Assembly (NCBI GenBank): GCA_018303505.1 | Contig: JAGVYA010000044.1 | Location: 1 to 52,647 of the forward strand | Direction: 5' to 3' | From: Candidatus Woesearchaeota archaeon | GTDB lineage: Archaea > Nanobdellota > Nanobdellia > Woesearchaeales > GW2011-AR4 | DNA length: 52,647 nt | Shown: one piece after another, positions 1 through 52,647 of the stretch | How positions within the stretch are numbered: the first letter of the stretch is position 1 | Layout of the letters: each line of letters begins with the position of its first letter | Made by a program: the position numbers and the translations under genes | The notes under the pieces: generated by a model | The model's database searches: none | Seen by the model: the letters and a program-made list of their open reading frames with translations, nothing else | Told to the model about the DNA's origin: nothing

Positions 1-137
1 GATTGCAAGGCATCATTTCCGCCAAAAGCAGCTTCTGCAACCTTTTTGCCGATATTAAAAACAATGACAACAAGAACTACCATTATTATTATTCTCATCA
101 AAGCTTCTATAATAAGTCCTTTTCTGTTCCTAATCAT
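1..137 (-). CDS. Type IV pilin-like small protein, 5' part only (runs off the window start)
   Basis: The minus-strand ATG at 137-135 overlaps the stop of the upstream gene (ATGA). Translation is MIRNRKGLIIEALMRIIIMVVLVVIVFNIGKK..., i.e. a basic N-terminus, then Gly, then about 20 hydrophobic residues (class III signal peptide pattern). It is absent from the ORF track only because the window edge truncates it. Confidence 0.45.
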   Translation of the reverse strand, partial: MIRNRKGLIIEALMRIIIMVVLVVIVFNIGKKVAEAAFGGNDALQ

Positions 138-430
138 GTTTTGGCTGGGCATTCCCTGATTTCTTTTCCTTTAAAATCATCTACTATCTTATAGCCTGCA
201 GGACACCCATCATTTTCAATCAATCCGGAAAAGCAGGGGCATTTATCAGCAACGTTTATTACATTGTCCTTATCATAGTCGCCTGCCGAGTCTAGCTTTT
301 CTTTTACATCAGAAATGCCCTTGCCAAAAAGCTTGTTCCACACCCCAGAATAGATTAAAAGATAAAATAGAAGTGCTACTATTATGACTGTCAGGTAAAC
401 TACTTCATGCGCACCTTTTTTCGATTTCAT
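134..430 (-). CDS. Small pilin-like secreted protein with a thrombospondin-type-3-like Asp-rich motif
   Basis: N-terminus MKSKKGAHEVVYLTVIIVALLFYLLIY (KKG followed by a hydrophobic helix). DYDKDNVINVADKCP resembles the DxDxDxxxDxxDxCP calcium-binding motif. Confidence 0.55.
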   Translation of the reverse strand: MKSKKGAHEVVYLTVIIVALLFYLLIYSGVWNKLFGKGISDVKEKLDSAGDYDKDNVINVADKCPCFSGLIENDGCPAGYKIVDDFKGKEIRECPAKT

Positions 431-436
431 CTCTGG

Positions 437-1063
437 TTAACTTCTGCTTAGTAGACAATAATTTCTGAAAGTTCCTCCTGTTTCAGGACTAGAAGAGCTA
501 CAACCAAAAATACCATTATAACAATATTGCCCTTGCAAGCATACTCGAGCCCCTTCATCTTTTGTATTGCAACTACACGGTGCATTTTTAATAGCGCATC
601 TTTCATCTATCTCACATTTAGGTGCCAATATAAATTCTTTATTCGTATCTTGACAGGCTTTTAGATAATTGCCGGGCACAATATCTGGCCCTTCACTTTT
701 GCAACCATGCAAACCATCATAACAATATGGCTTTTCAGTTGTGCATGTATCCGGTGCTTCTCTATTGTCCCTCTGGGTTGATGTAAAGCATTGACAACCA
801 ACATTTTGTATCTTACAAGTGTATTTATCAACAACACATTTCTTTTTCTCATACTCTTCTAAAATTTTGAGCCAGTTGGCGCTTTTCTCGCTTGCCTTGA
901 CATCTTTCTGTGGCTCAACCGGCAAGAATCTTTCAGCACCTAGAGCGAGATTTGCTATTGAAGGAAATAAGCCAGTTTTTGAGAATATTGCAACCAGAAA
1001 GATAACCAAAAAAAGTCCTAAAAGTGCCCACAATATTATTTTATTAAATACGCCTTCTGCCAT
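437..1063 (-). CDS. Membrane-anchored cysteine-rich protein with two ~60-aa Cys-rich modules
   Basis: N-terminal TM segment IILWALLGLFLVIFLVAIF. Two internal modules each end in YCY(D/N)G..GC. Confidence 0.55.
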   Translation of the reverse strand: MAEGVFNKIILWALLGLFLVIFLVAIFSKTGLFPSIANLALGAERFLPVEPQKDVKASEKSANWLKILEEYEKKKCVVDKYTCKIQNVGCQCFTSTQRDNREAPDTCTTEKPYCYDGLHGCKSEGPDIVPGNYLKACQDTNKEFILAPKCEIDERCAIKNAPCSCNTKDEGARVCLQGQYCYNGIFGCSSSSPETGGTFRNYCLLSRS

Positions 1064-1066
1064 TTT

Positions 1067-1195
1067 TCAAAAACCTAGTTTCCTAAGTATAAAATTTATC
1101 CACATTTGTAATCGTCCTGTTATTAACAAATACACACCAATAGCAACTGCCAGAAAAACCCCTAAAATAATTATATGTAACAATTTGCTTTCCAT
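1067..1195 (-). CDS. Possible 42-aa single-TM micro-protein
   Basis: My own translation gives MESKLLHIIILGVFLAVAIGVYLLITGRLQMWINFILRKLGF. It exactly fills the gap between two operon genes. It is too short for the ORF track and has no homology support. Confidence 0.25.
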   Translation of the reverse strand: MESKLLHIIILGVFLAVAIGVYLLITGRLQMWINFILRKLGF

Positions 1196-1215
1196 TATTC
1201 CTGCTCTCTTTGAGC

Positions 1216-2322
1216 TTATGATTTTTCACCAACTCCTGCTTCTATAGCGCATTTGCTTGATACTGTGTCATATTTGGAAATAAAAATATAGTTTAAATCA
1301 TTTACAGTTCCTGCACTAATAGTTTGTGCAGATCCAAATATCACTCCAGTTAGAGCAACAACCGTAGATATCCCGCCAGTTAATACTCCAGAGGCAATTC
1401 CTGCAGCTACAGCTATTCCAGGTCCTAGTAGAATGTCCCAATTCATACTCTTACCAGGACTAACAAAAGTTACTCCATATTTTGAGCCAGAACTAAAACC
1501 ACCATCTTCAGCAAAGAGGATTTTTCCTTTTCCGCCTCCAACATATTCAACATAATCCAAATAAGTTGCCATGTTTTCTGCCTTTATGTAACAGCTTCCG
1601 CTCTTGCACTGCCATTTGTCGTATCTTAACTTAAAATCACCTTTAGGCTCATTAAGGCATTCTCCACCCTTGTTCTTGCATTCATCTCTATTGTCTGTTG
1701 CTATACAACACTTTTCATTTTCTTTGCACCTGCTGGAAGCAACTTCTCTTGGAAAATCCGATGACTTATCGCATGATGCCATGCACTTTCCACCCTGACC
1801 AGCTGGAGCGCACCTGTCTGTGCTGTCAGTAGCATAATAAGGCGTGTCTGCCAACGAATACGCAAATTCCTTATAGCTAAATTGGTTTACATCTTTGTCT
1901 AATGAGAAGGTATAGCAGATAAAGCAGCCATTTTGCAGATTATACCAGCTTTTGTCAAACATATTCTTTTCCCTTCCTTCAAGCCACATCCACCAGCACC
2001 TCGCCATTAAATCTCTTACCTCTGCTTTCGCAGCTTCTGTCGGTCCTTTTGGATGGCCTTGATAATCCTTTCCCGGCAAATCTTTTTTATCAATTGTCTT
2101 GCAGGCTCTCGGCGCAATATTATAGGTGCCTATTGGCGTTTCTAACTCAGTTCCAAACCTTAAAGCATTAAAGCCCCTACAAAGATTTTGTGATGTTTTT
2201 TCATCAGCTCTGCTGCTTGTGACTGTAAAAACACCAATAATCAAACCTGTTGCTACAACAATCAATATCATTTCAATTAAAGTTGCAAACTCTATTCCTC
2301 TTTTATTTCGGGCTAAAGACAT
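1216..2322 (-). CDS. Pilin-like protein (class III signal peptide), Cys-rich globular domain, Gly-rich C-terminal hydrophobic segment
   Basis: MSLARNKRGIEFATLIEMILIVVATGLIIGV shows RG followed by an IEFATLIEM-type hydrophobic helix, as in type IV pilins. The C-terminus GPGIAVAAGIASGVLTGGISTVVALTGVIFG is a Gly-rich hydrophobic stretch. Confidence 0.65.
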   Translation of the reverse strand: MSLARNKRGIEFATLIEMILIVVATGLIIGVFTVTSSRADEKTSQNLCRGFNALRFGTELETPIGTYNIAPRACKTIDKKDLPGKDYQGHPKGPTEAAKAEVRDLMARCWWMWLEGREKNMFDKSWYNLQNGCFICYTFSLDKDVNQFSYKEFAYSLADTPYYATDSTDRCAPAGQGGKCMASCDKSSDFPREVASSRCKENEKCCIATDNRDECKNKGGECLNEPKGDFKLRYDKWQCKSGSCYIKAENMATYLDYVEYVGGGKGKILFAEDGGFSSGSKYGVTFVSPGKSMNWDILLGPGIAVAAGIASGVLTGGISTVVALTGVIFGSAQTISAGTVNDLNYIFISKYDTVSSKCAIEAGVGEKS

Positions 2323-2428
2323 TAGTTAAAACCTTCCATATTCCATACAAGAAAATGAGTCCTAATACTATTCCCAATATCCAGATAGCAAGATTTTTGA
2401 TTTGAGATTTCCTTAAGAATGGTGGCAT
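2303..2428 (-). CDS. Possible 41-aa micro-pilin-like ORF
   Basis: My own translation gives MPPFLRKSQIKNLAIWILGIVLGLIFLYGIWKVLTNVFSPK. It has the same RKS-Q plus hydrophobic pattern as its neighbours and overlaps the start of the 368-aa gene by 20 nt. Confidence 0.25.
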   Translation of the reverse strand: MPPFLRKSQIKNLAIWILGIVLGLIFLYGIWKVLTNVFSPK

Positions 2429-2451
2429 TTTAATTATTAATCGTTTTGAGC

Positions 2452-2721
2452 TTATTGATTAAAAACTTGAACGCAACATGATTTTTTATTTGAACTTTTG
2501 TCCTCTTCACAATTTGTATTTTTAATTAATGCTTCATTTGTTTCACATTTTTCCTTACAGACTCCTTGCTTAGCGCCGCAATCCTGCAAGCTTTGCGAAA
2601 AAATTCTAACCCTGCCGCTGAATATCGAAACAAGAACCACAAGAACAATCAATGCCAAAGCAGCAACTACTATAACATTAATTGTCATACTTTGCGCTTT
2701 TTTAGTACCTCTTTTAACCAT
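2452..2721 (-). CDS. Mini-pilin paralog 3 (class III signal peptide, Cys-rich tail)
   Basis: The internal Met gives MVKRGTKKAQSMTINVIVVAALALIVLVVLVSIF. The C-terminal CGAKQGVCKEKC...CEED...CC is a paralog of the next two genes. I chose the start at 2721 to avoid overlapping the upstream paralog. Confidence 0.7.
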   Translation of the reverse strand: MVKRGTKKAQSMTINVIVVAALALIVLVVLVSIFSGRVRIFSQSLQDCGAKQGVCKEKCETNEALIKNTNCEEDKSSNKKSCCVQVFNQ

Positions 2722-2768
2722 ACCCAAAATCCCTAAAGAACCAGATATATAAATATTTGGGTTACTTG

Positions 2769-3047
2769 CTATACACAGCAACAGACGTAACCTTTGGATA
2801 CATCAGAGTACTCCCCACCTACAGCTGTACCGCGCTCCTCACATGTTTGCTTAAGAATATCTCCGGCTGTAAATTTAGTTTTGCCCAGACTTTTACACAC
2901 ATTTTCACACGAAGCTGTACTTGAAACACCTTCACTAAAAATCTTAAACCTGCCTGTAAAAATAATAAACAAAACTACAAGAACAGCTAATGCAATTGCA
3001 GCAACAATAATTGTGTTGATAGAAATGCTTTGGGATTTTCTGAACAT
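2769..3047 (-). CDS. Mini-pilin paralog 2 (class III signal peptide, C-terminal CCC)
   Basis: MFRKSQSISINTIIVAAIALAVLVVLFIIFTGR. A 65-nt block (2968-3032) is identical to 3251-3315 in paralog 1. The protein ends in ...YVCCCV. Confidence 0.7.
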   Translation of the reverse strand: MFRKSQSISINTIIVAAIALAVLVVLFIIFTGRFKIFSEGVSSTASCENVCKSLGKTKFTAGDILKQTCEERGTAVGGEYSDVSKGYVCCCV

Positions 3048-3051
3048 ATTA

Positions 3052-3330
3052 TTAACTGCAACAGCAATATTTTCTACCAGATGCTTGCACATCAGAGTAA
3101 GTGCCTGCAATTATTTGACCTGGTGACACACATTCAACAGTAGAATCCACAAAAGAAGGTTTAAGATTTAACGAACTGCATTTCTGAGCACATGTATCAG
3201 TTTCCTGCACGCCTCTTGTAAACCCACCAAGCCTTCCAGTAAAAATAGCAAACAAAACTACAAGAACAGCTAATGCAATTGCAGCAACAATAATTGTGTT
3301 GATAGAAATGCTTTGTCCTTTCTTGCTCAT
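3052..3330 (-). CDS. Mini-pilin paralog 1 (class III signal peptide, C-terminal CCC)
   Basis: MSKKGQSISINTIIVAAIALAVLVVLFAIFTGR matches the archaeal class III signal peptide pattern (K/R-G then Q-x-S plus a hydrophobic helix). The protein ends in ...KYCCCS. Confidence 0.75.
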   Translation of the reverse strand: MSKKGQSISINTIIVAAIALAVLVVLFAIFTGRLGGFTRGVQETDTCAQKCSSLNLKPSFVDSTVECVSPGQIIAGTYSDVQASGRKYCCCS

Positions 3331-3400
3331 TTATGTAACCTCTTTTGATATCTAAGCGTTTATTATGGAAGTTATATTTAAATATTTGGATTTTAAATGT

Positions 3401-3490
3401 GTAGGCGAGGCGGAGTGATATGGCAGAAGAACGACGCCGAGCACTAACTATTGTCGCGAAGCGACGGATTGAAGGGTTAGTGCTTCGATA
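3401..3490. other. GC-rich structured intergenic island, possibly a diverged member of the GC-rich repeat family
   Basis: A roughly 90-nt GC-rich patch sits in an AT-rich spacer. It contains nested inverted repeats: gagcactaac...gttagtgct and an inner gtcgc-gaa-gcgac. The motifs gtaggcgagg and gacgccgagc resemble the 25.9-kb and 43.95-kb elements. Confidence 0.3.
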
Positions 3491-3495
3491 TCTTA

Positions 3496-3972
3496 TTACC
3501 CGCAAATATCAAGTTTAGTGTACATTGTAGCTACGCTTATTGGTATAGGGAATAGTTTTGACCTTTTGTCTGCCTTGCAGGGTTTTCCTACCTTAATTAA
3601 AGGCGATCTTATATCTGTATACGCCAGAAACTCGTATTGCATATTCCATTTATCAAAGGTCTGGTCAAATATGTAATTAGCAGTTGATTCAACAAACTTG
3701 CATGAGTCTTTTCCATCATCGCATATTATGCTTCTGGCTTGCGCGCAGTCCTGCAGAAGCTCTGTTACTGTAAGCTGTGAACACTCTTTAGCAGCTGTTT
3801 TAAGCAAGGTGTTAAGCATATTGGAAGCAATCTCTGAGCTGACAAACCCTTTTCTATATTCTGTTGGCGCTTTAAGCACTAAAAATCTGACAACAAAGAT
3901 GGTAGCCACCAATATCAGCACAACAACTATTGCCAATCCAAGTATTTCCGTCTGGGATTTCCTAGTTTTCAT
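3496..3972 (-). CDS. Pilin-like protein (class III signal peptide)
   Basis: MKTRKSQTEILGLAIVVVLILVATIFVV shows RKS-Q followed by a hydrophobic helix. The globular domain carries scattered Cys residues. Confidence 0.6.
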   Translation of the reverse strand: MKTRKSQTEILGLAIVVVLILVATIFVVRFLVLKAPTEYRKGFVSSEIASNMLNTLLKTAAKECSQLTVTELLQDCAQARSIICDDGKDSCKFVESTANYIFDQTFDKWNMQYEFLAYTDIRSPLIKVGKPCKADKRSKLFPIPISVATMYTKLDICG

Positions 3973-3979
3973 TTTTGGT

Positions 3980-4453
3980 TTATTTAAACAATGTTTCTAT
4001 AGTCAAAACACCAAATCCGTGCTTTCTTGTAGCAGGATCATACAATGATATAGGCACATTTGTCACAAACTTGCTATTGAAGTCCTCTATTTTTCTTGAA
4101 TATAAATTCCACTTTGCCTCATTAGGGTAAATTTGAGATATGCTTACATCGCTGAATTCAAGCAAATCGTAATAATAGATTTCATTCTTTTTCATTATGC
4201 TTTGCGCAGAATCTAATTTCAATATGTCAATGCAATTATCAATTATTATGTTATCTTCGCTGCACTGGACCTCTGGCAGAAACATGATTTTTTGGGATAT
4301 TCCAACTGATCTTAGCTGCGACAATTCTTCTGTTTCAAGTTCAATATTGCTTTTAATAATTTTTACATAGAACATAAAACCTATAATTATGAGTATGAAA
4401 AATACAAACAGCACAGCAATTGTCTCTCCAATCTGGATTTGCGCTTTCTTCAT
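3980..4453 (-). CDS. Pilin-like protein (class III signal peptide)
   Basis: The internal Met gives MKKAQIQIGETIAVLFVFFILIIIGFMFYV. The ORF-track start at 4483 would overlap the upstream gene. Confidence 0.55.
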   Translation of the reverse strand: MKKAQIQIGETIAVLFVFFILIIIGFMFYVKIIKSNIELETEELSQLRSVGISQKIMFLPEVQCSEDNIIIDNCIDILKLDSAQSIMKKNEIYYYDLLEFSDVSISQIYPNEAKWNLYSRKIEDFNSKFVTNVPISLYDPATRKHGFGVLTIETLFK

Positions 4454-4464
4454 TTTGGTATGGA

Positions 4465-5466
4465 TTAATAAATCAGGGTGCATGAGTATATCTGCGCATT
4501 TTTGTTTTCACTAGACAAGGATTTGGCAGAGTCTGCTATAACATCGATATTTCCCTTATTAAAATTTGAGGAAGCTGCAAATATGCTGTTTAACTGGCTT
4601 AATGCATTGCTATAAAACTGGTTGCATTGAAATTGCCTGCCAGATGTTGCTCCTTGCGTCAGTTTTTTTGTTCTTTCAGCATATATTTTAGTAACTAGAT
4701 TAAGCCTTGAAAATACATTTCGCATATTGCATTCATACACATCCAAAGTATCTGCGTATATTGCTCCAATCAAAGACTGCTTTCCAATATAGAATGATGT
4801 GCCTTTGGACAACCACGAATTACTTTCCTTTTGCCAAAACTCAATTATTCCCTTTTCACTATCTCCATTAATTTTAATTGCAGTCACGTCAGAATCCGGC
4901 ATCTTTTCCAATGCTTTTGGGAAATCGATAAGATTCTCAAAAAGCACAAATCTGATTTTATAATTATTCATATTTTTAATTTCTGGCATTGATTGATAAA
5001 ATTCTTTTTTTAATTCAGAAGGCATTGACTTGTTTATCTCTTTAGCAAGCTTACTATCGCCTATAATTATGTATCTCATCTGCGGGCTTGTAATATAGAG
5101 AAGATTTGTTGCCCTGTAAGGAGTGCTAAAAGCAAGTGTTTGCGTTATAAGCTTGTTTCCTTTGATTAGACTTGGGGCAAATAACACCAAACTTTGGTAC
5201 TGTTTTGAAACTCCTCCAATTGACACCCTGCCGCAATCTACTTCAATATCTGAATTTGGTATGTCTATGATATTTGTTGTATCTGTGCTCACGCTAGCTC
5301 CTGTTATTACAGCTTCCATGCTTTTTAGAATAGTGGCCTTTGTTGATGTTTCTGATACATTTTTCTGCTTAATAACAACAACTGTAAAGAACAAGATAAT
5401 TGCAGTTCCTGCAACCAGAACAAAAATCCAGTTAAACTGGATTTCAAATCCCTTTTTATTCATCAT
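4465..5466 (-). CDS. Pilin-like protein, 333 aa (class III signal peptide)
   Basis: MMNKKGFEIQFNWIFVLVAGTAIILFFTVVVI shows KKG followed by FEIQ and a hydrophobic helix. Confidence 0.6.
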   Translation of the reverse strand: MMNKKGFEIQFNWIFVLVAGTAIILFFTVVVIKQKNVSETSTKATILKSMEAVITGASVSTDTTNIIDIPNSDIEVDCGRVSIGGVSKQYQSLVLFAPSLIKGNKLITQTLAFSTPYRATNLLYITSPQMRYIIIGDSKLAKEINKSMPSELKKEFYQSMPEIKNMNNYKIRFVLFENLIDFPKALEKMPDSDVTAIKINGDSEKGIIEFWQKESNSWLSKGTSFYIGKQSLIGAIYADTLDVYECNMRNVFSRLNLVTKIYAERTKKLTQGATSGRQFQCNQFYSNALSQLNSIFAASSNFNKGNIDVIADSAKSLSSENKNAQIYSCTLIY

Positions 5467-5504
5467 GGCAGAGAAATTATGATTCCTGTTTAAAAATCAA
5501 TTGA

Positions 5505-6023
5505 TTAACTCCATTGGCTTAAAAAAACATGGTTGCCTTTGCCCTCTAACTTTATGCTTATTTTATTATTGGCAGCTTTGATGCACAGCACATCAGGCTC
5601 AACAGATATTTTTCCAGCATAAAATGATTCCTTTGCTATTTTCTCCACTAAGAAAACATTTTTTCCGGTATTTGACAATATGCTGTCTTTTATTATAGGA
5701 TCCACATTATTTGGCAGAGCAGGGCTTTCAAGAGTTTCAACAAAACAAACCTGCGCATAGCTAGCGCATAATTCGAGGTCTTTTCTTTTTATGCTTCCAA
5801 AATCGCTTGAGATGCTTTCTACTGCATTGATTAAATCATTTTTGAACTTAAGCATGCATACTTGCTCTGCTCTTTTTTTAAAATTCTGGACAGCATTGTA
5901 ACCATAAAACAAAATGAAAGATATTAATATTATTGTTAGAATATAGATGAATATCTGGCTGTAAAGCTGTGCTCTGTCATTTTTTAGCATTTTTGCGCAT
6001 TGCTGGCCTTTTCTTTCTTGCAT
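5505..6023 (-). CDS. Pilin-like protein (likely start at 5990)
   Basis: MLKNDRAQLYSQIFIYILTIILISFILFYG, read from Met12, has the RA-Q plus hydrophobic helix pattern. The longer ORF overlaps the tail of the giant gene. Confidence 0.5.
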   Translation of the reverse strand: MQERKGQQCAKMLKNDRAQLYSQIFIYILTIILISFILFYGYNAVQNFKKRAEQVCMLKFKNDLINAVESISSDFGSIKRKDLELCASYAQVCFVETLESPALPNNVDPIIKDSILSNTGKNVFLVEKIAKESFYAGKISVEPDVLCIKAANNKISIKLEGKGNHVFLSQWS

Positions 6024-9000
6024 CTTTTGCTATCTGCTTGAGTCTTATGAAAACATCCTCTTTTGGTTTTTTAGCCAATGTCTTTGTTTTCTTTGGTTTT
6101 GCAGGCTTTTGAATCTTTTTTTTAATCTCTTGAACATGTTTCTTCTCTTCCTTTACAACTTTTTGTTCTGCTTTGATTCCTTTAGGCTCTTCTTTTGCTG
6201 TTTCTTTTCCTTCTGCAAACTTTCCAAATAAACTTTCCCTTTCCTTTGCTTTCTGCTCCTCTCTCCTTTTAAGCGATTCCCTTATTCTTATTTCTTCTTC
6301 CTTTTGCCTTAACGGAATTTGTCTAGCTTGTTGTGGAGGAATTGCTCTTGGCATTTCTCTTTGCCTTGGCATCTCAAATTTCTCTTCTTTTCTTTTTTGC
6401 ACAAATCTATAAGCCAGGTATCCACATCCTGAAATTAAAACCACTATTCCAAAAATAAACATTAATATCTTTTTTAAATTTGACTTTGGAAAGTCTTCAG
6501 GGTCGACTGGACTTGTTCCTTTATCAATCTCTTCTTTATCAGTAAAACCATCGCCATCTGTGTCGGCCAGATTTGGGTCTGTACTCTGTGCATATGTTTT
6601 GTGCACTTCAAATTCTTCAGAATTAGTAAGACCATCGTTGTCTGGGTCTAAACCAGCATCATTTGGATCATTTGGGTTTAGTCCATTTTGTATTTCCCAT
6701 TCATCTGGCAAGCCATCTCCATCTGTATCTCTTGTGCCTTGCTCTACATTAGGTGTAGTACTTTTTTTACAAACATGTGATATACATTCTATGCCATCTA
6801 CACAATCTTCATTTACATTACAACTACTACCTTCTGAGCATTTTGTTGGGCAATATCCGCCGCAGTCTACATCTGATTCTCCTGGGCTGAGCTTGCTGTC
6901 AGAGCAGCTTTCCTGCGGCTTGCAGAATCCGAAACTGCAGAAATTGCTCTGACAGTCACTGTTAGTGTTGCATGTTTGACTATTTTGGCATTTTAAGCAT
7001 GGACCACCACAATCAATTGCAGATTCGCCTTGATTTCTTATTTCATCCTCGCATGATGAGCCTGAACATTTATTATTAAAGCAAAATCTACTTTCACAAT
7101 CTGAATTGTCTGTACATGGCTCATTCAACTGGCAATCTCCCCTATCTTTGCAACTGATTTGCAAAGCTGTAGTATTTGAGTTGCAACTACCTGTACTTAT
7201 CCTGCAATTACTGCAACTTAAGCTGCCGTTAATAAAGTTAGTGCTGTAAACCCTGCAGCTTAAATCTGTGAGGTCGCCGAAATTTATACTATCACAAGTC
7301 TCGCCAGGGTCAAGCAACTTGTTGCCACATTTTGGAGCCTGCTGGCATCCAAATGTATCAAGCTTGCAGTCGCTTGTGCATTTCAAAATGCCGCTTTGGA
7401 ATGAGTTGCTATAGGATGCGCAGCTAGTATTGATTGCTCCAAGATTACTACTGTCGCATTCTTCGCCTGGATCTATTAAATTATTTCCGCATTTTGGTTT
7501 TGGCACGCAAGCAGTTGTGTCGAGCTTGCAAGTATTGCCGCATTTCAGTGTTCCGCCAGCAAAATCTCCATAATTAGCACAATCTTTAATACTTCCTAAT
7601 GAAGTGCCGTCACAGGATTCACCAAGATTTATGATGCCATCTCCACAAGTTCCAGTTGTGCCAAAGCAGCTGCTTGTGTCAAGTTTGCATGCATTGCACT
7701 TTATCGTGCCTCCTGTGAATAAGTTTGAGTATTGGCTCGTGTCCATAAAGCAGTTTGATGCGCATGTTAAAGTCCCTCCTCCAAAGCCCAAATCAAGGCA
7801 GCTGTCAATTGCGCCGTAAAAGCTACTGTCACAGTGCTCTCCGGTTTCTATAACCTTATTTCCACAATAAGGCTGCAACACACAATTAGTTGTATCAATC
7901 TGGCATTTATTGCAGCCAAGACTACCGCTTATGAAATTATTGAAATGCGTGCATGTTTTTATAGCACCGAATGTAGGGCCTTTATCGTCACAAATTTCTC
8001 CTGAATCTACGTCTCCATCTCCACATATTTTTTGGTTTATTTTTGTGCACCCAGAAACATCTAAGTGGCATTCGTTTGAACAACTTAGTACTCCGCTATC
8101 ATATGCAGAAATGTCGCTACATTTCTTTACAGCACCGAATACTGTTTTGTCACACTCTTCTCCTGTATCAATGAAAAGATTGCCACATCCTTTTTCAATG
8201 CAAGAAGAAGTATCCAATTGGCATGATGCAGAGCATCGCAAAGTGCCTGCTACAAAGCTTTGATAATCTGTGCAGTCATTAATTGTGCCAAATGTTGTGC
8301 CGTCACAATCTTCATTATTATTAATAACATTATCTCCGCAAACGCCAGGAGGAGCTCCTTGGCATGCAGAAGTGTCTATCTGGCAACTAACACACTTCAA
8401 GTTGCCACTAGCGAAATTGTTGGAATAAGATTTGCAAGTTCCATCAAGGTTGCCAAAGTTTGTACCGTCGCATGTTTCGCCTGTGTCTATTACCCCATTG
8501 CCACATTTTGGCTTCTCCGCACAATTTTCAGTTGAAATCTGGCAATTACTGTTGCACTTTAATGTGCCGCTCTGGAATGAGTTGCTATAGGATGCGCAGC
8601 TTGTACCTATGTTGCCAAGGTTGCTGCCATCACACTGTTCCTTATCATCGATAAAGCCATTGCCACATGTTTGGGCAATTATACACCCACCAGTATCAAG
8701 CTGGCAGTTACTTGTGCATGTGAGAGATCCTGCGCTGAAGAAGGAACTATACTCCTTACAGCTGCTACTTATAATGCCTAAATTAGTTTTGTCACAGCTT
8801 TCGCCTGTGTTCACAACTCCATTTCCACATTTAGGCATTGGATTGCATTTGCTTGTGTCTAATTGGCAATTATTGCATGCTAGAAGCCCACTACTAAAGT
8901 CCTTATAGTCCTTGCATTCGTTAATTGCTCCAAATAAATTTCCATCACAATCCTCTCCGACATTAATGATATTGTTACCGCAAGTTCCACCTACTACACC

Positions 9001-12000
9001 CTGGCAACTTTCTGTGCTAATCTGGCATTTGTTATTGCACACCAAATTACCTCCTGTGAAGAATGTTGGGTTGTATCCTTTGCATGTTCCATCCGAAGGT
9101 CCAAAATTCTTGCCGTCGCAGGATTCGCCTTGGTCAATTATGCTGTTGCCACATTTTGATTTTTCCACACAGCCACTTGTATCAAGCTGGCATGTTGCTG
9201 GGTTGCATTTAAAAGTTCCGCTAATGAAATCTTTGTAGTCGGTGCATTCGTTAATTGCTCCAAATAAATTTCCATCACAATCCTCATTTTCATCTATCTT
9301 GCCATTGCCGCAAGTTGGTACATCAATACATCCGCTTAAATCCAGGAGGCAATTGCTTGTACAATCTATGTCACCGCCAATAAAGTTAGAGTAATCAGTA
9401 CACTCATTAATAAACCCAAATACGTTACCATCACAAAGCTCACCACTTTCTATTTTGTTATTGCCACATTTTGTAGATGCAATACAACCAGATGTATCGA
9501 GCAGGCAATTACTCGTGCATTTCAAAATGCCGCCCTCAAACTCGTCGAAGTCTGTGCATTTACTTATTGCCCCAAATACATTTGTGTCACAAGCCTCGCC
9601 TGAATTTACTACCTTATCTCCACAGAATGAGATGCCTGATGTTGGTACACATAGTGCTGTGTTGAATGTGCAGTCTCCTTTGCATGATAATGCGCCACTT
9701 GCATAGCCTAATGATTGGCATGTTTTTCCATCTAAAGATGTTTTGTCACATTCTGGCTTATCTACAACTGTATCGCCGCAGTATTTTGGCTCTGGGTCAG
9801 AGCAACCAGTTGCGTCAAACTTACATGATGATAAACATTTAAGAGTTCCCTGCTTTAAGCCAAGTGTCTGGCAGGATTTCCCTCCTAAATCGCTTGCATC
9901 ACAGTCTTCGCTCACTTGGTTTTTTACTTCATCTCCACATTTTGGAAGTATTGTTGCTGAGCATTCTGAGAAATCAAAGGAGCAATCTCCTTTGCACGAC
10001 AATTGGCCTCCAGAGAAGGCAGCAAAGGAAGTGCATGCTTTGCCGTTTAAGTTAGAACTGTCGCAGTCTTCATTTATGCCTGCCGTATTTGGTCTTTGCA
10101 CAAATGTATCTCCACAGTATTTGTCAGTTGGGGCTTTGAGGCAGCTGCTAGTGTCATAGTTGCAGCCCGATGTGCATCTTAATGTTCCTCCAAGAGAATA
10201 CCCAAGTGATTTGCAGGTGTTGCCTCCTAAATCTGAGGCATCACAGTCTTCGCTGTTTCTCTTTGCATCTCCGCAGATTGGATCTGCAGGTTTTTCTATG
10301 CAGTCAGTTGTATCAATCTGGCAGTTTTTGCATTTTAGATTGCCGCTTTCAAAATTGTTGTTGAAACCTTTGCATGTTCCATCTAAATTGCCAAAGTTTG
10401 TACCATCGCAAAGCTCGCCTGTGTCCAAATTGCCATTGCCGCATTTTGTTGAAACGCATTCTGAAGTGTCAAGCTTGCAATCGTTGGAGCATTTGATAGT
10501 GCCTTCAACAAAGAAGGTGCTATAGTCAGCGCAGTTGCCTGACAATGGACCTAGATTTGCGCCGTCGCATGCTTCGCCTTTTTCAACAGCTCCGTTGCCG
10601 CATTTTGGTTTTTCAATGCAGCTTGTTGTGTCAAGCTGACATGCTGAATTGCATTTAAGTGTGCCTCCGCTGAATGTAGAGAAGTCTGTACAACTCTTTA
10701 TTGCACCAAACTTAGTGCCGTCGCATTGCTCGCCAACATTAAGAACACCATTCCCGCATGTTCCTTGTATGCCTTGGCATTTTGAGGTATCAATTTTGCA
10801 ATTACTGCAACTGATTGTTCCTCCTGTGAACGTTGAAGGATTGTATTCAGCACAGTCGCCAGATAATGGACCTAGGTTAGTGCCATCGCAGGATTCGCCT
10901 GCATCAATGGCGCCATTTCCACATTTTGGTTTTTCAATGCAGCTTGTTGTGTCAAGCTGACACGTCGCAGTGCACCTTAAAGTGCCGCCAGAGAATGATG
11001 CACTATAAGAAGTACATGTCTTTATTTGACCAAATATAGCGCCGTCGCATGCTTCTCCTGGGTCAAGGAAATTATTGCCGCAAGTTGGTACTTTTATACA
11101 GCCTGATGGATCCAAGTTACAATCATTTGTACACCTTAAAGTTCCTCCAATAAAGTTTGTATAATCTGTGCAATCATTTATTGAGCCAAATACTGCTACG
11201 CCTTTGTCTGGATCACAAAGTTCGCCTGGACCTAGCTTGCTATCCCCGCAAAATCCTCCTGTGGTTACATCTTTACAACCGGAAGTGTCAATTTGGCAAT
11301 TTGTGCATTTTAAGTTGCCACTGACAAAAGTGTTTGAGTACGAAACACAAGTTCCATCTAGGTTGCCGAAGTTAGTTCCATCGCATGATTCAGCTGCATC
11401 TATGAATCCGTTGCCGCAAGTTACCTTTTGAAGACAACTTTCAGTTGAAATCATGCAATTATTTGTGCATTGCAATAATCCACTTATGAAAGAATCACTA
11501 TAAGAAGCACAATTTTTATCAAACTTGCCAAAGTCTGTGCCATCGCATTGCTCATTGTTAATTACTTCAAGTATATTGTTGCCACAGGCACCTTTTTTTG
11601 CACAATTTGAAGTGTCAATCTTACAATTACTTGTGCAACTTAATGTTCCACTCTCAAACGAACTGCTGTAAGCTGCACAGCTTGTACTCAAATTACCGAA
11701 GTTTGTGCTGTCACATTCTTCTGCATCGTCAATAATTTTGTTGCCACACAAAGGAGCTTCTTGGCATCCAGTTGTATCCAGCTTGCAATTGCTGCTGCAT
11801 TTTATGGTTCCTCCAGAGAAATAACTACTATAATCAGCACAATTTCCACTTAAAAAACCAATGTTGCTACCATCGCATTCTTCGCTTGGATCGATCAAGC
11901 TATTTCCACATTTTGGCGTAGGAGCGCAGCCTTTTGTATCTAAGTTGCAGTTATTGCAACTCAATATTCCGCCTGAAAATCCTAAGTCAAAGCAACTGTC

Positions 12001-12186
12001 TATAACTCCAAACAAGCTACCATCGCATTTCTCATTTATGTTTATTGCGCCATCTCCACAAGTTCCAGTTGTGCCAAAGCAGCTGCTTGTGTCAAGTTTG
12101 CATGCATTGCACTTTATCGTGCCTCCTGTGAATAAGTTTGAGTATTGGTGCATTTGCTCGTGTCCATAAAGCAGTTTGATGCGCAT
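5977..12186 (-). CDS. Giant cysteine-rich repeat surface protein, 2069-aa ORF (probable C-terminal part of a ~3.4-kaa protein)
   Basis: By eye there are about 31 tandem 50-60-aa units of the form CG(N/D)G..D.GE.CD....G.....C..Y...F..G.L.C...C..DTS.C. These are followed by CxxDxDCxxxFC-type modules, DTDGDG/DPDNDG TSP3-like repeats, a TM segment (ILMFIFGIVVLISGCGYLAYRFV) and a K/E/R-rich tail. There is no N-terminal signal peptide. Confidence 0.85.
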   Translation of the reverse strand: MRIKLLYGHEQMHQYSNLFTGGTIKCNACKLDTSSCFGTTGTCGDGAININEKCDGSLFGVIDSCFDLGFSGGILSCNNCNLDTKGCAPTPKCGNSLIDPSEECDGSNIGFLSGNCADYSSYFSGGTIKCSSNCKLDTTGCQEAPLCGNKIIDDAEECDSTNFGNLSTSCAAYSSSFESGTLSCTSNCKIDTSNCAKKGACGNNILEVINNEQCDGTDFGKFDKNCASYSDSFISGLLQCTNNCMISTESCLQKVTCGNGFIDAAESCDGTNFGNLDGTCVSYSNTFVSGNLKCTNCQIDTSGCKDVTTGGFCGDSKLGPGELCDPDKGVAVFGSINDCTDYTNFIGGTLRCTNDCNLDPSGCIKVPTCGNNFLDPGEACDGAIFGQIKTCTSYSASFSGGTLRCTATCQLDTTSCIEKPKCGNGAIDAGESCDGTNLGPLSGDCAEYNPSTFTGGTISCSNCKIDTSKCQGIQGTCGNGVLNVGEQCDGTKFGAIKSCTDFSTFSGGTLKCNSACQLDTTSCIEKPKCGNGAVEKGEACDGANLGPLSGNCADYSTFFVEGTIKCSNDCKLDTSECVSTKCGNGNLDTGELCDGTNFGNLDGTCKGFNNNFESGNLKCKNCQIDTTDCIEKPADPICGDAKRNSEDCDASDLGGNTCKSLGYSLGGTLRCTSGCNYDTSSCLKAPTDKYCGDTFVQRPNTAGINEDCDSSNLNGKACTSFAAFSGGQLSCKGDCSFDFSECSATILPKCGDEVKNQVSEDCDASDLGGKSCQTLGLKQGTLKCLSSCKFDATGCSDPEPKYCGDTVVDKPECDKTSLDGKTCQSLGYASGALSCKGDCTFNTALCVPTSGISFCGDKVVNSGEACDTNVFGAISKCTDFDEFEGGILKCTSNCLLDTSGCIASTKCGNNKIESGELCDGNVFGFINECTDYSNFIGGDIDCTSNCLLDLSGCIDVPTCGNGKIDENEDCDGNLFGAINECTDYKDFISGTFKCNPATCQLDTSGCVEKSKCGNSIIDQGESCDGKNFGPSDGTCKGYNPTFFTGGNLVCNNKCQISTESCQGVVGGTCGNNIINVGEDCDGNLFGAINECKDYKDFSSGLLACNNCQLDTSKCNPMPKCGNGVVNTGESCDKTNLGIISSSCKEYSSFFSAGSLTCTSNCQLDTGGCIIAQTCGNGFIDDKEQCDGSNLGNIGTSCASYSNSFQSGTLKCNSNCQISTENCAEKPKCGNGVIDTGETCDGTNFGNLDGTCKSYSNNFASGNLKCVSCQIDTSACQGAPPGVCGDNVINNNEDCDGTTFGTINDCTDYQSFVAGTLRCSASCQLDTSSCIEKGCGNLFIDTGEECDKTVFGAVKKCSDISAYDSGVLSCSNECHLDVSGCTKINQKICGDGDVDSGEICDDKGPTFGAIKTCTHFNNFISGSLGCNKCQIDTTNCVLQPYCGNKVIETGEHCDSSFYGAIDSCLDLGFGGGTLTCASNCFMDTSQYSNLFTGGTIKCNACKLDTSSCFGTTGTCGDGIINLGESCDGTSLGSIKDCANYGDFAGGTLKCGNTCKLDTTACVPKPKCGNNLIDPGEECDSSNLGAINTSCASYSNSFQSGILKCTSDCKLDTFGCQQAPKCGNKLLDPGETCDSINFGDLTDLSCRVYSTNFINGSLSCSNCRISTGSCNSNTTALQISCKDRGDCQLNEPCTDNSDCESRFCFNNKCSGSSCEDEIRNQGESAIDCGGPCLKCQNSQTCNTNSDCQSNFCSFGFCKPQESCSDSKLSPGESDVDCGGYCPTKCSEGSSCNVNEDCVDGIECISHVCKKSTTPNVEQGTRDTDGDGLPDEWEIQNGLNPNDPNDAGLDPDNDGLTNSEEFEVHKTYAQSTDPNLADTDGDGFTDKEEIDKGTSPVDPEDFPKSNLKKILMFIFGIVVLISGCGYLAYRFVQKRKEEKFEMPRQREMPRAIPPQQARQIPLRQKEEEIRIRESLKRREEQKAKERESLFGKFAEGKETAKEEPKGIKAEQKVVKEEKKHVQEIKKKIQKPAKPKKTKTLAKKPKEDVFIRLKQIAKDARKKRPAMRKNAKK
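7636..7812. repeat. Copy A of a 177-nt duplicated segment (in-frame version)
   Basis: 7636-7735 equals 12049-12148, and 7736-7812 equals 12157-12233. Copy B carries 8 extra nt (tgcatttg, 12149-12156). Confidence 0.9.
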
Positions 12187-12233
12187 GTTAAAGTCCCTCC
12201 TCCAAAGCCCAAATCAAGGCAGCTGTCAATTGC
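12049..12233. repeat. Copy B of the duplicated segment, with the 8-nt indel at the junction of the 1396-aa and 2069-aa ORFs
   Basis: Direct comparison with 7636-7812. The extra 8 nt shift the frame exactly where the upstream ORF terminates (stop at 12114-12116). Confidence 0.9.
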
Positions 12234-15200
12234 TCCAAATAATTTACCATCACAATGCTCTCCTTTCTGTAATATTCTATCTCCGCAGAATGGTTGTTGA
12301 ATGCAGTTTGTTGTATCTGGCAAGCAAGTTGTTAGAGAACATAGCAATTCGCCACCAATAAAGTTGGTGTAGTCTGTACACTCGTTAATTGGACCAAAAA
12401 TAGTAGTTCCATTGGCATTCTCGCAAAGCTCGCCAGGATCAAGGCTGCCATCTCCGCAGAATGCTTTTGCCTTGCATAAGGACTGTTCAACCATAATGCC
12501 ATCGCTGTTTTTAGGTAAGCCGACTAATCCTACAAAATTTTTTGCATTCGATTTGAAATAATATTGGGTATTGTCTTCTAAATTTAAATTTTGGACCCAA
12601 ATCCATTCATCACCAATAAAAGATTGTATTAAGGCTGTAACTGGTTTATTATCCAGTTTTTTTATTAGTGAATAGAAATACTCTTTAATTCCTGTTTCAG
12701 CATCTTCCCCAAGGAATTTAACTCTTAGGCGGTCTGTCAAGCATGTTTTATCTGGGGGAAAGCTTTCTGTGCTTGTATCATCAACAAAAAGCATTACAGG
12801 GGCTGTAACATCTATTAAAAATTGGATTACTTTTACATCAGAAAATGCTCCTAAGAACTGGTCTTTGCAAACTACGAAAAATGTATGCTCGCCGGGTGCT
12901 AATTTTAATTGCCTTGTGTGAATATAGCCTGGTGCTCCGAATATTTCCCCTGATTGGGCCGTGCTGTCTGTTTCTGAAAACTTACATTGTGATTTTTTGT
13001 TTGTTTCGATAGACAGCAAAACATTTGTTGTATTGAAGAATTCTAGCGTATGTGAAATGATTGACATTGGAATTGATAAGTCGACCTTGATTTGGATTTC
13101 CTTGACCTCTGATTCAAGTTCTGCCCTGTTTTCACATGCAACAAAATACACATGATTCCCTTCATTTTCCAAGGTGATTAACTGTTTATTTATTGTTTTA
13201 AAGCTAGCATTTTTGGATCCTTCAAATTGACCTTCCATAGAATCAAAATCCTTTGAAACAGTACTAAATTTGCAAACAACTGGCTCATTAGCTTCTGCTG
13301 TCAATGTTGTAGTTGATGGCTTCTCAATAACGGGGTTTGGAAATGCAAATGCATTAATTAACCCTGGTGGTGTTGTGTCAACATTTATATCGAAAATTTT
13401 AAATGCAGTTCCATGCCTATCTTGGCACCTTATATAGAGTTTATGGGTGCTCGTATCGCCAGTTGCTATCTTGTTGAAATTTGTAACAGTATGCATAGTC
13501 CCGTCTGTAATTGTGAATTTGTCCATAAAATTAAATTCAAAATTATCATCTAGAGAATATCTGCAAATTGCATTATTATCAGTTTCTATAACAATATCAA
13601 AAATATACTTAGATGATGTGCCAAATCTTGGATTTACAAGACTTATCGTTGTTGGATTTGCATCAACTATGAATTCAATATTTTTTTTAACGCTATTTTT
13701 GGCAAAGTCCATTGCATCGACTTCTAGTTTTTTATTGCCGTCTAACAAGTTTAATGTTGCTGTGAATAACTTATTGTCTATTGTTGTAAACCTATCTTTT
13801 ATCTCATCAGAATTTAACTGAACTGTATTTAGATTAACCTCTTTATCAAATATTAGTTGTATAGTTACAATTGATTTATTTAATATCGCACCATCAGAAG
13901 GTATAATAGTCAATATAGGATTGATATTATCAATAACGATGATTTGTGATAATGGCGGGTCCATAAAGATATTTTCTTTGTTTTTGGCATTTAATTCGAA
14001 AGTGTACTCCCCATTAGGTAGAACCTCGCCAACCACAAAGTTAACCTTATTGTTAAGTTCTAAACTTGCTGGGAAAGTAACTATTGATCCTGTTTTTTTG
14101 TTAATAAGCCTCGAATAAGTCACAATTGTTGGCTCAAAAAATTGAACTTCTATCGTTGGTTTTTGATTGCTTGTATATATTTTGTCCAATATTTTTGTAC
14201 CACCAGTTATATTAATGCTCAACACTTTTGGTCCAGCTGTTCCGCTATGAGCATCTATGTTTATCTTCTTGACTTCTCCTATGTTTTTGGATGGGTCCTG
14301 TGAATAATATCTAATTACACCAATCCCTTCGTTTAAGGTTAATAATCTGCTCCCGTTGTTGCCATCATAAGCATTTAGATTGCTTATTACTATAAGCCTA
14401 CTCGATGTAGAAATACTGTAAGGATGCCCATTAAATCCGCAAGGCTCTACGCAAAGATATGTTAAATAGTCTTGAGATGTCTTCAGAATTATTGAGCTGT
14501 TAATACTTGTCCTATCATAAACCATTATGACAAGGCTATCAACTATTCCTTTTTTTATTATTGGCGTTAATGTCACATTAGGAGCAAAATAATCACGCTC
14601 ACAGGCTTTTGTAGTGCAGTCCGCCTTATCATCGCCATCTGCATTCTTAAAACATTTGCTGTTTATGTTTTGGCACACCCCAATTGCACAATTGTCTAGA
14701 GAAGGGTTTAAAATTTTGTTTTTCTCATCATGCGTTATTTGTGTATTGCTACATTGTTCTGTGCCATAATCGCTACAAACAATATCTCCGCAATTTCTTG
14801 ATTGTCCACTGCTGAAATAGCACTTATACTCGCCAACAGACAATGCCTCAGACTTTTGCTGAGTGCAGAAATCAAAAACTTCGTTGAAAGCCCTTAAATT
14901 CTCTAAAGACTTTGTTCCTTTCTTTTCACACCATTGGCAGTTATATTCACTTGTACTCACGCATGCCCCTATGCCAATCTGATTTGCCAGGCTTTTCCAT
15001 TTGCAGTTTCCGATGCGGCAGTTGTCTCTGCTGCATGCCTCTCCTGTTTTATAGTCGTAACATGCCATTGATGTGTCGCATGCAAAGCAAGAATCCACAG
15101 TTGAGTGCGACTTATCATAAAAACAGTACCTATCATTTTCACAGGCATCCAAAGTGTAATATAAGCCAAATGGGTTTGCATTATTGTAATTACAGCTGAT

Positions 15201-16304
15201 TTTGCTTAAGCATGATGGCTTGTTATTATTAACAACACAGATTTGTGTTGGAGAGCATGAAGTTCCTTCCGGTATGAGTTTGTTGACTGTGTCGCATGAA
15301 AATGCCTTGTTAAGCCTGTCTCCAAATTTGTTTTTGATTCCAAGAGAAAAATCTTTCAAGAAAATTTCTGGAAAATTTGCTAACAGATAGTTTCTGTATC
15401 TATTGTAATATGAATCATGTATGCAGAAATTATTAGACGAGAATTGCTTCATGCATTCTATGCTGCCTAAAGTTGCTGTTTTTGTTATTGCGGGAGTAGC
15501 TGTTTGCAGATTGTATCTTGATTTGATTTGGTATGTGTATGTTGTGTCAAATAGTAAATCACCAGACACATCTTCAAAAGAATTGGTGTTGGTTATGCCT
15601 ACAAGAGCAAAATTTGTACAACCGCTTTCTTTGCACCTTAATACATCATAAGACACTGCTGTTTCGCTGCACTCGTCTTTCCATCTAAGCAAAAATGTCT
15701 TTTGCCCCTTGACTGGGATTACTTCCAAATTGCTCAATTTTGGCATGTAATTTGGGTTGCTGCAGCCAGCACCCTCTGTAACACAGCTTCCTCCTGATTC
15801 GGCATTATCAGCAGGGCTTGTGCAGCCTAGGTCGCCACCTTCAAAATCCGCACATCCATTGTTGTCATTGTCTATGGCGTCATTACATTGCGGGACTGGG
15901 CATACAAGATTGCAGTTTGTTTGGCCTTTGTAAAAAGTCAGCCCAGTTCCTTTGCACTGCGCTTCAGGCTTAATCGAACCTCCTAATTCAGAGCAACAGC
16001 AACCAAGAGCGCATGCAGTTATCGTTAGGTCTGAGCACGCTTTATTGAGAAAAAAGAAATTGGCTGCACATTCATTTGAGTTGGTTGGGCCATCTGGATT
16101 TTGCTGCGATTTGTAATAGCCTGGAAAGCTTGCTTCTGGTTTTGGGCAGCATTCCTTATCCCTTAAAGCAAGCCTGTCTGTTGAGCATGTTAAAGGACCA
16201 GCGCCAGGGTTGCTGCAGCACCCAACTTCATCAGCAAAGGCAGTGTTTAAACTAACAAAGAATATAAAAATTAGTACAAGCGCCTCTTTTTTTATCCTGC
16301 TCAT
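12114..16304 (-). CDS. Giant secreted multidomain surface protein, 1396-aa ORF (probable N-terminal part of the fused giant protein)
   Basis: Cleavable-looking signal peptide MSRIKKEALVLIFIFFVSLNTAFA/DE. Cys-rich N-terminus, an FN3-like segment and long beta-rich repeats. The last ~110 aa are two of the same 6-Cys repeats as in the downstream ORF. Confidence 0.8.
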   Translation of the reverse strand: MSRIKKEALVLIFIFFVSLNTAFADEVGCCSNPGAGPLTCSTDRLALRDKECCPKPEASFPGYYKSQQNPDGPTNSNECAANFFFLNKACSDLTITACALGCCCSELGGSIKPEAQCKGTGLTFYKGQTNCNLVCPVPQCNDAIDNDNNGCADFEGGDLGCTSPADNAESGGSCVTEGAGCSNPNYMPKLSNLEVIPVKGQKTFLLRWKDECSETAVSYDVLRCKESGCTNFALVGITNTNSFEDVSGDLLFDTTYTYQIKSRYNLQTATPAITKTATLGSIECMKQFSSNNFCIHDSYYNRYRNYLLANFPEIFLKDFSLGIKNKFGDRLNKAFSCDTVNKLIPEGTSCSPTQICVVNNNKPSCLSKISCNYNNANPFGLYYTLDACENDRYCFYDKSHSTVDSCFACDTSMACYDYKTGEACSRDNCRIGNCKWKSLANQIGIGACVSTSEYNCQWCEKKGTKSLENLRAFNEVFDFCTQQKSEALSVGEYKCYFSSGQSRNCGDIVCSDYGTEQCSNTQITHDEKNKILNPSLDNCAIGVCQNINSKCFKNADGDDKADCTTKACERDYFAPNVTLTPIIKKGIVDSLVIMVYDRTSINSSIILKTSQDYLTYLCVEPCGFNGHPYSISTSSRLIVISNLNAYDGNNGSRLLTLNEGIGVIRYYSQDPSKNIGEVKKINIDAHSGTAGPKVLSINITGGTKILDKIYTSNQKPTIEVQFFEPTIVTYSRLINKKTGSIVTFPASLELNNKVNFVVGEVLPNGEYTFELNAKNKENIFMDPPLSQIIVIDNINPILTIIPSDGAILNKSIVTIQLIFDKEVNLNTVQLNSDEIKDRFTTIDNKLFTATLNLLDGNKKLEVDAMDFAKNSVKKNIEFIVDANPTTISLVNPRFGTSSKYIFDIVIETDNNAICRYSLDDNFEFNFMDKFTITDGTMHTVTNFNKIATGDTSTHKLYIRCQDRHGTAFKIFDINVDTTPPGLINAFAFPNPVIEKPSTTTLTAEANEPVVCKFSTVSKDFDSMEGQFEGSKNASFKTINKQLITLENEGNHVYFVACENRAELESEVKEIQIKVDLSIPMSIISHTLEFFNTTNVLLSIETNKKSQCKFSETDSTAQSGEIFGAPGYIHTRQLKLAPGEHTFFVVCKDQFLGAFSDVKVIQFLIDVTAPVMLFVDDTSTESFPPDKTCLTDRLRVKFLGEDAETGIKEYFYSLIKKLDNKPVTALIQSFIGDEWIWVQNLNLEDNTQYYFKSNAKNFVGLVGLPKNSDGIMVEQSLCKAKAFCGDGSLDPGELCENANGTTIFGPINECTDYTNFIGGELLCSLTTCLPDTTNCIQQPFCGDRILQKGEHCDGKLFGAIDSCLDLGFGGGTLTCASNCFMDTSKCTNTQTYSQEAR

Positions 16305-17509
16305 ATTCTATTGATAGTTATGATTTGGTAATCAGATAATTGTCCGTCATTAACTTCTACCTTAAATTTAATTTGTGGCACATTCAATACTTTTGGCAAT
16401 GAAGGTGTGATGGTAATTGTATAATTATCCTCATCAGGATCTTCTGCTTTTAATTGTGAGTTTTGCAATAAATCTTCTTTTTTTATTTCATAGTTTTGTG
16501 GGAATTGCAAAGTTGTTTTTCTTATATAATGAAGCACAGGTGCTCTGTTACGTCTAGCAAATATGTACTCAGATGGCTTGCCAGATATTAATGATTTTTC
16601 GTCAGTTATAATAATTAAATCATCATTAGAAAATATATTTTCGATTAATTTAATGTTTATAAAATCTTTACTATTGTTAATGTTTCCAATATCAAATTTT
16701 ATATTTTTAATATCGTTTTCGATTAATTCTTTTGCAAAAAAATAGACATCTCTGAGCCTTATATTTAAGCTAGTTGAGAATTTGTTAAGCTCAGTAAATT
16801 CTTTTGTTGCTTGATTAGTTATTATTATTGGAACTTTTGATGCAACACTTACATCGCCGCTTCCTATAATAACAGATGTTTTTGATGGCTGCATTTCTAT
16901 GCTAAAGCCTTGTTTTTCAAAAATATTAAAGTCTAAGCAGCTTGCTATGTTATTGTCTATGAAAGATTCTATCTGGACTTGAATTGAATTTGGGCCTCCA
17001 GAAGAGTTTAATGGTGGAATGTGGTTTATGCCAAAAAACCCTTCAAATACCTCTGCATTTGAGGTTGCTGTCCTATAAGGGAATGTCCGCCATGGATACT
17101 CTGGAATTTCTGAAGAATATGGGAAAGGTGAATATAGACTGGGCTCTATGGCTAATGCAGGGGGCAATACATTGTAAGCCACATTCAAATTGTTGTAGTT
17201 GACAAAAAACAATCCTTCATCTGTATCTTGATAATCAACTAAAGTGCCACCTTGGCTTATGTATATGTAGCCTCCTTGCCTGCCCAATAGCACAACTGCA
17301 TCTTTTGCAAGCTTATCAAGGCATTTTGCTACAAACTCCTTTATTGAATATGTGTCAATTGCAGTCTCCTGTATTCCTTTTATATTCTGCTGGCTTTGCT
17401 TTTTTACTGCTGACTTGGAAAGGTACAAAATCAAGCTTACCACTATAAAAAGAACTAAGCCAACTATCATTAGCATTGTGACCTGTGATTTTAAAGATTT
17501 AGTGCTCAT
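16301..17509 (-). CDS. Pilin-like / N-terminally anchored protein, 402 aa
   Basis: MSTKSLKSQVTMLMIVGLVLFIVVSLILYL shows KS-Q followed by a hydrophobic helix. There are ATGA overlaps at both ends. Confidence 0.55.
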   Translation of the reverse strand: MSTKSLKSQVTMLMIVGLVLFIVVSLILYLSKSAVKKQSQQNIKGIQETAIDTYSIKEFVAKCLDKLAKDAVVLLGRQGGYIYISQGGTLVDYQDTDEGLFFVNYNNLNVAYNVLPPALAIEPSLYSPFPYSSEIPEYPWRTFPYRTATSNAEVFEGFFGINHIPPLNSSGGPNSIQVQIESFIDNNIASCLDFNIFEKQGFSIEMQPSKTSVIIGSGDVSVASKVPIIITNQATKEFTELNKFSTSLNIRLRDVYFFAKELIENDIKNIKFDIGNINNSKDFINIKLIENIFSNDDLIIITDEKSLISGKPSEYIFARRNRAPVLHYIRKTTLQFPQNYEIKKEDLLQNSQLKAEDPDEDNYTITITPSLPKVLNVPQIKFKVEVNDGQLSDYQIITINRI

Positions 17510-20500
17510 TTCAACCTCAGTTTAGAAGTCAAATCAGGCCATATTGATTCTGGATTAATGTTTGTGAATTGGCTGCCTTGGACAAGAACATAGTAATTAT
17601 TGCCTTCCTTCTTGCATGATATGCCGGATGAAACATCTTTTTTTGCTTGGCTGAACTGCTCAACAAGTTCGCATATGTCTGTATCAAAGTTTCTATATTC
17701 TATTACCACATTCTTGAAGTTTTTTCCTTCTATTGTGCCAGTTATTGCTTTATTTCCTTGTTGTGATATATACAGCTTATCAAACTTTTTAATACCTTTA
17801 ACATAAGACTCGTCAAATGGTGGCGTTGTAATGAGTCTTTTTATAGAATCAATTATACTTTTAATCGGATTGTAAATAAATTCTTCAAATAAGCTAAGCA
17901 AGTTTTGCTCTGATGGAATTGTTATGGCGCTTGCGCTGTAGATAAAGCTTTTTAGCCTTTTATTAAACCATACCTTGTTGGTTGCATCACAGCTATGGTA
18001 TTGGCCATCATCTATAAATGCGGAATCACAACTTGTAACTCCAAATATATTTAATGTGTTAGATGGCACTTCTTCAAGTTCTTTATTTATCGATGTTGCA
18101 GCTATTATTTTGTTTCCTGTTTTAAGGACACAGAAGTTATTTGTTTGGATATTAGTTAATATGTTAGCTACTATCTCGTTTGATTCAGTTAAATATTGCA
18201 AATTGTTTAATGTATTATCTCTGTTATCGCAGAAAAGCGTAAAGTCGCCGCTCTTAAGCTTTAACAATTTCAATGCTAATAGCTTAGTTCTTGAAGACCA
18301 TTGTCCATTTTCACAGAAATTGTCGTCTATGTATTGACCAGATTCTATGCACTGGCTTGTTTCATTTTTTCCAAAAACATTAACAAGACATTGTGTTTCT
18401 TTTGGACAATATCCTGAAACAGTACCATCAGGTGTAAACTTCAGATTGGTTTTTACCCATTCACCGTCTATGCACCTAAAGCCATCACCTATTGGTTGTG
18501 CCAACGGTTTGTTTCTTTGATTTTCAATGCATTTATCGCCGTCCCAGCACTCATTTTGTGCACAACATTCTGCTGTTTGATTTGGATTTGATATAGGCGC
18601 AAAGCTTAAATGTATAGTATCAATTCCGTCTGTTGGAAGCCATTTTTCAGTGTAAGAGCAGTAATAGTTCTTTTCTGGATCATTAAAGCAGTAAGGATGG
18701 TTTGTTATTAAAGGAGCACCTGTATGTTTGTCCGCCAAGCCTAAAAGATTATCATTATTCTTGTTGAAATTTGCTTTGTCAATTGCACAGCCATGAAATT
18801 CGCCATTGTAATTCATTACAGAGTTGCTAGTATCTTTAACAAAATCTACGCTTATCACTAAATTTGAGTTCCAACAACCTCCTATTGTACCATGGTCATT
18901 ATAATACTCATTTGCATCATCAGCTTCGCTGCAGCATTTTGTGCCAGTCCATTTGAAGCCTGCTTTTTCACATGTTGCTTTATTCTTGGCATTTAACGCA
19001 GCATCATTTTTCTGTGCATCTGGTGTATCTAAATCAGTGACAAATTTGCTGTCAGTCCTGCAGTAGTATGTTGTGCCAGTTGTGGTGGTGCCAGCAACTG
19101 CAGCTCCTGTGATTGATTTTAGACCAACATTGTTTGAAGAATATTTTCTTGATTCGTCAAATGGATTTTGGATTTGGTTTGCTACAACATTCCCTGTTAT
19201 TGTAATGCCTGAATCCCTCAGTCCATCTGCAATTCCTAATATGGCACCCATATCAATGGATTTTTTCTCAACATCATACATTACAAAATGGCTTCCTCTG
19301 CTGAGCACATTTTTAGCATAATCTCTCACTCTACCCCTGTCTGCTGGCTCACCAAAGCAAACATTGCCACCAACTTCGTCACATCCATTAAGCCAGTTTA
19401 TTGGAGGACTGCAATCGGAGTTTACAATGAAAGTGCCGCCACCAGGTCCCGTGTCAGAGATTGAACATGGATGATAGTCTAAGTAATGATTCGGCGGGCC
19501 TGAGGTTGGTCTTGCGCCTTCATTCCATGATTTTACTCCAGGCCAGTTTGCTGCAACATAATCTGCCCATCTTCTAAATTTGTCACCGCCCCATTCGCTT
19601 CCTGCCTGTAATATCACTTTGTTAATTCCAATATTTTGCTTTATCCATTCAACCTCTCCGATAAACCATTCATCTGTTGCCTCTTCATTAAGCCATCTGC
19701 CATTAGCATTTGCGATATTGATAAATGTCCAGACATTTCTTTTTCGCATTGCATCAACTAAGGCTTTCGCTTCGTTTCTTCTTGCAATTCTTGGATCAGG
19801 ATCTTCGCTTCCGCCTGGCACATACTCTATCAAAACAAGGTTAAGGCCGTTATCAGCAAGTGTATTTGCAAGAGCATCTGCCTGTCCAGTATTAACAATA
19901 TGGCTGTCCCAATAATTGGCAGGTCCCCAGCCAACAAAAATACTTGGCTTTGTGCCACCCCCTCCATTTATACCTCCACCACCTCCGCCAGCTCCATTAT
20001 ATGATTGTCCTGTTGCCAGTCTTTTTCCATCTGTTTTAGATATGCATGCATTGTCACCACAGCATTCAAGAATTGACTCTCTTCCTGTTTTCGTGCACAA
20101 ATAATCATGATTACTTACAGTATTCTTCCAGAATGAGCCAAAACATCCAATCCATGTTGAGCCGTCTGCTAAATATTCATTATTTGAACAGCCTAAATAT
20201 CTGATATTACCTCTTTCTGCTGGCGAAGAAATCCAAGATGGAGAGCCACCTTCTGAGTCTAGATGACAAATATCACCGCCTTCCAGACTTGCGCAATCCT
20301 CTCCATCATCCCCGCAGCATCCTGGCCCCCAATCTCTGTTGCCTACATTATTACCAATCTGACAAGACAAACACGAAGTTTCACTCCAATCAGGATCGTC
20401 ATCGTCATCGTCACCGCAGCATAGCTTAACTTCAGCATCCCAAACTAATTCACCTAAAGCATTTCGAGTATATTTGCATTCTGCGCAAAATGATTTTTTT

Positions 20501-21192
20501 GTATCTGGGTCGTCCGGCTCACCTGCTGCATAGCCATCATCACCACAGCATGCTCCGTCCCATAAGGAATCTTTAATGCAAGCACAAGCCCTTGGATCTG
20601 CATCTGCTTCTTTTATAGTTGCAAGCATGTACCGATTAGTCTCAGTGCATGCTGGCTCACTCCAAACCCAAATACCAAAATTTGTTGTTGCTTTTGGTGA
20701 ACCCATTTCTTCTGGGGTTTTTTGTGGGCAATTACATCTAGCATCACAATCACATGCTCCGCCACAGTCACATTCTCCTCTGCAAAACGGTGGCTCTCCG
20801 CATTCTGGTGGTGTTGGTTCTTGCTCACAGTAATCTCTGCAGTCTCTGCAATCACGACTGCATCTGCCACAATCACCTTGGCATCTGTCACAATCTTCCA
20901 AACATGCCGTATCATCTCTTGGATCATCACACCAGTCTGGAATATCGCCTTGACCACCAGGATAATAACCCCCAAAAGTATCCTTTGAGAGTGTACTAGG
21001 TGGCACAGGTGTTGCGCCAGGATTTGGCTCTGTTCCCTTTGAATAACACCCAATATAAGCAGATTCTGGTTTACCTCTTCTTCCTCTACCTGCCTCAACC
21101 ATCACTGAGAAAGTCAGAAATACAAAAACAATAAACAAAATTAATATTATGAAAATCTTAGAATTTCTTTTTGTATGAACTATACTTGCCAC
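17506..21192 (-). CDS. Giant cysteine-rich surface protein, 1228 aa, with a central TIM-barrel-hydrolase-like segment
   Basis: N-terminal signal anchor IFIILILFIVFVFLTFSVMVEA. CxxC-dense tract CDRCQGDCGRCSRDCRDCRDYC. Four CCGD(D/N) motifs and a poly-Gly linker. Residues ~410-660 (NLVLIEY...INIANANG...AGSEWGG...) look like a glycoside-hydrolase-type barrel, which is a low-confidence call. Confidence 0.75.
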   Translation of the reverse strand: MASIVHTKRNSKIFIILILFIVFVFLTFSVMVEAGRGRRGKPESAYIGCYSKGTEPNPGATPVPPSTLSKDTFGGYYPGGQGDIPDWCDDPRDDTACLEDCDRCQGDCGRCSRDCRDCRDYCEQEPTPPECGEPPFCRGECDCGGACDCDARCNCPQKTPEEMGSPKATTNFGIWVWSEPACTETNRYMLATIKEADADPRACACIKDSLWDGACCGDDGYAAGEPDDPDTKKSFCAECKYTRNALGELVWDAEVKLCCGDDDDDDPDWSETSCLSCQIGNNVGNRDWGPGCCGDDGEDCASLEGGDICHLDSEGGSPSWISSPAERGNIRYLGCSNNEYLADGSTWIGCFGSFWKNTVSNHDYLCTKTGRESILECCGDNACISKTDGKRLATGQSYNGAGGGGGGINGGGGTKPSIFVGWGPANYWDSHIVNTGQADALANTLADNGLNLVLIEYVPGGSEDPDPRIARRNEAKALVDAMRKRNVWTFINIANANGRWLNEEATDEWFIGEVEWIKQNIGINKVILQAGSEWGGDKFRRWADYVAANWPGVKSWNEGARPTSGPPNHYLDYHPCSISDTGPGGGTFIVNSDCSPPINWLNGCDEVGGNVCFGEPADRGRVRDYAKNVLSRGSHFVMYDVEKKSIDMGAILGIADGLRDSGITITGNVVANQIQNPFDESRKYSSNNVGLKSITGAAVAGTTTTGTTYYCRTDSKFVTDLDTPDAQKNDAALNAKNKATCEKAGFKWTGTKCCSEADDANEYYNDHGTIGGCWNSNLVISVDFVKDTSNSVMNYNGEFHGCAIDKANFNKNNDNLLGLADKHTGAPLITNHPYCFNDPEKNYYCSYTEKWLPTDGIDTIHLSFAPISNPNQTAECCAQNECWDGDKCIENQRNKPLAQPIGDGFRCIDGEWVKTNLKFTPDGTVSGYCPKETQCLVNVFGKNETSQCIESGQYIDDNFCENGQWSSRTKLLALKLLKLKSGDFTLFCDNRDNTLNNLQYLTESNEIVANILTNIQTNNFCVLKTGNKIIAATSINKELEEVPSNTLNIFGVTSCDSAFIDDGQYHSCDATNKVWFNKRLKSFIYSASAITIPSEQNLLSLFEEFIYNPIKSIIDSIKRLITTPPFDESYVKGIKKFDKLYISQQGNKAITGTIEGKNFKNVVIEYRNFDTDICELVEQFSQAKKDVSSGISCKKEGNNYYVLVQGSQFTNINPESIWPDLTSKLRLK

Positions 21193-22598
21193 TTTCTACC
21201 TCTTTTTAACATTAACATAAAACTTATAATCATAACTAAATAAATTAAAATATTGCCGTATTTTGTATAAAAAGTTTTGTAATCGTTAAAATAAATTTTA
21301 TCTATTAAAATCTTTCGCTTTCCTTCCTCTAATGAGCTTACAACTTTTCCAAGCGGATTTACGATTTGTGTAATGCCATCATTTGTTGCCCTCAATACAT
21401 ATTTTGCATTTTCTGCAGCTCTTATTTTTGTAAACTGTGAAATTACCAATCTGCCTCTCCCTAACTCTTGGTTATTAGACATAGATACAATAAATTGGGG
21501 GTCTTTTTGAGAATGACTCCTTGCGACTGAATTTGTGGTTTCTTCATTGCAAATTATAATTGCAATTTTATGCCCATCACTTTCTATGATATCACTTGCA
21601 TCTCCCTTTACTACATCTTCGTCAAAGAAATAAGGTATACTGGCTTCATAAATTGAAAATCCATATTTGTTAAAAACAAAAGCTGTATCTTTATATTTGT
21701 CTCTCCTTCTGTCAACATAAGAAAGTGAGCCAATAACCAATGTTGTATTCAATCTTTTTGCTGTTTCTTGTAATTGTTTGAATACAATTTGGTTTTTGGT
21801 TATGTCCTCAGGCAAAGCATATTCTGGCCAAACTATGATGTGCGGATTTTCTCGAGACGCTTCATAGGTCATATTAAGGTAGGTTTCAAGTATAAGGCTG
21901 AACGCATTAAGCTGGCGCCATTCCCATTCATTTTTAAAGTTACCTTGCAGCAAAGCTACTTTTAATTTGTCACCTTTTTCTGAAAATGAATAATAAGTTG
22001 TGTAAATAGTTGATGTGAAAATCATAAATAAAATAACAACTCCAAAAGCAACAGCATACTTGTTCGGTTTAATAAAATAGTAAGCAATAGCAGAGTTAAA
22101 GAGTATAATAATAAAAGTTATTCCATGGCTTCCAAGATACCATATCCAAGGTGCCATTGAAGGATAAAATATTGCAAAATCCATCCAATATATCTGCAAA
22201 GGCAGTAATGAATAAAGCCACAACGAAATCAGCCATGCTACCGGCGGCAGCAGCGCCATGAAATTATTCTGTATTTTCTTGGAAAAAATTGACACAATTG
22301 TCATCACTAATACAAAATGCAATGTAAATACAAATGCCAAAAAAATTATATCAATGTACCCAAGTTCAGAACGGTTAATCCAGTTGAAAAAGAACACATA
22401 GGTTATTATGCCATACATAATACTATACACAATTGTTTCTTTGTGATTTCTTAGAAATGCTATATAAAACATCGGCGCCATAGTTAACCAAACAAGAAAA
22501 AAATATCCATAAGAAATCAGAATTAGCATGATTGCAGCAATCACTACTAACAAAATTTCAAGCCTTTTGAAATGAAAATTTCCAAAATTAGGTTCCAT
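21180..22598 (-). CDS. Apolipoprotein N-acyltransferase (Lnt)-like: polytopic membrane domain plus CN-hydrolase domain
   Basis: About 7-8 N-terminal TM helices precede a nitrilase-superfamily domain. Lnt-like landmarks are VALLQGN, IIVWPEYALP (Glu), FVFNKYG (Lys) and IAIIICNEE (Cys). Confidence 0.6.
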   Translation of the reverse strand: MEPNFGNFHFKRLEILLVVIAAIMLILISYGYFFLVWLTMAPMFYIAFLRNHKETIVYSIMYGIITYVFFFNWINRSELGYIDIIFLAFVFTLHFVLVMTIVSIFSKKIQNNFMALLPPVAWLISLWLYSLLPLQIYWMDFAIFYPSMAPWIWYLGSHGITFIIILFNSAIAYYFIKPNKYAVAFGVVILFMIFTSTIYTTYYSFSEKGDKLKVALLQGNFKNEWEWRQLNAFSLILETYLNMTYEASRENPHIIVWPEYALPEDITKNQIVFKQLQETAKRLNTTLVIGSLSYVDRRRDKYKDTAFVFNKYGFSIYEASIPYFFDEDVVKGDASDIIESDGHKIAIIICNEETTNSVARSHSQKDPQFIVSMSNNQELGRGRLVISQFTKIRAAENAKYVLRATNDGITQIVNPLGKVVSSLEEGKRKILIDKIYFNDYKTFYTKYGNILIYLVMIISFMLMLKRGRKWQV

Positions 22599-22602
22599 AG
22601 TA

Positions 22603-23838
22603 TCAATTAAAAAATGATTTTATGATAATTAATGTAGCATTTGCTGTGGCATTGTTTATATCTTGTTTCGGCAAAAGTTCTTGCACATCTCCTAAAATTT
22701 TTGTTGTTCTGCCAGCTCCAAACTTCATTCTATTCCTTAAAGTAGAATTTTTTATCATTTCCACATAACTGCTTAGTTCTTCTGGCTCGAAACCCTTTGA
22801 AAATCCGTCTTGAAACTCCGCCAGCACTTTTTCCAGATTATTTTTTCTAAGCCTTAAAATTTGTCCAATCGACGGTGCTAATATTGAGTACTCAAAACCA
22901 GTGTAATAAGAAGGAAGTACATCAACATCAATACTTACCATTACATTTGTTGTGCCTCTTCTCCTCATTTTCTCTATTTCTTTGTTGATTATGGCTTTAA
23001 TAGAACCATTTTCTAAATCCTTATCTGAATAAACTGACATTTGATCAAAGATATGTTTTTTTGTGAAATTTTCATTGACAGAAATTTCAACAATATCTTT
23101 TGCAGTATCGGAAGCTCCAATAAAAACAATGTAATCCACATATCCCTCTAAAAGCATTTTACCAAATACATTTGCCTTTGTTATGATATTGTATTCGTCT
23201 TCAAGATCGTAAATGTCGACATGTTCATCAAATACAAATAATCCTATTTTGCTGTTTGGTTTTAACTTCTTAGCCAACTTAATCGTAAAAATTGATAAGC
23301 CATGGTCTGTTCCAACAAAAACAAAATTTGATTTCTTTTTTATTATGTAATCGTATAAGCAATTAGTCACATTATCAACAAAATTTTCTGCTATGTCATA
23401 GACGTCTTTTTCAGGTATACTTGAATATTTTTTAGTAATTAAACAGTTATTCGTGCTTCCATGCAATTTAAGGTTAACAAAATCTTTTTTATAAGTCAAG
23501 TTATAAGATATATTAACAATTAAATTTTGATAATTATTAAGGATTTGAGTTGGTAAAATTTTACTGGAGCTTGGGTTTTGATGATATATTTGTTTTAGAT
23601 ATTGCAAACTCAGGTTTATTAACTTGATACTTTCATCTTTTGGCAAAATTTGATTAATTAGCCTATTACCCTTACTTAAAAATTGTACAATTTCATTGCT
23701 GTACTCTATATCTTGGTGAAATGTTGTTTCTTTGTCAATATTTATGAAAACAATTTCTGCGTTAGATTTTTTAAAAAGAATAGAAAATAAAATTAACAAC
23801 AACACCACAAAAAATAGTATAAGTCTTTTATTATCCAT
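22603..23838 (-). CDS. Membrane-anchored arginase/agmatinase-fold (ureohydrolase) family protein
   Basis: MDNKRLILFFVVLLLILFSILF anchor. The ureohydrolase metal-ligand motifs are retained: GTDHG, FDEHVDIYD and SIDVDVL. I set the start at Met15 to avoid overlapping the upstream gene. Confidence 0.5.
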   Translation of the reverse strand: MDNKRLILFFVVLLLILFSILFKKSNAEIVFINIDKETTFHQDIEYSNEIVQFLSKGNRLINQILPKDESIKLINLSLQYLKQIYHQNPSSSKILPTQILNNYQNLIVNISYNLTYKKDFVNLKLHGSTNNCLITKKYSSIPEKDVYDIAENFVDNVTNCLYDYIIKKKSNFVFVGTDHGLSIFTIKLAKKLKPNSKIGLFVFDEHVDIYDLEDEYNIITKANVFGKMLLEGYVDYIVFIGASDTAKDIVEISVNENFTKKHIFDQMSVYSDKDLENGSIKAIINKEIEKMRRRGTTNVMVSIDVDVLPSYYTGFEYSILAPSIGQILRLRKNNLEKVLAEFQDGFSKGFEPEELSSYVEMIKNSTLRNRMKFGAGRTTKILGDVQELLPKQDINNATANATLIIIKSFFN

Positions 23839-23839
23839 C

Positions 23840-24460
23840 TCAAAAATTAAATGAAACATAATCTTTAAAATATTTATCATTCAACCCAAGAACTTTAAAA
23901 AGACTTAAGACATCATAAGGCGACCTTAAGTGCATAGGATTGTTCGAGAAAGATGCTATAGCCATGTTACATTTATACTTTACACATAATTTTATGTTTT
24001 GCATCATTCTGCCGATTAATATTGAAGTGAATATTAAGTCCTTGTTCAGCAGCAAGCCATAAGAAAATCCAATAGCAACATTATTTTTACTTGCTAATTC
24101 ACATATTATATGATTTAATCCAGACGCCCTTTGATGCATGTAATCTTTTTTATGAACTTCCTCAAATCCATAGATCAATTTAATTTTTTTGCTTTCAATA
24201 AAGAATCTGTCCTTATCTGAGCTTTTAGCAACAAGTAATTTTGATTGCTGCAAGGCTTTGTTTATATTTTTTTGATTAATTGTAAAGCCAATTTGCAGAT
24301 TAATCTTTTTATTTTCAATTGATTCCAGTTTTTTCTGGATTTTACCTTTATAGTAATCATCGAAATTGTAAAGAAAATGCAATTTTTTATACCCTAGCCT
24401 TGCTGCTAATTCGATGAACTCATCTTCGTTGTTTTTTGGGATTATAATGTCACTAAACAT
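23840..24460 (-). CDS. rnp3: RNase P protein component 3 (Rpp30/p30 family)
   Basis: 206 aa. MFSDIIIPKNNEDEFIELAARLGYKKL... and the overall pattern resemble archaeal Rnp3, and the size fits. Confidence 0.55.
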   Translation of the reverse strand: MFSDIIIPKNNEDEFIELAARLGYKKLHFLYNFDDYYKGKIQKKLESIENKKINLQIGFTINQKNINKALQQSKLLVAKSSDKDRFFIESKKIKLIYGFEEVHKKDYMHQRASGLNHIICELASKNNVAIGFSYGLLLNKDLIFTSILIGRMMQNIKLCVKYKCNMAIASFSNNPMHLRSPYDVLSLFKVLGLNDKYFKDYVSFNF

Positions 24461-24464
24461 TTTT

Positions 24465-24854
24465 TCATTTAATATTGTTTATAAGTTTTAATAGAGGAAT
24501 AAAAGTAACCTCGCATCCGTTAGTTTTATTTTTGCCATGAAAATTCAATGAAATGATGTAACATTTTTTTGGTTTATACTTCTCTATAAAAGCGTAAAAT
24601 GATTTTGTTAATGTTTCTTTTGAAATGGTTGATTTCACATCTATAGGGATAATATTATTTTCTTTTTCTAGAATAAAATCAATTTCAGCTCCTGATTTTG
24701 TATGCCAGTATTTTGGAAAGAAATCATTTTTGGCTAATTCTGAGAAAATAAAATTCTCGTACATTGCCCCAATATCTGCTCTCTCACCACTAAAATTATC
24801 TATGCTGATGTTTCTAAAACCCAAATCATAAAAATATATCTTAGGGCTTTTCAC
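24465..24854 (-). pseudogene. C-terminal fragment of a DUF4143-type AAA+ ATPase; the N-terminal ATPase domain is missing
   Basis: PKIYFYDLGFRN...MYENFIFSEL...YWHTKSGAEIDFILEKENNIIPIDVKS matches the C-terminal DUF4143 region of ~400-aa ATPases. The ORF has no ATG (GTG at its edge), and only non-coding spacer lies upstream. Confidence 0.55.
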
Positions 24855-24956
24855 GAGTTCTTTTGATGTAATGCATATTAAAATAATAACCCTGCTAATA
24901 TTTAAATATTTGCATTTTTAGTAGGGTTGTTTTTAATAGGTTTCTTGGTATGATTT

Positions 24957-24976
24957 TCCACACGAAACAAAGGAGG
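24957..24976 (+). promoter_or_regulatory. ORB-like box (candidate Orc1/Cdc6 binding site) in the TBP/operon divergent spacer
   Basis: In tccacacgaaacaaaggagg, the first 17 nt are identical to the minus-strand box at 38547-38563 next to cdc6. Confidence 0.35.
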
Positions 24977-25163
24977 CATATTTCTTTTAAAATCTATGTC
25001 TTGATAATCCTATTTAAAAACAAAAGTATTTATAAATAAAGGGGCTTTATAAATATTTATAAATAAAACATATAAAAGCGGCTAGATTCAAGCTCTAAAT
25101 TTTAATGGGGGTGTTTTAGGGCTTTTTCAGCTTAAATAAGATTTATTTGGGGTGTAATCCTAT

Positions 25164-25718
25164 ATGGCAAAGAAAGAACCTAAGAGAGACATAAAAGTAG
25201 TCAATATAGTTGTTTCTACATCTTTAATGCATGCTATACCGCTTGAAAAGATGGCTGCAACTCTAAGCAATACAGAATACAACCCAGAACAGTTTCCTGG
25301 TCTTGTTATAAGGATAAAAGAGCCTAAAACGTCTGCTTTGATATTCAGCTCTGGCAAGGTTGTATGCACAGGCGCAAGGTCTATGGACAAGGTTGAGGAG
25401 AGCATCAAGAAGATAATAAAAAGCCTGGAGAAGATAAATGTCAAGATAACAGTAAAGCCAGAGATAAAGATACAAAATATAGTAGCTTCTGGAAGCGTAG
25501 GCATGGACTTAAACCTTAACACCTTGGCTATGAAACTAGAAAATACAGAGTACGAGCCAGAGCAGTTTCCTGGATTAGTTTACAAGCTTGCTGCTGCAAA
25601 GGCAACATTTTTGCTGTTTAGCAACGGCAAGGTTGTATGCACAGGAACAAAAAGCGAGAAAGAAGTGCATGCAGCTCTTGACAAGCTTATTGAAAACTTA
25701 AAAAGGGTAAAGGCTTGA
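25164..25718 (+). CDS. tbp: TATA-box binding protein
   Basis: Two direct repeats carry EYNPEQFPGLVIRI and EYEPEQFPGLVYKL plus SGKVVCTGA / NGKVVCTGT. A GGGGTG Shine-Dalgarno site lies 10 nt upstream. Confidence 0.95.
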   Translation: MAKKEPKRDIKVVNIVVSTSLMHAIPLEKMAATLSNTEYNPEQFPGLVIRIKEPKTSALIFSSGKVVCTGARSMDKVEESIKKIIKSLEKINVKITVKPEIKIQNIVASGSVGMDLNLNTLAMKLENTEYEPEQFPGLVYKLAAAKATFLLFSNGKVVCTGTKSEKEVHAALDKLIENLKRVKA

Positions 25719-25736
25719 TTCGCTAGAAAATCTAGT

Positions 25737-25775
25737 GAGATGCGAGTGAGCTCGTTTCACTCGCTCACATTCGAC
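25737..25775 (-). repeat. Partial inverted copy of the GC-rich element family
   Basis: The reverse complement gtcgaatgtgagcgagtgaaacgagctcactcgcatctc shares gtcgaatg and cgagc...tcgcat..tcac blocks with 43948-44015. It contains an 8-bp hairpin, gcgagtga / tcactcgc (25742-25764). Confidence 0.5.
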
Positions 25776-25776
25776 T

Positions 25777-25808
25777 GATTTTCTGCGCCACGAAAATCAA
25801 AGATTTTC
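25777..25808. repeat. GATTTTC / GAAAATC-aaa-GATTTTC hairpin motif
   Basis: The hairpin gaaaatcaaagattttc at 25792-25808 is preceded by a further gattttc at 25777-25783. It is the same motif as the array at 43121-43226. Confidence 0.6.
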
Positions 25809-25896
25809 ATGGGTTTTATCTTTATTGTTTTTATTTATTTTCAGCATTGTGACCACTGGACATCTCTGTGTAAGATATTTAAAGTGAGAAAACAAG

Positions 25897-26014
25897 GGAG
25901 TTGAACGCGAGCAGTGAGTTGGTGAGCGAGGTAGATGCGTGTGAGTCCACGAGCACGCTCGCGGACAACTCGAACCTCGCATGTCGCCGAGCGTTCTCGC
26001 AAGCAGGTGTGAGT
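25897..26014 (+). repeat. GC-rich ~115-nt intergenic element, copy A, directly upstream of the mcm start
   Basis: It shares ordered blocks with 43948-44059: gt(t/c)gaa(c/t)gcgag, tgagcgag, tcgcatgtc and ttctcgca. GC content is far above the surroundings. It is open in frame and so artificially extends the mcm ORF. Confidence 0.6.
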
Positions 26015-27901
26015 ATGGAGCTTAATGTTATCGAGCAAATAAAGAGGTTTCAGGACTTTATTGATAGCAATTACTATAATTCTTTATTGGAGAATGCAAG
26101 AAAAGGCAACAAATTCCTGCTTATAGACTTCTCAGAGCTTTCTAAATATGATCCTGATTTGGCTACTGAGCTTATAGATTCTCCAGAAGAAACTATTAAG
26201 GCTGTTGAAAAGGCTATTGAGCAGTTTGATGTTGACGGCTTAAAAAATTTTAGAATTAGGTTTGATAATCTGCCTCAAAGCCAGCATATAATGATAAGGG
26301 ACATAAGAAGCAAGCACATTAACAGGCTGTTATTTGTTGAAGGGCTTATAAGGCAGAAATCTGATGTAAGGCCGCAAGTCACATCAGCAAGATTTGAATG
26401 TCCGGCATGCGGAAACATCATGAATGTTTTGCAGCTAGAAGGCACATTTAAAGAGCCGACAAGGTGCGGATGCGGAAGAAAAGGAAAATTTGTCATGCTG
26501 GATAAAGAGCTAGTTGATGCTCAGGGAATTGTGCTTGAAGAGGCGTCTGAAAATCTTGAGGGTGGAGAGCAGCCTAAGCGGATCAACATTCTTCTAACAG
26601 ATGATTTAGTAAGCCCATTAAGTGAAAAAAGGACTTCGCCAGGAAGCAAAGTTAAGGTTATTGGCATAGTAAAGGAAGTTCCAATAATATCAAGAAGCGG
26701 CGCAAAATCCACAAGGTTTGATTTGATGGTTGATGCTAATTACATAAAACCAGCTGAGGATACATTTTACCAAGTTGATATAAGTGAAGAAGAGGAGAAA
26801 GAGATATTGGCTATAGCTAATGATCCAAAGGGTTATGAAAAGCTTGTAAATTCTATTGCGCCCTCAATTTATGGTTACGAAAAAATCAAAGAGGCTTTAT
26901 TGCTGCAGTTAATGGGGGGTGTAAGAAAGGTTAGAAGTGATAAGATAGTGAGCAGGGGTGATATGCATATTTTGCTGGTCGGTGATCCAGGCAGTGGAAA
27001 ATCCGCTCTGCTAAAACGAATAACTCAGGTTGCTCCAAAAGGACGCTATGTAAGCGGCAAAGGTGTGTCAGCGGCAGGCATAACAGCCGCTGTTGTTCGA
27101 GATGAGTTTTTGAGAGGATGGGCTTTAGAAGCAGGGGCAATGGTGTTAAGCAGTGATGGCTTAGTTTGTGTTGACGAGCTTGACAAAATGAGTTCTGAAG
27201 ATAGATCAGCAATGCATGAGGCGCTTGAAAACCAAACCGTTAGTATCAGTAAGGCCAACATTCAGGCAACTTTAATAGCAAGAACAACAGTGTTGGCTGC
27301 AGCAAATCCAAAATTTGGGAGGTTTGATCCTTATGGAATAATAGCTGACCAGATTGATTTACCTCCAACCTTAATCAACAGGTTTGATTTGATATTTCCA
27401 ATCAAGGATATACCAGAAGAGACAAGGGATGAAAAAATGACCAAGCATATGTTAGCATTGCACCAAAGCCCAGACCTGAATGAACCAGAAATCTCAACAA
27501 ATCTTTTAAGAAAATTTGTTGCTTACGCCAGACAAAAAGTAAATCCGAAATTGACAGATGGCGCTTTAGAAGAAATAAAGGATTTCTATTTGAGAATGAG
27601 AAAAAGCGGTGGTGGGGAAGGCGGCCTAAAAGCAATACCAATATCTGCAAGACAGCTTGAGGCTTTAATAAGGCTAAGCGAGGCTTCTGCAAGGTCCAGG
27701 CTTGATGAAAGGGTCACAAGAAAGGATTCAAAAAAAGCCATAGAGCTGCTGGATTATTGCTTGATGCAAGTAGGTTTTGACAGAGAAACAGGCAAGATAG
27801 ATATAGACAGGATAGCAACCGGAATACCATCAACAGCAAGAAGCCATATATTGATTTTGAAAGATTGGGAAAACAATTCCGATAGAAGATGTCATAGCTG
27901 A
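26015..27901 (+). CDS. mcm: MCM replicative helicase (main body; the C-terminal winged helix is displaced by a frameshift)
   Basis: Zn finger CPACG...CGCG, Walker A GDPGSGKS, Walker B CVDELDKM and arginine-finger region NRFDLIF. The start is taken at MELNVIEQIKRF. The last ~12 codons before the stop look out of frame. Confidence 0.95.
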   Translation: MELNVIEQIKRFQDFIDSNYYNSLLENARKGNKFLLIDFSELSKYDPDLATELIDSPEETIKAVEKAIEQFDVDGLKNFRIRFDNLPQSQHIMIRDIRSKHINRLLFVEGLIRQKSDVRPQVTSARFECPACGNIMNVLQLEGTFKEPTRCGCGRKGKFVMLDKELVDAQGIVLEEASENLEGGEQPKRINILLTDDLVSPLSEKRTSPGSKVKVIGIVKEVPIISRSGAKSTRFDLMVDANYIKPAEDTFYQVDISEEEEKEILAIANDPKGYEKLVNSIAPSIYGYEKIKEALLLQLMGGVRKVRSDKIVSRGDMHILLVGDPGSGKSALLKRITQVAPKGRYVSGKGVSAAGITAAVVRDEFLRGWALEAGAMVLSSDGLVCVDELDKMSSEDRSAMHEALENQTVSISKANIQATLIARTTVLAAANPKFGRFDPYGIIADQIDLPPTLINRFDLIFPIKDIPEETRDEKMTKHMLALHQSPDLNEPEISTNLLRKFVAYARQKVNPKLTDGALEEIKDFYLRMRKSGGGEGGLKAIPISARQLEALIRLSEASARSRLDERVTRKDSKKAIELLDYCLMQVGFDRETGKIDIDRIATGIPSTARSHILILKDWENNSDRRCHS

Positions 27902-28010
27902 GGCGAAAAACCGCGGATTAGATGAGGATAAAGTTGAGGAGGCTATGGAAAGGCTAAAGAGGGCTGGTGATATTTTCGAACCAAGAAGGGGATTTGTAAG
28001 CAAGATATAA
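27861..28010 (+). CDS. mcm: MCM C-terminal winged-helix segment in the +1 frame
   Basis: My own translation gives KIGKTIPIEDVIAEAKNRGLDEDKVEEAMERLKRAGDIFEPRRGFVSKI-stop, a typical MCM winged-helix tail. It ends 8 nt before the next gene. Confidence 0.8.
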   Translation, partial: KIGKTIPIEDVIAEAKNRGLDEDKVEEAMERLKRAGDIFEPRRGFVSKI

Positions 28011-28017
28011 AAATAAA

Positions 28018-28647
28018 ATGCCAGAGCTAGAACAAAAAACATTCCAGAAAAGGCAGGTTGCATACAAGCTCAAGATTTCTGACATACTGAATGGGAATTT
28101 GACAAAAGAGGATTTTTCAGGAAGTATTAAATTAAATAATATTAATGTTTCAAGGGTTAATATTATTGCTGCTATGATTTATAAGTCTGAAGACTTTAAT
28201 TACTCTAGCGCTGTTATTGATGACGGGACTGGAAGAATCCAATTAAGAAGTTTTGAAAACAATGCCTATTTTTCAAAGATAGATGTTGGTGATATTGTTT
28301 TAATTATTGGGAAAATCAGGGAATTTAATAACGAAAAGTACATCGTGCCTGAGATTTTAAAAAGAATAAATAATGCTAAATGGGTTGATGTAAGAAGACT
28401 AGAATTAAAAAATAATGATTTAATTGATAATAGTATAAAAAACACAGATAAAAATTTAATTGAGAATGCAAAAATCAATGAGGAGATTTACTCATTGATT
28501 AAAAAACTTGATAATGGCGACGGCGCTTCTTTTGACGACATAATCAAGGGCTCTGGCAGCGTTGATGCAGAAAAAATATTGAACAAGCTGCTTGAAAATG
28601 GGGATATATTTGAAATAAAGCCAGGCAAGCTCAAAGTGCTAGAATAA
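28018..28647 (+). CDS. RPA2/RPA32-like OB-fold ssDNA-binding protein with C-terminal winged helix
   Basis: OB-fold signature VSRVNIIAAMIYK...AVIDDGTGRIQLRSF...VGDIVLIIGKIREFNNEKYI. C-terminal ...DDIIKGSG..AEKILNKLLENGDIFEIKPGKLKVL. It lies immediately downstream of mcm. Confidence 0.5.
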   Translation: MPELEQKTFQKRQVAYKLKISDILNGNLTKEDFSGSIKLNNINVSRVNIIAAMIYKSEDFNYSSAVIDDGTGRIQLRSFENNAYFSKIDVGDIVLIIGKIREFNNEKYIVPEILKRINNAKWVDVRRLELKNNDLIDNSIKNTDKNLIENAKINEEIYSLIKKLDNGDGASFDDIIKGSGSVDAEKILNKLLENGDIFEIKPGKLKVLE

Positions 28648-29490
28648 AACTGGCGTTACATAAACTTCGAGAAATGCTGCTGCAATAAGAAATCCAACTG
28701 CTATTAAAGTCATCTCTGAAAAGTCTTTCATTATTATATGGAATTTTTCTGATTTGAAGTGCTTTCTTATTAATGAAACTGAAAGTATGCCTCCTGCCAA
28801 ACCTCCATAGAAATAAGCTGCTATCTCCGGGATGCCATGTATGGAATATTTTAATAATCCAAGTGAAACGACATGAAAATAGTTTCCTGCTTCCAGCAAT
28901 CCAAGAGAGCTTGTATAATTGCTTATATTTGCCCTGATGAAGTTTCCAATTGCTGCTCCGATTACAGTTGCATTCCAAGCTAAGATAAAGATTGCACCTG
29001 CACCATAAATAAAAGCAAATAATATTGAGAAAGCCAAGACTTTGAAATTATTAAAGAATATCTTCCAGAAGATATTCAGGTTATAGATAACATTTCCAGT
29101 AACCTGGTTATTGATAGATTGTATTGTTCCCGTCTGCTTGTCAAAAAGGCTGTTTGTAGTTGATGTAGGAAGAACTGCATACCATACAGCACATGCTACT
29201 GTAATCCCTATAAACATGTACATAAAAAATGAGATTGCCTTGTTATGCTCCCTTAAAATCGCAGTTTCATTGTCCATTATCATATCTTTGCTTTCTTCCA
29301 ACTTGACTGTATTGTAGAATATTGGTAAAGTTGCTATGGTGATCATAAATACCATGATTAAACTTGCTTCATTTCTAAATATCCAAAGGGACAGAAGTAT
29401 GCCGATTGATGTGTATAAAAAACCAAGAAAGAACATCTCCCATGGTTTTTTTTCGGCCTTAAACGGGTTTAGCAATGCCTCAACTACCAT
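28639..29490 (-). CDS. Polytopic membrane protein, SpoIIM/DUF95-like
   Basis: About 6 TM helices. The N-terminus LLNPFKAEKKPWEMFFLGF and the overall layout resemble archaeal DUF95 proteins. Confidence 0.45.
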   Translation of the reverse strand: MVVEALLNPFKAEKKPWEMFFLGFLYTSIGILLSLWIFRNEASLIMVFMITIATLPIFYNTVKLEESKDMIMDNETAILREHNKAISFFMYMFIGITVACAVWYAVLPTSTTNSLFDKQTGTIQSINNQVTGNVIYNLNIFWKIFFNNFKVLAFSILFAFIYGAGAIFILAWNATVIGAAIGNFIRANISNYTSSLGLLEAGNYFHVVSLGLLKYSIHGIPEIAAYFYGGLAGGILSVSLIRKHFKSEKFHIIMKDFSEMTLIAVGFLIAAAFLEVYVTPVLF

Positions 29491-29557
29491 GGGATTTTAC
29501 TTATGCGGTTTATTTATATATTTTTTGAATTGTTAGTTGGATAAAATAATAATTAAA

Positions 29558-29565
29558 TTTATAAA
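29558..29565 (+). promoter_or_regulatory. TATA box for a leaderless aIF2-beta transcript
   Basis: tttataaa lies about 24-30 nt upstream of the ATGs at 29582 and 29588, and no Shine-Dalgarno site is present. Confidence 0.4.
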
Positions 29566-29581
29566 TTAAGTATGGTTCTTT

Positions 29582-29998
29582 ATGCATATGGATTACAAAA
29601 AAATGCTTCAAGATGTAAGAAAGAACCTTCCAGAAGTTGTTTTTCTTAAGGAACGGTTTGAAATACCAAAGGCGCTTGGGCATGTGCAGGGCAACAGGAC
29701 AATCATAAGCAATTTTCTTCAGATAGCTTCAACATTAAGAAGAGATGTTAACCATTTTCTTAAATATGTTTTAAAGGAGCTTGCAACGCCTGGCGAGATA
29801 AAGAAAAGCGGCGCATTGATTCTTGGCACAAAGATTTCTGCTTCAAGGATTAATGAAAAGATAAGGCAGTATGCAAATGAGTTTGTGCTTTGCTTTGAAT
29901 GCGGCAAGCCTGATACAAAAATAGAGAAAGAGGATAATCTAACTTATATCAAGTGCACTGCCTGCGGAGCAAAGAATATTGTCAAGGCGAAGATTTAG
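29582..29998 (+). CDS. eif2b: Translation initiation factor aIF2 beta subunit
   Basis: MDYKKMLQDVRKNLPE...RFEIPK...GNRTIISNF...ELATPG and a C-terminal zinc ribbon CFECGKPDT...KCTACGA. Confidence 0.9.
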   Translation: MHMDYKKMLQDVRKNLPEVVFLKERFEIPKALGHVQGNRTIISNFLQIASTLRRDVNHFLKYVLKELATPGEIKKSGALILGTKISASRINEKIRQYANEFVLCFECGKPDTKIEKEDNLTYIKCTACGAKNIVKAKI

Positions 29999-30035
29999 GA
30001 AAGTTTATATAAACTGATTAAGATAGGTAATAATC

Positions 30036-30902
30036 ATGGTTAGTACTGAAAAATATCTAACTACTTTTTTTGTTGTTATGAAGCAAAGATTTGAAGTTCT
30101 ACAACAATTAACAACAGAAAAACAAAAAATTAATGGATTAATTTTATCTGGACAACACCAACCTAAAGATATAGAACGGCTAATGGATTTAATCGGGAGA
30201 GATATTCTTTTTCGGAAAGCAGAAAAAAGAGACAAACCGACACTTAGACATTTAAATTGGAAGATTACAAAATCTCTCAAAAATTTACAAAAGTTTAATA
30301 GTTCTGTAAGAGCAAAAGATATTATCCCACAATTTATGAACGATATTTTAAGTTTTAAGAATTTTTTTGATTCTATTTTACCGAAAATAATTGATCTGCT
30401 TGAAGAGTCTGATAAGGTTTATCAGAGTGAAGTGGAAACTTTAAATAATATATTGCACAACACACAAGGTGTTCAAGATTATAAAGATATGCTAAAAAAA
30501 GAAGAAATTATTAACGAGTATTTATCAAATTATCTTTCTAAACTAAGGGCGAGGAGTATGGTTCCGGGCTTGATTATACTGCTAAAAAAATATTATAAAT
30601 TTGTTAAATACCAACGTGCATCTGGACGTATGCCTATTGAAGTGCAAGAAATATGTGGTACAACCTCTGCTCTTATTTTGTATGTGTTGGCGTCTATTGC
30701 GTTATACCTTACAATAGAATCAATTGGAAGTGGTGAGTTTTTTAAAGAATTACACCTATATAAAAAATGGTTCGGAACATATTTTACTCCAGGTGTGAAT
30801 AATATTATTTGTGGTGTTGTTTTCACAGTCACGTCAATAAGATTATACAAGTATACTGAACTATCAAAATTCATAAAGCTTTACATTGATAAAATGGTGT
30901 AA
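30036..30902 (+). CDS. Hypothetical protein with a coiled-coil-like N-terminal part and two C-terminal TM helices
   Basis: Long ORF with no recognisable motifs. TM candidates are TSALILYVLASIALYLTI and NNIICGVVFTVTSI. Confidence 0.4.
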   Translation: MVSTEKYLTTFFVVMKQRFEVLQQLTTEKQKINGLILSGQHQPKDIERLMDLIGRDILFRKAEKRDKPTLRHLNWKITKSLKNLQKFNSSVRAKDIIPQFMNDILSFKNFFDSILPKIIDLLEESDKVYQSEVETLNNILHNTQGVQDYKDMLKKEEIINEYLSNYLSKLRARSMVPGLIILLKKYYKFVKYQRASGRMPIEVQEICGTTSALILYVLASIALYLTIESIGSGEFFKELHLYKKWFGTYFTPGVNNIICGVVFTVTSIRLYKYTELSKFIKLYIDKMV

Positions 30903-30914
30903 TATAAAGATGTA

Positions 30915-33900
30915 TTAACCAAACCATCTATTCAATCCTTCCTGCTTGTCTTTTTCCTTTCCAAACAATCCTTCAACTCTGTCTTTTGTCAATTCAAGCA
31001 CCTGCCTAATGTAAGGTGGAAGGTTATATTTCTCTGATAATGATATGGCTGGCTCTAAATATTTTATTATAGTGCCTTCGGAAACGGTAAACATAAGCTT
31101 GCTGCCGCAGCTAAGGCACTTGCCTGTTAAAGGGGGTCTTCTGTATTTTTCTGTGCATTTGCTGCACCTGAATTGCTGCATTGAAAATTTTCTTAAATTA
31201 CCTCTTATGTCCCTTAATAAATGCTTTTCTATAACTAATCTTGCTACATCAGCTGCATCAACAGCTCTTATTTTGTCTGCAAGCTCCATTTGTCCCTTTA
31301 ATTTATCTTCCATTGAAGGCAGTGTTTTATAGGAAGAGCATTTGACACCTGCGTTTATGTCGCTGACAGGGTGTGTATAACCAATTTTTGTATACTGGTT
31401 TTCATTGTTTAATATATTTGCAAATCTTTCAATCTTTATATTCCATGGCAGTTCATATTGGTGAGTTGCCTCGTAAAATTCAAGAGGATAGCGCTGCACA
31501 ACATCCAAATCAAACACCATATCATCAACTTCAGTAGGAATTAATATAGATGTTAAAACTAATGGAGCGTCTTGGGTTGAGCCCCTTGAATCAGGCAGAA
31601 ATTGCCTTGAGAAATTAAGCAAAGCATCCATCAGCAATGTGACTGATGCTTCGTCGCCATCACAATTATGGACGAGGAGATCGTTAGCAAAAAAGTTATG
31701 CTCTGAAGAAACATTCAAACAATAACTTATTTTTTCTCCTATATGTTCAATTTTCACAACCTTAGGATAAGCATAATTTTCGTCAAAATTAATATAAGCT
31801 CCATGAGGTTCTTTTTGACAAAGTTCATGCAAAATTTTTTCCTTGCGTTCTGAAATGAACCCTATTTGCTTAAATTTTTTTACAAAATTTGATAAAATAA
31901 TGATTTTAGTTATTCTAAAGGAGGGAATTGACTTGTTTTTTTTAATATAGAATTCTCTAACTTTTGGTCCGGGTTTTTTTTCATATTCATAAAATTTAGT
32001 AAATATGCCAAGTCTAGATAAAACAAAACTTAAATCGTGTTTTAAACCTTCGCTAACTGTATCGCAAGTGACTCTGATATCACTTGAACTGACACTGCCG
32101 TCGCCTTCAAAATATCCCCTTAACAAAGCTGTTATTTTATTTCTCTTTAAATTTAAGAATAGACTGGGTATTCTTTTATTTTTAGCATTATCTCCTGTTC
32201 CTAAATAGTTCTTAAATAGTTCATATACTATCCTTGAAGAGAATACTACTTGATCTGAATTTTCATAAGAGGGCTTTAAATTGAAATGAATATAAAAAAC
32301 TTTCTTTACTAAATTTTTAATTTCATCATTCCCTGCGATAGAGAGTTGATAAAATCCTTTTTTGGAAACATTTTTTCTTATATAACCTTCAGCGATATAG
32401 AGACCTATAACTTCTAGCAACTCTTTACTCAAGGGTATTCTAATAGGAAGTGAAACGTTATCTCTCTTAATAGATATTCTAGCAGATGATGGTAAGTCTT
32501 GAAGAGATTTATTATATTTGGCTAAAAACTCTTTAACAAACTTTATTGGGAAACTATCCCTAATGCAATAGTTTTCATGTCTACTCAAAGTTTTAAATCC
32601 ATTAAGATAGTCTTTTATATTTCTCAGCATTATATAATCTCTATCGGAAAAAATTTCTGGTAAGAATATTTCTTTAATATCTCTTTCCTCAATATTTTTC
32701 TTATAACTTACTATTAATTGGTCACCTTCTTGAAGCTCAAAAGCTCTTTTTTCTTTCTTCCCTTTAACGTATACTTTATGACTTTCTGTTAAATCTATTT
32801 TTCTACCATCTTCCAAAAATAATCTTAATACTTTGCTTGGTTGATGCTTGGTTATTTCGACTATTTCACCTTGCCCTGGATTACTAGATGTATAAATGTT
32901 TGACATTTCTTTACCCAATGTACCGAAATTATCGACTTTCTGGTTCGGATTAAGATTTTCAATAAATGCTCCAATCTTTTCAATTTTCCAACTTCCGTTT
33001 TCTTTGACTGAAATATAATTATCGTAGCCTAAACAATCTCTCCTAGTAGCTGCATGAAACAACGGGTGCGCGTAAAATGCCTGGGTTTTGGAAAAGCCAA
33101 TTATTCTGCCAACAATGCCTGCTGAAGTATGTGGTGCTAATGCAACAACCAAATGGCCTATAAGATTTTTCTCTGATTGCAGATTATAAAATTTTTTTAG
33201 ATTATATAATGATACCAAGAGTTCATCAATAAACAGACTCACATTATAAAGAATCTTATCAGCGCCCAGCTCTGGCGCGTCTTCGCACTTTGGCAGAATA
33301 ATATCCTGCGGCTTTAACTCCAAAATTTGCTCTTGGCTTGTTAAGTCATAGCCATAAATATCCTTATCATAACCCATATCAGTCAGTTCTTCTATAGAAG
33401 TTCCAATTTCTTTTGGTTTGAAATGTGTGATAGGCAGCTGCGTCATATCGTATCTTGTAGTCCCGTCTCTATTGACATAGATGTCATATTTTGCCCTTAG
33501 AATTCCTTTTGCAAAATGCTCTGGTATATGATTTTTACTTGATGTTCCCCTAACACCTTTTATTAAGTCTGGATATTGCTGCATATTTAGTTTTTTCAAT
33601 ATATTTTTGAAATAATAGTTGATATCAATTTTCTGTGTTTTGTATTGGGGAAGTTTGTCATGCGTGCATACTGCGCTATCGACTAAGCCGCATTTGCCGC
33701 AATACCCTGATTTTTTTGTTTTTGCATCGCATTGTTCGCATACGCTGAGGATAGTTTCTTTTTTGCAGTTATCACAGAAATAGGTTGGAAATTCTGCTTC
33801 AACATTTCCAATTTCGAGCGCACTTTGAAATGACCTTAGTTTACCTCCCTCCTTTCCAATAGGAAATAAGGTATTTGGGTTGCCATCAAGTTTTCTTACC

Positions 33901-35798
33901 TTTGCTTTCTCAGGCCTGCCCATTCTTGCGCCTATGAATGTTCCTGATTTGTCCCTAAGCTTTATCTGAGAATTGGAGTTTATAATATCTAGAACATCTT
34001 CAATATCAGAACTCTCGTATTGTTCATAAAAATTGTTATCATCAAGTTTCAATATATCATATAATATTTCTGCATCTTCTTTTTCTATTATTGTGAATTC
34101 ATTGTTAACAAAAATGTGAGGAACTCCCAGCAACTCTAGTACTCTTTTGCCAACTTCGTTCTTTGTTAATATGATTTTGCTGACACTGCTTCCATCAAAC
34201 TCTATTTTTGCTGATGCAAACCACTTAACAATTCCAATAAAATCATCTCTTGAGATTGTTTTCCAGTGATAAGTATAATAAGGATGCAATGGTATTTCCA
34301 GCGTCTTGCTTAATGTGGTGGCTGTTTTTGCATCCGGCCTCTCAAAAAGATATTCATTTGTTAATTTTTTAAGATAGTCTAAATCTATGTTAGTCAATTG
34401 CGACAGCTTATAATAATCCAAAGAACCAAACAATTGTACCATTGCTTTCTCAAACTCAAGTAACCACCATTCCTCACAATAGCCTGCTGGAACTAAAGTG
34501 TGCGCCCTGTTAAAAAAATCGCCGTAGCTGATTAATATATCACCCAAAAACAATATTTCCTTTATAGAGTCTTGAATTTCCTTTGCCTTTTGCTCACTAT
34601 CAATTCTGACTATGCTGTTATCATTTAATTTTACTATTGGCCCTTCTATAGAATCGCATATGGTTACGGCTGTTGCTTTTCCTGGCCTTTCAACCTTTAA
34701 TTGTGTGCCTATTGCTATGAATTTGTTAAGAATGATTAATGTCGCAGGGTGGATTGCTGATGCTGAATAGCCAGATGTCCTACATCTTCCATACCTCAAT
34801 CGAAATCCGCCAACAGCTAATGGGTGTGTTAAAACTGGTCTGCCAGCCACAAGATCCTGTATATAAGTATAAATCGGCACAATTCCTTTTGTTGCTGATT
34901 TTTCTTTTGCCTTTGTTTCTTTTTGCAATTGAACAAATTCCTGTAAAAATGACCAATGATCAAGGTTAAATTTCTGCCCCCATTTTTTAATTTGAGGCCA
35001 AATCTTGACTGCTTTTTGTGAGATGCATTCCCCTATGACCAAGCATGGCCCGCTTCTTATCCTGTTTGTCTCTATTCTATCAATATCCTTATAATTTGAG
35101 ACCTCTATCTCCTCTGATGCATCACCATCTATCTGGACTGGCATATTGCCAACAAGGAATCTTATTTCTTTTTCACTGGGTAAATACTGGAGATTTGTGA
35201 TTCTTTCATGATAGTCATAGAGTTCTGTGACCATTCTTCTTATTTCTTTTTCTGATGGGTCATAAACATCATAACCCATACTCTTGCCTATATAGTCTGC
35301 TATTATGACGCTTAAAGCTCCTGCTGTGCCGCCTGCGCTTCTTATTGGTCCTGAGTACATAAGAGAGAAATATTCTTTTCCATCAAGTCTTTTTCTGATT
35401 TTCAATCCCACAAAACCTTCTAGAGGAGACGCAACAACACCCAATGTCAAATAAGCTAATCCAACCCTTATTCCTGTTTCAATTGCTTCTTTTTGTGTTT
35501 CAAATTTGCAGAACTTTTGTTGCGTTGTTTCTAGGGATATATTAAACGCAACCCTCCAGTCCAGTTTTCCGTAAATACTCTCAAGCTCCTTAATCCTTTG
35601 GGGTATTCCTTTGCTTATTATTTGTGGAGCTGCTACGCTTACTAAACCTTCAACACGCTCAGCCATATTTTTAGCAAGTGGTATGTTCACTGTTTCTTCT
35701 GGATCATAGCCTTTTGATCTTGCTTTATTCGCTACTTTGTAGCAAAAATCAATTTTTTTTACTATGTCGTTTGTATCATTTATCATTTTAAGATCCAA
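30915..35798 (-). CDS. polC: DNA polymerase II (PolD) large subunit DP2, intein-containing
   Basis: The N-terminus ...ARSKGYDPEETVNIPLAKNMAERVEGL and the catalytic-motif halves ...HPLFHAATRRD / CDGDEASV are separated by an insert. The extein totals 1170 aa. An alternative start lies at 35786. Confidence 0.95.
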   Translation of the reverse strand: MDLKMINDTNDIVKKIDFCYKVANKARSKGYDPEETVNIPLAKNMAERVEGLVSVAAPQIISKGIPQRIKELESIYGKLDWRVAFNISLETTQQKFCKFETQKEAIETGIRVGLAYLTLGVVASPLEGFVGLKIRKRLDGKEYFSLMYSGPIRSAGGTAGALSVIIADYIGKSMGYDVYDPSEKEIRRMVTELYDYHERITNLQYLPSEKEIRFLVGNMPVQIDGDASEEIEVSNYKDIDRIETNRIRSGPCLVIGECISQKAVKIWPQIKKWGQKFNLDHWSFLQEFVQLQKETKAKEKSATKGIVPIYTYIQDLVAGRPVLTHPLAVGGFRLRYGRCRTSGYSASAIHPATLIILNKFIAIGTQLKVERPGKATAVTICDSIEGPIVKLNDNSIVRIDSEQKAKEIQDSIKEILFLGDILISYGDFFNRAHTLVPAGYCEEWWLLEFEKAMVQLFGSLDYYKLSQLTNIDLDYLKKLTNEYLFERPDAKTATTLSKTLEIPLHPYYTYHWKTISRDDFIGIVKWFASAKIEFDGSSVSKIILTKNEVGKRVLELLGVPHIFVNNEFTIIEKEDAEILYDILKLDDNNFYEQYESSDIEDVLDIINSNSQIKLRDKSGTFIGARMGRPEKAKVRKLDGNPNTLFPIGKEGGKLRSFQSALEIGNVEAEFPTYFCDNCKKETILSVCEQCDAKTKKSGYCGKCGLVDSAVCTHDKLPQYKTQKIDINYYFKNILKKLNMQQYPDLIKGVRGTSSKNHIPEHFAKGILRAKYDIYVNRDGTTRYDMTQLPITHFKPKEIGTSIEELTDMGYDKDIYGYDLTSQEQILELKPQDIILPKCEDAPELGADKILYNVSLFIDELLVSLYNLKKFYNLQSEKNLIGHLVVALAPHTSAGIVGRIIGFSKTQAFYAHPLFHAATRRDCLGYDNYISVKENGSWKIEKIGAFIENLNPNQKVDNFGTLGKEMSNIYTSSNPGQGEIVEITKHQPSKVLRLFLEDGRKIDLTESHKVYVKGKKEKRAFELQEGDQLIVSYKKNIEERDIKEIFLPEIFSDRDYIMLRNIKDYLNGFKTLSRHENYCIRDSFPIKFVKEFLAKYNKSLQDLPSSARISIKRDNVSLPIRIPLSKELLEVIGLYIAEGYIRKNVSKKGFYQLSIAGNDEIKNLVKKVFYIHFNLKPSYENSDQVVFSSRIVYELFKNYLGTGDNAKNKRIPSLFLNLKRNKITALLRGYFEGDGSVSSSDIRVTCDTVSEGLKHDLSFVLSRLGIFTKFYEYEKKPGPKVREFYIKKNKSIPSFRITKIIILSNFVKKFKQIGFISERKEKILHELCQKEPHGAYINFDENYAYPKVVKIEHIGEKISYCLNVSSEHNFFANDLLVHNCDGDEASVTLLMDALLNFSRQFLPDSRGSTQDAPLVLTSILIPTEVDDMVFDLDVVQRYPLEFYEATHQYELPWNIKIERFANILNNENQYTKIGYTHPVSDINAGVKCSSYKTLPSMEDKLKGQMELADKIRAVDAADVARLVIEKHLLRDIRGNLRKFSMQQFRCSKCTEKYRRPPLTGKCLSCGSKLMFTVSEGTIIKYLEPAISLSEKYNLPPYIRQVLELTKDRVEGLFGKEKDKQEGLNRWFG
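31665..33035 (-). mobile_element. Intein (457 aa) with LAGLIDADG homing endonuclease domain in PolD DP2
   Basis: It starts with Cys (CLGYDNYISV). Block B is TESH. LAGLIDADG motifs are LLEVIGLYIAEGYI and LLRGYFEGDGSV. It ends ...NDLLVHN and is followed by the +1 Cys of CDGDE. Confidence 0.9.
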
Positions 35799-37287
35799 AT
35801 TTTAATATTTTAATATCTCTTGTTTGTAAATTTACAATTGGGACCCTGCTAGGTTCTGGATTATGCCCCACCTTCTCCTGGAATATTGTTTTGCTTTGCC
35901 AGCAGCTCCCGCAGATTAGTGTTGTGTTTCTGTAATTTGCCGTTATAGACTTATGAATATGGCCGCTAAGAAAAAAATCCGGAACCTTTTCTATTATCAA
36001 TGGGTCTTTTTTTGTGTCCGGGATATAAAGTGTAGATAAGTGTGATGGCGCCAAGTGCCTCCTCTTCAATAAAAATTTCATGATTAAGTCTGCTCTGTCG
36101 TAGCCGCCTTGACTCCTCAATGAGTTTACTTCAGCAACAAAATAATCAAAAGAGTAGCCATGATATATCAATACATCAAAGCCCATGAAGCTGCTTGAAG
36201 AGTCAATATTAACTAATGACGGGTTTGAAACCATTATTGTGTTGTTCAGTTCGTACACTGGCTTGGCAAAATCTTTTGACAATGGTGGTTGCGGCTCTGA
36301 AATGCGCAAAGCGTCGTGATTGCCTGGGCATATAATTAATGGGATATGCTGCGGTATTTGTTTTAGCAGCTCTGCACATTCTTTGTATTGTTGGTATACA
36401 TCATTGATTACCAATTCTTTATCCTGTTCCGGGTAAATCCCGCATCCGTCTACTAAGTCGCCTGCAATAAAAATATATTCTACGTTTTTTGCTATGTGCC
36501 TTTGCTGCTCATTGCCAATGTCGCCATTTATCCACCTAAGAAATTTGTCGAAATCATCTGGCAAAAATTTTGAAGAGCCTACATGCAGGTCTGATAAAAA
36601 TAAAGCATATTTTTCCTTCTCTGCCTTTTTCAATTCCTTGTTTGTTGGAGTGTCTGGCCAGATAATGTTATTTGCAAATGTGATTGTATCAACATTAACA
36701 CCAACAACGCCAATAACCTCGTCCAAAACAATGTCCTTTGCATCATTAAACAATGAAGGCTTGTTCTTGTTTACTAAAACGCTTCTTTGCCCTGTTGGGT
36801 CCTCAAGCATAAGGAGCAAGTTGCCATTTTTGGTTACCTGCTTATTGCTGACTATTCCAATTATAGATGTATTCTCTTTTTCTTTTTTGTTTATTATTTT
36901 GTTTATAGAAACTGTATTTTTAAGTTCCTGCCTTTGTTTCAAAATTTTTTCTATTGCCTTGTATCTGTTATTAAAATAATCAACAAAGTCTTGGGGTTCC
37001 CTCTTTTTAGGATCTTCATTGTAAGAATAAACAACTTTAACTTTATGTTCTTGCTGCTCTTCTTTTGCATCCTCTGTCTTTTGTGTTTTTGTCTTACTTA
37101 TTAAGTTGTTTAGATTGGTGTTGATAATAAGCACATCATCAATTTGTTTTGATTGCAAGACATCAAATATTCTAGAAATATGCTCAAAGTCATTAATTTC
37201 CTTTAATAATTCAGAACTTATTAGAATTCCTTTCTTTAAAAATATGTCAATAATTTCACGTTTTTTTTTTATAAGTTCCTGCTCCAT
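35788..37287 (-). CDS. polB: DNA polymerase II (PolD) small subunit DP1 (exonuclease)
   Basis: Calcineurin-like phosphoesterase motifs LFLSDLHVGS, IAGDLVDG, PGNHD and SGHIH, plus an OB-like middle region. Confidence 0.9.
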   Translation of the reverse strand: MEQELIKKKREIIDIFLKKGILISSELLKEINDFEHISRIFDVLQSKQIDDVLIINTNLNNLISKTKTQKTEDAKEEQQEHKVKVVYSYNEDPKKREPQDFVDYFNNRYKAIEKILKQRQELKNTVSINKIINKKEKENTSIIGIVSNKQVTKNGNLLLMLEDPTGQRSVLVNKNKPSLFNDAKDIVLDEVIGVVGVNVDTITFANNIIWPDTPTNKELKKAEKEKYALFLSDLHVGSSKFLPDDFDKFLRWINGDIGNEQQRHIAKNVEYIFIAGDLVDGCGIYPEQDKELVINDVYQQYKECAELLKQIPQHIPLIICPGNHDALRISEPQPPLSKDFAKPVYELNNTIMVSNPSLVNIDSSSSFMGFDVLIYHGYSFDYFVAEVNSLRSQGGYDRADLIMKFLLKRRHLAPSHLSTLYIPDTKKDPLIIEKVPDFFLSGHIHKSITANYRNTTLICGSCWQSKTIFQEKVGHNPEPSRVPIVNLQTRDIKILKFGS

Positions 37288-37288
37288 T

Positions 37289-38494
37289 TTAAACGTGTAT
37301 GCTTTCTTCCAGAATTTTTTTTATAATTGGCAGTACTGTCATGGGAATTTCTATTGATATGTTTCTTGTTCTTCCATATCTGCCTTTTGAGATTACCTTT
37401 GCATTTACTATCCCAAGCATGTCAAATTCTGATATTATGTCAGATATTCTTCTTTGTGTTAAGGTGCTTGTATTTGTTTTGCTGCACAATGATTTATATA
37501 CTTCATATACCTCGCCTGTGAATATGTTGTTGCTTCTGCTTGGCTGAAGAGATAGTATTGAGTAAAGCACAAGATGATATTGTTTTGGTTGGGTTGTGAT
37601 TATATCTATGACCCTGTCCCTGTCTATCTTTGCTTCGGCCTCATCAATATGCTCTGTTGTAATTTTTTTAGAATTTTTCCTGTCAGCAATTTCACCAGCA
37701 ACCCTTAAGAACTCCAAGGCTCGCCTGGCGTCACCATGGTCGCGGGCAGCGTATGCTGCACATTTCTCAATAACACCCTGGCTCAAAACATCTTTATTGA
37801 ATGCTGTCTCGGCCCTTTGCTTCAGAATAGATTGGATCTGCAAAGCATTGTATGGTGGAAAAATAATTTCTTCTTCAGAAAGAGATGACCTTACCCTCGG
37901 GTCAAGATTATCAACAAACATTATATCGTTTGATATCCCAATTAGTGATATTTGTGATTCTGTGCTCTCGTTTATCCTTGTTAGGTTGTAAAGTGCATTA
38001 TCACCGGTTTTGTTGACTAATTGGTCAATTTCATCTAAGATTATGATGTAGTTTTGTTTTTGTTTGTTCAGTGCGCTTAGAAATGCCTTGTACACTTCTT
38101 CTGTTGGCAAGCCTGTTGGTGGTATTGATTTTCCTAGTTCTGTTGCTAATTGGGCAATTAACCTATATTCTGTATCTGCGCTTCTTTTTAACTTACAATT
38201 GATATACAATATTTTTAAGGGTATGTTTTCTCTTGTAGATACTCGCATTAACTTTTGTGCTGTGTATTTAGTGGTTAGTGTTTTTCCTGTTCCGGTCTTT
38301 CCGTAAATAAATATGTTGGATGGTTTATCTCCTTTTAAGGATGGGGCGAGAATAGTAGCGATTTGTTTGGTTTGTTCTTCCCTGTGAAGGATTGTTTCTG
38401 GGATATAAGAAGATTGAAGTGCTCTTTTATCAAAAAAAACACTTTCTTTGTTCAAAAATACCTCAAAAAACGTTTCCAACCCCTTTTCAATCAT
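37289..38494 (-). CDS. cdc6: Orc1/Cdc6 replication initiator
   Basis: Walker A IYGKTGTGKT, Walker B IIILDEID and a C-terminal winged helix (...ISKGRYGRTRNI). Confidence 0.95.
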   Translation of the reverse strand: MIEKGLETFFEVFLNKESVFFDKRALQSSYIPETILHREEQTKQIATILAPSLKGDKPSNIFIYGKTGTGKTLTTKYTAQKLMRVSTRENIPLKILYINCKLKRSADTEYRLIAQLATELGKSIPPTGLPTEEVYKAFLSALNKQKQNYIIILDEIDQLVNKTGDNALYNLTRINESTESQISLIGISNDIMFVDNLDPRVRSSLSEEEIIFPPYNALQIQSILKQRAETAFNKDVLSQGVIEKCAAYAARDHGDARRALEFLRVAGEIADRKNSKKITTEHIDEAEAKIDRDRVIDIITTQPKQYHLVLYSILSLQPSRSNNIFTGEVYEVYKSLCSKTNTSTLTQRRISDIISEFDMLGIVNAKVISKGRYGRTRNISIEIPMTVLPIIKKILEESIHV

Positions 38495-38771
38495 AAATTT
38501 CCAAACGAAATATAGGTATATAAATATTTTCTTTATTCATGCTACCCCTTTGTTTCGTGTGGAGGTGTATGTGTTTTGTTTTTTGTTTATTAAATTATAT
38601 TATTTTCTATATAGAAAATAATATAATATAGGGTATAATATAACAAACAACAAATAAAAAATTCCAACAGAAGTTGTGGGGTTGGTGTTTTAAATTTATC
38701 ACTATATAATAATAAAAAACAAAATATTTATAAACAAAACAACCCCACCAAAACAAATACTCACATTAAAG
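38495..38771. promoter_or_regulatory. Candidate replication origin (oriC): ORB-like boxes flanking an AT-rich palindrome
   Basis: Minus-strand box tccacacgaaacaaagggg (38545-38563). Plus-strand boxes tccaacagaagttgtgggg (38663-38681) and tccaaacgaaatatagg (38500-38516). A perfect 34-bp palindrome lies at 38594-38627. The region is adjacent to cdc6. Confidence 0.55.
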
Positions 38772-39098
38772 GTGGAAAAAAAACTTAAAAATTTGGGTTT
38801 GAATAGTTACGAAGTAAAAATCTGGACAGCTCTTACTAATGCAGAGAAGATAAAAGTATGTTTAATCGGAAAATATTTTGCACACAATATTTTAAAAATC
38901 CCAAATACAGATGGATTAGATATTTCACAACTCAGCAATGAGCTAGCTATTCCTAGCACTACACTATCTAAACCATTAGGAAATATTGTTAAAGAAAGGA
39001 AAATAACAAAGGTAGGTGGTAAATACAGAATAATCTATTATGAGATAGAAAATATATTAAATGAGTTAAATTTGAAATATAAAACAAACAACCAATAA
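38772..39098 (+). CDS. Small winged-HTH protein, TrmB-like N-terminus
   Basis: LGLNSYEVKIWTAL resembles the TrmB-family LGLSEYEAKVY motif. ...ISQLSNELAIPSTTLSKPL is a plausible recognition helix. The start codon is GTG or TTG. Confidence 0.4.
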   Translation: MEKKLKNLGLNSYEVKIWTALTNAEKIKVCLIGKYFAHNILKIPNTDGLDISQLSNELAIPSTTLSKPLGNIVKERKITKVGGKYRIIYYEIENILNELNLKYKTNNQ

Positions 39099-39139
39099 AA
39101 TAATCATTAATAATACAATACAAATTTTCTACCACAACC

Positions 39140-39147
39140 TTTATAAA
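39140..39147 (+). promoter_or_regulatory. TATA box of the ribosomal protein operon
   Basis: cctttataaatc lies about 195 nt upstream of the rpl3 ATG and implies a long structured leader. Confidence 0.4.
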
Positions 39148-39339
39148 TCTCCCAATGTTCCTCTAGCTCGCAATTCATATGTGTTTAATTAATTAAACAC
39201 AAAGCGTAAGCAAGCCTGAAAAGACTGCCTTTTCAGTACAGTTAACTAAACTGTTTTCTACAAAGGCTATCAATAAAAGGCTTATTTTGCAATCAAGAAA
39301 TAATAGATGTATTAGTCTGTGAGGTGGTAGAACTAACAA

Positions 39340-40341
39340 ATGCCAAGAACAAGACAACCAAGAGCAGGAAGCATGCAGTTTTGGCCAAGAGTAAGAAGCA
39401 GACACAGTTATGCAAGAATAAGAAAATGGCCAGCGAGCAAAGAAACAAAACTCCTTGGGTTCGCAGGCTACAAGGTTGGCATGACTCATCTTCTGATTGA
39501 AGACAACCGCGCTAACTCTTTATCAAAAGGGGCAGAGATTTTCTGTCCAGTTACAATTGTCGAGTGCCCGCCGCTCAAGACCGCTTCTATAAGACTTTAC
39601 AAAAACACACAATATGGCTTAAAACTAGTTTCTGAATTATTTGCAGAGTCTTTTGATAAGGAACTTGAAAGAAAAAACATAAACCAAAAAAAGAAAAAAG
39701 AACAAAACAACAGCGAAATAAAACAAGCATTCCACTCAATTGATTTTGATTTTGCAAGATTGTTGTGTTACACACAACCAAAACTAACAGGCATTGGAAA
39801 AAAGAAGCCGGAAATTTTTGAAGTTGCAATTGGCGGGGATAAAAAACAGCAATTGGATTATGCAAAAGAAAAATTAGGTAAGGAAATAAACATAAGCGAG
39901 GTTTTTAAGGAAGGGTATATAATAGATACGCATTCTTTAACAAAGGGAAAAGGATTCCAAGGCCCAATGAAAAGATTTGGGATACAATTAAGGCACCATA
40001 AGTCAGAGAAGAGCAGGAGAAATCCTGGCACCCTAGGCCCATGGAGGGGGCAAGGTCATGTGATGTGGAGAGTAGCGCATGCAGGAAAAATGGGATATCA
40101 CTTAAGAACAGAATATAATAAGTGGATTGTCAAGATTGGAAATAAATCTGACGAAATAAGCACAAAAGGCGGATTTTTGAATTATGGCGTTGTTAAAAAT
40201 CCCTACATCCTCCTTAAAGGCTCTGTTTCTGGAGCTCAAAAAAGATTGATTAGGTTTACAGATGCAATTAGACCAAAAAAGAACGTTCCAGAAGCACCAC
40301 AAATAACCTACATAAGTGCAGAATCAAAACAGGGAAGATAA
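39340..40341 (+). CDS. rpl3: 50S ribosomal protein L3 (uL3)
   Basis: MPRTRQPRAGSMQFWPRVRS..., FKEGYIIDTHSLTKGKGFQGPMKRFG. It is the first gene of the conserved L3-L4-L23-L2 order. Confidence 0.95.
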   Translation: MPRTRQPRAGSMQFWPRVRSRHSYARIRKWPASKETKLLGFAGYKVGMTHLLIEDNRANSLSKGAEIFCPVTIVECPPLKTASIRLYKNTQYGLKLVSELFAESFDKELERKNINQKKKKEQNNSEIKQAFHSIDFDFARLLCYTQPKLTGIGKKKPEIFEVAIGGDKKQQLDYAKEKLGKEINISEVFKEGYIIDTHSLTKGKGFQGPMKRFGIQLRHHKSEKSRRNPGTLGPWRGQGHVMWRVAHAGKMGYHLRTEYNKWIVKIGNKSDEISTKGGFLNYGVVKNPYILLKGSVSGAQKRLIRFTDAIRPKKNVPEAPQITYISAESKQGR

Positions 40342-40427
40342 AATATCAAAAATTTTTAACACTTTTTAAATCACCCGATATTTTAATACAATAAAACAAA
40401 AATGCAAATTTAATGGAGATTTTGGCA

Positions 40428-41234
40428 ATGAAAGCAGCTATTTTAGACTCAACAAACAATAAGATCGGGGAAATCAAATTACCATCACAATTCGAAGAAG
40501 AATACAGGCCGGATTTAATACACAGGGCAGTGTTAGCCATTCAAAGCCATAAAAGGCAGGGCTATGCTGCAAGCGAAACAGCAGGAAAAAGAGCATCTGC
40601 CAAATTATCAAGAAGAAGAAGAGATTACAGAGGATCATACGGGATTGGGATTTCAAGAGTTCCAAGAAAAATAATGACAAGAAGGGGGATGAGAATGAAT
40701 TGGGTTGGGGCGTTTGCTCCAGGCACTGTTGGCGGAAGAAGGGCGCACCCGCCAAAATCAGAAAAAATATGGCGGAAAAAAATAAACAAGAAAGAAAATA
40801 TAAAAGCCATAAGAAGCGCAATAGCAGCCACAATCATGAAAGATGTTGTAGCAGAAAGAGGACACATAATACCCGACAACTACCCTTTTGTTTTAGATGA
40901 TAAATTTGAACTAATAAACAAAACAAAGGATGTTATTGAGACATTCAAGAGACTAGGCTTGGAAAATGAGCTGGCAAGAGTAAAAGAAAAAAAGATAAGA
41001 GCTGGAAAAGGCAAGGCAAGGGGAAGAAAATACAGAAAAAAGAAAGGCCCTTTGATTGTTGTGTCAAAAGTTGACAAATTAAGCAGAGCAATTGAAAATA
41101 TACCTGGAATTGATGTTGTTGAGGTAAAGAGTTTAAACGCAGAATTGCTTGCGCCAGGAGCAAAGGCTGGCAGATTGGTTTTGTGGACAATTGCTGCTAT
41201 CAATATCTTGGAAAAGGAGAATTTATTCAAATAA
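40428..41234 (+). CDS. rpl4: 50S ribosomal protein L4 (uL4)
   Basis: MKAAILDSTNNKIGEIKLPSQFEEEYRPDLIHRAV..., GGRRAHPPK, KIRAGKGKARGRKY. Confidence 0.95.
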   Translation: MKAAILDSTNNKIGEIKLPSQFEEEYRPDLIHRAVLAIQSHKRQGYAASETAGKRASAKLSRRRRDYRGSYGIGISRVPRKIMTRRGMRMNWVGAFAPGTVGGRRAHPPKSEKIWRKKINKKENIKAIRSAIAATIMKDVVAERGHIIPDNYPFVLDDKFELINKTKDVIETFKRLGLENELARVKEKKIRAGKGKARGRKYRKKKGPLIVVSKVDKLSRAIENIPGIDVVEVKSLNAELLAPGAKAGRLVLWTIAAINILEKENLFK

Positions 41235-41235
41235 A

Positions 41236-41496
41236 ATGGACCAGTATAAAATAATAAAATACCCATTATCGACAGAGAAATCAATAAGGTTAATGGAAGC
41301 AGAAAACAAACTAATCTTTGTTGTGAGCGAGAAAGCAACAAAAAAAGAAATAAAAAAAGCTATAGAAGACATGTTTAAAGTAGGAGTTGTTGGCGTCAAT
41401 ACATTTGTTAATGCGGATGGTCAGAAAAGGGCATATGTCAAATTTTCTGCGAAGAATCCTGCTATTGACATTGCAACTCAGATGGGTTTAATGTAA
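41236..41496 (+). CDS. rpl23: 50S ribosomal protein L23 (uL23)
   Basis: MDQYKIIKYPLSTEKSIRLMEAENKLIFVV, and synteny. Confidence 0.9.
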   Translation: MDQYKIIKYPLSTEKSIRLMEAENKLIFVVSEKATKKEIKKAIEDMFKVGVVGVNTFVNADGQKRAYVKFSAKNPAIDIATQMGLM

Positions 41497-41512
41497 AAAC
41501 AAGTGATGTAAA

Positions 41513-42232
41513 ATGGGCAAGAACTTAATACAGCAGAAGAGGGGGAAAGGAAGCCCAAGGTACAGGGCGCCAAGCTTTAGGTACAAAGGAACGGCTAATT
41601 TTGCAAGATATGAAGAAGGCAAGGCAATTGCTGCCGACATCACAGATATTGTGCACTGCAGCGGTCATAGCGCACCTTTAATGGAATTAAAATATAGCAA
41701 TGGTGAAACAGGATTATTGCAAGCACCTGAAGGAATAAAAGTAGGAGATAAAATAGAGATGGGCAAGGATATTGAATTAAAATCAGGAAATATTCTGCCT
41801 TTAAAAAATATTCCAGAAGGAATGCCAATTTATAACATAGAAGCGCAACCAGGAGACGGTGGTAAATTTGTAAGAGCAAGCGGGGCTTTTGCAAAGATAA
41901 TAACAAAAATGGAGGATAGCATTATAGTTGAGTTGCCATCAAGCAAAAGAAAGATATTTTCACTGGAGTGCAGAGCAGTTATTGGCATTGTTGCTGGCTC
42001 AGGCAGGACTGAAAAGCCATTTTTAAAGGCTGGAAATAAATTTTATGCAATGAAAGCCAAGAATAAATTATGGCCCATAGTAAGCGGAACATCAATGAAT
42101 TCAGTGAGCCATCCATTTGGAGGTTCAAGCTCGCATGCAAAAGGAATCCCAACACAATCCTCAAGGAATGCACCCCCTGGAAGAAAAGTGGGTAAAATAG
42201 CACCAAAAAGAACAGGACGACATAAGAGGTAG
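41513..42232 (+). CDS. rpl2: 50S ribosomal protein L2 (uL2)
   Basis: GKNLIQQKRGKGSPRYRAPS..., NIEAQPGDGGKFVRASG, MNSVSHPFGGS. Confidence 0.95.
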   Translation: MGKNLIQQKRGKGSPRYRAPSFRYKGTANFARYEEGKAIAADITDIVHCSGHSAPLMELKYSNGETGLLQAPEGIKVGDKIEMGKDIELKSGNILPLKNIPEGMPIYNIEAQPGDGGKFVRASGAFAKIITKMEDSIIVELPSSKRKIFSLECRAVIGIVAGSGRTEKPFLKAGNKFYAMKAKNKLWPIVSGTSMNSVSHPFGGSSSHAKGIPTQSSRNAPPGRKVGKIAPKRTGRHKR

Positions 42233-42234
42233 AA

Positions 42235-42618
42235 ATGGCAAAGAAGGAATTCACTTTCAAAGGGAAAACAACCGATGAACTCAAAAATATGAGCCTGAAT
42301 GAATTGGCACAATTAATGACAGCAAGGCAGAGAAGAACGATAAAGAAAGGATTCACAGACCAGCAAAAAATCCTGCTTAAAAAATTAAGGAATAATGAAA
42401 AGAACATAGAAACGCACTGCAGAGACATGGTAATCCTGCCAGAGATGATTGGAAGAACTATAAAAGTGCACCAAGGCAAGGAATTTATTCCTGTTGTAAT
42501 AGAATCAGATATGATAGGACATTGCCTTGGAGAATTTGCATTAACAAGAAAAAAAGTTGCTCACAGCGCGCCTGGAATAGGCGCTACAAGGTCAAGCGCA
42601 AGCCTGTCTGTCAAGTAA
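42235..42618 (+). CDS. rps19: 30S ribosomal protein S19 (uS19)
   Basis: IGRTIKVHQGKEFIPVVIESDMIGHCLGEFALTRK. Confidence 0.95.
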   Translation: MAKKEFTFKGKTTDELKNMSLNELAQLMTARQRRTIKKGFTDQQKILLKKLRNNEKNIETHCRDMVILPEMIGRTIKVHQGKEFIPVVIESDMIGHCLGEFALTRKKVAHSAPGIGATRSSASLSVK

Positions 42619-42619
42619 A

Positions 42620-43105
42620 ATGAAAGGATACACATTCAGAAATTACAATCAGGAGCATATGGCAAGAGCACTAGGAATGGCTTTGCCTGTTTCATTTAAG
42701 CAGAGTGTTGAGATATGCAGGTTTATTAAAAATAAAAACATCAATGACGCAAAAGAAATGCTGCAAAGTGTTGTAAGGGGAAAAACAGCAATTCCTTTCA
42801 AAAGATTTGATTTTGACCTTGGGCATAAAAAAAAGATAGGTCCAGGAAGATACCCCCAAAAAGCATCAGGAGAATTCATAAGATTAATTGAGAATGTTGA
42901 GTCAAATGCGCAATTCAAGGGCTTGAACACATCAAATTTAGTCATCGCGCATGTCAGCGCGCATAAATCCGGAAAGACATGGCATTTCGGAAGAAAATCC
43001 AGAAGAAGAATGAAAAGAACAAATGTTGAGATTATTGTTGAGGAAACAGCAACTGATATTAAAGAAGAAGCAAAAACAAAGGCAATGAAAAAAGTGAAAA
43101 AATGA
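42620..43105 (+). CDS. rpl22: 50S ribosomal protein L22 (uL22)
   Basis: ARALGMALPVSFKQSVEICRFIKNKNINDAKEML, and synteny. Confidence 0.9.
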   Translation: MKGYTFRNYNQEHMARALGMALPVSFKQSVEICRFIKNKNINDAKEMLQSVVRGKTAIPFKRFDFDLGHKKKIGPGRYPQKASGEFIRLIENVESNAQFKGLNTSNLVIAHVSAHKSGKTWHFGRKSRRRMKRTNVEIIVEETATDIKEEAKTKAMKKVKK

Positions 43106-43120
43106 TAGTAACAAAACCGA

Positions 43121-43226
43121 CAAAATCAAAGATTTTGTGGTCCAGAAAATCTAAAGATTTTCTTGGAATTAAAAATTCAGTGAAAATCCAAGATTTTCGA
43201 GGTGTTCAAAAATCTCTGATTTTTGA
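43121..43226. repeat. Array of four GAAAATC-N3-4-GATTTTC hairpin units in the L22-S3 spacer
   Basis: caaaatcaaagattttg (43121-43137), agaaaatctaaagattttct (43144-43163), gaaaatccaagattttc (43182-43198) and tcaaaaatctctgatttttga (43206-43226). Confidence 0.75.
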
Positions 43227-43262
43227 CATTTGGAACTCCCAAAATTTCAACGGGGTGAAATT

Positions 43263-43982
43263 TTGATAGAAAGAAAATTTGTAGCCCAGAAAATTAAGGA
43301 ATTTCAGATACAGGAGTATGTAACACAGAGCCTAGAGAATGTTGGGCACAGCCACACAAAAATGGTTAAAACCCCATTAGGAGAGAAAATAATAATATTT
43401 GCATCAAGGCCCGGCTTAATTGTCGGGAGAAAAGGGCAAAACATAAAGCAACTTACAAAGACATTAAAGAAGAGGTTTAATTTAGAAAACCCCCAGATAG
43501 AGATAAGTGAAGTAGAAAATCCTAATTTAGACGCAAATATAGTGGCAGAAAAAATTGTTGACGCCCTTGAGAAATTCGGCTCTGAAAAATTTAAGGCCAT
43601 AGGACATAAGATAATGACTGAGGTCATGAGATCAGGGGCCCTTGGGATAGAGATTGTCGTAAGCGGAAAAGTTCCAAGCGCAAGGGCAAAGTCATGGCGC
43701 TTTTACTCAGGCTATCTTAAAAAATGCGGTGACATAGCAATAGTCGGAGTCAGAAAATCCAATACCCAAGCGCAATTAAAAACAGGCATAATAGGCGTTA
43801 AAGTCAGTATAATGCCGCCTGACATTAAATTGCCAGATGATATAAAATTAACTGAGCAAAGGGAAGTTAGTGTTGAGAAAATAAAAGAAAAAACAGATGA
43901 AGAAATGCCAAAAGAGGAAATAAAAAAAGACAAAGCAAAGAGAAGAAGTCGAATGCGAGTGAGGGAGATGAGCGAGCGTTGA
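43263..43982 (+). CDS. rps3: 30S ribosomal protein S3 (uS3)
   Basis: A TTG start gives (M)IERKFVAQKIKEFQIQEYV, matching archaeal S3 N-termini. A GGGGTGA Shine-Dalgarno site lies at 43251-43257. There is a KH domain (GRKGQNIKQL). The last ~11 codons run into GC-rich element copy B. Confidence 0.9.
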   Translation: MIERKFVAQKIKEFQIQEYVTQSLENVGHSHTKMVKTPLGEKIIIFASRPGLIVGRKGQNIKQLTKTLKKRFNLENPQIEISEVENPNLDANIVAEKIVDALEKFGSEKFKAIGHKIMTEVMRSGALGIEIVVSGKVPSARAKSWRFYSGYLKKCGDIAIVGVRKSNTQAQLKTGIIGVKVSIMPPDIKLPDDIKLTEQREVSVEKIKEKTDEEMPKEEIKKDKAKRRSRMRVREMSER

Positions 43983-44059
43983 GTTAAGCGAGCGAAAGCG
44001 AGCTTTCGCATGTCACACGAGTTCTCGCATTCCACCTGAAACTCGCTCACAACTCGGTG
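43948..44059 (+). repeat. GC-rich ~115-nt element, copy B, between rps3 and rpl29
   Basis: gtcgaatgcgagtgagggagatgagcgagcg...gcgaaagcgagctttcgcatgtcacacgagttctcgcattcc...ctcgctcacaactcggtg. Hairpin gcgaaag-cgag-ctttcgc. Shares ordered blocks with 25897-26014. Confidence 0.6.
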
Positions 44060-44069
44060 AAAAAAGAAG

Positions 44070-44297
44070 ATGAAAGTGAAAGAACTAAGATTAATGAACG
44101 AACTTGACCTTAATAACAAGTCAAATGAATTGAAAAAGGAATTGATGAAGTTAAATTCACAGATTGCAATAGGAACTGTGCCAAAAAGCCCCGGCAAAGT
44201 AAAGGAGATAAAAAGAACAATTGCAAAGATATTAAGCATAAATAATGAGAAAACAACAAACAAAAAACAACAGAAAGGAGGAAGAAAAAAGGAATGA
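44070..44297 (+). CDS. rpl29: 50S ribosomal protein L29 (uL29)
   Basis: [31 protein letters not shown]. Confidence 0.9.
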
Positions 44298-44602
44298 GTG
44301 AAGTATGCCCCATGTGCGGCTTGGTGAAAGAGCTGTGTGTATGTGAGACTATAGCGAAAGAAAGCCAAAAGATTTTGGTTTATGTTGAGAGGAAGAAATT
44401 CAACAAAAATTATACTATTGTCGAAGGCATTGATGAAAAGGAGATAGATCTCAAAGACCTAGCAAAGAAACTCAAGTCAGAACTTGCATGCGGCGGCACT
44501 ATAAAAGATGAAAAAATAGAGCTGCAAGGCGAGCACAAGCAAAAGACAAAAAAAATCTTGATTGAGTATGGCTTTGCACCAAGCAGCGTGGAAGTAAGAT
44601 AA
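44294..44602 (+). CDS. Translation initiation factor aSUI1 (eIF1 homolog)
   Basis: CPMCGL..ELCVC zinc knuckle, [44 protein letters not shown]. Confidence 0.9.
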
Positions 44603-44621
44603 ATCTGCAGAATAAACAAAA

Positions 44622-45050
44622 ATGGCAAAAATAGAATCAAAAGGTATAGGAATCGTCTTGGAAATCCCGAAACAAAAGTGCAACGATGTAAAATGCCCAT
44701 TTCATGGCAGTTTAAGCGTGAGAGGCAGGCAGTTTACTGGCATAGTCGTCTCAACAAAGATGAGAAAGACAGCAGTCATAGAATTTAATAGGCTGCACTT
44801 TTTGAAAAAATATGAAAGATACGAGAAAAGAAGAACAAAATTAAAGATACATAATCCAGAATGCATTAATGCAAAAGATGGGGATATTGTAAGGGTCATG
44901 GAATGCAGACCGCTTAGTAAAACAAAAAATTTTGTTATTATAGAAAAATTGGGCACTGAGAGAGGATTTAAGGACAAGATGGAAGCAAGAGAGTCTGGAA
45001 AAGTAATGGCAAAGAAAGAAGATGAAATGAAAGCCAAGGAGGAAGAATAA
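44622..45050 (+). CDS. rps17: 30S ribosomal protein S17 (uS17) with K/E-rich C-terminal extension
   Basis: CNDVKCPFHGSLSVRGRQFTGIVVSTKMRKTAVIE...DGDIVRVMECRPLSKTKNF. Confidence 0.9.
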   Translation: MAKIESKGIGIVLEIPKQKCNDVKCPFHGSLSVRGRQFTGIVVSTKMRKTAVIEFNRLHFLKKYERYEKRRTKLKIHNPECINAKDGDIVRVMECRPLSKTKNFVIIEKLGTERGFKDKMEARESGKVMAKKEDEMKAKEEE

Positions 45051-45452
45051 ATGCAGCCAATTAAATCTCGCGTTACAAAAGCACTTCCAGTAGGGTGCAG
45101 AATTGAAACATGCGATAATTCAGGAGCAAAGATAATCAGGATTTTTACTGTTGTAGGGTCAAAGACAGTTAAGGGAAGGATATCAAGCTGCGGCGTTGGT
45201 GATTTGGTTATGGGATCTGTGCTAAGCGGCAGACCAGATATAAGAAAACAGGTTGTGTTTGCAGTTATTGTGAGGCAGAAAAAGGAATATAGAAGAATTG
45301 ACGGAACCAGAATAAAATTTGAGGATAACTCCGCAGTTGTGCTGAAGGACGACAAAGGCAATCCAAAAGGCACAATATTCAAAGGCGCAATTGCAAAGGA
45401 AGCATGCGAGAGATGGCCAGGCATAGCAAAAATAGCAAGCATAGTAGTTTAA
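45051..45452 (+). CDS. rpl14: 50S ribosomal protein L14 (uL14)
   Basis: ETCDNSGAKIIRIFTVVG...GDLVMGSV...FEDNSAVVL. Confidence 0.95.
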   Translation: MQPIKSRVTKALPVGCRIETCDNSGAKIIRIFTVVGSKTVKGRISSCGVGDLVMGSVLSGRPDIRKQVVFAVIVRQKKEYRRIDGTRIKFEDNSAVVLKDDKGNPKGTIFKGAIAKEACERWPGIAKIASIVV

Positions 45453-45461
45453 GTGATTAAT

Positions 45462-45839
45462 ATGAAAAATTTTTCAAGTGCATGGAAAAGCAACAAGAAG
45501 CCAAGAAAGCAGAGAAAATACAGATTAAGCGCTCCGCTGCACATCAAGAAGAAATTCGTCCAGTCACACCTTTCAAAAGATCTAAGAAAGAAGTATGGCA
45601 AAAGAAGCATTGGACTAAGGAAGGGTGATAAGGTAAAGATCATGCAAGGCCAGTTCAAAAAACATGAAGGAAAGATTGAGACGATCAACTTGAAAAAGAC
45701 AAAAGTTTTTGTTAGTGGGGTGGAGCTAACAAAAAGGGATGGAACAAAAAGATTATTTGCATTACACCCGTCAAACTTGATGATCACAGAATTAAATTTA
45801 GAAGACAAGCTTAGGCAGAAAACATTGGAGAGGAGATAA
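45462..45839 (+). CDS. rpl24: 50S ribosomal protein L24 (uL24)
   Basis: KKPRKQRKYRLSAPLHIKKKF...KGDKVKIMQGQFKKHEGKI. GTGAT Shine-Dalgarno-like site upstream; alternative GTG start at 45453. Confidence 0.9.
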   Translation: MKNFSSAWKSNKKPRKQRKYRLSAPLHIKKKFVQSHLSKDLRKKYGKRSIGLRKGDKVKIMQGQFKKHEGKIETINLKKTKVFVSGVELTKRDGTKRLFALHPSNLMITELNLEDKLRQKTLERR

Positions 45840-45840
45840 A

Positions 45841-46530
45841 ATGGGCAAAGATCACCTAAAAAGACTAGCGGCGCCAAAAACATGGCATGTAAAGAGAAAG
45901 GAGCTTAAATTTATCACAAAATCGATACCCGGCCCGCATAGTTTGGATATAGGATTACCCCTTAGCACATTTCTCAAAGAAATACTGAATTATGCCAGCA
46001 CAACAAGAGATGTCAAAAAAATCCTGAACACCAATGAAATAAAGATTGATGGGAAAACCAGAAAAAACTTCAGATTTCCTATTGGGATTTTTGATACAAT
46101 GGAGTTCACAAACACAAAAGAATTCTTTAGGGTGATATTAAACAAAAAAGGCAAGCTAGACCTGATAAAAATAAAGAAGGAAGAAGCTTTGCTCAAACCC
46201 TGCAAAATTATCGGAAAGACAATGGTCAGGGGAAAACTTCAATTAAACTTATTTGACGGCAAGAACATAATTGCTGATGACCACATATACAAAGTAGGAG
46301 ATACTCTTCTTTTATTATTACCCCAAGAGAAAATCAACAAGCATTTGAAGCTTGATAAGAATTCAACAATATTTTTGGCAGGCGGAAAGCACATAGGAGA
46401 AATTGGAAATGTTGAAGATATTGTTGAAGACAAAGTAATCTACAAGGATTCCAGGGGAGACTTAATAGAGACTTCGAAGAAATATGCTTTTGTGATTGGG
46501 GATAACAAGCCATCAATCACGCTTGGATGA
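45841..46530 (+). CDS. rps4e: 30S ribosomal protein S4e (eS4)
   Basis: MGKDHLKRLAAPKTWHVKRKELKFITKSIPGPHS. Confidence 0.95.
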   Translation: MGKDHLKRLAAPKTWHVKRKELKFITKSIPGPHSLDIGLPLSTFLKEILNYASTTRDVKKILNTNEIKIDGKTRKNFRFPIGIFDTMEFTNTKEFFRVILNKKGKLDLIKIKKEEALLKPCKIIGKTMVRGKLQLNLFDGKNIIADDHIYKVGDTLLLLLPQEKINKHLKLDKNSTIFLAGGKHIGEIGNVEDIVEDKVIYKDSRGDLIETSKKYAFVIGDNKPSITLG

Positions 46531-47045
46531 AGATGAACAAGATGAAAAACATCAGAATAGAGAAAGTAACATTGAACATCGGCGCTGGAAAAGACCAGGC
46601 AAGATTAGAGAAAGGCTTGGTATTGCTTAATGCAGTCACAAACGCAACTCCAATAAAGACCATAACAAGCAAAAGAATACAAGAATGGGGGCTAAGGCCA
46701 GGATTGCCAATAGGGTGCAAACTCACTTTAAGAAAAGACAGGGCAATTAAAATGCTTCCGCGACTGCTTGGAGCTATTGATAATAAACTAAGAGAAAAAC
46801 AATTTGATAACAATGGCAACATTGCATTTGGAATTCACGAGTATATAGAGATTCCTGGCGTGAAATATGACCCAAAAATAGGCATTATGGGATTTGAAGT
46901 TTGTGTGACTCTTGAAAGGCCAGGCTACAGAATTAAAAGAAGAAGATTTATGACAAGAAGAATACCGGCAAGACACAGGATATCAAAGCAAGAAGCCATA
47001 GATTTTATGGCAAGCAATTTCAGTACAAAAGTGGAGGCTGAGTAG
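46527..47045 (+). CDS. rpl5: 50S ribosomal protein L5 (uL5)
   Basis: IRIEKVTLNIGAG...WGLRPGLPIGCKLTLR...GIMGFEVCVTLERPGYR. Confidence 0.95.
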   Translation: MKMNKMKNIRIEKVTLNIGAGKDQARLEKGLVLLNAVTNATPIKTITSKRIQEWGLRPGLPIGCKLTLRKDRAIKMLPRLLGAIDNKLREKQFDNNGNIAFGIHEYIEIPGVKYDPKIGIMGFEVCVTLERPGYRIKRRRFMTRRIPARHRISKQEAIDFMASNFSTKVEAE

Positions 47046-47276
47046 ATGACTTATAGCGATTACAGGAAAGTGTTCAAGCAATTAAAAGCAAAACCCGTCA
47101 AGATGCAGAAATATATCAAGCATAATGCCCCAAAATTAAGAAAATATGGCAGAGCAACAAAAAAATGCAGAAGATGCGGCAGGCCAGGGGGTTATATAGG
47201 CAAATATGGCTTAGGGGTTTGCAGAACATGCTTTAGGGAAATTGCAACAAGCCTGAGCTTTAAGAAATACAGTTAA
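47046..47276 (+). CDS. rps14: 30S ribosomal protein S14 (uS14, zinc type)
   Basis: [27 protein letters not shown]. It has a ~20-aa N-terminal extension if the start at 47046 is used; an alternative Met lies at 47103. Confidence 0.85.
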
Positions 47277-47285
47277 AGTGAGAAA

Positions 47286-47675
47286 ATGCTGAACGATCCA
47301 TTAGCAAATGTAATGTCTTTGATGTTGAACAGCGAGTTAATTGGAAAATCAGAATGCCTGATAAGTCCAGTTTCAAAGGTAATTAAAGAACTGCTAAAAG
47401 TAATGAAAGAGAACAATTATGTTGGCGAATTCAAGGAAACAGAAGACAGCAGAGGCAATTACATAAGGCTCACTCTAATCGGGAACATAAACAAGTGCGG
47501 CGTAATAAAGCCAAGGTACAGCGTTAAAAACACAGAATTTGAAAATTTTGAGGCAAGATACTTGCCGGCCAAGGGGATAGGTATATTATTTGTATCCACA
47601 TCAAGGGGAATTATGACACATTATGATGCTAAATCAAAAAAAACAGGGGGAAGGCTTTTAGCTTATTGTTATTAA
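47286..47675 (+). CDS. rps8: 30S ribosomal protein S8 (uS8)
   Basis: MLNDPLANVMSLMLNSE...GVIKPRY...ILFVSTSRGIMTH. Confidence 0.95.
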   Translation: MLNDPLANVMSLMLNSELIGKSECLISPVSKVIKELLKVMKENNYVGEFKETEDSRGNYIRLTLIGNINKCGVIKPRYSVKNTEFENFEARYLPAKGIGILFVSTSRGIMTHYDAKSKKTGGRLLAYCY

Positions 47676-48242
47676 ATGCAAAAAGTAAAATCCAGCAGGA
47701 AAGGGAAAATAACCAAAGACATTGACTTGCATGATAATGTAAGTGCCTCCATCAACGGCCAGGTTTTGTTAATTAAAGGACCTAAAGGAGAAGTAAACAG
47801 GGAAATTAAGCAGCGCAACATTTCAATTAAAATAGACAATAAAAAAATAGTAATTGAATCTAAAAGCGGAAAAAAAGAAGATAAAAAGACAATTGGAACA
47901 TTGGCAGCGCACATCAAAAATATGGTAAGAGGAAGCATGCAAAATCATGTCTACATCCTGAAGATATGCTCAGGGCATTTTCCAATGAATGTAAGCGTGT
48001 CCAACAACAAGCTTGCTGTCAAAAATTTTCTGGGAGAGAAAGTGCCAAGGGTTTTAGAATTAAAAGAAGGCGCTGATGTAAAGGTCGAAGGTGACATTAT
48101 TCATGTAACCAGCATAAGCAAGGAAATTGCCGGGCAAGTCAGCGCTGATATAGAGCAATTGACAAGAAGGCCGGGATATGACACAAGAATTTTTCAAGAT
48201 GGTTGTTATATAATTTCGAAAGATGGTAAAGAGCTTAAATAA
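47676..48242 (+). CDS. rpl6: 50S ribosomal protein L6 (uL6)
   Basis: GPKGEVNREI..., HIKNMVRGSMQNHVYILKICSGHFPMNV, RRPGYDTRIFQDG. Confidence 0.9.
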   Translation: MQKVKSSRKGKITKDIDLHDNVSASINGQVLLIKGPKGEVNREIKQRNISIKIDNKKIVIESKSGKKEDKKTIGTLAAHIKNMVRGSMQNHVYILKICSGHFPMNVSVSNNKLAVKNFLGEKVPRVLELKEGADVKVEGDIIHVTSISKEIAGQVSADIEQLTRRPGYDTRIFQDGCYIISKDGKELK

Positions 48243-48290
48243 ACTAAAAGAAAAAATTTACTAGATGACCTATTATGAAATGGAACAAAA

Positions 48291-49379
48291 ATGATACAAA
48301 TTAATAATAAAATGTTGATTGAAATGAAAAAACTTTACACAGAAGGCTATGGAACTAAAAAAATAGCTAAGAAATTTAATTTTACTGTAACTACTACTAG
48401 AAATTATTTAATAAAAAATGGAATAAAATTCCGAGAAGCATTTAAAGATAAAGTTCCTATTTCTCAACATAATAAATTTATTAATTTGTATCACAAAGAT
48501 AAATCAATAAAAGAAATAGCTCAAATATGTAATTTTTCTTTTAGCACAGTTCAAAGGCACTTAATTAAATCTAATATAAATTTAAAGAAAAGAGGAAATC
48601 CTGTTTTAATAAAAAATCAAAATTACAAAGAATTAACTTTAGAAAAAGCCTACATCCTTGGTGTAGTTGGGCCCGGTGATGGATTCATTGAATATAGAAA
48701 AGATAATGGCGTCTATAGGATTGTTCTTGAAGCGGTTGATTCGAATTTTATCAAATATTTTGTATTTTGTTTAGAAAAAGTTTATGGTATTAAGCCTAAA
48801 ATAAAAGTACTTAAACCTAGAAATTTTGGCATAAATAAAACTTTTAGGGTCAGATTAAGTTCAAAACAAGCAGTAGAAGATATTTTAAGTTATAATGCAA
48901 ATTTTAAGGAAAGTACTTGGACTGTTCCTATAGCTATTAAAAATGTCTCAAAAGAAACTAAAGCAAAATATCTTCAAGGTTTTGCAGATTCTCAGGGAAG
49001 TGTTTCTATAGACTCAAAACAAATAATTCTTTGTAATCAAAATTTAGAAGGACTAAAAGAAATTGAAGAATTATTTAATGATATTGGAATTAAAAATATA
49101 AGTTATAATAAAAATGGAATTCTATTATACAATAGAAAAAATATTGAGATTTTTAACGAATTAATAAATTTTAATATTTCTTATAAAAGGCAGAAGTTGA
49201 CAGATATAGTCAACAATTATAAAATTTGGAAAACTCCTGAAAAAGAAATGCTAAAATTAAAACCACAAGTCATTGATTTACGTAAAAATGGTTTAAGTTA
49301 CCCTAAAATAGCAAAGGAATTAGATATATCAACATCAGCTGCGTGGCATCACTCAAAAGACATCAAACAGGTTGTGTAA
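48291..49379 (+). CDS. Free-standing double-motif LAGLIDADG homing-endonuclease-like protein flanked by HTH modules
   Basis: Motif 1 is AYILGVVGPGDGFI and motif 2 is AKYLQGFADSQGSV. There are two N-terminal HTH-like units (GYGTKKIAKKFNFTVTTTRNYL and KSIKEIAQICNFSFSTVQRHL) and one C-terminal unit (GLSYPKIAKELDISTSAAWHH). It is inserted between rpl6 and rpl32e. Confidence 0.7.
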   Translation: MIQINNKMLIEMKKLYTEGYGTKKIAKKFNFTVTTTRNYLIKNGIKFREAFKDKVPISQHNKFINLYHKDKSIKEIAQICNFSFSTVQRHLIKSNINLKKRGNPVLIKNQNYKELTLEKAYILGVVGPGDGFIEYRKDNGVYRIVLEAVDSNFIKYFVFCLEKVYGIKPKIKVLKPRNFGINKTFRVRLSSKQAVEDILSYNANFKESTWTVPIAIKNVSKETKAKYLQGFADSQGSVSIDSKQIILCNQNLEGLKEIEELFNDIGIKNISYNKNGILLYNRKNIEIFNELINFNISYKRQKLTDIVNNYKIWKTPEKEMLKLKPQVIDLRKNGLSYPKIAKELDISTSAAWHHSKDIKQVV

Positions 49380-49380
49380 A

Positions 49381-49713
49381 ATGGCAACAATTGAAGATTT
49401 CAACAAAATTGACATAAGAAGCGGAAGAATTATTGAAGTAGAGGACTTTCCAGAAGCTAAAAAGCAATCTTACAAGTTAAAAATAGATTTTGGAAGAGAT
49501 ATAGGAATAAAGAAATCCTGCGCACAGCTTGTTGCAAATTATTCAAAAGAAAAGTTAAAAGATAAATTAATTTTAGGTGTAGTAAATTTTCCACCAAGAC
49601 AAATAGGTCCAGCTACATCAGAGGTTCTTGTATTAGGCGTTCCTGACAAAAATAATCAGTGCGTTTTGATAGAACCTAAAAGAGAAGTTGATGTCGGAGT
49701 AAAATTATACTGA
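49381..49713 (+). CDS. tRNA-binding domain protein (CsaA/Trbp111-like)
   Basis: KIDIRSGRIIEVEDFPEAKKQSYKLKIDFG...LILGVVNFPPRQIGPATSEVLVLGV matches the OB-fold tRNA-binding domain. Confidence 0.8.
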   Translation: MATIEDFNKIDIRSGRIIEVEDFPEAKKQSYKLKIDFGRDIGIKKSCAQLVANYSKEKLKDKLILGVVNFPPRQIGPATSEVLVLGVPDKNNQCVLIEPKREVDVGVKLY

Positions 49714-49718
49714 TAAAA

Positions 49719-50294
49719 ATGACTGAAATAAACACATTATTAGAGTTAAGAACCAGAATTAAAGAGAAAAAGCCAGATTTTATCAGGCAGGACAACCCAA
49801 AAAGAATGAAGGTTAATGATAAATGGCGTAAGCCAAAAGGGATTCACTCAAAAATCAGGCATAAGTTCAAGGGCAGGAGGAAGATGCCTTCACCAGGATA
49901 CAAATCACCAAGAGAAGCCAAAGGACTGCACTCTTCCGGGCTAAAAATTGTAGGTATACTGTCAATCAATGACCTCATAAAAATAAGAAAAGAAAGTGAA
50001 GGAGCTGTCATTGCCAAAAGCGTGGGAATGAAAAAGAAACTTGAAATCCTGAAAAAGGCAAGAGAGCTCAATGTCAATATTTTGAATTTGAATGTTAACG
50101 AGCAAATCAAAAAAATTGAAGATTTTATCAACTCTAAAAAAAAGAAAGCAACTACAGAAGTAAAAAAAGAAGAAGTTAAGAAAGAAAAAGCAGTGACAAA
50201 AGAGCCAATTGAAAAAACACAAGTAAGCGACAAAGACGACAAAAAATTGGCCGAAAAGAAAGAAAAGGACAAGGTTCTGACAAAAAGGACATAA
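49719..50294 (+). CDS. rpl32e: 50S ribosomal protein L32e (eL32) with Lys-rich C-terminal extension
   Basis: KPDFIRQDNPKRMKVNDKWRKPKGIHSKIRHKFKGR... Confidence 0.9.
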   Translation: MTEINTLLELRTRIKEKKPDFIRQDNPKRMKVNDKWRKPKGIHSKIRHKFKGRRKMPSPGYKSPREAKGLHSSGLKIVGILSINDLIKIRKESEGAVIAKSVGMKKKLEILKKARELNVNILNLNVNEQIKKIEDFINSKKKKATTEVKKEEVKKEKAVTKEPIEKTQVSDKDDKKLAEKKEKDKVLTKRT

Positions 50295-50296
50295 AA

Positions 50297-50743
50297 ATGC
50301 TTAATGTACAAAGAAGATTAGCGGCTCAGATTTTAAAATGCGGCAATAATAGGATAAGGTTTGATCCTAACAGAGTAGAGGATATAAAAGAAGCAATAAC
50401 AAAAACTGATATAAGGTCATTAATAGGCAATGGAGTAATATCAAAAAAAAGACTGCTTTCTACATCAAGATTCTGGGCTAGAAGCAGGAAGAAACAAAAG
50501 ATCTATGGCAAGCAAAAAGGTTTTGGCTCAAGGAAAGGAAAAAAAACAGCAAGGCTAAACCCAAAAAGAACATGGATGAATAAAATAAGGCTGCAAAGAG
50601 ATTTTATCAAGTCATTAAGGGACAAAAGCATGATTACAAGCGCTGCTTATCACGAGCTTTATATGAAAAGCAAAAGCGGATTTTTCAGAAGCTCGAGACA
50701 CTTGAAACTGTATACTGAGGAACAGGGGTTAATTAAAAAATGA
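50297..50743 (+). CDS. rpl19e: 50S ribosomal protein L19e (eL19)
   Basis: LNVQRRLAAQILKCGNNRIRFDPN. Confidence 0.95.
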   Translation: MLNVQRRLAAQILKCGNNRIRFDPNRVEDIKEAITKTDIRSLIGNGVISKKRLLSTSRFWARSRKKQKIYGKQKGFGSRKGKKTARLNPKRTWMNKIRLQRDFIKSLRDKSMITSAAYHELYMKSKSGFFRSSRHLKLYTEEQGLIKK

Positions 50744-51318
50744 AGCACGGAAATATTTTCACAGTACCATTCAGGAGAAAAAGGCAGGGAAGGACTTATT
50801 ACAGGAAAAGATTGAAGATATTAATGTCTAATAAATTTAGATTTGTGGTTAGGATGGCATTAAAAAACTTCCAGGCATCAATTATAGAGTATAGTGCAAA
50901 AGGCGACAAGGTTTTGTTCACAATAGATTCAAAGGCGTTAATCAAGCTTGGCTGGAAGGGTGATAATGGGAATATACCAAGCGCATATTTGATAGGGGCC
51001 CTTGCAGGAAAAAAAGCGCTTGAAAGAGGCGTAAAGGATGCTGTACTTGACTTGGGGTTCAATAACTCCACCAAGGGCTCAAGACTGTATGCTGCGCTTG
51101 CAGGGGCAGTTGATGCTGGATTAAATATTCCCTTTAATCCAGAGGTACTTCCATCAAAAGACAGGATTTCAGGAGAACATATTGCAAAATATGCACAGCA
51201 ATTAGAGAGCAATGAGTCAATGTATAAAAGGCAATTCTCCAATTACATAAAAAAAGGACTCAATCCGGTGGATATTGTAAAGCATTTTAATGAGATAAAG
51301 GTTAAGATACATGGCTAA
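50740..51318 (+). CDS. rpl18: 50S ribosomal protein L18 (uL18)
   Basis: FTVPFRRKRQGRTYYRKRLKIL...SAYLIGALAGKKALERGV. Confidence 0.95.
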   Translation: MKHGNIFTVPFRRKRQGRTYYRKRLKILMSNKFRFVVRMALKNFQASIIEYSAKGDKVLFTIDSKALIKLGWKGDNGNIPSAYLIGALAGKKALERGVKDAVLDLGFNNSTKGSRLYAALAGAVDAGLNIPFNPEVLPSKDRISGEHIAKYAQQLESNESMYKRQFSNYIKKGLNPVDIVKHFNEIKVKIHG

Positions 51319-52189
51319 GAAGAAAACAGAAGAAAAAGTTGAAGTGAAAGAAGAAATGGATAATGTCGAAGTTTTACAAGATGAAGAAGCATTAATTGAG
51401 AAACCCAAAGAAGGATTGGCAGTTGAACTAGGCGAAGTAAAAGAACTTGAAGAACAGATAGTTGAGGAAGTCAAAAAGAAAGGAGCTTTTGAAAAAGAGG
51501 CATGGAAGCCAAAAACGTCATTAGGCATAAATGTAAAAAATGGCGTTATCAAAAATATTTCTTATGTATTGGATCAAAGAATCAAGATACTTGAGCCAGA
51601 GATAACAGACACTTTATTGCCAAATCTTACAACTGAATTGCTGATGGTGGGACAATCAAAAGGAAAGTTTGGCGGCGGCCAGAAAAGGGTATTCAAGCAA
51701 ACCCAAAAGAAAACCCAAGAAGGCAACAAGCCAAAATTTGGCACTTTCGCAGTTGTAGGAAATGAAGATGGCTATGTTGGTGTAGGTTATGGTAAATCAA
51801 AGGAAACTGTGCCGGCAAGGGAAAAAGCAATTCGCCAGGCAAAGCTAAATGTGATAAAAATCAGAAGAGGATGCGGAAACTGGAGATGCGGCTGCGGGGA
51901 TTCGCATACAGTGCCTTTCAAAGTAAGAGGGAAATACGGCTCAGTGGAAATCATGCTGATACCAGCACCAAAAGGAACCGGATTGAAAGTTGAGAAGGAA
52001 TGCCAGAAAATCTTGAAATTAGCCGGCATCAAGGATGCGTGGTCAAGAACAGAGGGCCAGACAAGGAGCAAGCTTAATTTGCTGTATGCTTGCTTTGAAG
52101 CCCTTAAAAATTTGATGCAGTTTAAACTCAGTCAAAAAAATGAAGAAAATTTAAGTATTATTGAAGGTTCGTCAAAAGCAATGATGTGA
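51311..52189 (+). CDS. rps5: 30S ribosomal protein S5 (uS5) with ~60-aa acidic N-terminal extension
   Basis: FAVVGNEDGYVGVGYGKSKETVPAREKAIRQAK...RGCGNWRCGCGDSHTVPF...APKGTGL. Confidence 0.95.
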   Translation: MAKKKTEEKVEVKEEMDNVEVLQDEEALIEKPKEGLAVELGEVKELEEQIVEEVKKKGAFEKEAWKPKTSLGINVKNGVIKNISYVLDQRIKILEPEITDTLLPNLTTELLMVGQSKGKFGGGQKRVFKQTQKKTQEGNKPKFGTFAVVGNEDGYVGVGYGKSKETVPAREKAIRQAKLNVIKIRRGCGNWRCGCGDSHTVPFKVRGKYGSVEIMLIPAPKGTGLKVEKECQKILKLAGIKDAWSRTEGQTRSKLNLLYACFEALKNLMQFKLSQKNEENLSIIEGSSKAMM

Positions 52190-52190
52190 A

Positions 52191-52647
52191 ATGGAGCAAC
52201 AAACAGCAAAAATAAATTCCGCCAAAAAAATGGCAGCAATAAGAGTAAGGGGAATTACAGGAATAAGGACAAAGATAGAGGATAATCTAAAGATGCTAAG
52301 GCTATATAGAAAAAATTATTGCTGTGTCCTGCCGGACATGCCTATTTACACAGGCATGCTGAAGAGAGCAAAAGATTATATAACATGGGGAGAGATTGAC
52401 GACGAAACTTTTAACATGCTTGTTGAAAAAAGAGGGGAGGAATTTAATGGAAGAGAATCCGATTCAAAAGGAAAAATAAAGTACAATGATTTTGTTGTCA
52501 TTAACAATAAAAAAATAAAGAAATATTTTAGGTTAAATCCTCCAAGAAAAGGGTTTGGAAGAAAAGGCATTAAGCATCCTTATCAAAGTGGAGGTGCGCT
52601 AGGCTATAGAGGAGAAGCAATTAACGATTTGATTAAGAGGATGGTTT
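52191..52647 (+). CDS. rpl30: 50S ribosomal protein L30 (uL30), 3' end outside the window
   Basis: My own translation gives MEQQTAKINSAKKMAAIRVRGITGIRTKIEDNLKMLRLYRKNYCCVLPD... It is absent from the ORF track because there is no stop codon inside the window. Confidence 0.85.
   Translation, partial: MEQQTAKINSAKKMAAIRVRGITGIRTKIEDNLKMLRLYRKNYCCVLPDMPIYTGMLKRAKDYITWGEIDDETFNMLVEKRGEEFNGRESDSKGKIKYNDFVVINNKKIKKYFRLNPPRKGFGRKGIKHPYQSGGALGYRGEAINDLIKRMV

Follow-up and report, generated by a model that had tools for sequence, protein, structure and literature searches.

A conserved cluster of genes for pilin-like and giant Cys-rich proteins in Woesearchaeota, probably the structural genes of a type IV filament-like surface system

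The window analysed is a 52,647-nt stretch of contig JAGVYA010000044.1 (assembly GCA_018303505.1) from a member of Woesearchaeota, a group of tiny, probably symbiotic archaea. An ORF survey showed that every ORF from position 24460 down to position 1 lies on the minus strand, as originally predicted. The island had been taken to start at 24460, which is incorrect: 23840-24460 encodes the RNase P subunit Rpp30, a housekeeping gene recognized by domain match, and the conserved cluster begins at 21192 or 17509. Related loci and contigs indicate that it runs on past the window start. The cluster encodes some dozen pilin-like proteins, none of them annotated, and two Cys-rich surface proteins of giant size. 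The 12 prepilin-like genes in the window all lie within 1-21192, and at least four further class III-type genes are located 3′ of this part in relatives. The ATGA-type overlaps reported at 17506/17509, 16301/16304 and 134/137 are present, each 4 nt long. Gaps of only a few nt were claimed elsewhere; most other junctions do fall between -20 and +44 nt, the exceptions being two longer spacers, 1064-1215 (152 nt, containing a 42-aa ORF) and 3331-3495 (165 nt).

All features described here are on the minus strand. In the direction of transcription, the larger prepilin-like genes identified from the sequence and the motif rule given below were A402 (402 aa, KSLKS/QVTMLMIVGL, 16301-17509; slashes mark putative cleavage sites), C333 (333 aa, NKKG/FEIQFNW, 4465-5466), D157 (157 aa, MKKA/QIQIGETIAVLF, 3980-4453), E158 (158 aa, TRKS/QTEILGLAIVVV, 3496-3972), F368 (368 aa, NKRG/IEFATLIE, 1216-2322) and H98 (98 aa, MKSKKG/AHEVVY, 134-430), while B160 (161 aa, NDRA/QLYSQIFIYIL, 5505-5990) was recognized from its sequence and motif. 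The N-terminal 45 codons of I233 (MIRNRKG/LIIEAL) occupy 1-137, where the gene is cut by the window edge; other contigs supplied the full-length gene, which encodes 233 aa in L003 (7772-8473) and has orthologues in L007 and L009. Two tiny ORFs were assigned from sequence and synteny: an ORF of 41 aa whose N-terminus is class III-like (RKS/QIKNLAIW, 2303-2428), at whose place relatives carry a tiny ORF, and a 42-aa single-transmembrane ORF (1067-1195), matched by a tiny ORF in most relatives. The middle of F368 is rich in Cys, and a hydrophobic segment rich in Gly lies at its C-terminus. The C-terminus of H98 carries a predicted Cys/Asp-rich thrombospondin-type-3 (TSP3)-like calcium-binding motif (residues 49-96 against the TSP3-like part of NF033763, E = 4e-5, below the model cutoff), and M346, a pilin-like protein of relatives, contains an M15/VanY peptidase domain. 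C333 has 232 homologues (identity 59-100%), and its AF2 model (pLDDT 85, pTM 0.80) comprises a helix over residues 4-57 (54 residues), a beta-rich domain and a C-terminal helical bundle. G208 (208 aa, 437-1063) is Cys-rich (7.7%) and has a plain N-terminal membrane anchor; it lacks the class III motif, the residue after the last K/R being M, G, I or V in the orthologue count, and served as an internal control for the motif analysis.

Between E158 and the 41-aa ORF lie three small pilin paralogues, defined by sequence and alignment and designated a (92 aa, SKKG/QSISINTIIVAAIALAVLVVLF, 3052-3330), b (92 aa, FRKS/QSISINTIIVAAIALAVLVVLF, C-terminal end CCC, 2769-3047) and c (89 aa, TKKA/QSMTINVIVVAALALIVLVVL, 6 Cys, 2452-2721). 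Two genes had been described as reading KKG-QSISINTII, and one of the pair reads RKS-QSISINTII. Paralogue a, a candidate major subunit, has a nearly invariant hydrophobic helix and a ~45-aa head with six conserved Cys, and the small pilin H-domain was almost unchanged across 46 aligned sequences. One search with paralogue a yielded 345 homologues, all unnamed and all from Woesearchaeota, and another gave 2656 clusters (50% identity) among 1.84 billion representatives. An N-terminal helix plus a beta domain, the arrangement to be looked for in structure predictions, was modelled for C333; for paralogue a AF2 gave a confident 35-residue helix (residues 9-43) and a head of low confidence. The 165-nt spacer 5′ of the small pilin genes (3331-3495) contains AT-rich TATA-like boxes and GAGGT ahead of the ATG, and is conserved in relatives with a median length of at least 100 nt, compared with medians of -4 to 9 nt at the tight junctions (B160 to E158, A402/giant, J133/K160 and M346/N604). 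From its sequence, the spacer is likely an internal promoter. The single long transcript proposed earlier is therefore doubtful.

The products of the 12 prepilin-like genes, every one of which was found in the sequence, share a short basic leader with K/R at -2, G/A/S at -1 and often Q at +1, followed by a hydrophobic stretch of ~20 residues. When [KR][GAS] was required within 40 residues and then, over 17 residues, a mean Kyte-Doolittle hydropathy of at least 2.0, 11/11 full-length candidates passed versus 0/33 other genes in the window; the 41-aa ORF and the partial gene at 1-137, read from its full-length L003 copy, passed a looser rule (at least 1.9). Leaders were 3-8 residues long only. 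Among 43 N-termini from three genomes, a set picked by the [KR][GAS] rule, Q occupied +1 in 25, and G, A and S were equally frequent at -1 and interchanged among orthologues. The residue after the last K/R was also scored in orthologues from 47 genomes without presupposing the motif. It was G/A/S in 46/46 for C333 (G or A), 36/37 for E158, 20/20 for M346, 26/28 for A402 (S or G), 28/35 for D157, 18/22 for F368, and 27/28 and 24/24 for the small pilins (the latter being paralogue b), with Q at +1 in 35/37 (E158), 26/28 (A402), 28/35 (D157) and 23/24 (paralogue b). The pattern was missing from within-cluster controls with Sec-type or plain anchor N-termini (D in N604, E or I in the giant, mixed in G208), and in the same count the motif was weak or absent in some members (K160, x55 and the neighbours of G208). 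On these sequences, the [KR][GAS] motif is not due to chance, because gene order and the G/A/S restriction recur in orthologues of 47 genomes, and the geometry is evidently under selection, given the interchange of G/A/S at -1, the invariable K/R at -2 and the predominance of Q at +1. The layout of archaeal class III signal peptides claimed for these N-termini is thus borne out; a positive residue at -2 is a hallmark of archaeal sites (PMC3387779). In profile-profile comparison the families matched one another over residues 1 to about 35 only, a similarity restricted to the N-terminus that resembles that of pilin families. Sub-threshold NCBIfam matches covered the N-terminal regions of UpsA, BasB, GspG, GspH and ComGC.

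Three giant proteins had been counted, and there are two giant genes. The larger one, recognized from related ORFs and domain matches, spans 5977-16304 and is divided here between the ORFs 12114-16304 (1396 aa) and 5977-12186 (2069 aa). Where the window has this pair, relatives have one ORF (1699 or 2001 aa in L007 and L009). The ORF break coincides with the point, about 12147-12204, at which further assemblies of this organism stop or diverge, and the split is probably a repeat mis-assembly. The N-terminal half has a Sec-type signal peptide and is Cys-rich and Ig-like, and the C-terminal ORF consists through most of its length of tandem Cys-rich repeats of ~50 aa (10% Cys). Domain matches were to TSP3_bac (1.8e-12), TIGR02232 myxo_disulf_rpt (2.5e-25) and DUF4215 (0.0062). 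As the protein also carries, besides TSP3 repeats, its own C-terminal transmembrane helix and Lys-rich tail, it would be self-anchoring and need no hold by pilins, contrary to the anchoring role once assigned to them. The other giant, Giant1228 (1228 aa, 17506-21192), is Cys-rich (5.4%), starts with GTG and has a Sec-like N-terminus that predicts a secreted or anchored protein; it had no family or PDB match. Its homologues share only ~45% of the query, some containing Hint domains. The gene lies 5′ of A402 in most relatives and is unlinked, elsewhere in the genome, in at least one (GCA_016185945.1).

The same gene order was found in 47 species-level Woesearchaeota/Nanoarchaeota genomes, down to 23-30% identity; loss of this order in relatives had been set beforehand as grounds for dropping the proposal. 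In relatives, Rpp30/TBP/MCM border the cluster at one end and RPA at the opposite end. The acyltransferase (Lnt-like) and ureohydrolase-fold (arginase-fold) genes, originally included, vary among related loci and do not belong to the cluster. Homologues with a named source were all from Woesearchaeota or Nanoarchaeota, with one from Pacearchaeota, and conservation of the system extends across Woesearchaeota (GTDB Nanoarchaeota/Woesearchaeales). A domain search for T2SSE, T2SSF and Peptidase_A24 found none anywhere in the window, in agreement with the statement that it holds no ATPase, platform or peptidase; none of the three was found in the 47 related loci or adjoining the unlinked Giant1228 copy either. 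Separation of pilin genes from ATPase and platform genes is established in Haloferax and Methanococcus (PMC4371748, PMC4858521), and homologues of flaI, flaJ and flaK have been reported for most Woesearchaeota MAGs in one study (PMC11606122).

Taken together, we consider 1-21192 and its continuation beyond the window start to comprise, with fair probability, the structural genes of a pilus-like surface system of the type IV filament class. Class III signal peptide motifs are present on 12 of the window's proteins, and relatives have at least four more such proteins downstream. Once the proteins are inserted in the membrane, a prepilin peptidase would cleave behind [KR][GAS]; an EppA-type enzyme is proposed because Gln is frequent at +1. 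This peptidase would be encoded elsewhere in the genome, as would a secretion ATPase and a platform of the TadC/PilC type. The ATPase and platform would pull the hydrophobic helices at the mature N-termini out of the membrane and build a helical fibre by stacking them. The bulk (major) subunits would be the three Cys-rich paralogues of ~90 aa (2452-3330), which are nearly identical and probably under their own promoter, and the larger pilin-like proteins (98-402 aa) may be scarce minor or modular pilins with a part in priming, tipping or decorating the fibre. The two giants would be co-expressed adhesins, at least one anchored by its own transmembrane helix, with attachment to partner cells or surfaces as the likely role. 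Filament formation and leader cleavage are both things we infer from sequence. Of the dedicated filament or adhesion apparatus originally envisaged, the motif geometry, the conserved order and the lack of machinery in the window stand; the neighbouring enzymes, number of giants, anchoring by pilins and novelty do not, and the single transcript is doubtful.

Several observations count against a pilus: the machinery is missing from all 47 related loci, no Pfam or NCBIfam pilin, archaellin or class III model reached threshold for any protein, the PDB contains no structural neighbour of the C333 model, the small pilin head is modelled with low confidence, and Ser is as frequent at -1 as Gly or Ala. 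Ser at -1 is little documented for archaeal prepilin peptidases, and no characterized system is known to have as many pilin-like genes (16 or more here). An unlikely alternative is that the proteins are class III-processed and form no long fibre, making instead a short pseudopilus or bindosome-like scaffold (cf. Sulfolobus Bas/sugar-binding proteins and the T2SS pseudopilus) that would organize or span the envelope and give enzymes and the Cys-rich giants their position at the cell surface. In number and size (98-402 aa) the pilin-like proteins are nearer to minor pseudopilins and class III-anchored functional proteins than to fibre subunits, there is a weak N-terminal match to the bindosome protein BasB, the pilin-like M15 peptidase and the TSP3 module suggest functional cargo, and conservation among core housekeeping genes is strong, as for an essential envelope component. 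However, three tandem ~90-aa paralogues with a near-invariant helix and their own spacer/promoter look like bulk fibre subunits, domain searches found no substrate-binding-protein domains, and a bindosome likewise requires an ATPase and a platform, equally unseen here.

It is less probable still that the N-termini are ordinary signal anchors that stay uncleaved on type II membrane proteins. The cluster would then encode tethered surface proteins and adhesins, with K/R reflecting the positive-inside rule and the small residue incidental. The missing peptidase in the window and related loci, the missing match to a known pilin family and the weak or absent motif in K160, x55 and the neighbours of G208 would fit, whereas the restriction to G/A/S and then Q across hundreds of orthologues, its lack in three Sec-type or plain anchor families of the same cluster, the uniform leaders, transmembrane helices extending to 35-54 residues in models and N-terminal profile similarity between otherwise unrelated families argue for processing. 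A horizontally acquired or mobile (viral or integrative) surface island, rather than a lineage-core system, is very improbable. GC content swings from 29% to 42% along the region, Giant1228 and the Lnt-like and arginase-fold genes are variably present, and one related locus has an integrase-domain ORF (rve) among those that flank or interrupt the cluster; but 47 species keep one core order between Rpp30/TBP/MCM and RPA, no tRNA or Rfam element was found in the window, and source-named homologues have the restricted distribution given above.

Among known proteins and systems, the long tandem repeat array of the larger giant resembles Myxococcus-type Cys-rich repeat proteins (TIGR02232/DUF4215), from which it differs in its archaeal host and in the joining of the repeat to TSP3, a C-terminal transmembrane anchor and a Lys-rich tail. 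The Sulfolobus bindosome (Bas) and class III-signal sugar-binding proteins (PMC3047682) are a parallel in that proteins which form no fibre reach the surface by means of class III signal peptides and assembly genes of the pilus type; unlike here, the Bas operon holds its own ATPase and membrane protein, and no substrate-binding domains were found in our cluster. H98 (TSP3-like) and M346 of relatives (M15/VanY) resemble modular (bimodular) type IV pilins such as Streptococcus sanguinis PilB (PMC8179133) in fusing an N-terminal pilin module to a functional C-terminal one, although known examples are bacterial, their modules are von Willebrand-like versus LAS peptidase here, and ours are predicted from sequence. 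The Haloferax volcanii adhesion pilins PilA1-6 are major pilins with a near-invariant hydrophobic H-domain, whose genes lie apart from pilB/pilC and are not regulated together with them (PMC4371748). The small paralogues likewise have an H-domain that is almost identical from one to another, but the Haloferax sites are [DR][AS]/V, PibD-processed and without +1 Gln, and its genes are scattered, whereas here a 20-gene cluster includes giant proteins.

The closest known system is the Epd-type archaeal type IV pilus with EppA-type +1-Gln sites, which is clade 1 of Makarova et al. 2016 (PMC4858521), with Methanococcus maripaludis as model organism, and "system 1" of a 2026 TFF census (10.64898/2026.04.22.720090). 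The M. maripaludis Epd pilins are cut at KG/QV, KG/QI and RA/QI, and EppA needs +1 Gln (PMC4371748). Clade 1/system 1 (Epd) and Haloferax PilA provide precedents for many minor pilins with large adhesins, separate from ATPase and platform genes (PMC4858521, PMC4371748, 10.64898/2026.04.22.720090), so the architecture, which had not been recognized as a described system, is not without precedent. Differences from the Epd type are that, in related loci, the ATPase, paired TadC genes, FleN/MinD and EppA are absent in or beside the cluster, that the giants have no DUF2341/PilY-like domain, that the small pilins carry a Cys-rich head of ~45 aa, the main Epd pilin having been described without a globular domain, that Ser is frequent at -1, that 16 or more pilin-like genes are present, and that no protein belongs by sequence to an annotated Pfam or NCBIfam family. 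Shared with it are [KR][GA]/Q processing sites, a long locus of co-oriented genes that include those for at least five minor pilin-like proteins and for large adhesin-type proteins, and small major pilins that occur as several paralogues; system 1 is reported in some DPANN archaea. No known family is matched by sequence, and we regard the locus as a variant within a known kind of system.

All ORFs from position 24460 down to the start of the window lie on the minus strand, as the original prediction had it, and the 4-nt overlaps that it cited were confirmed in the sequence. Its start of the cluster at 24460 was not retained, as 23840-24460 encodes Rpp30, a housekeeping gene, and the acyltransferase and ureohydrolase-fold genes that it had counted as members are absent or located elsewhere in relatives. 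The former (21180-22598, minus strand) encodes an Lnt-like protein of 472 aa with multiple transmembrane segments and a CN_hydrolase domain; this protein is barely at the bacterial Lnt equivalog cutoff (TIGR00546, 133.6 bits versus 132.9), is unusual in an archaeon and is not conserved in the cluster. The latter (22603-23880, minus strand), a variable neighbour of the cluster, encodes an arginase/ureohydrolase-fold protein with a hydrophobic N-terminus; the ORF overlaps the Rpp30 gene by 41 nt, and a 411-aa version is called in other assemblies. At its other end the cluster extends beyond the start of the window, as seen on other contigs. All cluster proteins were predicted to be membrane-bound or extracytoplasmic. 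Identical proteins in the same locus were present on contigs of several other metagenomes, and the homologues with a named source came from MAGs labelled 'Candidatus Woesearchaeota' or 'Nanoarchaeota', with the label 'Pacearchaeota' occurring once.

The window comes from a low-GC archaeon (~36% GC) and carries genes for MCM, TBP, the RNase P subunit Rpp30, both subunits of DNA polymerase D (DP1 and DP2), Cdc6, aIF2-beta and SUI1 together with a ribosomal-protein operon; tRNA and Rfam scans of the whole window detected no element. The DP2 gene (30915-35798, minus strand) is interrupted by an intein that includes a LAGLIDADG homing-endonuclease domain. The ORF at 24465-24854 (minus strand; 129 aa, GTG start) matches only the C-terminal part of DUF4143 and resembles the relic of an AAA_14/DUF4143 ATPase gene. 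The AT-rich 845-nt spacer between cdc6 and the ribosomal-protein operon (38495-39339) contains several imperfect inverted repeats and is a possible replication origin, although a repeat scan of the spacer for origin-recognition boxes yielded no clear ORB-type repeats.

Relatives of the cluster were found in 47 genomes when one genome per GTDB species was scanned, and ORFs called in these 47 loci of ~20 kb were matched to the window proteins, families being named by a letter and the length in aa. The neighbourhood check proposed with the original prediction gave the same order in the 47 genomes. In the direction of transcription it is [Giant1228], A402, the larger giant, B160, C333, D157, E158, two or three small pilins, a tiny ORF, F368, a second tiny ORF, G208 or x246, H98, I233, J133, K160, L164, M346 and N604, of which all but Giant1228, the larger giant, the second tiny ORF, G208/x246 and N604 have an N-terminus resembling a class III signal peptide, the archaeal prepilin type. 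The two tiny ORFs in the window (1067-1195 and 2303-2428, minus strand; 41-42 aa, each with a single transmembrane segment) have counterparts at the same places in most related loci, and one of them has a class III-like RKS/Q N-terminus. Homologues of C333 numbered 232 at 59-100% identity, and the one recurring gene order is kept down to 23-30% identity of this protein. Housekeeping genes flank the cluster, Rpp30/TBP/MCM at one end and RPA at the opposite end, and the inserted or flanking ORFs of the 47 loci comprised housekeeping genes, one beta-helix protein and one integrase. Since synteny is conserved and the flanks are housekeeping genes, an origin as a mobile island was rejected and is highly improbable. 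The cluster also occurs, in the same gene order, in some 20 TPA genome records that bear the title 'uncultured Methanosarcinales archaeon' (loci L011, L019, L021-L024, L029-L032, L035, L038, L039, L041, L043, L047, L052 and L054-L056); these titles are probably placeholders or wrong taxonomy.

The 12 prepilin-like N-termini of the original prediction were all present when checked in window coordinates, on the minus strand at 1-137 (partial), 134-430, 1216-2322, 2303-2428 (41 aa), 2452-2721, 2769-3047, 3052-3330, 3496-3972, 3980-4453, 4465-5466, 5505-5990 and 16301-17509. Under a rule that demanded [KR][GAS] within residues 1-40, followed at most 8 residues on by a 17-residue stretch with a mean hydropathy of at least 2.0, all 11 full-length candidates passed, whereas the 33 other window genes that were scored all failed. 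A slightly looser rule was passed by the 41-aa ORF and by the partial gene, for which the full-length copy on a homologous contig (L003) was used. The predicted class III layout, in which a short N-terminal leader with a positive charge at -2 and a small residue at -1 precedes a hydrophobic stretch of ~20 residues, was thus borne out, and it is kept in the orthologues of the 47 genomes. In a motif-blind test, the first hydrophobic stretch of each orthologue was located and the residue after the last K/R before it was scored. This residue was G/A in 46/46 orthologues of C333, S/G in 26/28 of A402, and G/A/S in 36/37 of E158, 27/28 and 24/24 of small pilins a and b, and 20/20 of M346. The internal negative controls with a Sec-type signal or plain anchor behaved differently, as N604 had D in 15/17, the giant mostly E or I, and G208 a mixture. 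Position +1 is occupied by Q in most families (8/12 window proteins; 25/43 across three genomes), near-universally so in A402, E158, D157 and the small pilins. Glu occurs at +2 to +6 in 6/12 window proteins, while the small pilins have an invariant Asn at +6 in its place. Between orthologues, the residue at -1 swaps freely among G, A and S, whereas K/R at -2 is fixed. For the archaeal prepilin peptidase (SPase III), positions -2, -1 and +1 matter most and a positive charge at -2 is an archaeal hallmark (PMC3387779); Epd pilins of M. maripaludis are cleaved at KG/Q or RA/Q, and EppA needs Gln at +1 (PMC4371748).

The small proteins a, b and c (89-92 aa; 3052-3330, 2769-3047 and 2452-2721) are paralogues with a nearly invariant H-domain, QSISINTIIxAAIALAVLVVLF, and a head of ~45 aa containing six conserved Cys. 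The family is large, with 345 matches in 90%-identity clusters; at 50% identity, public data contain 2656 clusters of it. Pfam searches with 60 distant members returned only spurious transmembrane-type matches, Pilin_N being hit by 1/60 (E 0.026), and structure prediction gave a confident helix at residues 9-43 and an unreliable head (pLDDT <60). On the 5' side of the small pilin genes lies a spacer of 165 nt (3331-3495) with AT-rich TATA-like boxes. The spacer is conserved (its median length in relatives is at least 100 nt, versus -4 to 9 nt at tightly packed junctions) and, together with the TATA-like boxes, suggests that these genes have their own, probably stronger, promoter.

The larger pilin-like proteins are more diverse. 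In profile-profile comparisons of 15 cluster families, similarity was confined to residues 1 to ~35, apart from a few weaker pairs that extended further; this agrees with the rule that pilin families resemble one another only at the N-terminus. The AlphaFold2 model of C333 (pLDDT 85, pTM 0.80) has a 54-residue N-terminal helix (residues 4-57), a beta-rich domain (strands at 64-227) and a C-terminal helical bundle. In a Foldseek search of the PDB it had no hit at E <=0.001 (best E 0.03, TM-scores <=0.24) and recovered no pilin, and no relative came up when PDB sequences were queried with two profiles and three proteins. Pfam and NCBIfam scans of all cluster proteins assigned no pilin, adhesin or enzyme family to the pilin-like proteins, among which there was no Pfam match at all at E <=0.1, and hence none to Pilin_N (PF07790), Class_IIIsignal (PF04021) or Arch_flagellin (PF01917). 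Sub-threshold NCBIfam matches to UpsA, BasB, GspG, GspH and ComGC lay at the N-terminus, that to UpsA scoring 16.4 bits versus a cutoff of 130. Two families combine a pilin-like N-terminus with another module. H98 carries a TSP3-like motif, and M346, which lies downstream of the window start in relatives (L009 17769-18809, L007 18725-19882 and 17 other loci), carries a VanY/M15 zinc-peptidase domain (29.2 bits versus a cutoff of 25 for the L009 copy). The M15/LAS metal ligands H-x6-D and E-x-x-H, in the form HxxxGxxD and ExWH[FY]ECC, are present in 13/19 members of M346. Since the lineage has no murein, a putative peptidase of the murein type hints at bacterial partners.

Of three giant proteins in the original prediction, two genes remained after comparison with relatives, as ORFs 12114-16304 and 5977-12186 (both minus strand) correspond to one gene, which in relatives is read as one ORF (1699 or 2001 aa). 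The frame changes between them at the junction 12100-12210, and it is at ~12147-12204, exactly at the frame break and at the start of the ~50-aa Cys repeats, that three further assemblies of this organism stop or depart from the window sequence. A near-identical junction sequence recurs in the downstream ORF (protein residues ~1440-1530). Because the assemblies end or diverge at this very point, the break is probably a mis-join in a repeat, and a true frameshift is less likely. This protein is the larger giant of the gene order above. It carries a Sec-type signal peptide, and its N-terminal half is Cys-rich and Ig-like. Its C-terminal ORF consists mostly of tandem ~50-aa Cys-rich repeats (10% Cys), which are visible in the sequence and match TIGR02232 (myxo_disulf_rpt; 88 bits versus a cutoff of 20.8, E 2.5e-25). 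It also contains calcium-binding repeats of the TSP3 type, together with a transmembrane helix and a cytoplasmic tail rich in Lys; the only Pfam matches were TSP3_bac and, at scores under the threshold, DUF4215, Big_3_3 and Glucodextran_B. The pilins had been proposed to anchor the giants, but the larger giant has its own C-terminal transmembrane helix and therefore does not need them for its attachment. The second giant, Giant1228 (17506-21192), showed no recognisable domain in Pfam, NCBIfam or PDB sequence searches. Its homologues (P0394, P0400, P0407) cover only ~45% of the query, some carry Hint (intein/hedgehog-type) domains, and in one genome (GCA_016185945.1) it is unlinked from the cluster. 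The partial-length homologues and Hint domains suggest, from sequence comparison, a modular and possibly self-cleaving surface protein family.

The claim that assembly machinery is missing from the window held: no T2SSE ATPase, T2SSF platform or A24 peptidase domain was found there, and the search of the rest of the window met ribosomal proteins, TBP and SUI1 instead. Nor was any of the three detected in or beside the cluster in the 47 related loci, or on the second GCA_016185945.1 contig, next to the unlinked Giant1228 homologue. The literature gives indirect support: one study reported homologues of flaI/J/K in most of its Woesearchaeota MAGs (PMC11606122), Haloferax and Methanococcus normally have their pilin genes separate from pilB/pilC (PMC4371748, PMC4858521), and other DPANN lineages have annotated machinery but no annotated pilins (PMC9563170).

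The cluster probably supplies the structural genes for a type IV filament. Small pilins a, b and c would be the major subunits that polymerise, the larger pilin-like proteins would be minor or modular pilins, and the giants would be co-expressed adhesins. The leaders may be processed by an EppA-like peptidase, and the filament assembled by an ATPase and a platform protein, all encoded elsewhere. The same proteins might instead form a pseudopilus that builds no fibre, or a bindosome-like scaffold, a reading that we consider unlikely; bindosome-type class III proteins differ in that no cluster protein has an SBP domain. Still less probable is that the N-termini are uncleaved signal anchors, as the exchange of G, A and S at -1 beside a fixed K/R at -2 is the behaviour expected of a protease site and not of a generic membrane anchor.

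Archaea of the DPANN group such as Woesearchaeota are abundant, uncultured and thought to be attached to other cells, and to our knowledge the molecules mediating this contact are largely unknown. The type IV filament may, as a doubtful extension of the preferred reading, be a Woesearchaeota-wide host-interaction filament with modular minor-pilin tools that works with two giant Cys-rich adhesins; with these parts, the archaeon would fasten itself to a bacterial partner and breach the partner's cell wall locally. One minor pilin would then contribute a calcium-binding TSP3 motif, and the pilin-fused M15/VanY protein of relatives would act as a peptidoglycan peptidase, which is odd for an organism without murein; if active, it would point to bacterial rather than archaeal partners. 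Such a filament would supply the 'missing pilins' of those DPANN genomes whose annotation includes the machinery alone (PMC9563170). The cluster offers ~20 conserved, unannotated candidates, all labelled 'hypothetical' and none assigned to a Pfam or NCBIfam family: the family that is probably the major pilin, many candidate minor or modular pilins, and the two giants as adhesins. Should the filament reading be right, they are targets for metatranscriptomics, proteomics, cryo-ET, antibody labelling and host prediction, and they would add to the diversity known among type IV filaments of archaea.

Among the papers listed in searches of the Woesearchaeota literature, none combined that name with 'pilin' or 'class III signal peptide', and the few touching on pili or FlaI do not describe the cluster. 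Of the systems described so far, the Epd-type (clade 1, or system 1) pilus comes closest; it shares the Gln at +1, many minor pilins and large adhesins with the cluster and has been reported in some DPANN archaea. Its 9-TM EppA peptidase, clade 1 ATPase and two TadC genes were not found in the cluster or its flanks in the 47 genomes, and its adhesins carry a DUF2341 (PilY-like) domain, to which the giants of the cluster have no match. The cluster also differs in the Cys-rich head of its major-pilin candidates, in the frequent Ser at -1, in the unusually large number of pilin-like genes (at least 16) and in that its proteins match no annotated family by sequence. The PilA arrangement of Haloferax is a precedent for pilin genes located apart from the machinery, and the 'modular pilins' of Streptococcus sanguinis parallel the M346 fusion (PMC8179133). 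In light of these systems, the cluster is not categorically new, and its interest is for specialists in archaeal surfaces and DPANN biology.

Follow-up and report, generated by a model that had tools for sequence, protein, structure and literature searches.

Background

Several known systems resemble the locus that we describe here. The SPEARE proteins of Nanohaloarchaeota are giant secreted proteins, anchored in the membrane and rich in repeats; these are small-genome DPANN archaea presumed to attach to hosts. Another group is formed by the proteins with TIGR02232 (myxo_disulf_rpt) or Pfam DUF4215 repeats which also contain PF18884: their repeat units start in the same way as those presented here, with CG(D/N)G...(E)CD. 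Orthologues are found in Woesearchaeota and Nanoarchaeota, for example P0001 (2008 aa), P0002 (2011 aa), P0006 (1690 aa) and P0020 (2295 aa), with an N-terminal domain 40–71% identical to the one studied here. A search of the literature on comparable proteins of DPANN archaea or Woesearchaeota gave nothing specific. A precedent of a different kind comes from sequence assembly: a de Bruijn contig built with k=100 reaches 99 nt into a repeat.

We have analysed a stretch of 52,647 nt from a Candidatus Woesearchaeota archaeon (contig JAGVYA010000044.1), which we will call the window. A giant gene appears in it as two ORFs of 1396 and 2069 aa, which overlap by 73 nt. The split between these two ORFs is very probably a local misassembly inside an exact repeat of 273 nt.

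Parts of the giant gene

The features of the gene, in the order of the protein, are the following:

12114–16304, minus strand: ORF of 1396 aa, the N-terminal part of the giant gene
16233–16304, minus strand: signal-peptide-like N-terminus, MSRIKKEALVLIFIFFVSLNTAFA/DE, found by inspection of the sequence and kept in the orthologues
7177–12458 (approximate bounds), minus strand: six-Cys repeat array with 32 recognisable units of ~50–57 aa each
5977–12186, minus strand: ORF of 2069 aa, the C-terminal part of the same giant gene
6523–6729, minus strand: bacterial-type TSP3 (calcium-binding) repeats, PF18884
6397–6471, minus strand: C-terminal transmembrane helix, KILMFIFGIVVLISGCGYLAY, found by inspection of the sequence and kept in the orthologues

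The 1396-aa ORF contains the signal peptide, an ectodomain of ~1,280 aa rich in Ig-like domains and the first Cys-repeat units. The 2069-aa ORF contains the Cys-repeat array, three more Cys-rich modules, the TSP3 repeats, the transmembrane helix and a Lys-rich tail: the latter has 140 aa, is rich in Lys and Glu and comes after the helix. The units of the array follow the pattern CG[DN]G..(E)CD ... C..C..DT..C. They match TIGR02232: the whole protein scores 88 bits, the curated cut-off being 20.8 (E=2.5e-25). The TSP3 repeats match PF18884, with 47.3 bits against a gathering threshold of 25 (E=1.8e-12). The score for Pfam DUF4215 (PF13948) is 17.2 bits, under its gathering threshold of 27.

A signal peptide, one transmembrane helix and a positively charged tail in one polypeptide are the features of a type I single-pass surface protein, which is the topology we predict, judging by eye from the single ORF of a sibling assembly and from the orthologue sequences. 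The signal-peptide-like N-terminus of the upstream ORF and the C-terminal helix and tail of the downstream ORF had already been noticed in a preliminary description of the window, and our inspection agrees with it.

Orthologous genes

There are 75 strong homologues of the 1396-aa ORF; the named ones carry the label Woesearchaeota or Nanoarchaeota. One further match is weak, a protein of 2149 aa with E = 6e-21. The full-length orthologues are single proteins of ~1,550–2,300 aa, which cover 91–99% of the 1396-aa query. They share one layout: a signal peptide, a conserved ectodomain of ~1,280 aa, six-Cys units, three Cys-rich modules, TSP3, a transmembrane helix and a Lys-rich tail, which ends in ...KKPKEDVFIRLKQIAK...KNAKK as it does in the 2069-aa ORF of the window. 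The TSP3 repeat, which in the window is situated towards the C-terminus of the downstream, 2069-aa ORF, is present in most homologues of the 1396-aa ORF according to precomputed annotation. The number of repeat units is variable, from 0 to 12 per orthologue.

The gene neighbourhood is also conserved. In L001 and L002, which are among the closer relatives, the giant gene comes after a gene of 396–414 aa (402 aa in the window); in L002 and L003 it is followed by genes of 158–172, 333–338, 150–167 and 158–159 aa, as in the window. Since the orthologues are single ORFs with both halves and have the same gene order, the single-gene reading of the preliminary description is right: the two ORFs form one giant type-I surface-protein gene. 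The comparison of orthologous loci, which had been proposed there, gives the same answer, with a single gene in the relatives and not two, and a sibling assembly described below also reads through as one ORF.

The duplicated segment in the window

The split between the ORFs lies in a duplicated segment, which has the following parts:

12049–12233, minus strand: site 1, a shortened copy of a 273-nt exact repeat, by comparison with the sibling scaffold L006
7636–7812, minus strand: site 2, another shortened copy of the same repeat, by the same comparison
12149–12156, minus strand: 8 apparently extra nucleotides (CAAATGCA on this strand), the same in L006 and in the relative L007, and matching the orthologue P0002

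When the window is compared with itself, positions 12049–12148 are identical to 7636–7735 (0 mismatches in 100 nt) and 12157–12233 to 7736–7812 (0 mismatches in 77 nt), exactly as had been reported. The sole difference between the copies at 12.1 and 7.7 kb are 8 surplus nucleotides, TGCATTTG, at 12149–12156. Directly beyond the matched blocks the identity of the two copies drops to ~40–60%. Other exact repeats in the giant gene are far shorter, the next ones having 43, 41 and 29 nt, and the remaining units of the array are only 60–82% identical to each other. Given the exceptional length of the exact repeat and this divergence of the units, the duplication is not due to chance. No homopolymer of 6 nt or more is found within 100 nt of the ORF overlap, and the 8 nt do not repeat the adjacent sequence in tandem.

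If the 8 nt are removed, a single uninterrupted frame of 3,439 codons is obtained. As it stands, two stretches are read out of frame: the end of the 1396-aa ORF (11 codons, 12114–12147, TNTQTYSQEAR*) and the start of the 2069-aa ORF (13 codons, MRIKLLYGHEQMH, 12148–12186), the latter corresponding to ...TCASNCFMDTSKC in the other frame.

The orthologues give a different meaning to the 8 nt. P0002 and P0051 have two complete units in place of the fused one of the window, which has 73 aa: ...CAQNCFLDTSKC-TPKPL-CGNGLIDPGEDCDGNNLGPVNSQC-KQYSNLFTGGTLKC... The 8 nt and the next base align with AAATGCAC of P0002 (Lys-Cys-Thr); the residues of P0002 and P0051 opposite the 8 nt are K-C-T/Q codons. The 8 nt are genuine codons from the end of an intact unit (DTS-K-C-T) and no insertion. 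In a nucleotide alignment with the P0002 form, the copy at 12.1 kb is short by 88 nt and the one at 7.7 kb by 96 nt. Two of the 32 recognisable units of the array are artefactual fusions, one at each site.

The intact repeat in a sibling scaffold

Three proteins, P0084, P0085 and P0086, fall in the same 90% cluster as the 2069-aa ORF. The first of them is found on scaffold ANAN16-1_SAMN03842437_scaffold_6483, our locus L006. Its identity with the window is 100% along 7,593 nt (window 19740–12148) and 99.99% along 7,737 nt (window 7737–1); both come from the same population. L006 is longer than the window by 88 nt at site 1 and by 96 nt at site 2. Both of its sites hold one 273-nt stretch, exactly alike, which codes for two intact units (…CFMDTSKCTPKPLCGNSIIDQGEECDGSNIGPLSGDCRQYSNLF…) and encodes ...GAIDSCLDLGFGGGTLTCASNCFMDTSKCTPKPLCGNSIIDQGEECDGSNIGPLSGDCRQYSNLFTGGTIKCNACKLDTSSCFGTTGTCGDG... 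in L006. The open frame of L006 has 3,602 codons (3434–14239), its gap of 100 N counted in. The real gene has thus at least ~3,500–3,600 codons.

The losses in the window can be placed precisely. Site 1 retains the first 86 nt of the repeat (12233 to 12148) and its last 99 nt (12147 to 12049): 88 interior nt are absent between 12148 and 12147 and, since 88 leaves a remainder of 1 when divided by 3, the frame is shifted at this upstream copy. Site 2 retains the first 78 nt (7812 to 7735) and the last 99 nt (7734 to 7636); here 96 interior nt, or 32 codons, are absent and the frame is kept. In both sums, 86+99 and 78+99, one base per junction may be assigned to either side. The 8-nt "indel" is simply the difference between losses of 88 and 96 nt. 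The earlier picture of an 8-nt insertion in a 177-nt duplication has to be replaced by a real duplication of 273 nt, which lacks 88 nt in one copy and 96 nt in the other.

Two smaller differences are also found. The window is 6 nt shorter than L006 at 10254/10255 and 21 nt shorter at 9754/9755, in both cases in frame; the canonical form is that of L006. These two indels fall outside long exact repeats and could correspond to a slightly different real strain. L006 has its own defects: a 100-N gap with extra unit material near window positions 10200–10254, and array pieces which follow each other in a strange order. None of the available assemblies of the array can therefore be trusted fully. 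The relative L007 (ORJL010253774.1), ~90% identical, has an intact site 1 and an open frame of 2,091 codons or more.

Other assemblies of the same population

Further contigs were retrieved through the flanking proteins of 402 and 172 aa; their flanks are 99.7–100% identical to the window. An intact interior of the repeat is present in eight contigs from seven other assemblies, namely L006, L009, L011, L015 and L016–L019. Apart from L006, the contigs that reach the repeat are the following:

L009 and L011 (MEGAHIT, k141): enter on the side of the N-terminus, run along the intact repeat and stop exactly 141 nt in
L016 and L017 (MEGAHIT): begin precisely with base 1 of the repeat and contain all of its 273 nt
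L018 and L019 (MEGAHIT): begin 55 and 12 nt inside the repeat, with an intact interior
L015 (SPAdes): full repeat between the left flank of site 1 and the right flank of site 2
L010 (Logan, k31 unitig): a ninth contig, which stops 30 nt into the repeat, short of the interior

In L015 the left flank of site 1, the repeat and the right flank of site 2 are joined in frame and give a form of 2,000 aa, the size of the orthologues P0001 and P0002. Its coverage is ~3x.

The junction strings of the window, GAGCAAATGCACCAATACTC and GACACGAGCCAATACTC, are found in the window only and in no other assembly that we compared. Exact look-ups of both ORFs and of P0003 in a contig index gave no match. When metagenome and genome collections were scanned for the junctions with a gap of 0–10 nt, none was found, this gap being too small for the intact form; a later scan of the collections did recover the intact form. 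A virtual peptide spanning the junction in frame, used as a homology query for protein fragments at read level, gave just four distant bacterial matches and missed even the close orthologues.

Origin of the split

At both junctions of the window, the piece of the repeat kept next to the unique flank has exactly 99 nt, or k-1 for a k of 100. The distance of the breakpoint from the repeat boundary changes with k: 99 nt in the window, 141 nt with MEGAHIT at k141 and 30 nt with Logan at k31. Both lesions lie strictly within an exact repeat which is longer than k and than the reads (273 nt, compared with a maximum k of 100 and 150 bp). In the study named in the record of L006, reads of 150 bp were assembled by IDBA-UD with --maxk 100 (PMC5079060). 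Its scaffolding errors were typically found at wrong joins of two contigs, and some of them were patched with Velvet (PMC5079060). We infer that the contig of the window comes from the same study and the same assembler as L006; the exact step behind the joins, be it in the assembler, the scaffolder or curation, is likewise deduced. The sample of the window itself is presumably free of the deleted forms.

The most likely course of events is the following. The array of the organism has a perfect duplication of 273 nt at two places, ~4.4–4.8 kb apart, longer than a 150-nt read and than any assembler k-mer. Contigs running into the repeat from their unique flanks would have been joined wrongly in the assembly of the window. 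The interior lost at these joins would be 88 nt in the upstream copy, with a shift of frame, and 96 nt in the downstream copy, in frame; the giant gene would then be seen as ORFs of 1396 and 2069 aa. The left-hand cut points, 86 and 78 nt into the repeat, fit no simple k-mer rule. An artefact is favoured because two real deletions would need one common endpoint at k-1 and because no other assembly has either junction. An assembly or collapse error in repeats was one of four causes which the preliminary description had left side by side, and it is the one that we prefer. What had been taken there for a recombination scar at the junction would be the scar of a contig join, absent from every other assembly.

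The public record shows one giant surface-protein gene as two "hypothetical proteins". Its annotation has a false C-terminus (1396 aa), a false N-terminus (2069 aa) and lacks 32 genuine residues at the 7.7-kb site. It would be misleading to read the locus as a pseudogene, as a secreted protein of 1396 aa or as a signal-less protein of 2069 aa. The locus is also a worked example of how a misassembly can be spotted without reads: by junctions at k-1, by sibling assemblies which break at their own k and by orthologues with intact units.

Alternative explanations

It is very unlikely that the deletions are real, so that a strain lost 88 and 96 nt and was left with a recent pseudogene or with a truncated, secreted product of 1396 aa. 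True micro-heterogeneity is hinted at by the two further small in-frame indels with respect to L006, and the repeat arrays of the orthologues clearly gain and lose units (0 to 12). However, two separate events with one common endpoint would be required, and in both copies this endpoint is exactly 99 nt (k-1) away from the boundary of the repeat. Neither junction is found in the eight contigs which show the interior and which come from seven other assemblies of this population, and the flanks differ by just 0–1 substitutions in more than 15 kb. Independent data of the same population do not reproduce the lesion. Nor is there any decay past it: the downstream 2,069 codons are entirely open, which argues against an old pseudogene, and the region is 99–100% identical to the intact sibling. 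With an intact form in other assemblies and an open downstream frame, the recent pseudogenisation that had been proposed loses its ground.

Two other histories of the segment were considered and dropped. One is an evolution in two steps, with an 88-nt deletion, gene conversion and a compensating 8-nt deletion; it was abandoned in view of the intact repeat in sibling assemblies. The other is a foreign origin of the 4.4-kb segment between the copies, whose units are orthologous to the arrays of the relatives.

The 273-nt repeats might also be a working recombination device, with real long and short forms and with the window junctions as rare real by-products. If true, a DPANN archaeon would vary the length of a host-contact protein or turn it on and off; we give this a very small chance. 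In a related reading, in vivo recombination of the 273-nt repeats would switch between alleles of ~3,600 aa, ~2,000 aa and out of frame, with phase or length variation as a result. The SPAdes contig L015 does give the in-frame 2,000-aa form, and two relatives of ~90% identity, L007 at site 1 and P0085 at site 2, encode near-identical copies of this stretch, which fits ongoing gene conversion. Yet L015 has ~3x coverage and a path over a 273-nt repeat is a classic collapse error; homologous recombination of intact repeats would never yield the junctions of the window. A simple-sequence or homopolymer tract, as found in phase-variable contingency genes, is absent at the frameshift site, which excludes phase variation of that type. 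Switching similar to phase variation, another of the causes in the preliminary description, is extremely improbable.

A functional split, through programmed -1 ribosomal frameshifting or through a separate start of translation at ATG 12186, has a practically negligible chance: the heptamer T TTG GGC at 12212 does fit X XXY YYZ and a Shine-Dalgarno-like GGAGGAGGG lies 8 nt upstream of that ATG, but each of these motifs consists of Gly/Phe/Leu codons belonging to the repeat, occurs just as well in the 7.7-kb copy, which is in frame, and was judged to be a coding by-product; ~0.13 heptamers are expected by chance in the 34-codon overlap; relatives have no frameshift to decode; a product from 12186 would have no signal peptide and 13 out-of-frame residues at its start; and sibling assemblies contain an intact single ORF. 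Programmed frameshifting, which the preliminary description had also listed, thus finds nothing to act upon in the relatives.

History of the array

A block analysis shows that the array is a mosaic: from block to block, the best match is found in the array of another orthologue. Units of P0002 type are found at both ends, a full set U1–U6 of P0001 type at residues 1683–2007 of the fused protein and units of P0056 type at fused residues 2008–2224. This arrangement suggests that the ancestral array was long and that its units were lost differentially. The identity over 273 nt of two paralogous pairs of units, mirrored in the close relatives L007 and P0085, points to gene conversion. A mosaic array and gene conversion are ordinary for repeat-rich surface proteins.

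Comparison with known systems

A conserved giant Cys-repeat protein, associated with a pilin cluster and with 0 to more than 34 units in related Woesearchaeota, is modestly interesting but not surprising. Its likeness to SPEARE proteins is a functional analogy only, drawn from size, anchoring and repeats. Compared with the TIGR02232/DUF4215 proteins, the units of the window are longer, with six Cys and ~50–57 aa, and belong to an archaeal type-I membrane protein; unlike in those systems, its N-terminal domain of 1,280 aa is named in no library.

The junctions of the window resemble the errors of repeat collapse and scaffolding with short reads, in which contigs end k or k-1 bases inside a repeat. 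They differ from the usual contig break or run of Ns, since the contigs on the two flanks would have been joined to each other without a gap, after the trimming of another 13 and 21 bases. The orthologues in Woesearchaeota and Nanoarchaeota have the same C-terminal modules, tail and neighbours as the window. They bear 0, 4, 6 or 12 repeat units, whereas the population of the window has at least 34, in a protein of ~3,500–3,600 aa.

Repeat array of the giant gene

The array of the giant Cys-repeat surface-protein gene extends over 7177–12458 of the window, residues 1283–3050 when its two ORFs are joined. It is a mosaic: from block to block, the closest match changes from the array of one orthologue to that of another (P0001, P0002, P0034 and P0056 are such orthologues):

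Both ends of the array: P0002-type units.
Middle of the array: the complete P0001-type set of six units, U1–U6.
After the P0001-type set: four P0056/P0034-type units.

The number of units is at least 32, whereas the orthologues have 0, 4, 6 or 12.

In the middle of the array the window is shorter than the sibling scaffold L006 by 6 nt at 10254/10255 and by 21 nt at 9754/9755. Both differences are in-frame and fall in type-II units, CGDAKRN[QV]SEDCD and CGDTVVDKP[NTPGFNE]ECD; the canonical form is that of L006. The latter has at 9636–9847 a gap of 100 N and additional unit sequence, which have no counterpart in the window. Neither the window assembly nor L006 can be relied on for this middle part.

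A shorter path is found in L015, a SPAdes contig from the same population (ENA ERZ5996431 NODE_3577, coverage about 3). At 3934–4207 it joins in frame the left flank of site 1 (12049–12233), the full 273-nt repeat and the right flank of site 2 (7636–7812), the two sites being, in the window, truncated copies of this repeat. The resulting gene would have roughly 2,000 aa, the size of the orthologues, and lack the 4.5-kb middle. Two explanations fit this short form: the assembly collapsed across the repeat, or the short allele is genuine.

In the frame of the giant gene the heptamer T TTG GGC (12206–12212) fits the formal X XXY YYZ pattern of a -1 slippery site; it directly follows the stop which opens the frame of the downstream 2069-aa ORF. 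We judged it a chance occurrence: an identical heptamer is found at 7785–7791, so that both repeat copies have it.

Other genes in the window

A run of plus-strand ORFs occupies 39340–52189. Two of them look by eye like ribosomal proteins, judging from their sequence:

From 39340, plus strand: 333-aa ORF, N-terminus MPRTRQPRAGSMQFWPRVRS.
From 41513, plus strand: 239-aa ORF, N-terminus MGKNLIQQKRGKGSPRYRAPSFRY.

The equivalent of 25164–27901 is annotated in the sibling MEGAHIT contig L009 with genes for a TBP-domain protein (184 aa) and an MCM helicase (704 aa). A 66-nt exact direct repeat is present at 2967–3032 and 3250–3315, 283 nt apart, in a region with no long ORFs; there the annotation of L006 has a series of small genes of 92, 107 and 89 aa, which are probably tandem paralogues.

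Gene cluster around the giant gene

The giant gene is housed in a conserved cluster on the minus strand, with identical gene order in the loci of three relatives (L001, L002 and L003):

Within 16301–21192, minus strand, upstream: genes of 1228 and 402 aa.
Within 437–6023, minus strand, downstream: genes of 172, 333, 167 and 158 aa; beyond these, 368 and 208 aa.

Searches of the cluster genes against Pfam and NCBIfam gave no match. Most of their products start with a short charged stretch, followed by a hydrophobic helix (for example MMNKKG/FEIQFNWIFVLVAG and ..KKA/QIQIGETIAVLFVFF), and by sequence these N-termini resemble the class III (pilin-like) signal sequences of archaea.

Follow-up and report, generated by a model that had tools for sequence, protein, structure and literature searches.

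Probable mobile hairpin repeats, nested in front of mcm and rpl29, in a genus of Woesearchaeota

The GC-rich blocks that lie immediately before mcm and rpl29 in a Candidatus Woesearchaeota genome are best explained as non-autonomous, hairpin-shaped mobile DNA repeats of a Woesearchaeota genus and not as regulatory RNA, a reading to which we assign a probability of roughly 0.78. Within each block, hairpins of different sub-families are nested three deep, an organization that the first reading of this DNA had missed. The hairpins insert without visible target duplication and are repeatedly found in the apical loop of another hairpin, giving rise to compound nests. In the mechanism we envisage, insertion would act on folded or single-stranded DNA, a putative enzyme supplied in trans would read the conserved bubble hairpin, and copies would persist where their cost is low, as in spacers, disordered in-frame protein tails, and introns.

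The genomes of DPANN archaea are among the smallest of any cells. Dozens of selfish repeats in essential genes are unexpected for such a tiny genome, and here they affect the mcm promoter-to-start interval, the uS3/uL29 junction, ProRS, and tRNA introns. The kind of repeat is a known one, similar to REP and RPE elements, while the variant is new in DPANN archaea, and a full-text literature search did not find such repeats described for Woesearchaeota or DPANN. What is added here are two series of insertions in essential genes, about 20 loci with presence/absence differences, the apex of palindromes as a target, an anti-complementary bubble, and negative tests of RNA function and of known mobilizers.

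The window, meaning the whole 52,647-nt stretch of DNA that was analyzed, is contig C37 of the genome under study (G000), an assembly of 1.305 Mb in 77 contigs with 34.9% GC that is 88% complete. Other genomes of the same genus are called congeners and labeled G001, G013, G041, and so on, and C numbers are contigs of G000. Public relatives of G000 carry the label Candidatus Woesearchaeota, with groundwater as their source.

The hairpin superfamily and its sub-families

The mcm block (25897-26014) has a GC content of 61% versus 35% genome-wide, and both this block and the rpl29 block are made from the words GCGAG, GTGAG, CTCGC, and CTCAC. The GC enrichment and the GCGAG/CTCGC words are as the original prediction had described. 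Clusters of at least three such words, spaced by at most 25 nt and with both polarities required, number 79 in G000 compared with 0 to 3 in five Markov-1 randomized genomes. Short-word BLAST with three named elements as queries produced matches on more than 40 G000 contigs, among them 98% identity to C17 over 64 nt and to C23 over 50 nt, and 88% identity to C7 over 41 nt. The expectation that further copies would be found across the genome is thus borne out by both searches. Of 24 other genomes of the genus, 22 carry the simplest unit, type A, and beyond the genus it was found in 0 of 16 other families of the order. Non-coding DNA, which makes up 14% of the genome, holds 59 of the 79 clusters; this and the other gene-context statistics are based on crude calls of ORFs of at least 80 aa.

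The two blocks had been said to share ordered stretches of sequence. Their direct local alignment is weak, with z=3.9 and a score equaled in 5 of 500 dinucleotide shuffles; the two are distinct compound elements, and their kinship runs through common sub-modules. The outer hairpin of the rpl29 block and the hairpin downstream of tbp align with z=5.9, a score reached by 0 of 500 shuffles. This confirms the stretch 25737-25775, initially described as a partial copy on the other strand, as a true relative, but its polar core (GCGAGTGAG...CTCGCTCAC) places it in the same orientation. The element at 3401-3490, which had been proposed as a possible member, gave z=-0.2 and -1.0 against the two blocks and belongs to a separate repeat family of ~70 nt, the K unit. 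Rfam 15 returned no match at gathering thresholds for the whole window and only chance-level matches at relaxed ones (E up to 5), in agreement with the earlier failure to recognize a known RNA family, and assignment to such a family was rejected on the blank result at both settings.

The superfamily consists of short imperfect palindromes made of GYGAG/CTCRC words, with cores of 22-45 nt, which we divide into sub-families A-F. Type A gave ~45 regex matches in G000, has a fixed polarity, and is laid out as (A/T arm) CAGTGAGAT GCGAGTGAG CTCG - loop - CGAA CTCGCTCAC ATTCGACTG (A/T arm). Its stems hardly vary among copies. The arms mismatch at 6 of 22 positions, and nine other genomes of the genus contain copies with these very differences. 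The 7-mers beside the core are GTGAGAT versus ATTCGAC, with variants. These inner 7-mers are complementary at 3.56 of 7 positions within a copy versus 4.06 of 7 in cross-pairs (permutation p=0.995), and since they are less complementary within copies than between them, a conserved unpaired bubble is indicated. The outermost 10 nt behave in the opposite manner, with 5.2 of 10 positions complementary within a copy versus 4.1 between copies (permutation p<1e-4), and this pairing is bimodal, 10 of 27 copies having 8-9 of the 10 positions paired. Both the non-complementary internal bubble and the mismatches are conserved genus-wide. A reading of the bubble as a K-turn (GUGAGAU...CUGAC, box C/D-like) was rejected because the orientation relative to transcription is random and GA is missing in half of the 3' arms.

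The other sub-families are B (TGAACGCGAG...CGTTCTCGC; 22 independent simple copies), C (GCGAGCGAAAGCGAGCTTTCGC; 8), D (TGGTGAGCGAG...CCTCGCATGTC; ~12), and F (TGAGCGAGCGAG...CTCTCGCAT; ~18), together with E (GTAGATGC...ACAACTC), which is present in 2 copies, one in the mcm block and one at C7:2719-2759 (88%). The mcm block is a B>D>E nest, with B outermost, and the rpl29 block is an A>F>C nest (Table 1). The simple type A hairpin downstream of tbp folds with z=-4.3 on the plus strand and -3.4 on the minus strand (0 of 200 shuffles), while the folding of the compound blocks shows no advantage over shuffles (z -1.1 to -2.0). A unit 98% identical to the inner 64 nt of the rpl29 block recurs at C17:39088-39151, in reversed orientation and seated in the loop of a second type A, the stem of which is intact (GAGCTTCG-TT-(insert)-CGAAACTC). 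One and the same B hairpin occupies an identical position in the loops of two K units, on C47 and C65, so compound forms are copied as units as well. The small H0 hairpins (CGAAAATC-nnn-GATTTTCG), with A-run and T-run arms, are a repeat family themselves: hairpins of this A-arm/T-arm type with loops of at most 12 nt number 65 in G000 versus 5-13 in Markov controls. A further palindrome family of ~50 nt, ATGYTCGGAAATY-(24-25 nt)-RATTTCCGARCAT, was seen on at least 10 contigs (for example C31:23497-23535 and C66:17562-17600) and also inside the mcm insert of G013.

Table 1. Coordinates of genes, repeats, and promoter elements in the window
Feature	Position	Strand	Details
K unit	3401-3490	+	GGCGAGG-stem1-ATGGCAGAA-stem1'-CCGAGCAC-...-stem2-GGATTGAA
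tbp	25164-25718		
Type A hairpin	25725-25784	.	core CAGTGAGAT-GCGAGTGAG-CTCG/loop/CTCGCTCAC-ATTCGACTG; inverted A/T arms AGAAAATC...GATTTTCT
Small H0 hairpin	25788-25812	.	CCACGAAAATC-AAA-GATTTTCATGG
mcm promoter region	25853-25884	+	box CCACTGGACAT at 25853-25863; TATA box ATATTTAAAG at 25875-25884
Compound element B>D>E	25898-26014	.	ends 1 nt before mcm ATG
Outer B arms	25898-25912; ~25987-26009		GAGTTGAACGCGAGC; GAGCGTTCTCGCAAGCAGGTG
Middle D	25913-25988		CAGTGAGTTGGTGAGCGAG...CCTCGCATGTCGCC
Inner E	25931-25971		
Shine-Dalgarno-like word	26005-26009		AGGTG, 5 nt before mcm ATG
mcm start ATG	26015		
Four H0-type A/T hairpins in array	43121-43227	.	fill the 157-nt rpl22-rps3 spacer; read from G000 sequence alone; 2 of 4 picked up by the H0 scan
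rps3	~43263-43982		
Compound element A>F>C	43948-44059	.	3' tail of rps3; ends 10 nt before rpl29 ATG
Outer type A arms	43948-43963; 44040-44059		
Middle F arms	43964-43977; 44019-44036		
Inner C	43978-44018		GCGAGCGAAAGCGAGCTTTCGC at 43988-44009
rpl29	~44070-44297		ATG at 44070

Insertions at tbp-mcm and in the ribosomal protein operon

The type A hairpin downstream of tbp starts 7 nt past the tbp stop codon, is 98% identical over 50 nt to a copy on C23, and has copies on ~20 other contigs. It is missing in G041, G013, G022, and G001, where the tbp stop abuts a T-rich tract; compared with congeners, G000 carries ~90 extra nt after tbp. Together with the H0 hairpin that follows, it forms a recurrent two-hairpin composite that is found again at C23:7830-7920 and is empty in three congeners. 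A different insertion of ~150 nt (GGAAATTTAAAAAACGAGAACGGCCTCTGGC...), unrelated to the hairpin family, lies between the tbp terminator and the mcm box in G006 (locus L039).

The box CCACTGGACAT and the TATA box of mcm are invariant columns in a 12-genome alignment. In 15 congeners the mcm ATG lies 21 nt past TATTTAAAG, and the distance from TATA centre to ATG is ~25.5 nt, which implies a leaderless or near-leaderless mRNA. Judging from this promoter geometry in the DNA sequence, the ancestral mcm transcript would have been leaderless. The distance from the box to the ATG, 52-59 nt in the same 15 congeners, grows to 162 nt in G000 and 163 nt in G013. The insert adds a net 109 nt compared with the 15, and among the 16 congeners compared an insert at this place is otherwise found only in G013, where it has the same B arms, a different interior, and lacks the Shine-Dalgarno-like word. 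In G000 the mcm promoter would start transcription near 25905, inside the element, so that mcm would gain a GC-rich leader of ~110 nt made wholly of repeat DNA, with AGGTG near the ATG probably by chance. The mcm ORF also runs on upstream to a TTG at 25901, a false extension of 38 codons that we consider an artifact since 27 of 27 homologs align from the ATG.

The box CCACTGGACAT, 12 nt 5' of the mcm TATA box, is present in 17 genomes and is, from its sequence conservation, a candidate regulator site for mcm. The mcm open frame ranges from 672 to ~1250 residues among genomes of the genus, which suggests inteins in some of them (G041, G005, G021, G023, and others) and none in G000.

The second block lies across the rps3-rpl29 junction and, like the mcm block, stops just before a start codon, as had been noted (10 nt and 1 nt before the ATG, respectively). 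The rps3 of congeners extends through the first ~35 nt of rpl29, read in a different frame, and its product terminates in ...ESEGTKADE followed by the stop. The site is empty in G013 and in most congeners. In G041 it contains the outer type A alone, read in frame as SRMRVSKAKLAHNSL with the old uS3 C-terminus kept, and in G000 it contains ~68 nt more than in G041, placed in the hairpin loop and introducing a premature TGA. This series from empty to simple to nested shows how a compound repeat grows. An unrelated small hairpin occupies the same spot in G002. The premature stop of G000 rps3 (TGA, 43980-43982) falls in module C, and the element provides the final 11 codons of the gene, whose product ends in ...KRRSRMRVREMSER without the conserved tail. 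It therefore appears that G000 rps3 lost the conserved C-terminal tail that overlaps rpl29 through a stop brought by the innermost insert. The blocks had been described as free of stops, which holds on the mcm side, where the ORF is falsely extended to the TTG at 25901, but not on the rps3 side, where the element supplies the stop. The former rps3 stop (window 44069-44110) reads CGA in G000, a change that is synonymous for rpl29, and its mutation fits a relaxed constraint after truncation.

No tree of G000, G013, and G041 yields the mcm and rps3 patterns with one event each, and one must assume that a site was hit more than once, that copies were lost precisely, or that lineages exchanged them. 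The rpl22-rps3 spacer, with its array of H0-type hairpins, is a second invaded junction of the ribosomal protein operon. For annotation, such stop-poor GC islands lengthen or shorten ORFs, as in the 38-codon extension of mcm and the truncated uS3, and they break assemblies.

Landing sites, mobilization, and rival explanations

Presence/absence differences were found at ~20 loci in all. Flank mapping between genomes gave nine loci that are filled in relatives and empty in G000 and eight more with the reverse pattern. In G000 a membrane protein encoded on C3 has ~30 extra residues that are missing from seven congeners, and ProRS, an E1-like enzyme, and others contain in-frame copies. The mobile, REP-like option of the original prediction is favored by this dispersal through genome and genus and by the orthologous sites that are empty in congeners. 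Clean junctions in coding regions show exactly +39 nt at two loci (L007 vs C11 and L142 vs C11) and +30 nt at a third. The proposed check for target-site duplications revealed no direct duplication at the clean junctions of L007/C11, L142/C11, L148/C65, mcm, or rps3. Empty sites are often short A-run/T-run palindromes, hit at their centre, and others are A-tracts. The palindromes read AAGAATCA-GA-TGAATTTT and CAAAAATT-ttggcattg-AATTTTTTG at the two loci with +39 nt, and GAAAAC/GTTTAA, with the junction at the slash, at a third locus. The apical loop of the K unit hosts GYGAG hairpins in at least 7 K copies. Besides A-rich tracts, the landing sites include A-run/T-run palindromes, K-unit loops, the loops of A, F, and B, and a tRNA intron, and what the latter four share is the tip of a folded structure. 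Nested junctions are often inexact, a few loop or stem bases being replaced.

Two sites on C7 concern tRNA-like sequences. At C7:4735-4894 (locus L212 86-245, minus strand) a tRNA gene with an Rfam score of 50.5 bits spans 160 nt and contains type A in its long intron; ARAGORN did not call it. At C7:1577-1861 (locus L211), the tip of a small hairpin, which reads CAACC-GAAA-GGTTG in a congener, is occupied by ~105 nt of hairpin repeats; the sequence there starts in a tRNA-like manner (GCTCCTGTAGTGTAGCCCGG...), and both Rfam and ARAGORN give no match.

The alternative offered at the outset, that the blocks are cis-acting structured RNA modules controlling stability, processing, or translation of mcm and rpl29, would account for two blocks that stop just before a start codon and would both be transcribed, and for the AGGTG found 5 nt before the mcm ATG, over which the second half of the block can pair in the predicted fold. 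We consider it very unlikely. Ahead of mcm, 15 of the 16 congeners compared have no block, most congeners have none ahead of rpl29, the G013 mcm insert differs inside and lacks the Shine-Dalgarno-like word, the compound blocks fold like shuffles, and Rfam is blank. In tandem spacers the orientation of type A relative to transcription is 11:11, and inside ORFs it splits 8 to 6. Tandem, divergent, and convergent spacers contain clusters in the numbers that their lengths predict (chi-square p=0.15), with no preference for the start or the stop side of genes (18 vs 21 clusters). An apparent preference for promoters or gene ends, in which convergent spacers seemed depleted, was discarded after the effect disappeared on correction for spacer length. 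It is harder still to credit that the hairpins are mobile bulge-helix-bulge introns, cut from RNA by the tRNA-splicing endonuclease so that insertions are harmless. Such excision would suit the copy in a tRNA intron and the tolerance of insertions in essential genes, but the canonical 3-4-3 geometry is not enriched among 158 element strands (32, vs 58 for 3-3-3 and 53 for 4-4-4), and many copies in protein genes are in frame and need no removal. Nor do the lengths at rps3 fit, as the excess of ~68 nt over G041 is not a multiple of 3 and the 112-nt span also fails the frame, which needs 2 mod 3. Random orientation, length-proportional use of spacers, and the unenriched bulge-helix-bulge geometry together indicate a DNA-level selfish element.

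The copies may alternatively be kept for a service to the host at the DNA level, as with REP/BIME sequences that act as sites for chromatin or topology proteins or as punctuation of transcription units, mobility being secondary. The genus-wide conservation of type A, including its mismatches and anti-complementary bubble, could be taken this way, as could the strong enrichment in spacers (59 of 79 clusters in the non-coding 14%) and the resemblance of a GC hairpin between A/T arms to a two-way terminator. We regard this as unlikely, given that orthologous spacers of essential genes lack copies in most congeners, that copies also occur in coding regions and in a tRNA intron, that gene ends and spacer classes show no preference, and that the T-rich terminator tract after tbp is present with or without the hairpin. 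Against the preferred reading of mobile repeats it must be set that no mobilizing enzyme was found among the Y1, TnpB, and RT families, that untidy junctions leave room for recombination or repair-mediated copying, and that the genus-wide conserved mismatches could equally mean a host function for each copy.

No transposase of the families searched (Y1, TnpB, and RT) is linked to the hairpins. A Y1 HUH transposase (PF01797) is present in 23 of 43 genomes of the genus, TnpB above the cut-off in 4, and a reverse transcriptase in 9, and of these G000 has only the last, at C72:662-1279. That reverse transcriptase has a PF00078 score of 73.8 bits and a frame of 350 aa and may belong to a diversity-generating retroelement. 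At these frequencies TnpB and the reverse transcriptase were rejected as too rare to be the mobilizers. Movement in trans as REP/REPIN-type hairpins, by a RAYT-like or IS200/IS605-like Y1 HUH transposase acting on single-stranded hairpins, would agree with imperfect palindromes, conserved mismatches, insertion at unpaired hairpin tips, and the lack of target duplication, and several of the 23 genomes with PF01797 have open frames of 190-256 aa. This origin nevertheless seems doubtful. The genomes richest in type A, G000 (23 BLAST matches) and G001 (22; 90% complete, 20 contigs), have no Y1 gene, while G003 has three Y1 genes and no type A match. No conserved tetranucleotide stands beside the copies. 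The family word GYGAGYGAG lies within ~1.5 kb at none of 8 Y1 loci, and for this and the lack of co-occurrence we dropped the Y1 link.

None of the Y1 HUH, TnpB-associated, and RT families is consistently present in the genus. An unrecognized structure-specific mechanism, which would target the apex of folded DNA without target duplication and read the unpaired bubble, is a tentative suggestion of ours. The preference for hairpin tips and the lack of a linked transposase point towards a mechanism not yet described. If true, DPANN archaea would have a novel mode of transposition, which would also explain the remodeling of archaeal tRNA introns and protein tails.

Other sources of mobility were also rejected. 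The hairpin-dense regions of C27 and C71 contain housekeeping genes only, and viral carriage was dismissed as 23 loose pattern matches in IMG/VR fell to 0 with a slightly stricter pattern. Sharing with methanogen hosts was discounted because the hairpin-bearing 'Methanosarcinales' MAGs are congeners of G000 (tblastx amino-acid identity of 80-89%, GC 32-40%). The MAGs named 'uncultured Methanosarcinales archaeon' that carry type A correspond to loci L095, L100, L108, L111, L129, L141, L146, L158, L164, L168, and L170; most have ~80-89% amino-acid identity to G000, three of the eleven 55-67%, and their GC is 32-40%. Their 'Methanosarcinales' label looks wrong.

Among known systems, the bacterial REP, BIME, and REPIN sequences of E. 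coli and Pseudomonas are alike in being short GC-rich imperfect palindromes with conserved mismatches, with tens to hundreds of spacer copies, mosaic or compound arrangements, and no target duplication. They differ in that here no RAYT gene is linked and the host is a DPANN archaeon. The ends may differ as well, being CAGTSR...YSACTG here versus a GTAG head in those sequences, with GTAGAT seen only as one of several 7-mer variants. The present copies also nest in apical loops instead of standing side by side, and they occur in coding regions as well. Rickettsia palindromic elements (RPE) share the in-frame palindromic repeats tolerated in essential genes, here the uS3 tail of G041, ProRS, the E1-like enzyme, and the membrane protein, and the small genome of a probable symbiont. 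Units here are ~40 nt long versus 100-150 nt in RPE, mostly intergenic, and extensively nested; organism and unit length set the two apart, and their sequences are presumably unrelated. Haloarchaeal PATEs derived from IS200/IS605, and MITEs, are likewise small, non-autonomous, hairpin-rich archaeal repeats, and PATEs also lack target duplication. Unlike PATEs, the present repeats have no conserved target tetranucleotide, flanks that are only A/T-rich, and a single hairpin instead of two subterminal ones; unlike MITEs, they lack the signature of a terminal inverted repeat with duplication. No parent insertion sequence with matching ends was found for them among the Y1, TnpB, and RT families searched. 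Neisseria Correia and enterobacterial ERIC/IRU elements are also small palindromic repeats beside genes that are co-transcribed and can alter leaders and promoters, but they carry TA duplications of defined form and IHF sites and are known to be processed by RNase III, features that are not apparent in the present sequence.

K units as hosts of GYGAG hairpins

The K unit stands outside the GYGAG hairpin family, of which it is nevertheless a frequent host. It is a two-stem repeat of ~70 nt with 44 genomic copies, and its stems covary and are capped by GNA or ANA triloops with a closing C-G. The K family does not extend beyond the genus. By the crude gene calls, a K unit typically lies 10-60 nt 5' of a start codon on the same strand (22 of 43). 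As the 3' end GGATTGAA is usually 25-60 nt before such a start, the unit would abut the core promoter. Many copies have a common upstream box (CGAGAGCGACTTTT...GAAGAAAGTAAACCGCTTTTGA) or a head-to-head partner. At three orthologous sites K cassettes of 120-310 nt are wholly missing, and at one K empty site the flanks resemble a duplication of ~25 nt that includes the start codon.
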